A DNA stretch of 64,000 nt from Raillietiella orientalis (GCA_036172245.1 JAYWIR010000005.1:5084001-5148000), one strand, 5' to 3'; shown: positions 1 through 64,000, numbered from the stretch's first letter. Program-made: numbers and translations. Notes: a model not told the origin generated them from the sequence alone.

Positions 1-19
1 TCCTGAAAATCTTATTCAT

Positions 20-1625
20 CGCTGGAATTTTTCCTTCATCTTTTCAGGAAAGATCCTTTTCTTACGGCGAGATTCAGCTTGTTTTTCGAGTACTTGGAAA
101 ACAAGCGTTGGATTTGGACGAATGACATGCTCTTTGGAACGCCCTCCTTGCTTCTTTCCCTTGTTCGATTGATAGAGGACTCCATGCGAGCGCCAGCAGG
201 AGAACGACTGAATTTCTAAGAAATACGATTCGACTCGCGGGCATGTGAGTAAAATTGATCCTCGAGCATCCTGAAGCAGAGTTGGGATGCTCTTGCTGCG
301 AGAGAAATCCCAAAATCGGAAACACACCGGTACAACTAACTAGGAAGGAGGCAGGTCTGGACATTCTGACGATGAATAAAATCGGGCTGCAGGTGCAGTT
401 CCGAATGTTGGCACCCTATGCCAAGATGTGGACTTTTCCTGGTGTGCGCCTGCGCGGCTCATCCTTCGGCGTTGTCGGCAGCGAGAAACTTTCATCCTTG
501 CTGCCACACTACTGATACAGGATGTGGGGATTCGGCTTCCCACTGAGGTAATTTGCCTCGCTGCTGGAAACCCACTCTTGGATCTTCTACAACCCAATGA
601 ACTCAAATGCCTACTGGCAGGAGACGTTCGTGACCTGGGTTTCCACATTCGAAATTTGGCCCAGGAGTACTTCATCCTCTGCATGCCCTTTCACAATCTT
701 CCACTGGAAGATGTTCCGAGGGACTTGACGAAGCCTGCCCGATTGGCCACCACACCGTGTGTAGCAGCGCTGTCTACCCTCAGGGCAAGCAGCAACGACA
801 TTTGCCGATCGGCGAGGTGGGGGGATTCTCCTGCACTATTGCAGGACTTGTCGAACTCCTGGGCGGATGGAAGGCAGATGAACTAGTGGACACCACCACC
901 CCGCGTCTTCGGGCTTTGGGGCTGCTTCGGTGGAGAGAGCTGTTGAGCGTGCCATTCGAAGAACTCATTGTCCTTCCTTTGTGAGTAAGCACTTCCGTAT
1001 TCCCTCGAATTGCAAACAGTGGAAGCAGTTTCTGCAGTAGCTTTCCAGTGCAACCAGAACAGGAACCTGGTTTCCGGGGGGGTTACATCCCCAAACTGCT
1101 TAAGACGAGGAGCAATTGAATCGTCCCCGGCTCTATTAGTCGACTGCACTGTCCTCCAGGAACTTTGGCAGCGGCTGACTGCATTACTGGTGCACAGTGT
1201 CTGTGGAGACTTCCAAGTGCTTGCTGCAGCGATTCTTCACCAGAGGCGGAGTCTCGACAGTCGCCGTTATCGCCACAGCCCTCCATTTGTAGGGATTCTG
1301 GGACACAACGAAGGAGGGTGGCACACTTGACAGCCATCTACATGAGGACGGCTGCAAAGTGGCCTCTACAGCATGAAGTCGGAGATCGCCAGCGTTCTGC
1401 GCCACCAGGAAGAAGCGACTCAAACCAAAAAAAAAAAAAACGTTCTCACCTTCCCTCATTTATTAATTTATTATTCCCTTTCCTTTCGCTTTGAGCTGCC
1501 CCAGCAAACGACCTGCGGATCAGTGAACCCCTCTTTTGAACTTTTGTTTATTGTGATTTGGGGAACTTCTTTTTTCAACTTGTGTTTATTGATAAGATAA
1601 ACACCCTTCGGCGTCACCAAGTGAA
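20..1625 (+). mobile_element. Decayed L1/Tx1-like non-LTR retrotransposon, ORF2 C-terminus and 3'UTR
   Basis: Frameshifted LRWRELLSVPFEEL...VSGGVTSPNCLRRG...LLVDCTVLQELW (zf-RVT-like CxxC...H...C region). T-rich 3'UTR and terminal hairpin at ~1596-1623. Confidence 0.7.
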
Positions 1626-2149
1626 AAACTAGGGAGGGAGTGTAGGATGGGATGGTTTGTTTCATTAATAAATAAATAAATGAGGGCCTAGACTCACGCT
1701 GATGCTACACCAACTTCTTTGAATCCATTCACTCTGAACGGCACATTTTGCACGGCCTCTTTGCACATTTTCTTAAAGAATGCAATGAGCTGCCATGCGT
1801 CACATGTGGTGATGATGTCAGATAACCGATGGAGAGTTCTAGCCGGCAGTTACTCGCTCTTCCTCAATCTCATCCCTTCTGAAGAACCATAAGTAGATAT
1901 TTTCCCCCCTACTTAGCAGGAATGCCAGTGTGCAGGAATTCTTGGAATAGTGAAAAGTGCACCCCTTCCTAACAACAGTGCCTTCAACCGTTGGAAATGC
2001 TCCCCTGATAGGAAACTCCGATGATGTTAGTCTGTTCCTCCAGTTTCAGCACGCAACATTCTAGTATCCATACGTCCCTTATTGCATCGATGCGATGAGG
2101 AGATCCTCACTTTGCGTGGGAGGTAACCGGCCGGGTAATCGCAGAGGTC

Positions 2150-2850
2150 ATCACTCCCAAAACTCAGTGCTCTGCAGGCCAGCGAAGACATGCCGAAAGA
2201 TCGAGCTGAGAGCCTGCAAAGATGGACCGAGTTTCTTAGTATTCCCCATTCATTTCTGGCGGACTCCTGCATCCTCCCTCTTGGTTGCCAGAAGTCTGCC
2301 GTCCTTCTGGCTCTCTGGGGTCTCCCCACGAAGCAAGAAACGTCACCGCGCGTCAGAGAGGAGAATGCCCATGATGCATTTTCTGTAGCATAATGAAAAC
2401 ACTTAGTCACTTGCTGCTCGAATGAGAGAAGCCACTGCTGGAGATGGAAGACCTCGCCGAAGAGAGAAGCTTGCGTGGTGCTGCCTTGGGAGGAATTCCT
2501 ACCACATGCGAGAGACGGTGACGGCCAAATTGGAAGAGCGTGGCCATCGTCCCGGAGATACTCTACGACCGCCCTGGACTAATTGCCAAATTCCCCAGCC
2601 TGGGATGTGAGGTATAACGGAATCCCCCGACGAGCCTGGATGGGCTGATCCGAAACCGCTGACCGTAAGTGTTCTCCCCCATGACTTCCATCCCTGCCTT
2701 TCGGAATTGGATTGGCCCTTTCCATTTCTTGATTCATTAGCCCTCCCTCCTCACCCTGTACTCCTCCGTAATTCTGTATCTAGTGGTTTCTATAGTGCAT
2801 ATGTTGGCCTCGAAGCGCATTAATTTGTATTTATTCATTTCAAATTAATG
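2150..2850 (+). mobile_element. Degenerate relic of the same retroelement tail
   Basis: ESLQRWTEFLSIPHSFL...LPLGCQKSAVLLALWGLP matches the family motif LPLKWQESALLLQHWGLP. Confidence 0.55.
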
Positions 2851-4699
2851 GTCCATCAGTCAGGGATGAGAAGTTTGGCCCTCGGGACGCGTTGCTAAGC
2901 TGCTCCCACCATCCGATTTCTTTGAGCTCAGCGGCTGCATTCGTTTTGCCGAACAGGTGTCTTCTAATTGGGAAAAATTCCCCCTGAAGGAAACTGGGAA
3001 GGAAACTACAGCTGACTTGCGTGCTGTCCAACGCAGAGATGCATGCCTTTCCCTGATGATAAAGCATCTCGACCTCTGCAAAGCCATGCTCTGCATTGGT
3101 CAGTAGCGCGCCACCATTCACTTCCTTTCGAACTGGAAGCATGCGCGCTTGCCGAGCTACTGTTTCATACACCCAGCTTGGTCAAATCTTCTTCCAGAGA
3201 GAGACGTATACATTTGAAGCGATCGATGTCGACTGTTTGAGCAGGAAATGTACAGTTTGGCAGGAGTTCCTGCAGTGACCACTTCACGCTGAACTCCGAA
3301 GTGGTCATCCATTGTGAATAAATCGCTAAGGACACTAAGAAAGATGGTAAATAACCCCTGGAAGCTTCCTGATCACACTCATCAACCTATCCCCTGGGCA
3401 GAATCTAGCTTTCGGTTGGACCCAGTCGCGCTACGCGATGAGCAAATCATTACTTGACTCTGTCTGTCCTTTTGAAAGTAACTCGTTGGTCCTAGGAGAT
3501 TCCTAGAGAGGAGAAAGAAAAGCAAACACCGCATCCTCCACCAGCACGAGGCATTTTTGTGAGAGCTCAAAGAGCCCGACGAAGGGGCAAGGCGCTAAAG
3601 AAACTGAAAAACTACATACAGGAGAAAAGAGGAGACCATTAAAAAGGAAATGGAGTATCCAGCGCCCCTGGAAGTTTTGCATAGAACAAATTACCAGATG
3701 TTAATAACAAACGGATGCGGAGCTCTCGATCCACAATAAGACTTGACAAACATTTGCTTGAGGGATATCAAGAGGAAGAGCACTAGACTTGATGACTAAG
3801 TATATAAGTAGCATAAGTAGTCGAGGGAAACTTGAAGGTGCGCTTCAAGGTGGGACGACATTGCCAGCGACCGAGAACGAGACCACCAGCAATGCAAAGA
3901 TGACTGGACGCGAAACGCAAAGTGCTGCAAGTCCATCTTCGTCACGCCTCTTCCAGAGGCAAAGCACTGCAGGCGGAGGACCGCGGACAGAGCAGTATCT
4001 CGGCTGCACTCGAAATTGAGAGCAGCATGGTCAGTGGAAGGTTCGAGAAGCGTTCGAGATCCTCTTTCTTTGTGCAGTTGAGCGGCAGGGGAAAGAGAGA
4101 TCGGATAGGAAGTAAAACCGGAAAAAAGGAGAGAACCAAAGAAGAGGTCATGTCGACGTCCGGTGCCTCTCTCGACGATGTCCGACTCCGATGAAATGCA
4201 GTGAGCCAGCGCCTTGAACGTTTCATGGTCACGCGGATCTGCTAGTGGACTTTTTTCTGATATCCACGGGAAGGAGGCCATCATCAGCTGGAGAAAGACG
4301 TCGGTGAAATTCAAGTCCTCCCGCAGCACAAGTGAAAGGTGATGACTCGGAGCCCCGGGGATAAGGTCGATGACCGCGAAGAGGCTAGGCGTCTAGCCGA
4401 TTATGCCAGCCCCACCTGCAACTGCGTGGCGCCCCCTTCCCCCATCTAGCAGAAGGACAGGAATAGCGAGAGCAACACCTTTTCCTCGTGGCCGCGTGTA
4501 ATGGACTCTGTTAACGACCCGGTGGACGAAGCGGAGAGACGTGCGATCGATAAAGGCCTGAAAAGCTTACGACCTTGTGCTTCTGCAGCCTCCATATCCA
4601 AGATCAAGGAGATTTTTCACTCAGTCACGTCGGGGCAATCCACCAACATGCAGTGGGATCTCTAAGAGTCCAGAATGGGAGGAATGAGGCGAGAAATAA

Positions 4700-6110
4700 A
4701 TATGGGAATATAGTAGGAATGGGGCAAGGGTCTTTGGTGTCCCTTCTTCTTAGGAAAAAGGAAACTGGGAAAGGTCCAGAGCATATAGGAGCGAATAATA
4801 AGAAAAAATAAACAAAGGGGTAAGGAAGGGAGAGGAGACATGGGTCCCGTCCGTTCTTCCATCCTAGAACGGTCGCTGGATGCCAATGATCTTCGCCTTT
4901 GCTTCCTCTTTCAGGTGAGGCCACCTAGTAGCCACCCTCATGTAAGCGGCTGCCATCACAGTGACCTCCCTTCTCTGGGTCTGCGTCTCGAACACATGGT
5001 GAGCTGTAACGATGGCGGGATGCAACGTCTCGCTGCGATCACTGCGCCGGTTGAGTCCACCAGACACCGTTAAACACCGCGGCAGGTCAGTCGCCAGCCT
5101 CCGCCACTGTTCTTCGACAGTACCATAGTTTAGCAGCAGGTTCAGGGTCGACTTCACCGACCCATAACCTGGCACAGTTGGTGGATGCAACTCCTCCGGA
5201 GACCAGGTACAGACGCCGATGGCACTGGAATCCCCAGTGCAGGAACAGCAGCATCGCCTGTTTTCACGTCACGGGAAACAAGGAAGTGTTTAAGCACTGG
5301 AAGGGACCACAAGTTCCCCTGGAGCGAAAGTTCACGTCATCGAAGAAGTCTCTTCGCCTAAATGCTCGGATTGGCGGCATCCGCTGATTCGCGCGTCTTC
5401 CAGCCGCCCAGGAGTTTTGTCTTCCCTGAAACGGTACAGGGAAACTCCCACCTCGCCGGTAGTCTGCTGTCATCTCTTGCCCTTAGGGAAGACAGAGCTG
5501 CAGCCAGAGGTGTGGCGGCCAGGGTGGACCACTTCGTTGAGTTCTGCACCACAGCTTCCAAAGGATGGCTAAGTGACGTAAGGAGTGAAGTTTCTCCGAG
5601 TGCATTCCCTGGTATTCAGTCTGGGGCACAACTCCCTCCTGCCAACAAGCAGTAAAATGAAATCGAAGATGTCGGGCAGTTCAAGACAGGAAAGCTTGAG
5701 TTGAAAAGAGGATCAAAAAGGTCTTGAATGCCAGAGGTAAATGGGGATCCTCATACGCAGCCTCAGAGTCGTACTTCTCCTCGTACCGCGCACACAACAG
5801 GCGATGAGAACCGTCCGTTTTCCCACGAGGGGCTATGGCAACGGACCTCTCGTGCACAGGTAATTCGACTTGATTGAATGACACTGCGGGACGCACTCGG
5901 GAGACATCCACGTCTTACCAGGGATATCTTCAGCATCCTTCTGTGCCCGGATCACGCTCCAGAACCCAGCAGGTTGCGTGCAGCCACCGTGTTCCCCACG
6001 AGCCTGCTGGCACACGAACCTGGGTTGTCCGACTCGATTGACTATGTTTGGTCCTTGATGATCGCCAATCTTCACGTGTTACGCGAAGGCGAATGCGATT
6101 GAGTTCGCTC
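4700..6110 (-). mobile_element. Degenerate retroelement relic (ORF2 C-terminus)
   Basis: Minus strand HWGFQCHRRRYLVSGGVASTNC...EEQWRRLA...MAAAYMRVATRWPHL is homologous to the other copies. Confidence 0.6.
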
Positions 6111-6114
6111 GAAG

Positions 6115-6800
6115 ACCGGTCGCGCCGGGACAGTAATTAAAAACGTTGCGTGCATGTTTGAATAAACCGTGTTTGCATGTTTATTCAAAAGTAAATCAAC
6201 AGACAACCACGTGGCCTGGAGGCACGACCTGGGAAAAGTCTACATGCAAGTGAGAAACTAAGAAGAAAGCGCTTTTGGTAAGGGGGGCTCAAGGGAAGAA
6301 CGTCGGAATACACATAGATCAGTGGATGCGAAAATGTGGGAAACCCTGGGCGCAAATGTTCGTTGCCTTCGATCGATCGGGGAAGGGAGGGAAAGAAGGG
6401 ATCATCAAGGTTCCTGTGATGCATCTTTCTGATCTGTTCCTCCCTATCTAGAAGTCCTCTTTGAGTTAGGGATGGCAGATGAGGTCTTCCTGCCACTCTT
6501 CTCTTCATAGATGAAGTTCAGCATATGACCACCCTCTGGTGTCACTGCCCGTCGCTCCACAGAGTGGCGATTCATGGCCGTCGCCCACAATCGCCTGCGG
6601 TCCTGAGGCCGGAATTCTGACAGCAAAAAGACCAAAGAATCTGCCAAGAGGGGTCCACCGGTGCAGAAAAGCAGCTGCCACATACGGGAACGAGTTGAAC
6701 CGACTTCATCAGGCACCAGCGGGTGACACGTTGCTTCTCGTTCACTGGTGACGTCGAAAACCAGATAGTCCCTCTACAGCTCGGAGAAAACACTTGTCTT
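6115..6800 (-). mobile_element. Highly degenerate retroelement 3' end
   Basis: Family terminal hairpin CCGG-CGCGA-CCGG at 6115-6138 after a T-rich UTR. Only weak coding remnants. Confidence 0.4.
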
Positions 6801-7732
6801 TCGCAAAAAATCTTAGTTCCACCCAGGCTCACTTTCCCGCGATATGTATTTGAATATGCATTGCAGTGGTCCAGGAGTGTACAGCGTAACAAGGAAGGTG
6901 ACCAATTGGAAAGATCTGCATATTCATCGAACTAAAGCTGGACGCTTAAATAACCACTGTAGTGATCAAGAACAGATCACCAAAGAGAAATAAGGCGCCA
7001 GCAACCCATCGCACGGACCAAAAGCTACGAGGGCGCCCTCTCGCAGGTCTTCGCCTTTCCATCCTCGTAAATCCGGTGCTCCAGAGAGCCTTCGGCTTCC
7101 ACTTGCCGCTGTGTTTCCTTGACGCGGCTTCCACTGCACTTCATTTTTGCGAACACAAATGCACAAATGCACGCGTGTTCACGCATGCCTATGAGCTCCG
7201 AGGCGTGCGATCGAGTCCATCGTAAGATTGCCAGCGCCCAGCCAAAGAGCACTGCAGGAGACAGCCCACGTTAATCGGGAAAAGGAAGCTTGCCGTTGTC
7301 TAGGATACCGACGTCAGCGGAGGAGGGAATGACGTCACCCCAGCTGCTGAGAAGTCGTCTCCGGTCCACCGGTAAGCACGCCCCCGCATCGATGCGGTGC
7401 CACAGCATCCTCAGGATGAACCGTTCTGTCAGTTCAGCGAAACCGATCTTTCGAGTAGTGGCCCCTCCGCCGACCTCGAGAGCTTCCCCGCCGTGTGGAT
7501 TCGAGCGCCACTCGGGCGAGAAGGAAAACGAGGGCTACACGCTCTCACAGGAGGGAACACCGAGAGACAGGGAAAAAGAACCACGAGAGCCCCCATAGGA
7601 CACCTCCTCTCTCCTCCATGCTGGAAGGGGCACTGACGTCACTTCCAGAGTTCCTCATCCTCATTTGCTTTCCTGTCCAAAACATGCACACCTAATCCCA
7701 GGCACGCTCTGTGACTGGATGCACTGGTGGCC

Positions 7733-10700
7733 TCAGCTCAGGGCTGACACCCATAGCTCGATCCAATCCCTGTAGTAGGAGACCCGAGAGTAAACGCCGG
7801 GCATCCCCGGCAAGCCGCATCCTATTCCCCAAGAAACAATCCCGTAGAGGTAGAACCGTCCTGACGAAAGAAGGGCGACAAAGGCTAGTCCACTCACCCC
7901 ATGTGGCGATTTCTCCCGTACTTACCGTGCACCTGGCAAGACAAGGGGCCGCCGCTATCGCCACCACACGCATCCCCTTCTGTTCTCAAGGGACCAGCAC
8001 ACAGCATCCCAGGGAGAATATTTACGTATGTCTCATCTTGCATGAAATTCTTACATAGCCGCTGTTCCATCACAGTAACCCTAGCCTCCAGCAGCACGTT
8101 CGACAGGCTTTCGGGGTCGTCTGCTGCAAAACAAGGAGAAAGGAGATGAGTTCGTCGGAGGAGGGTGCATGAAATACCCCAACACTCCGTTTCTCCCATG
8201 TTCTGTTACCCTTCCATCCGCAAAGTTTCGGAAAAGTACAGCAGGATGGAATTCCAAGAGCGACACACGACTTCGCATCTCGACTGAAGGAAAAAAACAG
8301 AATGGCATAGTTGCAAAGCAAGGAAAAAGTGGATGAAGAGCTGTGCAATACGTATCTATACACCCACCCTTCCTGCAACTCTCTCAGCAAATCTCGTCCT
8401 GGAAAGAGGAGCGCCTGAAAGCACCGTGGCGCAAAAAGAAAGAGCGGATTCTAGGTTGTATGGCCAAACACACTTCTTGGCTCCATGATGACCTCCCGCC
8501 TGCATGTCGCTGTCGACCACAGAAGCACGGATAAGGAAGATGTGACCTCGTGCACCACCCGTTGCGCGCGCGCTCACATTGCCCCGGAAGAGTGGAACCA
8601 CCGACGTGTGCACGTGTGAACCGCGCCCTCGGAGAAAAGGGAGAGGCAAAAACCGATGCCTCGGCGGGCCTCTCTTCATCCTCATTCCTCGTTTCATCAA
8701 GCATTCTTCGGGTACGCCTGCAGGAATTTCCCTTTGTAAGTCTCACCTGTGGGCACAAAAGTATCGTTCCCGGTCGTTATATGGAGGAACGGTGTCCAGA
8801 AGCGTTCAAACTAGCGCAGGAGGGTGCATCTTCAAGGTACAGCGCGCCCACTTTCGGCGCACGGTGCGGACGACTTGGAGCAGCGAGAGAAGTGCTACGG
8901 CGCACCTCCTCTTTCCCTCTACGCTTTCCCGCTCAATTCCCCGCCTCCGCGAGGTGGGCAGCAGCGAAGTGCGCCGGGTAGCAGCCAGCAGGCACACTCA
9001 CGTATCTGCATCCCCCAGCCGGTAATGGTGCAGGGGATCTGCCCGGACAGAATCGCACCGTAGATGTCCTCGTCATCGAGCGCGAGGCAGATCGGCTGCA
9101 CGAAATGGTTGAAGACGAATCCCCCGTAGGAATTAGGGAAGACCTTCAGCACTGCGATGTCGTTGCTCTGTTCTCCTTCTGAAAGAACAGCCGATGAGAA
9201 GACGACAAGCCATAGTCGCGCGGCTCTCGGCAAAGCTGCGAGGTGTCGCGCACATTTCGCAACACAGCCGACGTCGTCGCGAAACTGCGCTTGGCCGGCG
9301 ACCTCAGCTCCCCAATTTTCCGTTCCTTTCCTTCCCTGTCCCATAAGTCTCGCAGTGCCCACAAAATACGTGCCCTGGTGACCCTCCAGGATACGAAAAT
9401 TTCAGCCCGGCCACAGAAAACGGGAAGAGGTACACTGTTGCGCTCATCGAGGATATGGGGAAGCGTCTCCACTATACGTCGTCAGGGTAATTCCGGTGTG
9501 GCCCCTCCCACCTTACATGGCGCGCGTTACTTCTACAAGACGAAACGGCCTCATTTGTCTCTTCTCTGAAACCAGCGTCCACAAGTCGGAGGTCCCAAGG
9601 AAGATTAGCTACTCCCCGGGAGAAGCCATTCTTGCATCCAAACGCCTCTCCCTTGTCACGGGTGGCGCCGGCGCTGAACGGAAAGAGGATGCGTTTCCGA
9701 AACTCCCCAATGTTCAAAAAAGTAGATGAGAATCGCTTTAGCGTCCGCTCGTGAACTGCGACTCTCCAGGATCCGTGGAAGAACTGAAGCAGCCCCCGGA
9801 AGCAGAGATCGGAAAGCAGCGCCGAAGGGAAACGGATATTCAGGTCCTCGGCACCTGCTGAGTCTCCTCAACCCTCTCCCTCCTCCCGTCATTCATTTTT
9901 CTTTTCCAGACCCCAACCACACCTGTTCAGGCCACCCCGGGGGAAAACACCACCTCCCTCCTTACCTCTCAAGTAATTCGGGTGGATGACGACCTGCTCG
10001 ATGTGAAATAGCTGCTCCGTTTCTTCTGCCTGGTCCAGCCTGTAGCCGCCAACTTTCAGTCTGATAGCGGACGCGTGAACATCCCACACGCAGTGGGCAG
10101 CGGTCAGGACGTGATACTCCGAAATAATGGCCCCTCCGCATATGTGATACCAGTAGTCGTCCAATTCCACCAGTATCTGCGCCTTGACGGAGAGGAAAGG
10201 CAGAGGTCGAAATGGGTCAACATTGAGGACAACACGATGCTCGGGCGGCGCACTCGGAGGTCATGTCCCTCCAGGTCGGAGACTCACTTGCCAAGGATGA
10301 GCCCCATGGTACGTAGGGGAACCTCCGACGACCTTGTTGGCATCCTCACTGCTGGAGGCGACCGTGCTACTATTCCATGTCGGTGGGCTTTCGTTGCGGA
10401 AAGGTTGGCCCATGAAGACGTTTCGAAGACCGCAGTTCTCGATGTAAAGGCGATTCTGCGTACGCGAGCGTGCGTGCGCTGCCGTTGGCACCGCTTGGGA
10501 AGGCACGCCGTTCTCTTCCCCTGGTGGTGGAAGAGACCCGTGGTTACCCTCGCGCCGGAATTCGCTCTCGGTCGCATCCGCCTTCCCGAAAAGCAAAGAC
10601 CGGAACCAGCTGTTCCAGAAGCTGAGGTCCCTCACTGTCTTTCGGGGTCGCTTCCTCGCGACACAATTCTCTCTGCTCACCCTCACGAAACCCGACGTCC

Positions 10701-12105
10701 GGTCAGCCGTGGAGGAACGACGACCAGACTGTCTTTCCCGTTCCGAAACGGACCGGAATTCACCATGTCCTAGCAACCCCGTGCATTGGGGAGATAGCGA
10801 GAGCGAAGGCAGCAGCTTCAGCTGCAGGAGGATGCCAACGTGCATTGATCCGGGATGGTAGCCGACGAGCCTGTCGAACAAAAGACGCAAAAGCTGTGGC
10901 TCTCGCTGGTGTGCACGCGGTACAGAACGCACGCTATTGAGCGGATGCGAACTCGCCTATCCATCGGCATTCCTAGGTCAGGGTCTGCTCCACCTATGAA
11001 GGGGTCGCATAGGAAGGATGCGGAACGCCCGTGTCGTTGTCGTGGCCTCTTCCAAAAATGCTTCCAGGGGAAAGGACCACCTGCGCTCGTAGATTCGAAA
11101 CAGCCACTGCACGGACGGGTGCGATTGTGACAGCCAATTTTGACACAGCCATTTGTGCGTTCCCGGGAAGGTGTCCTAGGTGACCCGTGAACGGGACCGC
11201 GTACCGCGTAGACCGTTGGCAGGCCATGAAGGTGTCCCCCTCTCCGCCGCAGCAGTTTTCGCGCAGGGGATTTCTTTCGGCCCCATGGTGACGCAACCGG
11301 GGGCGCGGTAGGCGTGGAGACGATGGCGTACGGGGCCACCGCGGCCTCTCGAATGTTCACACCGCTATTTGCGAACACTCGGGGATTCAACGCTCTGGTA
11401 GTGTCCTTCGGCCGTTGGTGCTTGGCGTTGCCAAGATCAAGCGGGAAGGAGCCCTCTTTTCCGAAGAGGCATTCAGCAACTCGGAGAGCAGCTCCACAAG
11501 GCGTAGCGGACGCGTTCAGTCTGCGCAGCTTCGGCCCCTGCGGCACCACCGCAGACTTCGCACCAGAGCAGACGCGCAACTTGCTTGATGCAAACGAATC
11601 GTTCGCAGTGGTCAGCATGGATGGTTGGGAGTCCTGACGAGATCTGAATCCGTCGCCGGTGCCCTGCCCCTCGGCAGAGTCAGCACGCACACACCACGGA
11701 CTTGCGGATGCGTCTCAGAACACGGTCGTCTCAAGGGAGCGGTGGTTGTGCACGACGCCGAGAGCAGAGAAAAGCAGAAGAAGGAGATCTCCCTCTCTAA
11801 CAAACGTGGGGAACGGGAGGACTGTCCAGAAAACTCCCTCCGGGAAGAGGCCGTAAAGGTGACGCGAGTGCTTGTAGCTCGGGGAACGTCGGTTTCGCGC
11901 TGGCATTGCGGAATGAGAGGAAAAGCGTCGCTGGGGCGGCAGCCGCTCGGTTGCGGTTCCCTCGCGGGAGAGCGCCGGTGCCACGTGTCGCGTCCCCCTC
12001 GCTCGTCCTCCAGGGAGACGCCGCAGCGACGCAAAGAGCCACACTACCTGATGCGAGGCAGGAGAGCGGCGCCGCGATGCACACCATCATCCAGTAGAGC
12101 CGCAT
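7733..12105 (-). CDS. Secreted S1A serine protease zymogen, trypsin-like specificity (copy L), multi-exon
   Basis: Signal-peptide exon 12105-12048 ([19 protein letters not shown], phase-1 GT). Activation exon ends at 10288 (NCGLRNV...DANK|VVGG...HPWQ). His exon 10182-9966 ([17 protein letters not shown]). Asp exon 9178-9002 (SNDIAVLK...QPICL...TGWG). Ser exon 8123-7926 ([11 protein letters not shown]). Last exon 7860-7733 ([10 protein letters not shown]...PGVYSRV, TGA). Catalytic-domain junctions are GT-AG and phase-compatible. Exons between the signal peptide and the activation exon are unresolved. Confidence 0.9.
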
Positions 12106-12141
12106 CTCGCCCGGCGATCATGCCCAGTGGCAGCTGAGAGT

Positions 12142-12191
12142 CACGTATACATATATATATATACGTACGTACGTATGTATGTGTATACGTG
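12142..12191. repeat. 50-bp near-palindromic alternating purine/pyrimidine tract in probable 5'UTR intron (mirror copy 31861-31910)
   Basis: CACGTATACA-TATATATATA-TACGTACGTA-CGTATGTATG-TGTATACGTG. The outer 10-mers are perfect inverted repeats and the central 10-mer is self-complementary. Confidence 0.85.
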
Positions 12192-12699
12192 GCGGTGCCT
12201 TCTCGAGTGCTTGTGGTATATGAAGGTCAAAGTTGATGATTCCTTTCCGATGTCTTCTTGCGTATCATTGGCTCCCGTGATGCAGTGGTGTGTCATCGCT
12301 CACCTCCCGGCCGGCTAATTGGAGATCCGAATCGAAAGCATCTCGCGCCAGGCGAAACTCCGATCCGCGGAGAACACGAGAACGTGCGTGGCGAGCGGGC
12401 TAATTCGGATTTCGCCGGCGAAGGACGCCACGTGTGCAGGAGGCGCCCTCGCCATTGCGGCTGAGCGCCGTGCGTCGCCGGCGCGGCGGGGACTTCGTGC
12501 GCGTCGCTCTCTTCGGCCAGAGCCGACGGCGCCCGCTGGGGCTGAGAACGGGGGCCGTTTGCGGTCGGCCAGCACGGACGTCCGGGAAAATGTCCTCCTT
12601 CGTTAGGTTGGAAGAGGGAAAAAACTTGAACGAGGAAAAGCAGTGCCTCGCTTTCGCAGTCCCGAGGCGGCTACGATCTCAGGGATGGGCTCGGGACGG

Positions 12700-13625
12700 C
12701 GGCGGGAATAAAAAGGAAGAAGGGGGTATCGTCGAACGGGGAAAATGTGGGGAAGTGTGGCACACGGCGAGAGCACGCAGGGGAGGAAGACACCCGAGGA
12801 GCTGCGTTTCGCGCGCGGACGGGGAGCGTGGAGGGTGGAACACTCCTCTGGTCACGAATTTTTACCTTCCGGCAGCTCGTGGCGACTGCCCGTTTCAGGA
12901 GGTGGGGTCGGGAGCAAGTGGCGGCGCGTTTGGAACGCACGTTCTTGGGACCCCTGTGGTGTTGTGCGCGCGCATCGTTTCTCAAAGCGCGGCTAATCCC
13001 GAGCTTTCCCTCGAGTGCGTCGAACGCATTGCGTCCGCGAACTGTAGTGTCTTGCAACAGGAAACAGTTCAAACAAGTCAGCGGCACGCGGTATCTGAGA
13101 TTGCAGTCCAGTTGCGCTCGTTGTTGGCGATCCTGGAATGCCCCAGGAAGATTTCGTGGGCTCAGAGGACCCTCTTGCTGCAGCACTGTCTTTCCTCTTA
13201 ATTGACAGTGACAGTGACGATCCAGTTGTTTTGATGGCCACTACGGCTTGAACAGGCCGCCTGAGAAAAGGGCCGGTTGGGCGTGCAGAGCGATGGCGTC
13301 GCCAGGGAGGTGACCTGCAGCACTCTTGCCGACAGTCACGTGTGACGGGTGCGTGTTGCTCTCTGTCGTCCATGAAGACGGAAGTGCCTCTGCAGCAGGG
13401 TGTCGTCCTGGCTGTGCGACCACGTGCGGTGCGACCCCTACTGTCGAGCGGGTAGCGTAGCTCAAACAGCGCTGATTATCCGATTTGTTGGTCACCAAGC
13501 CCCACGCGCTCATGGGCGCTCGGAAGTACTCTTTCATGCCATTGCAGCTCGTGGGCACGCTCTCCTTGCAGTGGGCGTTCGAATCCGGACCATACGTGGT
13601 GCTATCAATTTTGACACCTGCCTGT
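12700..13625 (-). mobile_element. Retroelement relic spanning the inner breakpoint of the left arm (tail mirrored at ~30790-31350 +)
   Basis: Head-like GGATTCGAACGCCC at ~13575-13590, ORF1-like remnant (VFMDDREQH), and tail-like SIKRKDS... Confidence 0.45.
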
Positions 13626-15354
13626 ATGGTGAACAGCTGATAGCCACATGAGAAGCGCGCACGTAGCTGAGTGGCAACTTGTGATCTGAGAAGTCAAGAG
13701 TGAGAAACCATATGGACCACCTTTTCTAGAAGATTTTTGCGAGGGTACGTCACCGAATGAATGAAAGTATCACTCGTCTGACCGCAGCCTTTGAGTGGGG
13801 GTGCAACTGGTTTCCTCGGAAATTGACCACCGAGCGGTCTGTGAAGCCCCCTTCCGCCCGGGGATCAAGTCCGCCTCCCGACGGTGACGACCATTTAGCG
13901 CATGGGATCCACAAATCCGAAATATGGACGCTACCTGGAAGAGAGCCATTTGGAAATTCTCCTGCCAGTTCATGGACCGACTCTCGCGGTCTCAGAGCGA
14001 AGGAGTGAGGCAGCAGTTGAGCCTATCTTCAACCGTGGTCACTTGACCACCATATGGACGTCCTCCCCCTGGCTCACGGTCGCGCCACGGAAGAACGACC
14101 AAAGTCCGTGTAGCCAGAGACTCCGACATGCTTGATGAGGAAAGAGTACGGCACCGTCGAACCCCTTCAAAGGTACTTCCCGTATCCAGAAGCGCCATTT
14201 GCGTATATACGCCTGCAAGGTATCGGAAGGGCCTGTAGCAAACGGGGATTTCCCCCTCAAGGCGTGCCCTCGATCGACGCGAGGAGGATCTCACTGAGAC
14301 CCTTCCCTCCCCGGATAAGCTACGTCGAACCTTCACCCAGCTGAAGTGCTGGAAGTTTCTCGGAAAAGACAGACTTTTCTCAGGGTTTCTCACAGGGCAC
14401 CGCAGCACGGATGGTCTCTCTGGCACTGGTACTGACTCGCGCCGAGTCCGTGAGAACCACGCCTGCAGACGATCTCTTCTGTGATCGATTCGGAGCGGAA
14501 GCGTCCGGTCTCCGAGAAGAGCAGCGATACCAATCCGCTCTTGGAGCCGTCCGCCTTTCGGATGTGTAAAGGTCTCTGTCGCAGCGATCTCCGTGGGCTG
14601 CCTCGTTGCGTGCCCTCGAGAATCGGCCGGGGTTGGACATTCCGAGCATGGAGACCTCGAAGTGGCACTCACGAGGCTTCCGGCTGCATGGATCTCGACG
14701 TGGTTCGGTCTCCCGAGCCACCCCCTGGAATACCACGGGATGCCCAATGGCATAACGCAGTGACTGCTCGTTCTTTCAGCAGCCGCCACGCTCGCAAAAC
14801 ATCCGTGTGGCGTGCGGGATCCAGCAGGGGAGCGACCTCTTCCTTTGTTTCTACTACTAATTTCCACAAGATCTCCACTGCTTGTTTCTGGCTAGTGCCG
14901 GAAGTGGAAGGGTGGAGGATGAAGTCAAACGCTGCAGACCCTGAGGCCCTCCTGTCCACTCATGCCAGCCGTGGAGAGTGGGAACATGGAGAACTGGAGA
15001 TGGCACTTCAATGGATTGTGCATAACCGGGTATTCGTGGCGCCATATGCGAACGGCCTGCTTCCCCTGGAGGCGACTTCAGACGACCCTTCCGCGCTAAC
15101 CGGACGCAATCGAAGGCTAGGCGCGCAGCTGTGCGTGTGAACAGGGAGAACCCGGCAGGAGCAGGACAGGCAGACGTGGAAGTGCCTTGGACTCTCCAAC
15201 TCCTTCCCCTTTCTCCATCTGGTAGGCTCCCGGGAGCCTTTCGTGAAGCGAAAGAGCGGCTTTCCCGTCTCCAGAATGAGACAGGCAACCGGTCCGCGCT
15301 CCTGAGCTTCCTCGGCAAGCGTTCCAAAGACAAATCGGGAGCATACCCATCGTC

Positions 15355-16240
15355 GGAGGCCGTGTGGTTACGGTCTCCGCCCGTGACATCATTAACCGTC
15401 GCGGGTTCGAGTACTCCGAAATGAATACTCGCAGTGCGTCGCACGTTCGAGTTCCTCCTGCAAGATGACACCGGTTGGCCTCCATTCGTTCGGTTGAGGC
15501 ATTGGTAGCGTTTCAAACCGGATGCCCCTGATGAGGGCCTTGACAACAAGAGTCGACCTTCGGGTCCTTACAGGAATCAAGGAGTGGGAGTTCCCCTCCA
15601 GTTGTGCAAAGGAGCGGATCCCCTATTCCGGGGTGACCCCCTGCGTCATGCCGATGGAAAAGGTGTGTAAGCACCTCTCCAGAGAGTGCAGAGAAGCGAG
15701 CCGCTTCCTTCGGGAAGCAGAGCCTATCTCAATTCTAGAAGCGTCCCTTAGGGGTTCTCTTCAGAGGAGGAAGTGACAAAAAGCGGTTCCCTTTCAGGTT
15801 CCCTCCGGAGAAAAAAAAATGGAGCGGATCTCTCCAGGGCCCTCCGAAAAGAACAAGGAAGGAGATTCCCTTCGAGGTTCCCTTCGGGGATCCCTCCTCA
15901 GGAGTGAGAGGAACGGACTCCGACCCTTCCTGGATTCATAGGGAGGTACCCTCCTGGAGTACCCTCCATCATCTTGAGAAACTGCACTCACCCTCAGGTG
16001 GCGTGGAACAGCGTGAAGGAGCTGTGTAGGCTGCCACCAGGTGCGCGACGGCTCTTGAGCTACTCAGCGAAACAAAAAAAGAAAAACTGAAGGACAACAA
16101 AGACAGAAAAGAGAAGGATTTCCACCATACTTGACCTTTACCATGTGGATGGACCCGTCTTCCAGGAGGTTCAGAGTTCATCGCGTGCTTCTTGCTGACC
16201 CTCATCTGCACCTGGTCATGGCCGAGGCGTCTCTTGCAGA
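15355..16240 (+). mobile_element. Retroelement 5' part: tRNA-like head, linker and degenerate APE start
   Basis: Head GGAGGCCGTGTGG...GTCGCGGGTTCGAGTAC. Colinear homology to 47230-46737 and 45723-45300 on the minus strand. Confidence 0.6.
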
Positions 16241-16469
16241 ATTAACTAGAAAAAAAAGCATTCATCCGGCAAAAAAGAGCCGTTGCCTTGTAGTGGGTTG
16301 TGACCCCCCTTGCAACCTTCAGAGTTCAGGAGGGATCTCCCCTCGCAGGAAGGTTCCCGAACGGGGTCCGCACACTGGCGAGCTCCTCCTTGCGGTTCGT
16401 CAAGCACAGCGACGCCGTCGAGATCCCACACAAGAAGTGACGATGAGGGCGGCGTTCTTGTTCTGTTCC

Positions 16470-16930
16470 TCCCTGGCGCATCTTGAGGCCGCCATTGTGC
16501 CACGAAAGCGGAAGAGAAACCCCAAACGCTCTTCGGAGCTTTTCTTCACTCTGGAGCGGATGCCTTTGCCTGCTGCGATCATCGCGGCAGGCAGCGTTCC
16601 TTTCAGAGTGAAAAGAACATCCAGAGAGTGGGCAGGGTTTTCCCACCGGGGGTGTAGCGCCGTGGCAAGATGTTCGGCCGCTGCACCCAGGAGGACAGCA
16701 CTTTCGATTGGCAGATCCAGGAAGGTCCTCCTCGTGTGGCCACACCCAGCAAGGTGCAGAGCAAAACCTCCCCCGGTCAGCGGGAGTCGGATGATAACCT
16801 TCAGCAACCCGACATGGCGCCACCGAGCCTCCGAGTGGGATCCTGGATCTCGCGGTTTTCCACAAGTCCTTCCACAGCGCTGCCCAATGGGGACGGAGGA
16901 GGGAGGGCAACGAAGGCGCTCCAAATGACG
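16470..16930 (-). mobile_element. Degenerate retroelement ORF2 C-terminus
   Basis: ENPAHSLDVLFTLKGTLPAAMIAA resembles GNPRDALKALFVADALRPEASLAA of the 22450 copy. Confidence 0.45.
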
Positions 16931-17387
16931 GTTTCCTTCGGCAGGCAGAGCTCTTCTGATTCACAAGACTCCTTGCCTCCTCATGTCTTATCTTTCGGGG
17001 ATATCTCGGAGGGACCTCCTCATTCCAGATGGCTGGGACATTTAAAAAAAAATTCAAACAAGTCCAATTGCATAGCTATGACGGACAAGGACCGACGTAC
17101 GGCGGCCCAAACCCAAAAGAGCTATCCTTGCAGGGGATCGAACCAGAGGAAAGCTGAGGAAGAGAAGGGGAGATAAACAAACAATCGATAAATAAGGGAA
17201 TCGAATGGACCGGCCTCACCGTACTCCATTTGATTCTCGAAGGCCAGCGTCGGTCACGGAAGGGACGGAAGGATGTGGGGTGCTCTCGCCGGTTTCCGAT
17301 AAGTCCTCCCACAAGCACTTGATGGTTCCCCGCCAGATTACATCCCAGACCGGACCATTTTGTTGCTCTCCGTAGGCGGTGGTTATG

Positions 17388-17456
17388 GCCCACGTTGGCG
17401 GCTGTAAGGCTTCGCGCATAGCGCCACGCGTTGAGGGTTCGAATCCCGCCCGTGGA
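17388..17456 (+). ncRNA. tRNA-derived sequence (pseudo-tRNA / retroelement 5' head), not a functional tRNA
   Basis: T-arm/B-box GGG-TTCGAAT-CCC and acceptor-like pairing CCACG/CGTGG. D and anticodon arms are irregular. Followed by the family motif TTCGGGTGCGGCACTGG. Confidence 0.55.
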
Positions 17457-17569
17457 AGAAGAGACAGCGAGAAAGGCGGGTGCGAGAAAGGTGGGTTTTG
17501 AGCCCTCTTCCTTCCCGCAAAATGGTGGCCTGTAGGCTTCGGGTGCGGCACTGGTTGACACTCAGTCAC

Positions 17570-18230
17570 GCCCAGGTTGAGTTGGTCAGTTTATCTTCCA
17601 CCGCTTGTAGACGATGGATATTATAAATGTTTCTCTGCGTTGTCGGCCGTACCCTTCCTCTATTTTGGCAGTTACCATCGCCCGAATGTGGCAGAGAGTC
17701 AGCGGCGGGGAGAACGGGAAGCCTAGAGACATGAACATCTCTCGAAACAGGTCCTCTGGGATGGCATTGAGCTTCAGCGATGCGCTCCCATCCCTGACGC
17801 AGCCTTTTGCGTTCCAGAAGTACGTGCAGAATTATTTCCACTGGACCGCAGTAAGTGTCCTCTTGGGACACTCTTCGCGCTAGGGTGCGGTGACCTTCCT
17901 CATTGCGGGGGAGCGCCCAGTGCACCAACAAGATGGCGGTCTTCTCGGAACAAAGAGAGGGCGGCGCCGTCAGCCGGAAAGCCCGGTATTCTGAAGCCTT
18001 CACTCGAAATGCTGGCAGAATCCATTCATCTTTGCAGGACTTTAGTCAGATCTTCCAGCAAATCTTCCTCCGCTATTTTTTGACAAAACGTTCCGCACCG
18101 CCCGATGGGCTACGTGACTTCAGAGGTGCGGCAGGTCACCTCTCACTCTGCAGGAGCATTCTTTTCCTGATGATTCCTCAAGAACTCGTCACTTCCCACT
18201 CTGCAGGATACTCTCTTCCTTTCGATCCAA
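17570..18230 (-). mobile_element. Retroelement tail, same subfamily as 40880-41400
   Basis: KTAILLVHWALPRN...YCGPVEIILHVLLE. Nucleotide homology to 41100-41400 (shared CACTCGAAATGCTGGCAGAATCCATTCATC). Confidence 0.6.
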
Positions 18231-18789
18231 CATGGACAATGGCCGCAAAACGGCGTCCTGAATGGTCACATCTGGAGGGTTTTCACAGTGCACGATCCCG
18301 GCGAAGATGGAGAAACGGACGACGAAGGGATCGACGCACAGAGTGCTCAGTGATCATACGCTGAGATCCGGGAAGTAGACTATTATCGTCCAGTAACCCT
18401 GAGAAGAGGAATTTTCCCGGATCACTAATGGCGTTGCTGTTCGGGAAGGTTGGACCCTCTTTCCGCATCCATGTTTGCAGTGATTCCTTCCTTGAGACAT
18501 TCGTGTTCAGTCGGAGGTTGGGTATCCACTCGTGTTCCTCCGGCAGGAACGCAACCAGGAGAAGAGGATAACAGACAGCGGTCGCGACGACCGTTACGTG
18601 CGAAGGACGCATGCGGATTCTTCGCACTCTACTGCATCTCTCACACGAAAGGAGACAACACTGCGTGTTCCACATGCTCTCCGCGGGCACTCAGTCTCAG
18701 GGACGGTGCTCGCATCTGCATCCCTTTCGGAGAGAGCGAGTTCGGGCATTTCGGGAGCTTTCAGCCGGGTTTGTCAGGGCGTTTCTCTA

Positions 18790-19680
18790 AAATAAAATAA
18801 ACATTTACCATTTTTGTGGCTGGGCCATTGATTCAACTATACCCTTTCTGTAGATACCTTGCCGTGTTACCGGTTTGCAGATCGGTGAGGTCCACCATGG
18901 CAGCAGAGGGGAGAGGCCAAACAAAACAAAAATAAACAAAGTAAAAATAAAACAGTTTTGGAGGGTTATGGGAGGACCCTCACAGCCTGCTGGAGATGGT
19001 CCTCTGAATCCTTTGGAGGATGCCGGCAAAGTCTCGCTCCATGGAAATTTGCAGGTGGGGCCATCTGATGGCTATCCGTAAAAAGCGAAGTGGATGGCAT
19101 CTCGGTTATTGGCTTCTCAGTGGCGTCGCTCCACGCTACCTCGATTCCAAAAAGGCAGCAAAGTGCTGCAAGGGTGATGCGGCTGGCTGCAGGGCGTCTC
19201 GCACAAAGAGGAGCCGCATCACCATCTCTGGAGTTGCAGCCGAAAGTTCCAAAGATCTCGGCAAAGCGTCCCCAAAGGAGCCGGTGGACAACACAGTCCA
19301 CTGGGAGGTGCAGGAGGGATGCCTGCTTCCAACACCTTGCACAGTTTGGTCCACACACACTCGTGTCCGGCGAGCGGGCGTTGCACGAGAGACCCCAGTG
19401 CAGAAGCATGAACGCTGACTCCTGCCACTCCAAGGGGAGGGCACGGCTGCTCATGAGCACCGGAAGCCACTGCAGGTCTTCCTCCGGAATACCCAGTAGC
19501 ACTCCCCAGCGCAAAAGTCCACGAGGTCGAGCAATTGGGGTCTCAGCGTCGGTGAGCCGGTCCGTTTTCCATTCGACACCTCACTTGGAAAGGGGAACCA
19601 GTTTTAGTCGCGCTTTGGACATGGAGGTGCTTTGCGGAGATCCAGGGACAAAAGGGACCGAAAAAGGCCTTTTTCTCGGT
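18790..19680 (-). mobile_element. L1/Tx1-like ORF2 C-terminus (zf-RVT-like) and 3'UTR
   Basis: ORF 18966-19514: RWGVLLGIPEEDLQW...LPLEWQESAFMLLHWGL...PNCARCWKQASLLHLPVDC. Confidence 0.75.
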
Positions 19681-19993
19681 AAAGAGGTGTGAAAAATATG
19701 TTCCACGCTGCTTCCCTCTTGGGAAGCAGCATTTCGCTGACTCCAAAGGGCGCCAGGGTGGGCGTTCGCCTTTCCCAAGCAGGCAGATCATATTTCTATC
19801 GGGGAAAACGAACCCATAGGCACCCATCAGGGACACTACCACTGGAATATGTTTATTTTATAAATAAATGCCCTGGCATGACCGGGTGTCAAACACTGCT
19901 GCACCCGAAGTCTATAAGGCCAACCAATGCAATCCTGCTTGGGGACTCGAAACCCACGACGCACCCATTTCTCTGGAGTCGATCCTTCATTTC

Positions 19994-22140
19994 CACTTGG
20001 TCACGCCAGAGCTTTTATTGTAAAAAAAAACATCTATAAAAAAACAGTCACATAAAATATAAGAAATGCCTTTCTTGGTAGTAGCTTCACATCACCACCA
20101 CGAAGGGAGACGCCTCGGATGTGCTGCTGCTCGTGAGCAGCTCCCCGATGGAGTGGGGAAGGGGTAAACAAAAACAAGAAAAAGCACAAAAGTTCGGTTT
20201 AAAAATGCTTGGGAAGAAAGGAAGGAATCGCAGATTTCCTCCTGGAGTCCGCAGCATCCTCCGGAGGATGTTGGCAACTTCCTCCTTTTGGTGGCAGAGA
20301 TGTGGCCATCTTGTCGCCTTTCTCATGAAGGAAAAGACAACTGCAATGACCTCATCATTCGGATGGCCTCTTTCAACGCGGCTTCTTGCCTCCTCAATCC
20401 CACGAAGGCACGGAGCTGCAGGCGACACCGCAAAACCTCTCTGCCGTTTTCCATCGGGAATGGGACGCCTCAGCAACGCGTTCCCGGACACTCAAGAGGG
20501 CAGCACAGTCCAACAACAGGTGCGGGAAGGTTTCCCGTTCCCTGCAACTGGCACAGTCTGGGGCCACATTCCTCCCTGTCCACTGGTGGATTCTTGCGTT
20601 GCATAGGATCGCCCAGTGCAACCACTGCAATGCCGAGTCCTGCCACTTAAGGGTAAGCGTGAAGCTGTCCACAAACACAGGGAAAGTCCCTACCACTTCT
20701 AAGGGGATGTCCAGAAGCTCCGCCCAGCAAAGAATTCCTCTGGGGAAGGTGAAGGGTGTTCATGAGTCAGCCAGCTGACGCACCGTCCAGCATCCCAACT
20801 GCTCCTTTTCCCCCGCGATCTCTCAAGATACTTCCCATCTCGCAAAGCCATTGCAGTGCCCACTTGGATTTTGTTGAGCGTGACTGCAGCTGGGGTGTTC
20901 CGCGTCCAGGTTGTCTTCCTTGGGTAGTCCACGATTTCCTGCAGCGAGCAGCGAGCGCAGTTCGAGAATCTCAGGCGTCGCGATGGCTCCGGGCTCGCGC
21001 CGCTTATTTCTTCCCCCTCTTGAACCGTTTCTTGTTTTCAGGCACTACAGTTAGTGGAGCGCCAGAAAGTCCACTTGTTTTCTTGAACCAAGGCAGCCAT
21101 TTGCAGGAGTTGGTACCTGCATCGGGGCAACTCTCTGTGTCCATGACCGAGGAAGATACCGAGTCCCTCGGCGCTGGCTGCTCACTTGACCAGGAGTCAG
21201 GCTGGGATGCACCAATGGGTGGTCCATAACTTTGCCGCTGGGGCTAATCCTCTACACTGGATCTTGCGCTTTATCCTCTCCAGCATCAGGATGCCAAGTT
21301 CGGTGTCCCGAAGTGGGGAGCACAAGTCCTTTAAGCAGACTCGGAACCTTTGCGTTCCCCAGAAGACTTTATCGCAGAAGGCCCTCGGTTCGCTTTTTCA
21401 CATCTTTGGATAGGGAACAAACAAAAAACTGGTGTCAGAGGAGGCAGCCACAAACATGTTCCAGAGGACAGCCCGTTCCGTCAAGAGAAATTTGTCGTTC
21501 AGGAACGGATTAAGCATGAATTCTGCCTTTTGAGAGCAATCGGACCAGACGGTTGCTGAGCAAAAGTCCCCGACGGAACTCCCAGGTACTTAAAGCACCT
21601 GACTGTGGAGATCTCCAACGGATCCAGTCCGGTTGTCCTGCCTACGCTGCACCAACGGGAAGCACAGTTGCCTTTGCCCCGTTTCTATGCATGCCAGCTC
21701 CCCGGCGGATCAGCTCGAGGAATTCCTCGAGAGATGCTGCCGGTGGCGAGCTGGGAAAGGCAGCAAGATTTGTTCTGGACGCTCTTAGCATCAAATCGAA
21801 GATGCTAAAGAGCAACGCACCCCGAATGCCTGCTTTCCGAATCCCATGCCGCACCAGTACGCCATTCACGTGTCGGTCGTTTAAAAAAATATTAATTATC
21901 GCGTTGCGCCAGCAGGAGCGAAGACATCCGGGAATCTCATGCGAATTTCTAGAAATTTCAAGAGGAGCTTCTATTCGATGCAGTCGAATGCCTTTTGGCA
22001 ATGCAACGCGCCGAACAGGAACGACGGTTCCTGTTCGGGCACTACAGAAGCTGCACGCTCCGAGAGATCCTGGAGGATCCGAAGAAGAGAGCGTGGTCAG
22101 GAAGAATCCCCCTTGCTGCTGCGCTGGCCCTCCTAAGGGA
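19994..22140 (-). mobile_element. Decayed L1/Tx1-like ORF2: RT remnant, C-terminal zinc finger and 3' end
   Basis: NIFLND...VRHGIRKAGIRGALLF (degenerate GxRQGxPLSxLLF), GMHRNGAK, FKYLGVP, and LKWQDSALQWLHW...CASCRERETFPHLLLDC. Terminal AATAAA-hairpin at 19994-20019. Confidence 0.75.
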
Positions 22141-22364
22141 AGATTTGGACAGCGATGTTGCGGCGAAGTGGGAGGTTAACATAAAAATCTCCGGAAGGGA
22201 GAAGAAAATAGGAGTGGAAGACGAACCAGCTAACAGACGCTGCGACCCCGAGTACACGATGAGATTTTGAAAGGATGTTGTCTGGGGCGGATGATGAAGA
22301 ATTTATCTTCATAGTCTGGTATTTTATGTGATCTTGAAATAGTGATCTTGAAATGAAGAAAAAG

Positions 22365-23060
22365 TTACCTAAGGGATAACATTCCCCATGGACTTCTGCG
22401 CTGGGGCGCGCTGCTCGATGTTCCTCTAGAACACCTGAAGTGGCCCCCGGTGCGAATGAACACCTCCACCCTCCCCTTAAAATGGCAGGAGTCGGCTCTA
22501 CTGTTGCAGCATTGGGGACTCCCCTGCAACGCCCGCCGACACCATTGGACCTGGGGAGCGGTCGACCCCAATTGTTTTAGGTGTGGGGAACGGAAGTCCC
22601 TCCCCCACGTCCTAGTGGATTGTGTTGCTCTTCAGCCCCTTTGGTTCCGCTTTGCCGCGGCCATCGGTATCCCCTACGGCAACCCCAGGGACGCATTGAA
22701 AGCCCTCTTCGTTGCCGACGCCCTTCGGCCTGAGGCCTCGTTAGCAGCCCTGTGCTGCCTTCGCGGGACCGTCGCCGCTTGGAGCAAGGCTGCGGGAGGA
22801 TCACGCGATAAGGGTGCCATCCAGCACGCCGCCGAATTTTTGAGGGCGTCGAGATGGCCCCACCTGGATCCGCGAATACAAGAAGAGCTTGCCGGCATCC
22901 TGAGAAGGATGCAACGGCCCCAGCAGCAACAGTGATCCCTTCCCGTACCCTCCCACTTTTTCTTTTCTTTTTGTTTTGTTTTTTTGTTTTTCCCCCTTCC
23001 CCCTGCTGCCATGGTGGACCGCACCGGTCTGCGAACCGGTGACCCGGCAGGCTCTGTGTT
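22365..23060 (+). mobile_element. 5'-truncated L1/Tx1-like tail with an open zf-RVT-like frame
   Basis: ORF 22450-22935: LPLKWQESALLLQHWGLPCN...PNCFRCGERKSLPHVLVDC, followed by a T-rich UTR. Confidence 0.8.
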
Positions 23061-23299
23061 TCTTCGTGCGTGGCTGGTGAAAATCGAATGTCTTTCGCAA
23101 ATCGACTGCGATATCAAGAGCGCCAGATGCCTCCGACTCAATGTGACCTCCCGATCCTTCGCCATCTCGGAATTCAGGATTCCTTTGGTCGACCGAAGCA
23201 ACTCCTTGTTGTTACAGAAGCCAGGAGCCTACCAGAAACATGTAATTTTCTACGCTTCGTCCAGGAACAGAGAGCGTCTGCTCCGTACTGATAAAAATC

Positions 23300-24300
23300 C
23301 ACCAACCGCTCCAGGCGCTCAGTCCACAGTTTTGCGAGCAGCCTGGCGTCCTTGTTGATCGCAATAATCAGACGTCAGCTGCTTATGTTGCAGAGGTCCC
23401 CTCCCTTTGGAAGGAGACGTACTCCTGCTGATTGGAAGGAGGCGGGCACCTCGCCTGTCTCCCAAATCAACGTGCACACCCGATGCAGCAGTGGGATCAG
23501 CTCTGCTGCAAAACACTGTTAAACCGGCAGGCCATCCTTCCCTGGTGCTTTCCTCTTCTTGAGCTTGCCGATGGAGGAGATAAGCTCTCCCGTCGTGAAC
23601 GGCTCGCACAAGAGAGTTCGTCAATCCTCGATCGTGGGGACGCCTTCCGGCAGCAGCCGCTGAGAGAAGTCGCGTTCCGGTGGTGCTCTTGCTTACAGGA
23701 AGGAGTAAAATTGGCGCATGATATTTCTGCCCGGTACGAGCGCTCTTGGCCTTGGTCGTCTATTGAGCTGGTCGTCCCGGATTGTCGGGCTTATCGCTCT
23801 TCCCTGGCTTTCATTTCGGCTAGACGACGAACGTCTGGCCTTTTCTGCAAGCACGAAGCTTGGAGATATGCGCATTCCTCACCAAATCCGGCAGGGAGAC
23901 GGTCCATAGGGAATCTCGTGCAGAACTCTCAACCTGGGCGACTTATCTCGTCCCAGTCTTCGAGTTGCTGCACGTTTACATCTCTCAGGAAGTTGCGGAG
24001 GTGTTCCACAGCCTCTGGGAGATGGAGCCAATCCCTTAGGAGGCGCCAAGCGTTGGAGGGGGGACCTTTCCCGCATGGGATTCCTTCCAGATCAATTTGG
24101 CCGTGGACCGACAACGTCATTGCTGCCTTTCCAAGATAACCAATCCACGGGCGCAGGTAGTTGTCGAGGAAGACGTTATCGATGCTGCCTTCCATGCCGA
24201 TGACCACAGTCAACATGTTGCACGCGTCCATTGCTGTGCACAACTCGTTAACCAGGTTGAGCTGGCCGCTATCCCTTCCTGAAAGCAGGGAGATGTTGAA
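23300..24300 (-). mobile_element. Degenerate RT N-terminal fragment
   Basis: LLSGRDSGQLNLVNE...VVIGMEGSIDNV resembles the non-LTR RT motifs F.xGR...lD.ekAFD.v. Confidence 0.45.
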
Positions 24301-24306
24301 ATTTAT

Positions 24307-27248
24307 CACCCGGTCACGCCGGGGAGTTTATTTAAAATGAACCAGTTATGAACGAAAGTTCCCAGCCGACGACTATAAGAAGTAAAGGGGAGGATCCCCC
24401 GGCGCGTAGGCCGGGAAAACGAAAAGTCCGGAACGGTGAAGGCACAGAGGGGGCAACAAAAATAAATAAGATTGGGTGAGATAGATTAGCGATCTTTGGA
24501 TTCGCACTGCACGCATCAGGATGCAAACGGAAAAAGAAAAAAAAATACAGGGAAAATTGCATAGCGAAGAGGGATAGGGAATGAAAAAATAAATAAATAA
24601 AGGAGGACAAGGGACCAGGGTCACCGGGCCTGGACATTCCTAACCATGCGCAAACCGGCGCTGTATGCCGGTGATCTCCCTCTTTGTCTCTTCGTCCAAG
24701 TGATGCCTCCTTGCAGTCGCGCTAATGTAGGCGGTTGCCATCGCGGTGACATTTCTTCCCCCGCTTGGTGGTCTCCAGAACATTTCGGGCTGGGGCGATG
24801 GCGCGAATGCAACTCATGGTTGCGATCACTGCGCCAGTCATGAGTTCTCTCGGTGCAAAGAACCTTCTCAGCGCATCTCGAGCGGTGTCCTCCTGGTGCA
24901 GGAGTGCTGATGCCAACCTCCACCACAGTTCCTGGAGGGCATCGCAGTCTAAAAGCAGGTGCGGAAACGACTCCGTCGACCCGCACCTGGCACAGTTAGG
25001 GGAAATCAACCCCTCCGGAAACTTGGTGCCACCACTCGTTGTACCGGAATCCCCAGTGCACGAAGAGCACTACGTCCTGTTTCCAACTCGGCGGGAACAC
25101 TGATGCGTTCACGCAGTCTAGCGGGGGAGGTTGAAATCTGCTATCAGGTGGGATCTCCGCGTGCTTGCTTCCATCAACCATTTGCGCTGCAGGGTTTCAA
25201 AGAATCTGGTCCATGCACAGCGCATGTTGGAGCCGCTTGGTGCGTATATGTTCGCCACGACGAGGTCGATCGATTCGGATCACTTGAAGGCAAGTTGTCC
25301 TACTCGGCTTCCTCCGTCTAACTGAATGTCTCGTACCTCGCTGTCCACAGGTGGTTTCAGCAAAAAGGTGACCTCGCACGAGTGAATCGAGCCGCAACGC
25401 CAAGGTAGCTTGCCGCCAGCGATCCTGGATTTCTTTCGCAGAGATGTTGTGATCTCGTGCAGAAGGTCTAGGTCGAACGGTCGCAAGGAGGAGGCTGCGC
25501 TCTGTCTTCTGCCGTAGTCTCACAGTCCGTTGACATTCCACCAGGCTACACATAGGCGCCGTCAGGAGCCGCGCCCACGCGTTACTGCTGGCATATCGGT
25601 TCTGCGGTTCCCACCTGTTGCTCAGGCGGGACGGTAGCCAGTGATGGAGGAGGTAAAGGGATGACCTCTCTCTTCTGCTCCTCCTCCTTCACCTTTGTTC
25701 TTCTTCCGGAGTGAGGGATCCTTTCCGAGGAGCACTCCCGGGAACCAACTGCATCCTCCGGAGCTGATGTCTCCTTTACTTGGGGGGGATGCATTCTTCA
25801 CTGGGACCTTGGGCTTCTTTGAGGCATAAGGACTGAGTCTCCACTTGGAATTATCTGATTCAGGTCGGAGTCGTAAGCCATGCCGAAGTTGCCCTCCGCG
25901 GGACGCCTCACGGCCTTTTTCTTTTGAGGCCTTTATTTTCGAAGGTGTTGGCGTCACACAACCTTCTCCGAAGAGATGGAAGTAGCGTTGCAACAACCTC
26001 CGTTGCTATCGACCGGTTCGTCGATCACGCTTTCCATGGCTGCGTTCACTTTTTCGATCGTCGCCTCGATCGCATTAATCTGTTGAAGCCTTGCAGTCCT
26101 GTGGCTGTTTATTGATCAATTTTCACGTTGTCACGACTTTTTTCGTTTGGGAGAAATTTTTCCCCTATTTTTTCTGATGTTATTACTTGCCGTCCCGCTT
26201 CATTGGTCATTTCTTCCCCACTTTTGAAAGTTTGTTCCAATGAACCCTGATTTGGCTGCGATGGACATCTTTCCTTCCTCCCGTTGGTCGCGGTGGCTCT
26301 CCGGTTTTGCGCTTCAAATGTTGCGGACGAGTCTTTTTGGGCACATAAACTTTATCGGCCATGGCAAGCAATTCTCGGACATTTTCTTTTCAGATGCCCG
26401 GTTTTATTGCAATGGCTGCGTAACCTCAGTTTCCTGGGGAACCGGACATCAACATAAAGTCCCCTGATTTCCACACGGTAGGGAAGCTGCTTCTCTTCGT
26501 GTACGGTCACGCGTGCCGCAGCCAGACGGCTGCATATTCCCTCATACCCGGGAGACAAGTTTGACTTGGTCCAGCACTCGTGGACCGTAGCATATTCTTT
26601 GAGCTGACGAACGGAGGACTTCACGCTCGTCCATCCTCAGCCGTAAACCTCGTAGGTGGGCCCCTACTGAGTGGTCCACCGTTTTAGGGTAGAGCCTCTT
26701 GCCTTCGATGGTTATGGGGGTGTTCAGCAGTCTCTGAGCGAGAGCTGCCTCTTTTTTGCCGGTCAGCTCAAAGATTTCTCCTCGCTCACCACAGAGAGTC
26801 CTTCGAGGTCTCCCTTCTCGACGTTCGCGTTGCGCAACCCCTACGCGAAGGAGTGCAACGGACGCTAAACCTAATCGACCTACCTTGTAAATTAGGGCAA
26901 ATTCTGGACCAAGTAGACCTCCGTTTCTGCCTGGGCAACGGGTGTGGCCTCCGAAATCACCTGACTCCACATCCGTGTATTCCTAACACTTGCTACATCC
27001 TTGGAAGCAACAATCTTCGTCTCCATTGTGGTTGGTGGAGAAGTCTTCATATCGCATTCTCCCTCCATAGCGGCTATGTGTGGCATTTCTGCCATTATGC
27101 CGCTACGTCCACAGCCACCACACAGATTTGAAAAAAACGTACCACTCGTTGAAATTCACGGAACGTCGCGAAGCGCGTCCGTCCTTTACGGGTGTTCGAA
27201 TCCGCGACGCATGGTACCACGCTCTGACAACCTAGCCACACGACCTCC
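24307..27248 (-). mobile_element. Internally deleted L1/Tx1-like element: tRNA-like head, ORF1, APE N-half, zinc-finger tail, 3'UTR (no RT)
   Basis: Head 27248-27188. ORF1 from ~27095 with zinc knuckle SHCNKTGHLKRKCP. APE motifs CVAWWNVNGL, VVANIYAP and IADFN (25555-25130). Then CARCGSTESFPHLLLDC, and the AATAAA-hairpin at 24332-24307. Confidence 0.8.
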
Positions 27249-27751
27249 AACGCGGGTTTAAGAATTAAAAAGCAGGGTGTTTCCAAATGTAAAGGGGAAG
27301 GACACTGCAATGATCTAGATGTGATTTTGAGTTTGGTTCCTGAGATATGCGCGTGCAACAGGAAAAGAAAGCCTCCCGCGTGGCCGCTAAAACAGGCGTG
27401 CCATCCGAGTTGGACGGGAAACAGGTCGGAGAGTGAGTGCCGGTACGTGTTCAACAGTATCTCGAGAACAGGCTGAAGCTGTCGGACTCCAGCTGTCTCC
27501 TTGTCTGATTCCTCGTATAATCTTGATGGCTTCGGTGAGCTGGCCGCTGAAATAGATAGGAATCTTTGCTCCCCGCTATAGTAAGAGTAAGTGGCAGAGG
27601 AAGCTGGCTGAAGAACCAAACCTTTCCAGGAACATAAGGGGTAGATGAGGAAACTCAAGATGTCCTTGATACCTCTCCGAGACAGACCTTCCGGGCCCGG
27701 GACAGCTCTCCCTTTCTGTCTTCCGATCGCGGCAACGATTCTGCAGATTTT

Positions 27752-28900
27752 CATCTGGTGACGCCAGGTCGTTTATTTCATGTTTTTTTAAAAAAATAAT
27801 GAGCAGTCCAGTTGGGAAAAAGGCAGTTCCCGGAAAAAGAAAAGAATCAAAAGAAAAGAAATCAAAAAGAAAAGAAGTTCATTTGGAGGGTTCACCGACA
27901 CGCAAGTCCAGATTTCTAAAAGCCCGGAACGGGAGAAGAAACAAATAAATAAAGTGGGGAAGATATGGACGAGGGCCTTTGGTGTGTCTCGTTCTTTCTT
28001 GAAAAGCCGGGGAAGGTACGAAACGAGTGGGAGGGGGTAAATTAACAGAAAGAAATAAACCAAAAAAAAAATAAAGTTAGGGTGAGGACAGGGGTCATCG
28101 GTGATGTCCATGCCTTCCTTCTAAAACCGACGCTGGATACCGGCGATCTCCTTCTTGACTTGTTCTTCCAAGTGAAGCCATCTGGCAGACGTCCCCATGA
28201 AGACGGCTGCCATGCAGGTGACCTCCCTTCTCTGTGCCCCAAACTCCAACAAGTGGCGGGCTGTGACGGTGGCGCCGCGGATGCAGCATGCCGTCGCAAT
28301 CGCGGAGTCTCCACCCCTCGCGAAGAATTGCTCAGCAGTGTCTCTAGTGTGCTGAAGCCAGCCTCCGCCAGAGTTCCTGGCGCGCAATGCAGGCCAAAAG
28401 TAGGTGCGGGAACGATTCAGTCGCCCTGCTCCTTGAACAGTCTGAGGATGGAGCTCCCGCTGAGACCAGGTGCCTGCACTGGTTGCGCCGAAGACCCCAG
28501 TGCAGAAACAGCAGTACATCCTCTTTCCACTTCAAGGGGAACATGGAAGCGTTCACCCACAAAGGAGTCACAGAGCGTTTTTCACAGAGTACATTCAATA
28601 GCTGCGATTTTGCAGATCACGAAGAGCTCATCAAGCTGGTCAGAAGCCGTCTTCATCAGCCAGCGCCGGATCGCCTGGATCAGCTATGTAGCACACAGTC
28701 CTGGTCAGGAAAGGCCCTCGAGCATCAAACGAGAGTCATTTTGTCTCACTGTCACGCTTCAGCGAGGAGCGCACTTGGCCTTCCGAGTTCAGCAGGCCTG
28801 CTGCTCCCGATTGCCAGGTTTACCTCCCCGCTGAAGCAGCGCATTCAACGGGGCGTCTGACAGCGGCTGCCTGCCGACAGTGCGGGCGCGCAGGAAGATT
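27752..28900 (-). mobile_element. L1/Tx1-like tail and 3'UTR
   Basis: FPLKWKEDVLLFLHWGLRRN...CSRSRATESFPHLLLAC. Terminal hairpin at 27752-27777. Confidence 0.75.
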
Positions 28901-29981
28901 CACCTCTTTCACCCAGCTCTTGTGTCGGACGGTATGCCCAACGGAAAACTGTTTCCAGGACAACAATGTCCAGGAAGGCAAAGAGCGAGCGTTTCCACGT
29001 GAGACAGAGGGAGCCCTTCGTAAACCAAGAAGGCGTTAAACTCGCTCGAAGGAAGTGCGAGGGGGCGCATTGTGCTGCAGCGACCTTTCAGGAGTGCCAG
29101 GCCGTTCCAAGACGATGCGATGATCGTTTTCCTTCCAGGAGCGCTCCGACCCTTGGGATGTCCTGCGCTTAGCGAGCGACCTCTACTCCTGCCTTTGCGC
29201 AAAGGAACCGATTGGAACGCACCTTCTCTCAGCGATTTCTGAAGAGGTGCGCCTCCGCCGTAGGTCAGGAAGAGCGAGAGCTCCAAGAAGAGCCGTTCTC
29301 GATGGCGTACATTGTCTCCTCCATCGGAGAGCTCAAGAGGAGGGAGAAGCCACGGGTGGAGGGTCTGCAAGAGAAGCTCTCCCAAAGGTTCGCTGCGAAG
29401 CCTGCTTCCCTGGTGCAGAAACCGACCGTGCTGATTCGGGAGAAGGACGAGGTATCTGCCTCCCTCCGGTCAGCCAGAGTGCGATTCCTTTGAAAAGGAG
29501 GCGAACTGCTCAACCCGAGTGATTGACCTTCGACTCCCTGAGTCAGGGCAGATGTCGAGCGGCTCTTCAAGCCGGGACGGGCGGCGGCCGAGTCCTTCTT
29601 CAGGAGGGGGACAGAGCTCTCAATCAGGTAGAAGTTGCTGTGACGATGACGGTCGATCTGCACAAAGCATTAAACAAGGAATGTGTAAACCAGGAACTCC
29701 TTCCATGGAGTGCTTGGGTTTCCTGCAGTTTTCCTTCTGCTTTCCCTTCTCTCGCTCTAACGCGATGCAGTTACCAAGAATACGCGCAGCTGTCAACCCG
29801 GGTGTTTCACTCGGTCACGCGGGGGCGTTTCTTCTCAAAGAATGGTCACAGCAAAGCATTCGAAATAGAAGCCAAAAGCCATTCGTCCGCGCTGGCACCC
29901 TCTTCTCCGGGAGGTGAGGAGGAAGTCACTGCTCCGGAGCGGTTTGCCGGAAGAGAAAAACGGAAATACACATATTTCCGG

Positions 29982-30088
29982 CAAATGTTATGAGTTTATT
30001 ATTAATAAATGCCCCGGCGCTACCGGGTGACAACTCCGGAGGGAACCCTCAAGGAAACCAGTACGGCTTCCTCCTCCTCCGAAGAGAA
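29982..30088 (+). repeat. 107-bp exact direct duplicate of 46685-46791
   Basis: CAAATGTTATGAG...CCTCCGAAGAGAA reads base-for-base identical at both sites. Confidence 0.92.
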
Positions 30089-30089
30089 C

Positions 30090-30785
30090 GGGGACCAGAG
30101 TATGGAGAAAACATAAACGAAAAGATTAAATAATCAATCAACCAAAACAAGGTTAAGAATGTTGATGGGACAAGGGAAGGGATCACAGTGTACTTCCTGA
30201 CGTCCCGGGCATTCTTTGCAGGATGCCAACTAGTTTCCATTTGTGCTGAGCGAAATGCGGCCATCTTACGGTGATCCTTGAAATAATCACTATCAGGATG
30301 GCATCTCCGGTCCATCATCATCGTAGCTTTTCCTCATCTCTACGTCGCTTAAGCAGCACAGGGCTCCGATGAATGCCGCATGCGAAATTCCGCCACGAGT
30401 CAAGAGGCGCCAAAGCAGGTTTTCCGGCTGGTCTCCCAGTGAGTCCAGGGACACAGCCAAACGTTTGGAAGCACTCTCGATGATAACACAATAGAAAAGC
30501 AGGCGTGCAAAGGTTTCTCCTTCATCACATCGGTTACAATCTGAGGTCTAATTTCCTCTGGTCCAGTGGTGGAGGTGCGCTCTGCATGAGACAGTCCAAA
30601 TGCAACAAGCGCGATGCCAAGTCCTGCCACTTCAGAAGACGTATGAAGCTGTCTAAAAGCAACGAACGGACCCCCAGTTCATCCCACAAGATTTCCAGGA
30701 GATCCTCAAAGAGGAGAAGTCCTTTGGAGTAGGCAGCCCGGTTAGAAACATCAGCCAGGCGGCGCACCCGAAAACAATGCAACAA
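30090..30785 (-). mobile_element. Degenerate retroelement tail
   Basis: LLFEDLLEILWDEL...LLKWQDLASRLLH matches the family motif. Confidence 0.55.
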
Positions 30786-30831
30786 TTTGTTACGTCTGAA
30801 GATCTCACAGGACGCCTACCAATTTCCTAGG

Positions 30832-33800
30832 TCGTCACTGTCACTGCCAATTAAGAGGAAAGACAGTGCTGCAGCAAGAGGGTCCTCTGAGCCCACGAAA
30901 TCTTCCTGGGGCATTCCAGGATCGCCAACAACGAGCGCAACTGGACTGCAATCTCAGATACCGCGTGCCGCTGACTTGTTTGAACTGTTTCCTGTTGCAA
31001 GACACTACAGTTCGCGGACGCAATGCGTTCGATGCACTCGAGGGAAAGCTCGGGATTAGCCGCGCTTTGAGAAACGATGCGCGCGCACAACACCACAGGG
31101 GTCCCAAGAACGTGCGTTCCAAACGCGCCGCCACTTGCTCCCGACCCCACCTCCTGAAACGGGCAGTCGCCACGAGCTGCCGGAAGGTAAAAATTCGTGA
31201 CCAGAGGAGTGTTCCACCCTCCACGCTCCCCGTCCGCGCGCGAAACGCAGCTCCTCGGGTGTCTCCCTCCCCTGCGTGCTCTCGCCGTGTGCCACACTTC
31301 CCCACATTTTCCCCGTTCGACGATACCCCCTTCTTCCTTTTTATTCCCGCCGCCGTCCCGAGCCCATCCCTGAGATCGTAGCCGCCTCGGGACTGCGAAA
31401 GCGAGGCACTGCTTTTCCTCGTTCAAGTTTTTTCCCTCTTCCAACCTAACGAAGGAGGACATTTTCCCGGACGTCCGTGCTGGCCGACCGCAAACGGCCC
31501 CCGTTCTCAGCCCCAGCGGGCGCCGTCGGCTCTGGCCGAAGAGAGCGACGCGCACGAAGTCCCCGCCGCGCCGGCGACGCACGGCGCTCAGCCGCAATGG
31601 CGAGGGCGCCTCCTGCACACGTGGCGTCCTTCGCCGGCGAAATCCGAATTAGCCCGCTCGCCACGCACGTTCTCGTGTTCTCCGCGGATCGGAGTTTCGC
31701 CTGGCGCGAGATGCTTTCGATTCGGATCTCCAATTAGCCGGCCGGGAGGTGAGCGATGACACACCACTGCATCACGGGAGCCAATGATACGCAAGAAGAC
31801 ATCGGAAAGGAATCATCAACTTTGACCTTCATATACCACACGCACTCGAGAAGGCACCGCCACGTATACACATACATACGTACGTACGTATATATATATA
31901 TGTATACGTGACTCTCAGCTGCCACTGGGCATGATCGCCGGGCGAGATGCGGCTCTACTGGATGATGGTGTGCATCGCGGCGCCGCTCTCCTGCCTCGCA
32001 TCAGGTAGTGTGGCTCTTTGCGTCGCTGCGGCGTCTCCCTGGAGGACGAGCGAGGGGGACGCGACACGTGGCACCGGCGCTCTCCCGCGAGGGAACCGCA
32101 ACCGAGCGGCTGCCGCCCCAGCGACGCTTTTCCTCTCATTCCGCAATGCCAGCGCGAAACCGACGTTCCCCGAGCTACAAGCACTCGCGTCACCTTTACG
32201 GCCTCTTCCCGGAGGGAGTTTTCTGGACAGTCCTCCCGTTCCCCACGTTTGTTAGAGAGGGAGATCTCCTTCTTCTGCTTTTCTCTGCTCTCGGCGTCGT
32301 GCACAACCACCGCTCCCTTGAGACGACCGTGTTCTGAGACGCATCCGCAAGTCCGTGGTGTGTGCGTGCTGACTCTGCCGAGGGGCAGGGCACCGGCGAC
32401 GGATTCAGATCTCGTCAGGACTCCCAACCATCCATGCTGACCACTGCGAACGATTCGTTTGCATCAAGCAAGTTGCGCGTCTGCTCTGGTGCGAAGTCTG
32501 CGGTGGTGCCGCAGGGGCCGAAGCTGCGCAGACTGAACGCGTCCGCTACGCCTTGTGGAGCTGCTCTCCGAGTTGCTGAATGCCTCTTCGGAAAAGAGGG
32601 CTCCTTCCCGCTTGATCTTGGCAACGCCAAGCACCAACGGCCGAAGGACACTACCAGAGCGTTGAATCCCCGAGTGTTCGCAAATAGCGGTGTGAACATT
32701 CGAGAGGCCGCGGTGGCCCCGTACGCCATCGTCTCCACGCCTACCGCGCCCCCGGTTGCGTCACCATGGGGCCGAAAGAAATCCCCTGCGCGAAAACTGC
32801 TGCGGCGGAGAGGGGGACACCTTCATGGCCTGCCAACGGTCTACGCGGTACGCGGTCCCGTTCACGGGTCACCTAGGACACCTTCCCGGGAACGCACAAA
32901 TGGCTGTGTCAAAATTGGCTGTCACAATCGCACCCGTCCGTGCAGTGGCTGTTTCGAATCTACGAGCGCAGGTGGTCCTTTCCCCTGGAAGCATTTTTGG
33001 AAGAGGCCACGACAACGACACGGGCGTTCCGCATCCTTCCTATGCGACCCCTTCATAGGTGGAGCAGACCCTGACCGAGGAATGCCGATGGATAGGCGAG
33101 TTCGCATCCGCTCAATAGCGTGCGTTCTGTACCGCGTGCACACCAGCGAGAGCCACAGCTTTTGCGTCTTTTGTTCGACAGGCTCGTCGGCTACCATCCC
33201 GGATCAATGCACGTTGGCATCCTCCTGCAGCTGAAGCTGCTGCCTTCGCTCTCGCTATCTCCCCAATGCACGGGGTTGCTAGGACATGGTGAATTCCGGT
33301 CCGTTTCGGAACGGGAAAGACAGTCTGGTCGTCGTTCCTCCACGGCTGACCGGACGTCGGGTTTCGTGAGGGTGAGCAGAGAGAATTGTGTCGCGAGGAA
33401 GCGACCCCGAAAGACAGTGAGGGACCTCAGCTTCTGGAACAGCTGGTTCCGGTCTTTGCTTTTCGGGAAGGTGGATGCGACCGAGAGCGAATTCCGGCGC
33501 GAGGGTAACCACGGGTCTCTTCCACCACCAGGGGAAGAGAACGGCGTGCCTTCCCAAGCGGTGCCAACGGCAGCGCACGCACGCTCGCGTACGCAGAATC
33601 GCCTTTACATCGAGAACTGCGGTCTTCGAAACGTCTTCATGGGCCAACCTTTCCGCAACGAAAGCCCACCGACATGGAATAGTAGCACGGTCGCCTCCAG
33701 CAGTGAGGATGCCAACAAGGTCGTCGGAGGTTCCCCTACGTACCATGGGGCTCATCCTTGGCAAGTGAGTCTCCGACCTGGAGGGACATGACCTCCGAGT

Positions 33801-36800
33801 GCGCCGCCTGAGCATCGTGTTGTCCGCAATGCTGACCCATTTCGACCTCTGCGTTTCCATCAAGGCGCAGCTACAGAGGGCAGCGTACGGCTACTGGATG
33901 CACCAATGCGGAGGTTCCATCATTTCCCAGTATCACGTACTGACCGCGGCCCACTGCGTATGGAGGGTTCCCAAGAACATTCTCAGGGTGAAAGCCGGCG
34001 TCCACAAGCTGAACCAAATGGAGCGAACGGAGCAGGTATTCCACATCGAGCAGGTCGTCATCCACCCGGATTACTTGAGAGGTAAGGAGGGAGGTGGTGT
34101 TTTCCCCCGGGGTGGCCTGAACAGGTGTGGTTGGGGTCTGGAAAAGAAAAATGAATGACGGGAGGAGGGAGAGGGTTGAGGAGACTCAGCAGGTGCCGAG
34201 GACCTGAATATCCGTTTCCCTTCGGCGCTGCTTTCCGATCTCTGCTTCCGGGGGCTGCTTCAGTTCTTCCACGGATCCTGGAGAGTCGCAGTTCACGAGC
34301 GGACGCTAAAGCGATTCTCATCTACTTTTTTGAACATTGGGGAGTTTCGGAAACGCATCCTCTTTCCGTTCAGCGCCGGCGCCACCCGTGACAAGGGAGA
34401 GGCGTTTGGATGCAAGAATGGCTTCTCTCGGGGAGTAGCTAATCTTCCTTGGGACCTCCGACTTGTGGACGCTGGTTTCAGAGAAGAGACAAATGAGGCC
34501 GTTTCGTCTTGTAGAAGTAACGCGCGCCATGTAAGGTGGGAGGGGCCACACCGGAATCACCCTGACGACGTATAGTGGAGACGCTTCCCCATATCCTCGA
34601 TGCGCGCAACAGTGCACCTCTTCCCGTTTTCTGTGGCCGGGCTGAAATTTTCGTATCCTGGAGGGTCACCAGGGCACGTATTGGGTGGGCACTGCGAGAC
34701 TTATGGGACAGGGAAGGAAAGGAACGGAAAATTGGGGAGCTGAGGTCGCCGGCCAAGCGCAGTTTCGCGACGACGTCGGCTGTGTTGCGAAATGTGCGCG
34801 ACACCTCGCAGCTTTGCCGAGAGCCGCGCGACTATAGCTTGTCGTCTTCTCATCGGTTGTTCTTTCAGAAGGCGAACTGAGCAACGACATCGCAGTGCTG
34901 AAGGTCTTCCCTAATTCCTACGGGGGATTCGTCTTCAACCATTTCGTGCAGCCGATCTGCCTCGCGCTCGATGACGAGGACATCTACGGTGCGATTCTGT
35001 CCGGGCAGATCCCCTGCACCATTACCGGCTGGGGGATGCAGATACGTGAGTGTGCCTGCTGGCTGCTACCCGGCGCACTTCGCTGCTGCCCACCTCGCGG
35101 AGGCGGGGAATTGAGCGGGAAAGCGTAGAGGGAAAGAGGAGGTGCGCCGTAGCACTTCTCTCGCTGCTCCAAGTCGTCCGCACCGTGCGCCGAAAGTGGG
35201 CGCGCTGTACCTTTAAGATGCACCCTCCTGCGCTAGTTTGAACGCTTCTGGACACCGTTCCTCCATATAACGACCGGGAACGATACTTTTGTGCCCACAG
35301 GTGAGACTTACAAAGGGAAATTCCTGCAGGCGTACCCGAAGAATGCGTGATGAAACGAGGAATGAGGATGAAGAGAGGCCCGCCGAGGCATCGGTTTTTG
35401 CCTCTCCCTTTTCTCCGAGGGCGCGGTTCACACGTGCACACGTCGGTGGTTCCACTCTTCCGGGGCAATGTGAGCGCGCGCGCAACGGGTGGTGCACGAG
35501 GTCACATCTTCCTTATCCGTGCTTCTGTGGTCGACAGCGACATGCAGGCGGGAGGTCATCATGGAGCCAAGAAGTGTGTTTGGCCATACAACCTAGAATC
35601 CGCTCTTTCTTTTTGCGCCACGGTGCTTTCAGGCGCTCCTCTTTCCAGGACGAGATTTGCTGAGAGAGTTGCAGGAAGGGTGGGTGTATAGATACGTATT
35701 GCACAGCTCTTCATCCACTTTTTCCTTGCTTTGCAACTATGCCATTCTGTTTTTTTCGTTCAGTCGAGATGCGAAGTCGTGTGTCGCTCTTGGAATTCCA
35801 TCCTGCTGTCCTTTTCCGAAACTTTGCGGATGGAAGGGTAACAGAACATGGGAGAAACGGAGTGTTGGGGTATTTCATGCACCCTCCTCCGACGAACTCA
35901 TCTCTTCCCTCTTCCCTGTTTTTTTGCAGCCATTGATCCCTGGAGCATGTCGCACGTGCTGCTGGAGACCAAGGTCACGGTGGTCGATCGTGATCTCTGT
36001 AGGAGTTTCCTGTTCGGAAAATCATTCCCAGATATCCTCCCTGGGATGCTGTGCGCTGGTGTTCTGAGAACAGGAGGGGGAGCCTGTCTAGGTGATAGCG
36101 GCGGACCTTTGTCTTGTGAGGTGCAAGGTAAGGACGGAAGAAAGCGCTATGCGGGGTGTGTCGACTTGCCTTTGTCGCTCTTCTTTTGTCAGGGAGGTTC
36201 TACCTCTACGGGATCGTTTCCTGGGGAGTAGGCTGCGGTTTACCGGGGAAGCCCTCAGTCTTCTCGCGGGTCTCCTACTACAGGGATTGGATCGAGCAAT
36301 GGGTGTCAGCCCTGAGCTGAGGCCACCAGTGCATCCAGTCACAGAGCGTGCCTGGGATGAGGTGTGCATGTTTTGGACAGGAGGGCAAATGAGGATGAGG
36401 AACTCTGGAAGTGACGTCAGTGCCCCTTCCAGCATGGAGGAGAGAGGAGGTGTCCTATGGGGGCTCTCGTGGTTCTTTTTCCCTGTCTCTCGTTGTTCCC
36501 TCCTGTGAGAGCGTGTAGCCCTCGTTTTCCTTCTCGCCCGAGTGGCGCTCGAATCCACGCGGCGGGGAAGCTCTCGAGGTCGGCGGAGGCGCCACTCCTC
36601 GAAAGATAGGTTTCGTTGAACTGACAAAACGGTTCATCCTGAGGATGCTGTGGCACCGCATCGATGCGGGGGCGTGCTTACCGGTGGACCGGAGACGACT
36701 TCTCAGCAGCTGGGGTGACGTCATTCCCTCCTCCGCTGACGTCGGTATCCTAGACAACGGCAAGCTTCCTTTTCCCGATTAACGTGGGCTGTCTCCTGCA

Positions 36801-37039
36801 GTGCTCTTTGGCTGGGCGCTGGCAATCTTACGATGGACTCGATCGCACGCCTCGGAGCTCATAGGCATGCGTGAACACGCGTGCATTTGTGCATTTGTGT
36901 TCGCAAAAATGAAGTGCAGTGGAAGCCGCGTCAAGGAAACACAGCGGCAAGTGGAAGCCGAAGACTCTCTGGGGCACCGGATTTACGAGGATGGAAAGGC
37001 GAAGACCTGCAAGAGAACGCCGTCGTTGCTTGCGGTCCG
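30832..37039. repeat. Right arm of ~6.2-kb inverted segmental duplication
   Basis: Starts TCGTCACTGTCACTGCCAATTAAGAGG, the reverse complement of the 13220 boundary with 1 mismatch. Mirror ORFs match, e.g. 30851-31618(-) with 12434-13201(+) and 32362-33234(+) with 10818-11690(-). Confidence 0.97.
31947..36320 (+). CDS. Secreted S1A serine protease zymogen, non-trypsin specificity (copy R), multi-exon
   Basis: Signal exon 31947-32004. Activation exon ends at 33764 (DANK|VVGG...HPWQ|gtgagt). His exon 33865-34081 ([17 protein letters not shown]). Asp exon 34869-35045 (SNDIAVLK). Ser exon 35930-36127 ([11 protein letters not shown]). Last exon 36193-36320 ([10 protein letters not shown]...PSVFSRV, TGA). 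His/Asp/Ser triad intact. Probable 5'UTR intron 31749-31918. Confidence 0.9.
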
Positions 37040-38399
37040 CAGGAGTTTCCGCCTCCGGCTTAGAGCACTTCGGTTGTCTTCATTTTCATTGACACTCCTC
37101 TTCCGCAGCTGGTGTTCTTCTATGTGAAACAAGTGTTCCAGTGAGCTGCGCGGGCAACTTCTTCCACGCGAGAATTTGTGGTTGCAGTGTATTCGTTAGA
37201 ATTCGTGCTTTTGCACGCTTCAGAATGGCTGGAACTGGGAAGAGGGAGGGTGATTGCATTGGAGAGGAGGTGAGTATTTTGGAAACGCAACGACTGCTTT
37301 CTTCGGCTGTGATTGGAATTGGAGTACTGGAAAACCAGAGCCTGCGGCATGCTTAGGGAGGCCTCGCTCGGTTTTGTTTCAGGAGGAGTCACCCAGGGGT
37401 GCAAGCGTTAGCACTTTCAGCGACGTGCATGGAGGGGGCTGTGGACCAAAAGCGCCTCCGTAAGTGTGGATTCCCTGAGGGTCAAGCGTGCTGAGTGGAC
37501 CGCTCTGTCGACGGTCCTGTCTTTGCACCCACCCTAAACGAGGGACTCTTCAGGCATTCGAGGCAACCTTGTTGCTCTTCTGTTACTTCGCTTTTAAGGT
37601 GCATCCGTCCTGCTTGTTAGCAGGAAAAGAATGCGGGTACTCGAATCGGAAACACTTACTTCTGGGTGCATCATGGAGAGGATGGAATGCGATCTGATGA
37701 GCTCATCTGCCTCCCAATGCTCTACCCAACAAACACCACGTGCTAAGGTGCTTCTGCTCTAAAGCAGCTGCTAGTTCTTGGCGCATCAACCAATGTATCT
37801 CTATTTCCTAGAAACCCTTCTAAATACTTTGGATAAGCGGAAACCATGATGTTCGGAGGTCGCTCGTGGAGATGTCATGAGAATGAACGCTGGTCTCCCA
37901 CCCTTTCTTTGAAAAAGAGCGAAGATTTTCCTCCTTGGTTGGTTCTGTCACAGCCGTGAAGATGCAGTTCTCAGAGTTTGAGACTGCAGGCAGTTTTGTT
38001 TGTGTTTCCCGTGTAGTCCCCACGGATCAGCTAGCAGGCAAATAATTGAACTATAAGTTGCATTTCCATAGTCTTAATGTGATTCCCCTACTGTGACTTC
38101 ATTTTGTAGTCTTGGGAAATTCATTGCGTATGAGAATACGCATATGCATCGGACCCAGTATCCTTCCCTTTCAGCTGCAGATTCCCCCTTACGATAACAG
38201 ATTCTATTCTGCACTCGTTCTAGAAAGATTTTAGAAAGGATACAATCAGTACATGAAAGAGCACTCCTGAGATAAAGATGCAGTTACTACATAGGAGAGT
38301 GATTCAATACGGTTTGCTCGAACCAAAAATTCTTGGAGGTAGATGAAAACTGGGAGCAGCACCCGACTCGTGAGCAGTTTTTACGCCAGACTTCTCCAT

Positions 38400-39500
38400 C
38401 CTTTTTTACTGTTCTCTGTCATCTGAAAGCAAAAATTTCTGTCATACGGAATTTCGCTTTTCTGCCACGTTTCCACCCTTCCTAATCTCGTCCTGCAAAA
38501 TGACACTGCTCAGTGGGGCTAATCCTTTGCATGTAGTTTGTTGGAAACACTGTGCTCTTCGGTTTCGAGCTTTCCTCAAAGACATTCCGGTCACGAACAG
38601 CGTGACGTGACTGTTCACTCGGGATCGAGCAGTCAACACACGGATAAATCCATCATTACGATGCACGTTGTCAAGTGTCAAGGTCTCCGCATTGAACGAC
38701 TTTCGTGTGGATCATCTCCTGCCTTGACTCTTGGCCTGTTTCTTCTTTCCAAAAGTCTCGCAAGCTTCATACAGAGTCCATTTGTCTCTCTATCGATTCT
38801 CTAGTTTCGTAGACGCCAGTGATCATTCCTCATCAGTCGTCTTCATAACAGCTTGATGTGACACTTCTCGTTATCCAGACGGCAGTCATAACAAAGATTG
38901 CATCCTGGACGTCTGTTGGAAAGTTTTAAAATTGTCTACCATAAAAGAAAAGTGTCTTATCATCATGCGAAGAAAACTTCCTCTATTTTTAATGGCATCT
39001 GTCTCAGACGAAAATGTAGGGCAGAACTCCCTTATTGACGTTAAGTGTCAGGTGCACTTGTACCAAGGATGCTATGTACGTATTGGCTTTTATTCCAATC
39101 TGCAGGGTGAGGCTATTTGCGATTTCTGAGAAATGGGTTGAGTTTGCCTGGAGTCATGACTTGGAAAATCAACGAAATCTTGCAAGCTGAGAAAGCCGCT
39201 CCAACAACGAAGAAAATTCTACCGGAAGCTTACCAAGCTTGGCAAGCACAGTTGACAAGTGCTTGAGGCAGCTTCCCTTGAAAGGTTTGTTTACGATCTC
39301 CAGATACATAAATTTAAAAATCAGTGCAAATCTTCGGATTCATCAGAATAGATGCGCGTCAACAGGATACATTAAAACTGGCTTTTTGATTCAGTCAACG
39401 CGAAATATACTGTTGGTTTGCAATTGGCTCTATACTCAACACTTTGTTACCATTCTCTGAACAACATTTCGTGTAGATAGTCTTCTAATTACTACACCTG
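38400..39500 (-). mobile_element. Possible heavily decayed non-LTR element of another family
   Basis: Stop-ridden remnants FKFMYLEI (kYLG-like) and CVDCSIPSEQSRH (C-terminal CCHC-like). Confidence 0.25.
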
Positions 39501-40879
39501 AATCTTGGATTCCTATCTGGTTTGCTGGCTGCGATAAAAGTGCCAGCGTTGGTTTAAGATAAGTACTTTTTAACATCTATCTCGACTTGCCAGAGGCTAA
39601 GTCTTTGTTGCGAAATTTCACTGGTCTGAGATCTGCCTCTTTAGCAGGACAGCATACTGAAGATTGAAAGATCAGTGGTGAATAGTTCTGTTGGAATTGA
39701 GTCCTTCGCTCTCCAAAGGGACAGTTTTCTCATGAATGAAGAATTCTACTACAAAAATCAGGAAACACCGAAATGATACCTTCAAGAATATTCCGAATTC
39801 CGCCTGTGCAGTCTCCAGCATTCATGGTGCTCATTTTTTCGTATGTTTATGAAGGTCGTTCAAACTTCCCGATTGTCAAACTGATTCACGTTCCGTTTCA
39901 GTTCCTTTGTAGGAAGCGTAACTGTTGTTTCTTTGATGACGTCATTGTCAGAAAGATCGTCTGAACATAGTCCAACGGTTGCAGCGTCCAAGTCAGATTT
40001 TCTTTTTTTGCTTAATTCGTTTGATACGTCTTTTGAGATGTGCCTCGAATCTTACCTAAGAGGTGATGTCCATAGGCGAGCTAGTCTTTAGAACTTCATT
40101 GGCCTCCAAGAGATCGCGTTACTCTTTGCAAAAGTCTCTGATGTTTGCACCGTGTGTCCGATCCAGTCGAGTGCATATTTTCCTTCCAGTCGTAGAAAAC
40201 CAAGACAAACCGTAGAAAGGAAAGGACCACAAAACGAGCAGGGACATCTTGCCACCGCCCGAGCTACAGGAGCGCGTAGGACTGAAAGATAAGCTCGATT
40301 TCTTTCAAAAAGTAAGCTGAAGTAATCGCAGATGCAGAATATGATAATTTTTGCATGAGAGACTTGGCGACTGGATTCAGATCTCATGACACTCTACGGG
40401 AGAACGATGAAACGCAAATTTCATGAAGCGTCTGCACAAGCTGCTGCCCCTCGCGAAAACAGAAACACGAAGAAAGCCCGCACGATCCGAGAAAGGGGAG
40501 AGCCAGCCTCGATCTTTTGGAAAGGATGAGATCGGGACACTGTTCTCCATTAAATAAAATAAATGGCATGGCTTAACTCCAGCAAAGAGGAGGGAAGATT
40601 CTGGATGAGCATTCGGTTGCACGGTAGGATCCGAAGTCCCGCCGCCATTGCACGCTCAGTGTTTACTTTTGTAGTTTCAATGGACTCCTTGGCGTAAGCT
40701 TCCCATCCTGGATAGCCGAGCCATCCCTTCAAGACAAATAAACAGATACATCGAAAAAATTTTTACGGTCAGACATCGGCACATGCGCACCCTCACTGGC
40801 AGTGACAGGTCCGGTTAGGAGAGGAAGGAGACAACAAATAATTAAATGAATAGAGGATGGGAGAAGTGGACTCACAGAA

Positions 40880-41400
40880 TTCGGAGGGATTCCCAATGGA
40901 CCGCACAATGAAGAGAGGGGACGGGCGAAGGGTGAGACCACCGGCATCAGGTTTAATCTGCCCACAGCCATCCGAAGTTTCCCTTGAGTCCCACATCCAA
41001 GATTGGGCCACTTCGTCGCCCTTTGCACGCAGGATACGGTCCCCCCAAACGGTGGTCACTCCTCCCCTCCTACATTCCGGTGGCCACCGCTTTTCGCTCA
41101 TGGTAGAGAATTGCAAGCAAGCAACAAGATGACGGTCTTCTCGTAGCGAAGAGGGAGGGCTTCGCCGTCTGCCGGAAAGTCCAGCATCCTGAAGCTCCCA
41201 CTCGAAATGCTGGCAGAATCCATTCATCCTTGCAGAACTTTATTCAGATCTTTCGGCAAATCTTCCTCTGTTGGACGAGACGTTTCCTACTGTCCGACAG
41301 GCTAAGTGACTTCAGAGGTGGTAGGTCACCTCTCACTCTGCAGGAGCGCGCTTTTCCAGATAATCCTTCAAGAGCAACTCGTCAACTCCCACTCTGCAGC
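40880..41400 (-). mobile_element. Retroelement tail, homolog of 17570-18230
   Basis: Direct nucleotide similarity over ~300 bp, plus the ATKWPNL motif. Confidence 0.6.
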
Positions 41401-42399
41401 ACCGAAGCCTCCGCACACTGAGATTCGGATCCCACTCGCTGCTTCGTCGCCACGTTAGTAGGCGGAACCATAAAGATTCCCTCACCTGTTCGGAACTTCG
41501 TCACCACCTACCCAGTCAGCTGTACTTTTGCTCCTCTCTCCATGAGCTCCATGAGTTCCATGAGCTTTTCCTTCTCCAATCCATGGCGCCCCTTGTGCTT
41601 CGTCATGCCCTTTGGTTTGCGACACACCTTTCTGCGTGCACTTGTTCTCCTGACGGGAATGCGAGGATTCCCTCGTGCTCCTCTTCACCTTCCCAGCGCG
41701 AGTTCGTGCTGACATCTGACTCGATACTCTCCGGAGACTCGAGTTCCATACTTACTGTCACCTACTAGCTCCCGACCCTAAGAACCCCACTGCACTTCCC
41801 GCTCATCTGCTTGTGCCGCATAAGCCGTGTGAACAGGAATCTGCTGCCACCATCGAAGATGCTCCTGTTTCCTATGCCGCTTCCAGAAATGATGTAACGA
41901 TGCGATTCAGTCGCCACTGTTTCTGAAGATCTGATCAGCGTGCTGCTCAGACGGAAAGATTCCAGTCGAGACTTCGAGGCATGAAGAATTTCCGGTCAGG
42001 GAGAAAGGTAACCTCTACCTCGAAAAAGGGAGTCACGCAGTCCTGGTTCTTTTCAGAAAATGGGGAAGAATGGTCCAGGAGTTTGTGCAGCGGGTGTTCG
42101 ACGAATCTAAATATTCTTAGCTCGATCTGCAGCGTTAGGATCGTCGTGTATAGGCGGCACTAGAGAAAAGCGTGGTCCACGAAACTAAAACAGACATCTC
42201 GTCCACGTTTCCTTTCATGATCAGACGATGACCCTATGACGCCTATGGGAGACGAAGTGGCAGAGCTCCATCGAGGTTTACTGCCTTCGCATCTCGCGAA
42301 AGAACTACGAGACTTGCAGAACTTCCAGATTTTTCTCACGTGCTTGTGAGCAGGGATCCATCAAACGCTGGTTCCCGGGGAAAAGGAGAGTGAAGTTTT

Positions 42400-43450
42400 C
42401 ATGGAATGCTTCGTAAGTGCGCTTCCAGGAACCGTTGCGCACGACAGGGAGCTCAAGCTCTCCCTCGAGCAAACCTAGCAGTTTCCGAAAACTGTCACGC
42501 GCAGATCCTACGAAACGTACGCTGTTCTCAGTTGCCGCGAAATCTTTTCATCCTGGAGCCAGAAGTAGCAGCCTCCGACCCCAAGAAAAGGGAAAGACAT
42601 AACGACGATGCCAGCTGCCCAGTAAGATGCGAAGCCAATACAGCTCGAGGATTCCGGCCGGGTTACATTGAAAGGCAGACTGTCTTGGACCTTCATCATC
42701 GCCGTTGAGGAAGCACTGAGCAAACTGAACGTGGACAGGGAGTGTCGAAAGGGTCCTCGATTCCCAGTGGGTGTCTTTTTGTGGAGCTGACCGGCAAAGA
42801 TGCAAGGCTCGCTGGACGACTGCTGAAATTCTTCGTCAACATGGAGGGCGGAAGACTCATTCCTGTCACGGTGAACCGCTCTGTGGCGCTCCTCTGAACG
42901 GGCTTACGCTAAGGATGGACGAGAGAGAACTCCTCCATCAGCTAAACGAAGACTCAATCGAACGCGCGCTATGGTTTCAGGATTTGAAGGACTGTTTAGT
43001 GTCTTGGTCGCTGCACGTGTCACCGTACACGAAGGGAAGCAGCTCCCTTGTAGACCACAGGTCGGAAGCAGAATGCGTGAACCTGTAGTTCGCAGGGGTG
43101 ACGAAAGTTTGCGGGAATCGCAATAAAATGGAACACCCGAAGAAAAGGTCCCAGAGATAAAATTACACATCTGCGGGCAACTAAGCTACAAGAAGGATGT
43201 GTTCCAAAAAGACCAGTTCACGGTACGCTGCTGCGAAGAGGAGGGAGAGACCGTATGCGGAACGAATCTCAAATAATCAAAAAATAATAAAGCGGAAAGA
43301 GGAAAAACTTTGTGCTCGCCACCGGGCCAACTCTGATGTCAGTGGGGAATCCTTCTAACACAGATGAAGGGAAGGACGATGGAGCGGGTTGACAACGAAA
43401 GAGGAAAAGAAAAAAAAAAGGCAAAAAAAACCTGGAGTCGAGGTACCGAT
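42400..43450 (+). mobile_element. Degenerate ORF1 (gag-like) of the same family
   Basis: LNGLTLRMDERELLHQL matches LRGLRLRMDEREVLRQL at ~26650. Knuckle remnant ICGQLSYKKD. Confidence 0.6.
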
Positions 43451-45299
43451 CCATCGAGCAAACAGCGGATTCAGTCCGGAGTTAACACTCGATCTTATCG
43501 CGGCTACTGAGACCGCAGTCCAAAACGTGACTAAGGACTCCACTACAGCCTTGAATGTGGTGCGCTAAAGTCCTCGTGGACAACGGATTCATAACTTGTT
43601 TTTGGTGAAGTTTCCATCGTCTCTAAGCTAGGATGATTAGGTCTTCACGGCTGTGCTTCGTTCCGAGAAAGGTATTCACTGCTTATGTGATTTCGGAATG
43701 GGCGGCAACACATAGGAATTGGATGAAATGAATCATGAAGAATGTCAATGGCCACTGAAATGTGGAGAGGATGGAGGAGAATGGAGATGAATGGAGATGC
43801 GATGCCAAAAGGAGGAAAGTTGGATGTTCCTTGCAATTCACCGATTTGCTTACGTGAAAACCCAGTGGCAAAGTTTCATTACCATTCATCGGGTGTGGTT
43901 GCAAACGACAGAGGTACACCCACATCGAATTTGCATGGAGATCCCGAGAGTGTCCCAAGTCGAAATAACTAGAGTCTGCACAAGCTAGAGAAGATTGATG
44001 CTGGCATCCGAAGAAAGCCTGCGTAACTGATGTCGTCGAAAGGACCAACCCATCATTATTTATCCCTGTTTCTTTGGTTGTTGTTCTTCGCCGCCTGGCA
44101 GAACCGGCGCGGATGCACATACACACACAAAAAAGAAAAAAAAGGTAAACAGATGTGACTTCCAAAAAGTGGCGATGCATTTCGTGTCATGTGCGCTGCC
44201 GCGCGAGCATATGTACCACCCGTTCCCTTGTTCCATCTCACAAACTCTTTCCCTGTAGGGGCGTGGTGAAGTGGAGATTCTGGGAAGCTTGCAATCCAGG
44301 GAACAATTTGAAAAGAGTTATTTCTGGACCTGCCAGCGTCTCCTTCACTCATGTTGTATCTTGTGCTTGCCTACGTGAGAGTTTGGGCTGACATTTTTCA
44401 AAAAAGATGAAGGCAGGAAATTCCAAGTAGAGGGACTCGTAGTGGGGAATAAATCATGGGACGAGACATAAAGCAGCGAAATGAAAACTGTGGAAAGCTT
44501 CTGGTGGAATTTATGCGATTCGTTTCCTCTTTGTCGTTCCTGTCAGCCTGCACTTTTAAACCTGTCGTTTCGTTTGAAAATGGTCAAAGGGTTACTGCCT
44601 ATAGGTGCAAAGCACCATAAGGCCTTATTAAACGGGTACATGCAATCCATGCGTCCATAAAGCACAGTATATGGGAGTCCCCGACACGGGAACACCCTAA
44701 TCGCGCTGCCCGACGCCAACTGTACAGTTGTGCCGACGTAGACCAGAACTACATTAGAGCACTTGTACAGCATCAGAAGATGCGCGTGTTTGCAGAAAAC
44801 TGGACCAGCCGTTCATTGAGTGCAAAGAAATACAACTGTGATGCAGACAGGTAAGGAGCGATCAGAGACGAGGAGCGTGATGTCAGCGGTTTCACATGGT
44901 TTCATGCCGAAAGAATCGACCCCCACTTAACCATAGGGACCAGGCGGCCTACTGGAAATCAGGAAGGTATGCTTTCTCCGGTCATCTTCGACCTATGGTT
45001 CAGTTTTCGGAGAGTTTCGATGCACTGGAAGCATCCAAGGGTATTCCAGAACCATAAATTATCCTTTAGCGCCAGGGAAAATCACCAGGGCGGAGACTAG
45101 CACCAGCCAGCAATTGCATTAATTCCGCTTATGCGAAATGACTCCGTAAAAGACTCCGGGAATGGCATGGCACTCTGACAAATGAATCGTCTGCTTGCTT
45201 CGGGAGGGACTCCTTGCACGTGGTGCAGTTCAGGAACAAAATTTCGTCCTGACAAACTAGCTTCGACCAAACGAGAAGATCCTTACACAACCTACGTAT

Positions 45300-47230
45300 T
45301 GGGTAATGGGTTTTTCTTAAACACTGTTCACGGATAAGTAAGGGTGCTGAATAGCGCTGCCATGAACTTTCGAAATGGAAGATGGAAATCCTTTTGGGTT
45401 CTTCTCTGTCCTCGCTGTTTTCCTTTCCGCTTTTTTTTTTGGTTCGCTGAGTACCTGAAGAACCGTCGCACACCTGGCGGGCCACGCAGATCTTTGACGT
45501 TGTTCCAGGCCACCCGGAGGTGCGCACAATTCTTCAAGATGGGGAACCACCCTATGAATCCAGAAAGGGCTCCAGAGAAGGGAGTCCTTTCCTCTCACGC
45601 CTGGGGAGGGATCCCCGAGGGGAAGCCTCGTCCTGATTGTCCCCGAAAGGAACCCCGAAGGGAATCTCGTTCCTTGTTACCCCTTCAGGGGCCTCCTCCA
45701 TTTTTTCTTCTCCAGAAGGAACCGAGAGGTGGAACTGCCTGCAACTCGGCAAACACGCCCGCTGCTCGCTCCGGAAGATCCCAGAGTGCCCTGGCAGGAA
45801 GCACGTAGCGAAGACGATCCCCCTCGCTGCAACTCTGCCCTTTCTGAGGAGGGCACTAGGAAGCAGCTAAAGGCCGCAGTGGGAAGTCTCCTGAAGATTG
45901 CAGACAAGAAACTGATGAGTGGCTGGACCACGGGACAGCTGGCGGGTGCAGCGACCCCCGAGCGTCCATCCACGAATTACTGGGGCAAGCTGCTCGGCAT
46001 TCCAACAGAAGACCTGGAGTGGCCCCCAACTTTGAAGGACACGAGTACCCTCCCCCTGAAGTGACAAGAGTCGACCCTGCTGTTGTTGTGCTGGGGTTTC
46101 CCTTGTAATGCGCCGATACACTGGACTCTGGGGAAGGCGAGCCCGGGCTGTTGCAGGTGCAGGGAACGGGAATCTTTCCCGCACCTGCTAGTCAACTGTG
46201 TTGCCCTCCGGCCCTGTGGGGACGTTTTGGAACCACCCTCTGGCTTCCGGTCGGCACCTCCCCCAAGGACGTCTAACGGCTCTCTTAGTGCGGGGCGCCG
46301 TGAAGCCAGCCGCAGCCCCAGCAGCGCTTTGCTGCATCCGCACCATCGTGGCCGCCTGGAGCGAAGCCTACGGAGGAAGAAATGGGAGGGACACGCCATC
46401 CGGCTCTCAGCTCGCTTCCTGCGGATAGCGGTCGGATGATTCCACCTAGAGATTATTCGGATGGACCTAGCCAGAATCTTGGAACGGATGCAAACTCCTC
46501 CAGAAGACAGTGATCCCTTCCAGCCCCTCCCAAGTGTTTTTTGTTTATTTTTATTTATTCTTTTATTTTATTTTTCTTTTTGTTTTTCCTATCCACCTCC
46601 GATGCTGAGGTGAGTACAGCCGGTCTGCGTACCGGTGACCCAGCAGGTCCACTGTTGAATTGGCTGTAGTAGGACCTCAAAACACAAATGTTATGAGTTT
46701 ATTATTAATAAATGCCCCGGCGCTACCGGGTGACAACTCCGGAGGGAACCCTCAAGGAAACCAGTACGGCTTCCTCCTCCTCCGAAGAGAATCCCGAAGG
46801 GACGCTTCCGAATTTTCCCTGAAGGGTGCTCTCCGAAGGGAGCGGCGCGCTTCTTTGCACTCTGGAGAGGCATCATCAATCAATCCACTGGCTCCATGGT
46901 ACGAGACGGAGGGTCCATCAACGAGGGGGGGAGAAGGGGAGGGGAGGGACGGCTCCTTTGCACAACCGGAGGGAAACCTCGAAGGGAAGCGGACTCCTCG
47001 ATTCCGTTTCCTGGAAGGACCCCGGAGGATCGACTCCCAAATCCCGGCTGCTCGTCGGGGAGTTTGACCGCTGCCAGTGCCGCACCCGAATAGAGGCCGA
47101 CCAGGGTCATCTTGCAGGGGGGAATTTGAACCCACGGCGCGCTCCATTTCTCTGGCGTCGATTCTTTCCGAGCATTCGAACCCGCGACGCTTGGTGGTGC
47201 CACGCGCGGAGACCGCAGCCACGTGGCCTC
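45300..47230 (-). mobile_element. Headed retroelement 5' part interrupted by a nested insertion (host parts 47230-46737 and 45723-45300)
   Basis: The two parts are colinear with the uninterrupted 15355-16140 copy. APE-start remnant HLRVAWNNVKDL. Confidence 0.65.
45724..46736 (+). mobile_element. 5'-truncated L1/Tx1-like insertion nested in a related element
   Basis: YWGKLLGIPTEDLEWPP...LPLK*QESTLLLLCWGFPCN...CCRCRERESFPHLLVNC. T-rich UTR, hairpin at 46707-46732, and candidate TSD 45710-45723/46737-46750. Confidence 0.75.
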
Positions 47231-50200
47231 TGCCGCGGGCCATGTGGTTACGGGAATATTCTTATTCTATCGTAGCGATTGAGTGCTGTTCAAACCGTGA
47301 GTTTTTTTTGAAAACTTCCGTCGTTTTCTTATTCAATACAAACTTTCCTTGCCACGTTGTAATACATTACCTGCTTGCTAATCATCATACAAACGTTCAT
47401 AAACAGATATTCACAAATCTAACGTGTTTTTCATTCATCAGGAAGAACGGCTGCAACTGCCTCTGCTAAGGGTGCGGAAGATGGGAAGAAACTCCACGTC
47501 ACTTCGTCAGGAGATGCACCAGGAACCAGATGACGATCACGGAGAGCCATGAGGAGACGGTGAACCAAATCAAGACGGCTATGCTAAATTTCTTGGAACA
47601 AGCGGTCTTCAGCCAGAATATCCTGGAATCAGATTGGAGCGATACATGCTGGGCGAAACGAGGGTAAGCAGAATTGCGCTTCCCTTACGAGTACTCATCA
47701 ACAGAGAAGGAAGAGGCAACACAGAAGAGAGAGCTCTGCACTTTGCTCCGAAAGCTGCACCATCATCAGCACGAGAATGCGAAGTGGAGTGACCTGAGAT
47801 CTTCGGATTTAGAAGATGATGAAGCGTCGAGGGAATTGAGAATTCCTTAGAAGCAGGAGGGGTCCACCGAAAAAAAGGAATAGTCTTCTCGAGCCTGCGG
47901 ACTTTCCAGTAGCTGCATTGAAAGCAAAAGACTGATCACCGCAAGCAATGGAGAAACATTTGAAAATCCTCACCAAACGATAAAGCAAAGAGAGCTCAAG
48001 AGAAGAGGCAATCAGAGATTCTGTAAATCTCCCTCTTTTTAACATTATTCTGCGTACACAAATTTAAACAGCTAATTTAAACAATTAATTTAATTTAAGC
48101 AAGCGAAATTCTTCCATAGTTGAATGCCAGGCAGATGGAGTTGATTTTCCGCATTCTGGATGAAATCGTGGGAAGTCACATCAGCAAATGATGTAAATTG
48201 GAAACAGTATCATCTTTATTAGAAAGCAGTGATTCTACCACCCAACAGGCAAACAATGCTGCACGTATTTCACATCACTCATGGACCCGTGGAGCATCTA
48301 GACTGAGAGATTTCAGATTTTTGAAGTTCCTATACAAATGACCGGAATTTCTTGCAGCTTGTCTTTCTCTGCTGAAGGATTTAAGAGGGAAAATTTCGTT
48401 AGGCACTCCTGCACTTCCATCAAAAGTTCCACTTGAATTTACCACTCCCGTTTCAAAAAGGGCCTCTCTTCTCGTCTCATCCTCTTTGATCGTTACAGTC
48501 ATAATTGGTCTTTGATTCATCGCCCTCCAGGTTTCCGAATAGATTTTGCTTAGATTTTCGGTTGCATTTAAAAAAGCCAAGGCAATCTTGGCTTTTTCTT
48601 ACAAGCGATGAATAGCTTTGTGACGTATTCTTTAAAATTGCCTTTTTCTCCAAAGCATTCGAGTTCATGTTCTGAAAAAGCAGAGTTGAAGTGCCATAAT
48701 AATAATCTCTCTAGAGAAGGATATGGAAGGATCTTAAGAATCCCTGGAAGAAGCGAAAAAACAGATGGAGGATGCCCAGGAGAGATATGACTGCCACAAC
48801 GAAAGCTTATAAAAGAACTCAGAAAAACCGCCAGCAAGGAAGGGAAAAGCAATCGGGAATAAATCGAACATCCCTTCATCAAACAGAAAGTAGTAATCTG
48901 CATTCTGGTTTGATATGTGAAAACGAAAAAGACTTGCAGGATTCGTTGTCGAAGCTGCTAGATAACTAGCGGAGATTTGACGGAAATGTTTTTTTTTTCT
49001 GTGATCCAGCATTCAGTCCAAAAGCTGGGGCGAAAACCCAATGTGAAATCCACAAGCTAAGCCAATAGTGACGAGTAATAAAGGAGATTCAAGAACTTCG
49101 AACTAGCACACTAATAGTACTAGTGAGGAGAATATGACAGAGACGGACTCAAGACGTACTGTTTTAAACTTAAAAAGTATATTCCTAGTGAGCGCCAATA
49201 CGGTAAAAGCGAGGTTGCCAACTTTGCCACGCAAGAGATTGAGCCAGGATCCAAGAATTCAAAATTGGAATAGTCACAGTCGATACCCAAAGCCCACACT
49301 GCAGCCAACAAAACTCAACCGCCTTATATGCCTGCATCATCGACCCACATGCACAACGGAAATTAGACTGACCAAGATGAGTCGTTAACAGCATGCAAAT
49401 TTGAGCTGCAATCTGGAATTAGAGTGAGGGATCCTGAAAAACCTCCACAGCGTAATGCGAAATAGGACAGTAAATCATTCAGGTTCCATTTGGAAGATAC
49501 AAGGATCATCTGCAGATGATGCATTCCTTCCGAATTATTTAAGCTGCAGACGCCGTAAATGTTACAAATGTTTTTGGTGACTTTCCAACATCTGCACAGT
49601 TCCTGCACTCGCCCTTGGGAAATGGTTTTGCATCCTCCAAGCCAGAGAGATCTGCTTATTGACACCCCTGCCGCTGTTGCAGCTATCATATGGCTAATTT
49701 ATTGTGCAGATCACTCTCACGGTATGTACACTCGGCTATGCAGCATACTGGCACACACCATTATGCACGTCAAGCGGTCAGCATTCATGAGAGACATCTC
49801 TGCTTCATCGATTTGGGCACTCATTATCCCCTATCGTGCCTAGCACTTGGTCGACCACTGTGCCACTCTGCAGCAAAAGTGGAGGACCGTTGCCATGCTG
49901 TAGCATGGGCAAGCGTCGAAGCCATACCACTAACGGTCCTTCCGATCACCTATGAAAATCGAGAACGAAACAACCTTGAGAAATCCGCAATGGTACACTC
50001 TTAAGAATGCTTATCCTGTACTTTCCAACAGACTTGCAATAGCACAAGTACTCGTTCTTATCTAACACGTCGAAGCGCTCATCAGGCACGAGACAGGAAG
50101 GAAACGTGCGATCCATGTCAGCTCGAGTCATTCCTCATGCAAGCGGAGAGGAAGATCCTACGCTATTTTCTCTCCAGAAAGAAAATAGAACCCAGAAATT

Positions 50201-53200
50201 CGAACCATAGGTCTCGGGAAAATTAGAACTGTCAAGAAGCTTCCACTTTCGTTCTCAAGGAATGCAAAACAGGAAATCCAGCTATCAAAAACCTGCATAC
50301 CATGCTGACTTTCGTTAAGATGGCCATTAAAATGAGATGGCACGTGATTACCATCCTGCCAAATACTTGCTAAAAAAAAAAAGGGTCGAGATTCAAAGTG
50401 AGATACTGTTTTTTCAGTACAAGGGTGGGAGGCAATCACAACAAACATAGCTCAATTTATCAGAAACCCCATAACTCAAGATGCACGGAAGCAGAATATA
50501 GCAATCTTGCTGCTGAGATGACTAAAGGAGCCGAGAGCAACAACCTGGCTGCTGGAGTTGGAAATAACGGAAAACCAAGCCAGTTGGGAGATTCCAGCTA
50601 CTTAGAGCAATGGTACAAACATGTCGCACCATGTGCTAAACTGCCTCCTCAGTTGCTCATTCAAACGACTGTCCATGATCAAAATCTTACTGATGAGATG
50701 AGCATCATCAACTTGAATGCAAATACAAGAATGTGAACATTGATCTCTTTGCGCACTTACTGTAACCATCAAAACAATCATATCTGGAAATCGAAAGCAG
50801 GAATACAACAAGTTTGAACAAAAATACTTCGAGCAGACAAACTCTTTTCGTTTTCCTCTCTCTTTTGACAACAAGGAATCTCAGGTGATTTTGCGAATCT
50901 GCTGACACAGACGTCGGTTAAAGTGACATTTCCAAAGGCAGCAGATCGGAGGCCAAACATTGACTATGAAGTTCCTTGTTGGCTTCTAGAGATCATGGGG
51001 ATTTAGGATGAACAATCACAACCCAATTGCTCTTGCGCAAGACCAACTTTCTACAAATTCTTCGCCTACCTACTTTATCTCAGCTCGCATCAAGAGCAAC
51101 ACTACAGCTCTGGCCAGCAAAGAAATTCGCGTGGGCATCGAACCAAAAACAAAAAAAAAAATTTCCAACGGCGTCTGAAAGAACCATTCGGGTGCGAATT
51201 TTCGAGAACGTTAGCAAACCTTCCGCTACTGACGGGAAACCAGACTCCGGCGACCGGAGGCTCATTGTCTGGTTGCCTGCTCATTCTGAAGTGAAGAGAA
51301 AGAACTGCTCTGGTGGAATGATGAAGTGGAATGCAGCAGCAGCTAACTCCAGCCGAAGAGCTTGGGAAACGTGACTGAAGCCACCAACGGCGATCATCAA
51401 TACAGGAATCGCGAGCGATCCACAAACATTCAGGCCATCCAAAAAGCGAAGAAGCAAACAACCAACGTCAGAAAAACGTCAAGCCTTAAGCCGCGATATG
51501 CCTTACCAGACTCTCGACCTTGGAATTACCGGAACCAAAGAGAAGGGAGGCTAAAGTGCCCGGAAGCTCTTAGAGCAAGGATACGAGCATTACGGAAAGC
51601 AGAGATACGGAAGTCGAACAAGAAAGATTAGCAGTGGACGGGAAACGCAATCGAAGCAACATTCATGTAGTGGAAGACCAAGTAAGTGGAACCATCTTTT
51701 GGTATGCATTGCCGATTCTCCATCTCCTCTGGCTAAATAAGATTTTCGAGACTTGTAGTTCTAGAGGAACAATGAGAGAGAATGGTAAGGAATTTAGGCA
51801 TTCAGCAGAGCATCAGTTTCAGGAGACGGCCGATTTATCCGACCTTAAATCTTTTTCAGAAATGAGCATCTTTTCCGATGCTCCATGCTATTCTTCAGTT
51901 GAAGCACTGCCAGATCACTCCAGTGATCTCGCAACGCATGCAACCACTTTACTCCTTATGAACACATTCTCACTGCCACTGGCTACATAGATACTACATC
52001 TTCACCTCTTCTTGTCGTATTTCCTTGTCGGACATTTCGCTTGAATTCCAGCCTCTCGAAACAACTCGGATCACCGAGTGATCGGTCAAGTCCTGTTGAA
52101 ACCAGCTCATCTCTCTCGACCTCCTATCCATTGTACTGCTGTAACTAAATCACTCATGCCGAATGCACCCATCTCATCTGTCGCCTTCTCGAAACGCCGC
52201 TCTCCTGCAATTGAAAGCTCCATCTCGGCCACTTGCCTCTCTCCATCCCTCTCAGCTGCTTGATTGCCTGCGTTACGCATCCTCGCTGGCCGACATGGTT
52301 CCCAAAAACAGCACTTGCGCTATCTGCGATATCTATTCTCGAAGACATTTTGCTTCCATGTTTCATCCTGCACTTCCTTCCGCAATTTTCCCAAATCCAT
52401 TTGCTGTCGTGACTACGCATGCATCTCGCCTCCACTTCCTCCTGCATGCACTTCTCGATCCACCAGCCTTGTCTCCCGAACCATCAACTCCTCCCTTGGA
52501 TCCCCTACGAATCAACAACGAGTGGCAGTGCTATTCTTCTTCTCATCGTGTGGCCCGTGTACGCCGATCTGCCTGCACATCTCATTTTCCTTCTAGAAGC
52601 CTGCTCCCCTTCAGAAATTCCTCGAGCGCATCCGCTTTCATCTCTGACTTCTTCTCCTCCCGTGATGCAAACACCAACTCTTTCCTTCCGTGAATCGATG
52701 ATTGACCGTTCCACTTCCCCTCCTTTCCTTCCACTTCATCCACCATGCATCTTCCCTGTCCACAATCGTACGCTGCCAGCATTATTTCACGATGAGCATA
52801 CAGTAGCACCTCCATCGCGAAGCTCCCGTCCTCCCTCCCACCCTTCGCTCTGATACCACCACCATGCGATCCTAGACGACAGGCATCACCACACCCCCTT
52901 TGCCTACTGGGCTCACGCACTCACCCTCTCCACCCTTGCAATCCCTCACCCCCTTCAGCTTCTATCCTGTTATTCACCTTGCTTGCGTGTTCCTGCTAAA
53001 AAATCCCGTACACTCCTGCTTGCAGGTACATGATGCTTTTCTAAACTCCTCACACAGTCGATGTTGACAGGTTGATGCTGTGCTTGCGTGCGAATGCAAC
53101 ATTCGTACGTTTCCAACGGGTATTACTTCGCAGGCTCCACTAGGGACTCGTAGCTTATGGGGTCTCTTTGAATCAATAGCCCCTCTGAATCCTTTTAAAC

Positions 53201-53399
53201 CATGAGTAAAAACTGCTACCATCCCGCTTTCAATCATTTCATGCAATAACCATTAAAAAGGGAGATTCACCACTTTCGAATGCTGAAATTCCTGATGCGC
53301 CTTTGTCACCACCTTCGCTCCTGCCCACCGCATCACAGATCACTTTTGTACTCACCTCCTCATCCTGGCTTACTTGAAAAAACGGGGAATCTGCGAAAC

Positions 53400-53900
53400 C
53401 TAAAAGCTGCATCTGCCGATTCCAACGGTCAGGAGAACAAAGCATTTATTGACCATCCATCCATAAGTGGATGGTTGTACATCTACTCCGGACATTTGTT
53501 GCATTCCACCGTTATCAGAGATGCCAAGTGCATAAAGAGCCAAGTGCATCGTATTGATCAATTCTGCATGAAACACTGCCTGTCTTTTTTTGGCCACCCG
53601 TGGCTCAAAGCTACTGTGACGACCCCTTGGTACACAAAGATCAGATGAAGGCTGATGGAACTGTTTATTGCTGAAACCATTTCTTCTGTTTTGCCTCCCT
53701 TCTAATTGGCTTTCTTGTAAGTGAGCGTCCATCCCCACTTGTGGAACACCCTGCGTTCCATCTTTTACATGAAATTTGTGAATAATCCATCCGCCCCAAG
53801 TAATGGCTTGCCTCCACGCACGCTTTTCTTAATTTCCATCACCGCTTACTCAGACGTTGATGCTAATGATCTTCCTTGTTCTTCTGCGCTAGCTGATTTT
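53400..53900 (-). mobile_element. Possible decayed non-LTR RT fragment
   Basis: EIKKSVRGGKPLLGADGL resembles the RT domain-0 motif (k.gKa.GpDG). Many stops. Confidence 0.25.
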
Positions 53901-55799
53901 ATGTATTGTGTGCTAGGTCCGTACGAAGCTGTAGGAGGTGCCATCCTGCTCCAGAGACGTAGAGGAGCTACTCCGTGCTGAGGACGCTCCTGAGGAATGC
54001 TTCTCGTTTCGATTGAGAAGGGTGCTCAAGGGTGCTCGGGTCTTTTCATTCTCCCTTAGCTCCAAGAAGGACTTTCTCGAGCAGGGAAGACTTCCGGAAA
54101 ACGCTGGCCGGCTCCAAGAAATATCAAAGCTCTTGCTCTGGCTCTGGAGGAGCAACTTTCCTACGATCGCCGTGCCCGAGGCGTCTCTCCGAAGCAGAGG
54201 GAAACATCAGGAACAGCGGACGAATCGAATCTGGGAGCGAGAATATCGCAAGCTTCTTCTCGCGCGATGCCTGAAGGCCCGAGGATACGATGGGATCGAG
54301 GCAGCTCGACGGCATAGTTCTCCCAAGGGTGAAAAGAAAGGTACGCATCAGTCCACCATCCTGGAACCACTGCCGAGAAAACAGAATTCCTCAAAGTCGC
54401 AAATTCTCGTTGTCCGAAGTGTCACGTCGATCGAAACATATAGAATGATCCATGGAACCATGGGCAGCATCCAGCGGAGGAATGGAGAGCAGCAACAGTC
54501 GGGTAGGGTTGCTGACTCTGTAGCTACGGATGGGGTGGGAAAGCTCTCGAACAATACCTACCTGCAGCAAGACCGCCGTTCCGAAACGTCCGCCGACCTC
54601 CCATGGAGCAAAAAAAAAAAATTCTTGAATGCTCGAAAGTGGAGGCGATTGCGAAGGTTCGGGAGACGACAGCAGGACGCACGCTGCCTCCGCAGCGGCT
54701 GGAAGGAGAAGCATTCGCAATCCCGATGGCGCGTAATTCGCTTCAGGGATGCATCTGTGGAATGCTCGACCCCGCGGACGATGACCACTACCCAGAGGTG
54801 CTGCTTGCTGTGCCTCGGCAGCCTGACGCGGACCAATCGCTCCGGTGCGCACGCGTTTCTCGTTTCCCGACGGCGCCCGCGCGTTTTCAGCGGCACCACC
54901 GAATGCCACGCCAGTCCCAACGCGGGGTGCACGCCATGGCGACCCGACGGAGAGCCTGCAGCTCATGCGCGAAGCCTCCACCTTCCCACCGAACGTTGCC
55001 GAACCCATGATTCCCATTATTCCACCACAAAGATGAATGTCTGGAAAAGGTCCTTCGCCATCCTCATGACCATTTTGTCCGTTTTCCGAGTGAGAGATTA
55101 CGTGCGTTTCATCGTGGCAGTGTTCTAGGCTCCATCGCTGAAGACAACGCTCAGGAGTAGGCGCACGTGCTTCGCCGCATTCGAGGAAACAGCTGAGCGG
55201 CAGTTTCTGACGCTGCAAATCCCTGCTCCACCCCTGCAATTAAGTGTTTCTCCTCCCCACTTCCCAACTTTCCTCACCTTTGTCGTTCGAAACCATCAAG
55301 AGCGCCTGAGCTCGCTCTGACCTGGGAGGTGCGCGCGGGACTCATTCCTGCGGAAAAAAACACGGACGCAGCAGCACCTGAGTGGCACAACACCGCAACC
55401 CAGTAGAGGCACCATCCAAAGATAAATCCAGCGCGCCAGCCGACGAAAGTGCATACGCGGCACGCAGCGCCTCTCCTCACAGCAAAGCTCCACCCGTTCT
55501 CATGACGGGAGCCTGTCCACACCAAAAGGCTCACTCCCTTCCTGACTGGAAGTGAAAAGCGTCCGTCCACCTCGAAAGGAGCACGTCCTCACACCACCCC
55601 AGACGACGACTCCCCAACCACCTGCCCAGGTAGGCCTCTTCCTTGCATCCTTCCATCTATCCGGAGCGTTCCGTTGCTTCTTCTCCTTCGGGAAGAACTC
55701 CGTCACCGGGATGGTCGTCGGAGCGGCCTTTGTGAGAGATAGCCATGGTCTCGCAGCAACTGCTCCTACGCTCCCTTCAGCAGTCACTCCGCGTCCGTG

Positions 55800-56643
55800 G
55801 AAGCTCCAAAGTGCGTCCCAAGCGGATTGTGTTTGTGTTGGCAGGAAACGCCTGGACTGTGGGTGGTAGCCGGTCGTTGTGAGACTTCGCTGCACCATGC
55901 GTTCTGGGCAGAGTGGGAAGGGGTCTTGCAGCGTGCTAGTGTCTTTGTCGAGCACTTGGCCTGACCAACACATCAGTCCGTGACCACCCCAGTAGTTGCT
56001 GCCATCGTCGAGCGGTTTCGGTGGCTGCTAACCTTGCACTCGACTCGACAGCTCGCATTCTCCCAGCTTTGCTGATTCGAATGTGCACCATAGAAGTGCC
56101 GCTGTGACGAGACCCATTGGTTTGCAGTCCCCGTGCAGTTCTTCGGCACAAGTGAGAAAGCACAGCCTTGCCGAGTGCCATGCCCACGGTTACTTGCGTA
56201 GAGCGGCGCGCCTCCTGCTGACCTGCGTCGTTACGGGACGGGCGCGTCACAGCACGTGCATGGGCGATGCGAAGGCGTGGCGGCACCCAGTCCGCACGGA
56301 ATCGTTCGGTGATACCGCCACGATTCGCCCTTCTCCCTGCTGTGATCGCGCGGCTGGAAAATTTTGATGCTGGGCAAACCCAACCATCGACTCGAAAGAC
56401 GGCACACTGGCTACGGCTTGTGCATGACAGCACAGCCTGTGTGTGCTCAATGCATGTTTCCCAAAGGAATGCCACCACGCGGTTGCAGTTGCTACTGGGT
56501 CCGCACCCAAATGCACCAGCAGCGTACTCCTGCTGGAAGAACTCAGGGATATCACGACAAGCGGCGCGCAGCGCCCACTTTTGCCGAGTATTCGAACCGG
56601 CGACGCTTGGCACCACGTACGGAAACCACAACCCCACAGTCTC
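55800..56643 (-). mobile_element. Headed retroelement 5' part with degenerate ORF1
   Basis: Head GAGACTGTGGGGTTGTGG...CCAAGCGTCGCCGGTTCGAATACTCGG (56643-56584), second motif TTTGGGTGCGG, SARLAA (compare CSRLAAARV) and knuckle remnant ARCKTPSHSAQ. Confidence 0.55.
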
Positions 56644-59481
56644 AGACGCGGACCGCGGCTGGAACAAGAGCGCGAGGCAGTCATCCATTCCTCGCCGCAG
56701 TCCTTCTTCCCTTCTCCGACGTTGCAGCTTCACCGTCTGCTGAGGCGTTTCCTTTGCTGCCTGCTTGAGGGACGCCCACACGGACGTCCCTCAGTGTCCT
56801 TCGTATCAGTTCATGTGGAACGTCCCTCATGGAGTTGAATTCTTGCGAATAATTTCTCGTTCGTCACGTACGAGCCGTTCTTTCTCCGGATTCAAGGTGA
56901 ACTACGCCACTTTGAAGCTCCCATCCACTTCGGTACGCGCGTGTTGGCCTCAAGAACGAAGACACAAGCAGCATTTCCCTCCTCCCACTATGGAGGAAGG
57001 GCGTGCATGCATCCCGACCGTCAGTGCGTCACCAACGAGTCCACAGCGGCTGAAGAAACACCAGCGTCTGACTGATGTGGCATCAAGTCTTTGGAACACA
57101 GTTGACCCCGAAGCGCTGAACACTCGCTTCCATCGCAGCTCACTCCAATGCAGAAATAGAGCACAGAACTCTGTTTTTCTATTCATGGCTTCTTCTCATA
57201 TTCTTCTCCATCAATTTATCACTAGGAATCTCATGATCGTGCTAGATACGATGGACTATCGTTATCAAAGCATTGTTTTGTCTCCACTGCCTTCCCTAGT
57301 CATAAATGCATCCTCCACCACATCCACCACACCAGCGCGGTGGGAGATTCGTTTTCGCTCAGCAAACATTCCCGAAAAGTTGCATTTCGACCCCACTGCC
57401 ATCGAAAATTAATTCTTCACATCCGACATCAGAGTCGCAGTTCACTTTGCGCTTTCTTGGTTACAGCTTCCAGTAGTTCTCTCGGAAGGCAAGCAGAAAT
57501 TACTTCTACAGAATCGAAACAGACATATACGAGTACTGGAGAGAGCAAGTTCTTCTCATGCGATCATACGGTAAGCAGAATTTTCTAGCACGTCTCACGA
57601 AGACCAGATCATGTAGCTTACTTTCCCAATTGTTTTCCTGTCTACTATCTATACGAGAGCATCCAAGTCTCTTCGCAAGCAGATGATTTTCTTATCTATA
57701 CCTACACTGAACTATCCCATTCATCTGCAAGGAAGCATTACTGATGCCAGCTCCACTGCTCCGTTCGTGTCCAACGTCTGGAAAAGAAATAGCAGCTTCC
57801 ATACCAACGCAAGCATTGTGAAAATCCACACAGCTCCTCCTAATAATTAACTCAAGGTGAAGATTGATGAAGAAAGTCTCAGTATGTTTCATGAATAAAT
57901 ACGGTGCATGCCCTCTTTCTGTTACGTTAGCAACCTATTAATGGAGAAATTTTCGGCGTAAGCAAAATGCTACCACAAAAACTGATTTTTGATGTTTTGG
58001 AAAAGAAACCAGAAAAACGATCCTCGTTGCCGAGGGTGTTTCCAAGCTGCGTAGTCTGAACTTGTTAAAGATTCGGAGGAATGTCTTCAATGGTGGACGC
58101 TTGCCGGGTCAGAATTCGATGGAAGCGGTCCGCAGACTCACTTCATCGGTCGTACCGCCATTTTTTTTCTCCCCTTGGAAAATCATAGAACGAGTACGGA
58201 AGAGAAAAAAAAAAAAAAGAAGTGCGTAATTGAAAGTTCGGAACGATATCCTGACTTAAGAAGGTACTGGGACCTTAGCGTGAATTTCTTTTATACTTCT
58301 CATGTGAAACAGGATTGATCTCCGCGAATGTGATATCTTGAGATATTTTCTCCGAAACGGAAATCTCGCGAAAAGAGAAACTCAGGGAAACCGAATTTGG
58401 CTTCAGTTGTGGAAGAAAAGGGGAACGTCAAGCAAATAAGGAAAATGCTTGCTGCAGGGTGATCCACGGAAGAAAATCCTGTCCCAAATCCTGACCAGGT
58501 GGACGAAGAGAAAGCAAACGTGTTGTTACCAAGCGTTTTTTGAAGCAGATTCGAAATTGGTCACGTTCTTGGAATTTCCTTCCGTTTCATTTGTTGACTT
58601 TCAAATCCCGAAGCATGGATCAGACCATCTAGAAAGATCTTGGAATTCTGGATTTCGGTACTCATTCGCAACCTACACTTCAAAGCCACCTTTTCGGGTA
58701 CCGATTTAGGATTGTGAAAATTTGCATGTCTGCAGCACTTGTGCTTGCAAGCAACCTTTCTTCAGTCGCAGAAAGGTGAAAAAGTATTTCGTATTTAGCA
58801 TGATGCGAGAAGAAAAAGGTTTGCCATCATTGAAAATAAACAAGTAAACTAGCTATGGAATCTGCAAAACAGCTGTAGAGTTGCAGTGAACGATTTCTTT
58901 CTGAAAGTAAACAAAGGTCAATGGATCGTTTTCCTTACTAGTAGAAAATAAAGCTTCCCTTGGTAGCTGGGAAGAACTCTAAAGCAAAAGTTGGTGTTTT
59001 AGCACAAAAAGTGTAAGAATCGCTGAAGCAGCCACATGGAAATTTTTTCGATGATGAGGAAGCAAACATGTCAGGATCAAGAGAACGTTCGCTCTTATTG
59101 TAAATAAACTATGAATTCAGCTGGAAAAAAAACGAAAAACTGCAACGCATTCCAAATCAAACATTATTGCATCATCGAAAAACACTACAGTGTTTCCTGG
59201 TTGCTGGTTGCCAGCTTTTCCAAGTGGCCACTTTACAGTTTCTCGTGTGACATTCATACGCTTGGTGATTCGGCCCCTTATTTGAATACAGCAAGAATCG
59301 AGTCAGCGTTTAGTTCTTCAGGTCAAACCGTTTCCTAGGTCAACAATGACCGTGTTGTTTTTTATTGCTGAATTATGCAAGTTTACTATATTGTCCCTTG
59401 CATCATTTGATTATGTTAAGTCCAAAACAAAGTGAGGAGGACAGCCACGCAAGTTTTGGAAAACCAAGCTAGAAGGACATC

Positions 59482-60884
59482 ATGTCAGCGCCTGTAAAAG
59501 AAAATTTCAACAACACGGCATCAAGATTAAGATGGCTTGCGTCCAGAAAGCTGAAAGTAGAGCCCAAGTCTCAAAAGCTGGTAAACACAGTTCACAAGAA
59601 ATCCCTCACTAATGAGAACAGAGCATTGCCATTGGACTTTCGTAAGCAACTTTCGGTGAAGAGAAAACTCACGTTCAGACTCCAAAACGAAATACAGTCT
59701 TTACAAGAAGTCAGTAATTTTCTTCAAGAAGTGATTACAAAAATGAGGTATTTGGTTTAAGCATTTTTTTTACTATGATCTCTGTGTTCAGTTGAAACAT
59801 ACCACTTCATTACCATAATAACAAAACTCGACATTTCCAAAGAAAAGACTGCTTTTTCCATAAGCACTTACATGCATGCATTATCTGTGTATACGCTACC
59901 GGATAAAACAAACCTAGCATATAGCATATACTTGTATATGGAGATAAGTATGTAAGCGCATGTATTCAGCTATTGGTGATGCACTTGAAGATTTTGATTT
60001 TCGCACTTGATTCGAAGATTCTGCGAATTCTTTTACATAATTTTTCCTAGTGCTTTGTGAAATGAATAGAAGTGGTCAGAATAAAGTAACTTTAAAAAAT
60101 AACCACCTAACTTTATGGACTGTTTTTGTCTATTTCAATGCATGCTAAAGCGAATTTTGTTCAAGAAGAAAGAATACTTCGTATCAGTGCCATAAAGTTG
60201 CTCAGAAAAATTCTACTTAGTTAAAATATGGTAATGTGAAAGAGAAATAAAATGTTCAAATAGGTATTACCTGTCGAATATTGAATGATATACTAATATT
60301 TTCTCTTCAACTGTTAAATGGAAAGGCAATTTTAAGATGTCTCTTCAGAGAGGAAAATACGACATTCTTCATAAAATTGGAGTACGAAATGACAAAGTGG
60401 TTTCATGATAAGAAACAGATCACTCAAAACTTGCATCTCTGCAGGAAAGGTATCCAAGTAATCGAAGATAGATTTTATTTGATTTATCGTAAAGAAGAAC
60501 AAATCTTAATGAATGAAATTAAAGAGAAAAAGGAACATCTAGATGCATTAAATTCTATTTTGGACAAGTACAGGCATCAAAAGTAAGTTGAAAGTTCAAA
60601 GGAATAATATGTTCTCCATGAGTCCCAATATTTTATTGTACAATAGCATTCGAAAACCGAGTATACAAATAAAAAAATAGAATAGGGAAGACTCCACATT
60701 CTTATCCTGAAAATGGAAAGCTGATAAATGCTTGCTGTTTTTACATTTGGTTACGCTTTTGTTCGATTTTACGTGTTAAAGTTCGAAGACTGTTCAGTTT
60801 GGACTTTTGTATCATCAATGGAAAACTTATTTAACAGTACCTTCCTTAACTGAGCGGAAACGCTATCAAGGAAATCAAAAATGA
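59482..60884 (+). CDS. Putative small coiled-coil protein, 3 exons (family not recognised)
   Basis: Exons 59482-59747, 60349-60582 and 60782-60884 have GT-AG sites and compatible phase-2 joins (...ITKMR|EENTTFF...YRHQ|NSKTVQF...QK*). Sequence is rich in E/K/L/Q. Confidence 0.45.
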
Positions 60885-63800
60885 ACTTGGTAAACCTCCT
60901 TCATTTGGATTTATGATTTCCCGGTTAAGCCTATACTGTACTCACCAGCCTGAAATTGGAAGTGTTGGAAGTGAATGAATATTTTGAATGTAGGTAAAGG
61001 AAGTAAATAACGATAAATATAAATTAGATAAAGAAGAGCTGTAGGTTTCTTGAAATTGTGATATGACACTCTTAAAAAAGCATTTGTTCGACTGAACTCG
61101 TTTTGCGTAGATACGGGAAGAGTAGATTGCAATTTTATCCGCTGGCGATAATGTGAAAAAGTGTTTCGTATTTTGCATGATGCGAGATGAAGACTAATAT
61201 TTAATGAATTACATTTTAGCATAGCGATAGCAGAGCCTGAAAACAGGTGTGAATATTTTCAAGAAATTTCTAATAGTATACCCATGGTTGCGAAAATGGT
61301 CGTAGAGAAACATTTTGGCAAGCATTTATGATGCAAGCATAATAAATACATTGGTAATGATATTGGCGTTATTTTGGGGATTGGTTTAATATGAATTGAA
61401 ATTTTTAATTATTTTGATTGTGAACAAATGTACGGTAATGCACAATTTGAAGTTTCATTTTTGAGCATGAATTGGATGAATGCTTGGTTGGAATCCAGAT
61501 AGTAACACTATGATGTTTCCCAGCATTCGTGTTGCAATTCTTGTTTTCCATGTTAACACAGTGCTTTCGGTTGCTCTCAATGAGGATCCGTAGATATTAC
61601 CCGATCCTAGAACATTGGAATAGGTATACAAGTAACTTTGTTGAATTGTTAGCTTTGCAACATTCATTAGCCATTGCTGTTGTTTGTAATGGCTAGCGGA
61701 TGTCACTTCTGTATAAAGTAAATTTTTGTTCGTCTGCATTTTAATCTACTTGAATGATGTTTGAAGCAACAAATGTGTCATGTATTTAGTCATGCACCAA
61801 CCAATATGCTGATGACCATTTTGACACTTTACATTTCTTGAATCATATTTGTTGAAAATGAAAAAGCGGTTCTCATCGATATTATTGACACAATGGCATT
61901 AACTTCCGCATCAAATAGAGTTGGTTTTCTTTTAGTTTTTGATTCATATTTGATGTTTCATCAGGTATAACAGAAAACACTTTTTGTTCATTCTTTACTG
62001 TATTCAGGTGAACACAATTGTATGACCACTCCAAGGAGTGCTGCACATATTTGGAAGCTTGTTCACAGCCTGTGATCAAGGAATGGAACACAATGCACCA
62101 ACTGTTCATAACCCATTTCATATATGTACATGGGCCAAACCAAGGTTCCTAGAGCAGTCTGAATCTGTGTGGACTGACACAGTTGGCATGGCAGTCTTCA
62201 CTTGGTGACATATGTTTATAGTTTTTGTTGCATGTTTCACCAAAACAGCAATGGTTTAGTCATTCATTTCCATGTCCCAAAGAAATGCATTTAACTTCAA
62301 ATATTATTTGCCCTAAACATTGCCAAACCAGTATGTTAAAGCTAACCACATTCAAACAGAAAGAACTTCAAGCAAGCAAAACTTGAGCACCTCTCTTAAC
62401 AAGAGGCTTTATTTTTACAAGGGTGAGATCACAAATTTTTAACCCAGTGCAAAGTAGATTGAAGACTACTAAGTTACTTAAAATGCGTACCTTTGTAATG
62501 ATTAGTCTGGTTGCCAAGTAACAAATATACAGTCTAGTGAACGATTTCACTGTAATGCTTATAATTTCCTATTTGCATTCATGTCAGCTATGAAAAACGC
62601 ATTTTGGGAAAACAAACCTAACAACTCTTCATGCAAGAGATACACATAGTGTATACAACACTAATTATTTATGATTTCATATAGCAAGATTTTTTCTTTT
62701 TCTGCCATTAGTTCATTGCTTTGTGAACTTTTACTTCTTGGAATGTTTAATGGTGACACCTCTTTGCATGACAGAATGAAAAAGTTTTAATGTCTTGTGA
62801 TAATCAAGTGTACAGATGCATCTTAATGGCAGCACAACTCAAAACTACTTCCCAAAATAAAGAAAAGTTGTTACCAAAAAAACATTTTAAACTAAAAAAT
62901 TACTAAAAAGCATTAAGGTTTTACTCATAAAAATCAGTTTAGACAGCACCCAATCAGTTACATTAAGAAAATCTAAATTGATTTTGCATCTCTGAAAACT
63001 ATTCATTAAAATGCACAAAAGTTTGCTTAATTGACAAACATTGCACTTCATGACTTCTCCAAGAAAACATTTTCCTTTTTATTTTGATGTTCTTAGCATG
63101 TTGCAGGAAATGTGGTAATTTCTATGATAAATAGGAATTAAATCTGTTTTGCACCATTAGCACAAGAGCCAGTTTTGTGCATCAGGAAATCAATCTGTTA
63201 ATTGGTTTTCTTTTTTCCTCACACGAGATCTTACTCACTGAGGCTTACAGGAGAACATGTTTTACTCATCTTCATTTCTAGTATGTATGCATGCACTAAC
63301 AATTAATTTTGATAGCCATCACTGCAATCAGTACTAAATGAAGTACAGAATTGCTGCCGAATTCCGAGAACGAAACTGCATATCTGAAAAACTAGGGAGG
63401 TTTATTCTCTCTGATCACATATACCGCGAAAGATTCTGTTGCAAAATCCATACAAAGTACTTAAGCAAATAAATCTTAAAAGTGTATCGTGTGAAAACTA
63501 GTCCCAATTCTTTTACACTCAACTCCTAGGATAATATTAATGCTCATAATGTAACGTTTTTAAAAACTGTCATCTACAGTGTTCCATTTTTTTCAAAGAA
63601 TAAAAAATAGTTATTAAGGATAAGGGAAATTCCGTGAGTACAACTCAAACACTTGTATAGCTAAAATATAGTTATGTATTTACTGTATTTCCAAATCTAA
63701 TTTTTGTAATCATAAATAATCCATTTATTACAAAACAATTAACTGTCATTAAGATAACTCGTCCTTCACCTCAATGATATTCTCATAGATTATTTAAAAT

Positions 63801-64000
63801 TTTGGTAGAACTATCCTTTTCAACACATGGATTTTGTTGGTACTTAAGTGTATACATTACTCTCTATAGTTATCCACTTTCAATTATAGTTCTCTCCACT
63901 GCACTAGTTATCTGGAAAGGAAATTACCAATTTTATACGGAAGGCTTTCAACTAACCTTATTATGAACATAATTCTCACATAAATAACACCAAACTGAGA

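Follow-up and report, generated by a model that had tools for sequence, protein, structure and literature searches.

Why should two copies of a protease gene be almost identical in their introns and flanking DNA, and deeply different in the exons that carry their specificity positions? The question is raised by a 64,000-nt stretch of the Raillietiella orientalis genome (GCA_036172245.1 JAYWIR010000005.1:5084001-5148000), referred to here as the window, whose positions are used for all coordinates. A reading made from the sequence only had described an inverted pair of paralogs at this locus, and we located the pair in two arms of about 6.2 kb each (Table 1). Each arm bears one five-exon S1 protease gene; both genes are intact, and they lie head to head. 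Aligned with each other, the arms differ in 199 of 6218 columns, and no residual homology was detected past either arm boundary. Among the spacer ORFs, none of the 100 that reach at least 85 aa (a subset of the 150 ORFs scanned) has a Pfam match at E<=0.001. The spacer also contains old dispersed repeats (65-81%).

Table 1. Features of the inverted pair in window positions (strand in brackets), with the number of differing columns or nucleotides between the arms.
Feature	Left arm	Right arm	Differing/compared	Remarks
Arm of inverted repeat	7014-13225	30827-37039	199/6218	Each matches the reverse complement of the other
Unique spacer, 17.6 kb (17,601 nt)				At 13226-30826; faced by the 5' ends of both protease genes
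Upstream DNA			8/2872	
Exon 1 end (3' part only)	10288-10353 (-)	33699-33764 (+)	0/66	Right copy: activation site to PWQ, donor CAA/GTGAGT
Intron 1			10/105	
Exon 2 (His57 exon, TAAHC)	9966-10182 (-)	33865-34081 (+)	51/217	Pfam Trypsin: left E=1.5e-14, right E=2.4e-14
Intron 2			8/787	
Exon 3 (Asp102 exon, NDIAVL)	9002-9178 (-)	34869-35045 (+)	2/177	Differences at exon positions 5 and 10; Pfam Trypsin: right E=0.0017, under gathering score
Intron 3			15/884	
Exon 4 (Ser195 exon, GDSGGP)	7926-8123 (-)	35930-36127 (+)	58/198	Asp189 left, Gly189 right; Pfam Trypsin: left E=1.2e-9
Intron 4			12/65	18%, no indel
Exon 5 with stop codon	7733-7860 (-)	36193-36320 (+)	16/128	Gly226 left; SWGVGC...KPSVF, Ser226 right
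3' flank			19/719	
Divergence island 1	9978-10243	33809-34069 (+)	61/266	Longest identical run 27 nt
Divergence island 2	7754-8142	35905-36299 (+)	97/395	Longest identical run 31 nt

Exon lengths are equal between the two copies, all four introns of each have GT-AG borders, and the frames are open; in the right copy the in-frame ORF of exon 1 extends back to 33096. The TAAHC, DIAVL and GDSGGP motifs and every cysteine are retained in both copies (GCG context included), with a disulfide pairing that is presumably that of the family. Both spliced translations contain the motifs of the catalytic triad (His57, Asp102 and Ser195), and these align with 6 of 6 outgroups. Exons 2 and 4 of both copies score above the gathering threshold for Peptidase S1A (PF00089 Trypsin; E = 9e-10 and 1.2e-9 for exon 4 in the right and left copies), and exon 5 has no Pfam match. 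The best PDB matches are elastase 1, TMPRSS13, factor XII and granzyme A. The zymogen activation site (...ANK/VVGG...) is identical in both copies. Both products are predicted to be secreted, zymogen-type S1A serine proteases of the chymotrypsin fold.

The differences between the arms are strongly clustered. Their variance-to-mean ratio per 100 columns is 16, and the longest identical tract measures 1235 nt, a length reached in 0 of 10,000 permutations, whose maximum was 437. Two islands, together 661 of the 6218 columns, hold 158 of the 199 differences. The first takes in 56 nt at the 3' end of intron 1 and exon 2 minus its last 12 nt; the second starts 25 nt before the end of intron 3 and runs through exon 4 and intron 4 to exon 5 minus its last 21 nt. 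Their borders are sharp, divergence rising from about 0.5% to about 30% inside 30 nt. Exonic sequence accounts for 127 of the 199 differences in 786 of the 6218 columns (binomial p = 1e-63), and the exons within the islands align without indels. The island substitutions have an ordinary and symmetric spectrum (75 transitions, 72 transversions). The copies do not differ from each other by a directional GC bias and thus give no independent signal of biased conversion.

Most of what the sequence-only reading had reported of this pattern was reproduced. The upstream DNA and the long introns 2 and 3 are nearly identical, the Asp exon is identical past its first four codons, and the counts recur for the His exon (27 of 72 residues plus 10 synonymous-only codons), the Ser exon (26 of 66 residues) and the last exon (5 residues plus 9 synonymous-only codons). 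Divergence does spill into the adjacent short introns 1 and 4, as described, but is not limited to them: 11 of the 15 differences of intron 3, including a 6-nt indel, lie in its final ~25 nt, and the arm edges are eroded at both ends (9/89 at the outer edge, 3 differences in the initial 21 nt of the inner one). The dead retroelement said to lie upstream found no confirmation, as none of 55 stop-to-stop ORFs from this DNA (32 of at least 60 aa and 23 of 30-59 aa) matches a Pfam retroelement family at E<=0.1.

A mosaic of this kind may raise the suspicion of an assembly or polishing artefact, in which the identity of the arms would come from collapse, from cross-arm polishing with multi-mapping reads or from joined haplotypes, the true copies being evenly diverged or simply alleles. 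The columns outside the islands, with 41 substitutions and no indel column in 5557, are compatible with cross-polishing. However, scattered single differences survive throughout these near-identical parts, and polishing may erase a divergence of ~1% but not one of 25-30%, so that the contrast cannot be created in this way. Moreover, the window is without any N, and the inverted arms stand 17.6 kb of unique sequence apart, unlike fold-back chimeras or haplotig duplications. The copies are both intact and, judging by their residues, differently specialised, and the pattern would be stranger still if they were alleles. We consider an artefact very improbable.

The silent sites bear on the age of the segments. 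dS is 0.305 in exon 2, 0.717 in exon 4 and 0.431 in exon 5, and 0.026 in exon 3, whereas the non-coding DNA outside the islands is 0.18-1.6% divergent (upstream 5/2849, intron 2 8/787, intron 3 4/854). Silent divergence in the islands is 30-250 times this background (Fisher p = 4e-57 for island synonymous sites against background). The sequence-only reading had proposed per-exon dN/dS as a check and had named an island dS as low as intron divergence as the result that would count against it; the values are not of that kind. Its argument from high silent divergence stands, since an island dS of 0.31-0.72 and an intron 4 diverged by 18% exclude a recent duplication with rapid amino-acid change. 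Over the islands as a whole, dN/dS is 0.48 (two sequences), and positive selection is thus not demonstrated. Within them, framework blocks have pN/pS of 0.19-0.38 and pS of 0.33-0.55, loop blocks have pN/pS of about 1.0, and the 37-loop block (15 codons) contains 14 nonsynonymous and 0 synonymous changes.

The same values weigh on another history, a recent duplication followed by targeted hypermutation or by a process resembling the 'accelerated segment switch in exons' (ASSET). Accelerated evolution of venom serine proteases is said to have been described by Deshimaru et al. in 1996. Serine proteases of snake venoms, together with other venom families, are characterized, in the accessible part of one paper, by 'introns more conserved than exons', by accelerated evolution and by ASSET, with introns remaining >85% similar while exon segments change (PMC2711939). 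The present pair resembles them in belonging to S1A, in differing in specificity and surface segments while the introns of the paralogues are very similar, and in the purely nonsynonymous changes of the 37-loop block. In the venom families, however, nonsynonymous changes exceed synonymous ones and the exchanged segments look unrelated, whereas here synonymous sites (framework pS 0.33-0.55) and intron 4 have diverged like replacement sites. The island segments align base for base, their exons without indels, the spectrum has no base-specific signature, and the framework codons are under purifying selection. Base-for-base alignment, together with silent and intronic divergence, points to age rather than acceleration. 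With an overall dN/dS of 0.48, and the 37-loop block as the only one with 14 nonsynonymous against 0 synonymous changes, the pair does not fit venom-type accelerated evolution or ASSET, and we give such a history hardly any credence.

The homogenised segments are themselves unequal in divergence (5/2849 upstream, 8/787 in intron 2, 2/177 in exon 3, 4/854 in intron 3 and 10/630 in the 3' flank; chi-square p = 7.5e-5), the upstream DNA differing from the 3' flank at p = 4e-5. Such unequal ages, together with the eroded arm edges, argue for repeated conversion rather than a single recent copy event. They are equally unexpected from a single recent 6.2-kb inverted duplication in which exon 2 and exons 4-5 of one copy were patched by ectopic conversion from a diverged third paralogue elsewhere in the genome, whose age, rather than that of the pair, the islands would then reflect. 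Patches of this origin would explain why the islands are centred on exons, distant family members being homologous mainly there, and S1 proteases do form large arthropod families, many of the matches having multiple trypsin domains. Yet the introns are alignable within the islands (intron 4 throughout, introns 1 and 3 at their ends), and a donor would therefore need to share introns as well. Conversion would also have had to proceed over ~25-30% divergence with identical runs of at most 31 nt, and conversion across such divergence is mechanistically disfavoured.

Nor do the relatives of the two genes point to a donor. No third copy is present in the 64-kb window, and the two copies are mutual nearest relatives; their overall identity is 77%, and in the exons of the islands it is 62% and 61%. 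For database proteins the highest identities are 57%, 47% and 54% with single exons and 44% with the full domain; no such protein comes nearer to an island of either copy than the sister copy does, and the islands of neither copy are systematically closer to the outgroups. Searches of protein collections and metagenome contigs returned no close relatives (2 spurious loci in the contigs). From what the window and these collections contain, a patched recent duplication appears quite unlikely.

What, then, do the islands contain? They hold positions 189, 192 and 216-226 together with the 37, 60 and 170s loops; the Asp exon lies outside them. The left copy has Asp at position 189 and Gly at position 226, as do 6 of 6 outgroups, and these residues (the latter in ...MPGVY) are matched by Asp and Gly in TMPRSS13 and factor XII. 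In the right copy, Gly stands opposite Asp189 of granzyme A, Ser stands opposite its Gly226, and position 192 is Leu. The trypsin-type S1 feature (Asp189 with Gly216 and Gly226; cleavage at Arg/Lys) is present in the left copy and absent from the right. The left copy would accordingly be the one that retained the ancestral trypsin-type pocket. The primary specificity of the right copy has very probably changed, and it would cleave after different residues; from its pocket residues, it should probably not be classed as a trypsin by specificity.

Could islands of this content have escaped homogenisation without any selection? On a neutral account, the duplicates are just as old and convert just as much, and the islands arose by chance or through a higher local mutation rate and persist through mismatch-blocked recombination. 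Identical runs in the islands, 27 and 31 nt at the longest, are too short for efficient homologous recombination, and the sharp borders and an overall dN/dS below 1 also speak for such an account. However, it leads one to expect introns and flanks to be favoured, and both islands are exon-centred. The exons that escaped are exactly those with the specificity positions and loops listed above, the Asp exon did not escape, and in the loop blocks pN/pS is about 1 or higher. We hold neutral escape to be unlikely.

The best explanation is probably that of old inverted duplicates with arm-to-arm conversion, in which the islands escape through selection on specificity. The sequence-only reading had likewise seen an old duplication homogenised except at specificity islands, and this agrees with all the tests possible within the window (silent sites, unequal ages and S1 residues). 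A 6.2-kb unit would have been duplicated long ago in inverted orientation, so that two S1A protease genes came to lie head to head, and the arms would then have corrected each other repeatedly through non-allelic gene conversion, which we infer to be the homogenising process. Conversion would maintain 98.4-99.8% identity in the upstream 2.9 kb, in exon 1 with its activation peptide, in the long introns 2 and 3, in the Asp exon and in most of the 3' flank. Two segments would have escaped correction, one being the His exon and the other the Ser exon together with intron 4 and the last exon. These segments bear the S1 pocket and the loops in contact with the substrate, and they would have escaped most plausibly because selection removed conversion tracts that overwrote the island differences.

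Once enough mismatches had accumulated (identical runs are at most 31 nt today), the islands may have become self-insulating through heteroduplex rejection. From then on, silent sites and the 65-nt intron lying within an island would have been free to diverge, and tracts of conversion extending from the flanks would end sharply at the island borders. A smoother peak than the sharp borders seen here is expected from simple models of selection plus conversion, and the blocking of tract extension by mismatches is an added assumption. As the two copies share one and the same Lys/VVGG site, both zymogens could be activated by the trypsin-type left enzyme.

Exchange between paralogues has precedents among S1 proteases. 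Concerted evolution or gene conversion was reportedly found in rat kallikreins by Wines et al. in 1991, and in a Drosophila trypsin cluster by Wang, Magoulas and Hickey in 1999. As in those clusters, where surface and specificity sites are under positive selection, the paralogues studied here would exchange sequence. In rodent kallikreins the contribution of conversion is given as minimal in the accessible part of one study (PMC3114847), and no gene conversion was found in an Anopheles protease cluster (PMC3068966); neither that part of the former nor the latter reports an inverted pair with identical introns and diverged exons.

In its layout the locus is similar to sex-chromosome palindromes, with inverted arms that are >99% identical outside the islands, a unique spacer and arm-borne genes. 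Arm-to-arm gene conversion in such palindromes was reportedly described by Rozen et al. in 2003. Human Y and X palindromes undergo it, according to the accessible text of a further paper (PMC3403216). Unlike these, the protease arms measure just 6.2 kb and their genes are not kept identical; conversion would be incomplete, with two gene segments deeply diverged.

The red/green opsin genes of primates (OPN1LW/OPN1MW) and human RHD/RHCE are duplicates with frequent gene conversion and a divergence peak held by selection, and such a peak is what selection acting under gene conversion is predicted to leave in the model of Innan (2003) and Teshima and Innan (2008), as reviewed in the accessible part of PMC3924837. 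In the protease pair, too, near-identical paralogous non-coding DNA stands against an island dS of 0.31-0.72 and an intron 4 with 12 of 65 positions changed. As in the opsins and RHD/RHCE, the flanks and introns appear homogenised and the exons with residues that are putatively function-changing in this pair diverged, here judged from the sequence pattern alone. Unlike them, the protease duplicates are inverted around a 17.6-kb spacer and not tandem, they have two islands, of 266 and 395 columns, and the contrast is far stronger, the exons in the islands being 24-29% divergent in nucleotides and the flanks 0.2-1%. The pair probably represents a further member of a known pattern, the divergence peak under gene conversion.

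The window holds a single large inverted repeat, whose arms flank a spacer of 17,601 nt of unique sequence and match over 6213 nt at 96.8% identity in a self-BLAST. The pairing was verified by global alignment of one arm against the reverse complement of the other. Sensitive local alignment found no homology past either arm boundary, where matches stayed at the level of an unrelated control, and there is no N anywhere in the window. Each arm carries one S1A protease gene, with the 5' ends toward the spacer; we call these the left copy (minus strand) and the right copy (plus strand). Their exons were placed using stop-to-stop frames plus the arm alignment and are equal in length between copies, with GT-AG borders at all four introns of each. 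The spliced frames are open in both copies and contain chymotrypsin-fold protease motifs (ANK|VVGG, TAAHC, NDIAVL, GDSGGP, SWG.GC). In both copies exons 2 and 4, the His and Ser exons, score against the Pfam Trypsin profile at E = 1e-9 to 1e-14. Among PDB chains, the closest matches are to elastase 1, TMPRSS13, factor XII and granzyme A.

Upstream of VVGG, the reading frame of that exon continues without a stop for about 200 codons, as a Ser/Arg/Gly-rich ORF with a single difference between the arms. No Pfam domain is recognised in this ORF, nor does it meaningfully resemble the nearest homologue at the N-terminus. Because that N-terminus (131 residues) is also low-complexity, the ORF may be a coding pro-region.

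The Asp exon (exon 3) is conserved between the copies, yet it is the least conserved exon relative to other S1 proteases. At E = 0.0017 it matches Pfam under the gathering score, its bin received only four tblastn HSPs per arm from 151 proteins (five in the left arm with the adjacent bin), and, compared with all six outgroups, it carries insertions at two places, one of 4 residues and one of 5. A word-index protein search with this exon gave 32 candidates, none significant. Against metagenome contigs, 201 pattern matches reduced to two loci with matches of only 11 and 15 residues, which we judged spurious.

Coordinates of the features in the window, with differences between the arms and Nei-Gojobori dS and dN per exon
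Feature	Left arm (-) or first location	Right arm (+) or further location	Differing/compared columns	dS	dN
Arm	7014-13225	30827-37039	199/6218
Upstream			8/2872
Upstream in-frame ORF	10354-10956	33096-33698
Exon 1 part	...10288	...33764	0/66
Intron 1			10/105
His exon	10182-9966	33865-34081	51/217	0.305	0.278
37-loop block (first 15 His-exon codons)	10138-10182	33865-33909
Intron 2			8/787
Asp exon	9178-9002	34869-35045	2/177	0.026	0.007
Intron 3			15/884
Ser exon	8123-7926	35930-36127	58/198	0.717	0.288
Intron 4			12/65
Last exon	7860-7733	36193-36320	16/128	0.431	0.066
3' flank			19/719
Island 1		33809-34069
Island 2		35905-36299
107-nt direct repeat	29982-30088	46685-46791
Old dispersed repeats	15356-23051	41122-47230
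Further old dispersed repeats	4752-5290	24535-25085; 28062-28553
Transposase fragment (-)	53403-53828
Weak tblastn match	49321-49635
G+C 42-44%	38001-40000	48001-52000
G+C 32-40% (right end)	58001-64000

Two islands, one mostly the His exon and the other the Ser exon, intron 4 and the last exon, together hold 158 of the 199 differences within 661 columns. Exons make up 12.6% of columns but contain 127 of the differences (p = 1e-63). Of the 15 differences in intron 3, 11 sit within the final 25 nt. Identity runs unbroken for up to 1235 nt, a length attained in none of 10,000 permutations (permutation maximum 437). A reading made from the sequence alone had counted 27 of 72 residues and about ten synonymous codons changed in the His exon, about 26 of 66 residues in the Ser exon, and five residues plus several synonymous codons in the last; our recount gave exactly equal values. 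The dead retroelement it placed upstream was not confirmed, as none of the 55 ORFs in these 2.9 kb matches a retroelement family. It is very unlikely that the mosaic is an artefact of assembly or polishing, which would be unable to produce a contrast of 0.2% versus 25-30%.

The islands are strongly diverged at silent sites as well. Intron 4, inside the second island, is 18% diverged without indels, and non-coding divergence outside the islands is 0.18% upstream, 1.0% in intron 2, 0.47% in intron 3 and 1.6% in the 3' flank. Overall, silent divergence is 30-250 times greater in the islands than outside (Fisher p = 4e-57). Recent duplication with rapid amino-acid change is therefore ruled out, as the sequence-only reading had argued from synonymous divergence. 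Accelerated segment change of the kind known from venoms is extremely unlikely for this pair, since silent sites diverged equally. The substitution spectrum of the islands is ordinary and direction-symmetric (75 transitions, 72 transversions), with no sign of a targeted mutator.

The homogenised segments are themselves unequal in divergence (chi-square p = 7.5e-5), the upstream DNA differing from both the 3' flank (p = 4e-5) and the stretch between the islands (p = 0.003). The arm edges are eroded, with 9 of 89 columns differing at the outer edge and three differences within the first 21 nt of the inner one. A single recent copying event predicts uniformly low divergence, whereas repeated tracts of differing age predict the heterogeneity that we observe. 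Such tracts would have been rarer near the arm edges and between the islands, and variation in mutation rate could contribute.

We consider it probable that the arms stem from an old inverted duplication and have since been kept alike by recurrent arm-to-arm conversion, and that the two islands escaped because conversion there would erase a difference in specificity. This interpretation, first proposed from sequence alone, remains the best reading, with one refinement. Because identical runs within the islands never exceed 31 nt, the islands may now be self-insulated, which would account for their very sharp edges. A neutral, mechanical escape from conversion is unlikely, as the islands centre on exons, and specifically on the specificity exons. 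A more speculative proposal, which we also doubt, is a self-stabilising locus with a "shared chassis, two cassettes". Here, conversion would have been retained because it stops the two proteases from drifting apart in promoter, activation peptide and scaffold exons, so that they stay co-regulated and share an activator, while mismatch density alone would insulate the two specificity cassettes. On this view, the edges of the islands would show to the base pair how much identity a conversion tract needs in this lineage before it aborts, making the pair a natural measurement of the threshold for escape from conversion, and the design might recur in crustacean-type protease families.

Both copies were aligned with six outgroup protease domains. 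Residue positions were taken from the alignments, as the window does not encode the spliced proteins in one uninterrupted frame, and positions 189, 192 and 226 follow what we take to be the standard numbering, anchored on GDSGGP. The left copy has Asp at 189 and Gly at 226, as in all six outgroups, and from these residues its enzyme is predicted to be trypsin-type. The right copy has Gly at 189 and Ser at 226 and has thus lost the acidic S1 base; judging by these residues, its P1 preference very probably differs. Position 192 is Leu in the right copy and Gly in the left, and the assignment of position 189 agrees in the PDB alignments. Inside the islands, pN/pS is 0.19-0.38 in framework blocks, whereas the blocks of the 60/70 and 170s loops reach about 1.0. 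In the 37-loop block all 14 differences are nonsynonymous and none is synonymous, against pS of 0.33-0.55 across the rest of the islands, and this block alone suggests recent positive selection rather than age. In the six-outgroup alignment, derived changes are distributed across both copies.

Identity between the two copies is 77% overall, falling to 61-62% within the exons of the islands. In a profile-free search of 1.84 billion representatives, the right His exon gave 2343 matches at E<=1e-3, with a best identity of at most 57%; the best was 47% for the left His exon and 54% for the left Ser exon. An ostracod protein, 44% identical to both copies, is the best match over the full domain and the closest relative at full length; the other top-identity matches are from two further ostracods, insects and a tick. 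Among fifteen proteins from matching clusters, vertebrates are represented besides three ostracods, insects and a tick. These matches hint at a crustacean-like source, perhaps in a sparsely sampled lineage akin to arthropods. On these identities, the copies are each other's nearest known relatives. Import of the island patches from a third paralogue is quite unlikely: the introns inside the islands are alignable, background divergence is heterogeneous, and neither the protein searches nor the window yielded a closer sequence. Tblastn of 151 retrieved proteins against the window matched only the two known copies.

Elsewhere in the window, only one of the 225 ORFs of at least 85 aa that lie outside the arms matched Pfam, a 142-aa stop-to-stop ORF with a Mutator-type transposase fragment (PF00872, E = 7.9e-7, profile positions 39-117 of 379). 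None of 22 long ORFs scanned in the window exceeded threshold, and a weak tblastn match (E = 0.046) without Pfam support was rejected. Rfam and tRNA scans of the window were empty. The 107-nt direct repeat, 100% identical and matching neither Rfam nor tRNA, has its first copy in the spacer, some 740 nt short of the right arm, and its second about 9.6 kb beyond that arm. It is the only perfect one; the remaining repeats are old (65-81% identity). The dispersed ones, 120-690 nt and in both orientations, connect the spacer to sequence on the right side of the palindrome and to the left flank, and are probably decayed transposable elements. G+C is 53-60% within and between the arms.

A divergence peak in conversion-homogenised duplicates is an established signature (modelled by Innan and by Teshima & Innan; PMC3924837), so this pair is a new and unusually extreme example and brings no new kind of mechanism. 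About 89% of the duplicated unit is at 99% identity or more, while two short segments have diverged like old paralogues, with a clear S1 specificity-pocket switch in one of them. A non-exhaustive full-text search found no description of a palindromic S1 protease pair with such a mosaic. Should orthologues and population data bear this out, the locus, with its five exons on 6-kb arms, would form a compact system for addressing conversion tract length, where tracts stop, and the mismatch level that insulates a segment, with island boundaries tied to measurable enzyme specificity. Among known cases, exon 5 of the red/green opsins stays diverged while the introns are homogenised (PMC3924837), and venom serine proteases have changed exon segments and conserved introns (PMC2711939). 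Other S1 clusters are reported to show little conversion (PMC3114847) or none (PMC3068966). The interest of the present pair lies in its cleanness and explicit S1 pocket switch, as an unusually sharp natural case of duplicates gaining different functions while still copy-corrected.
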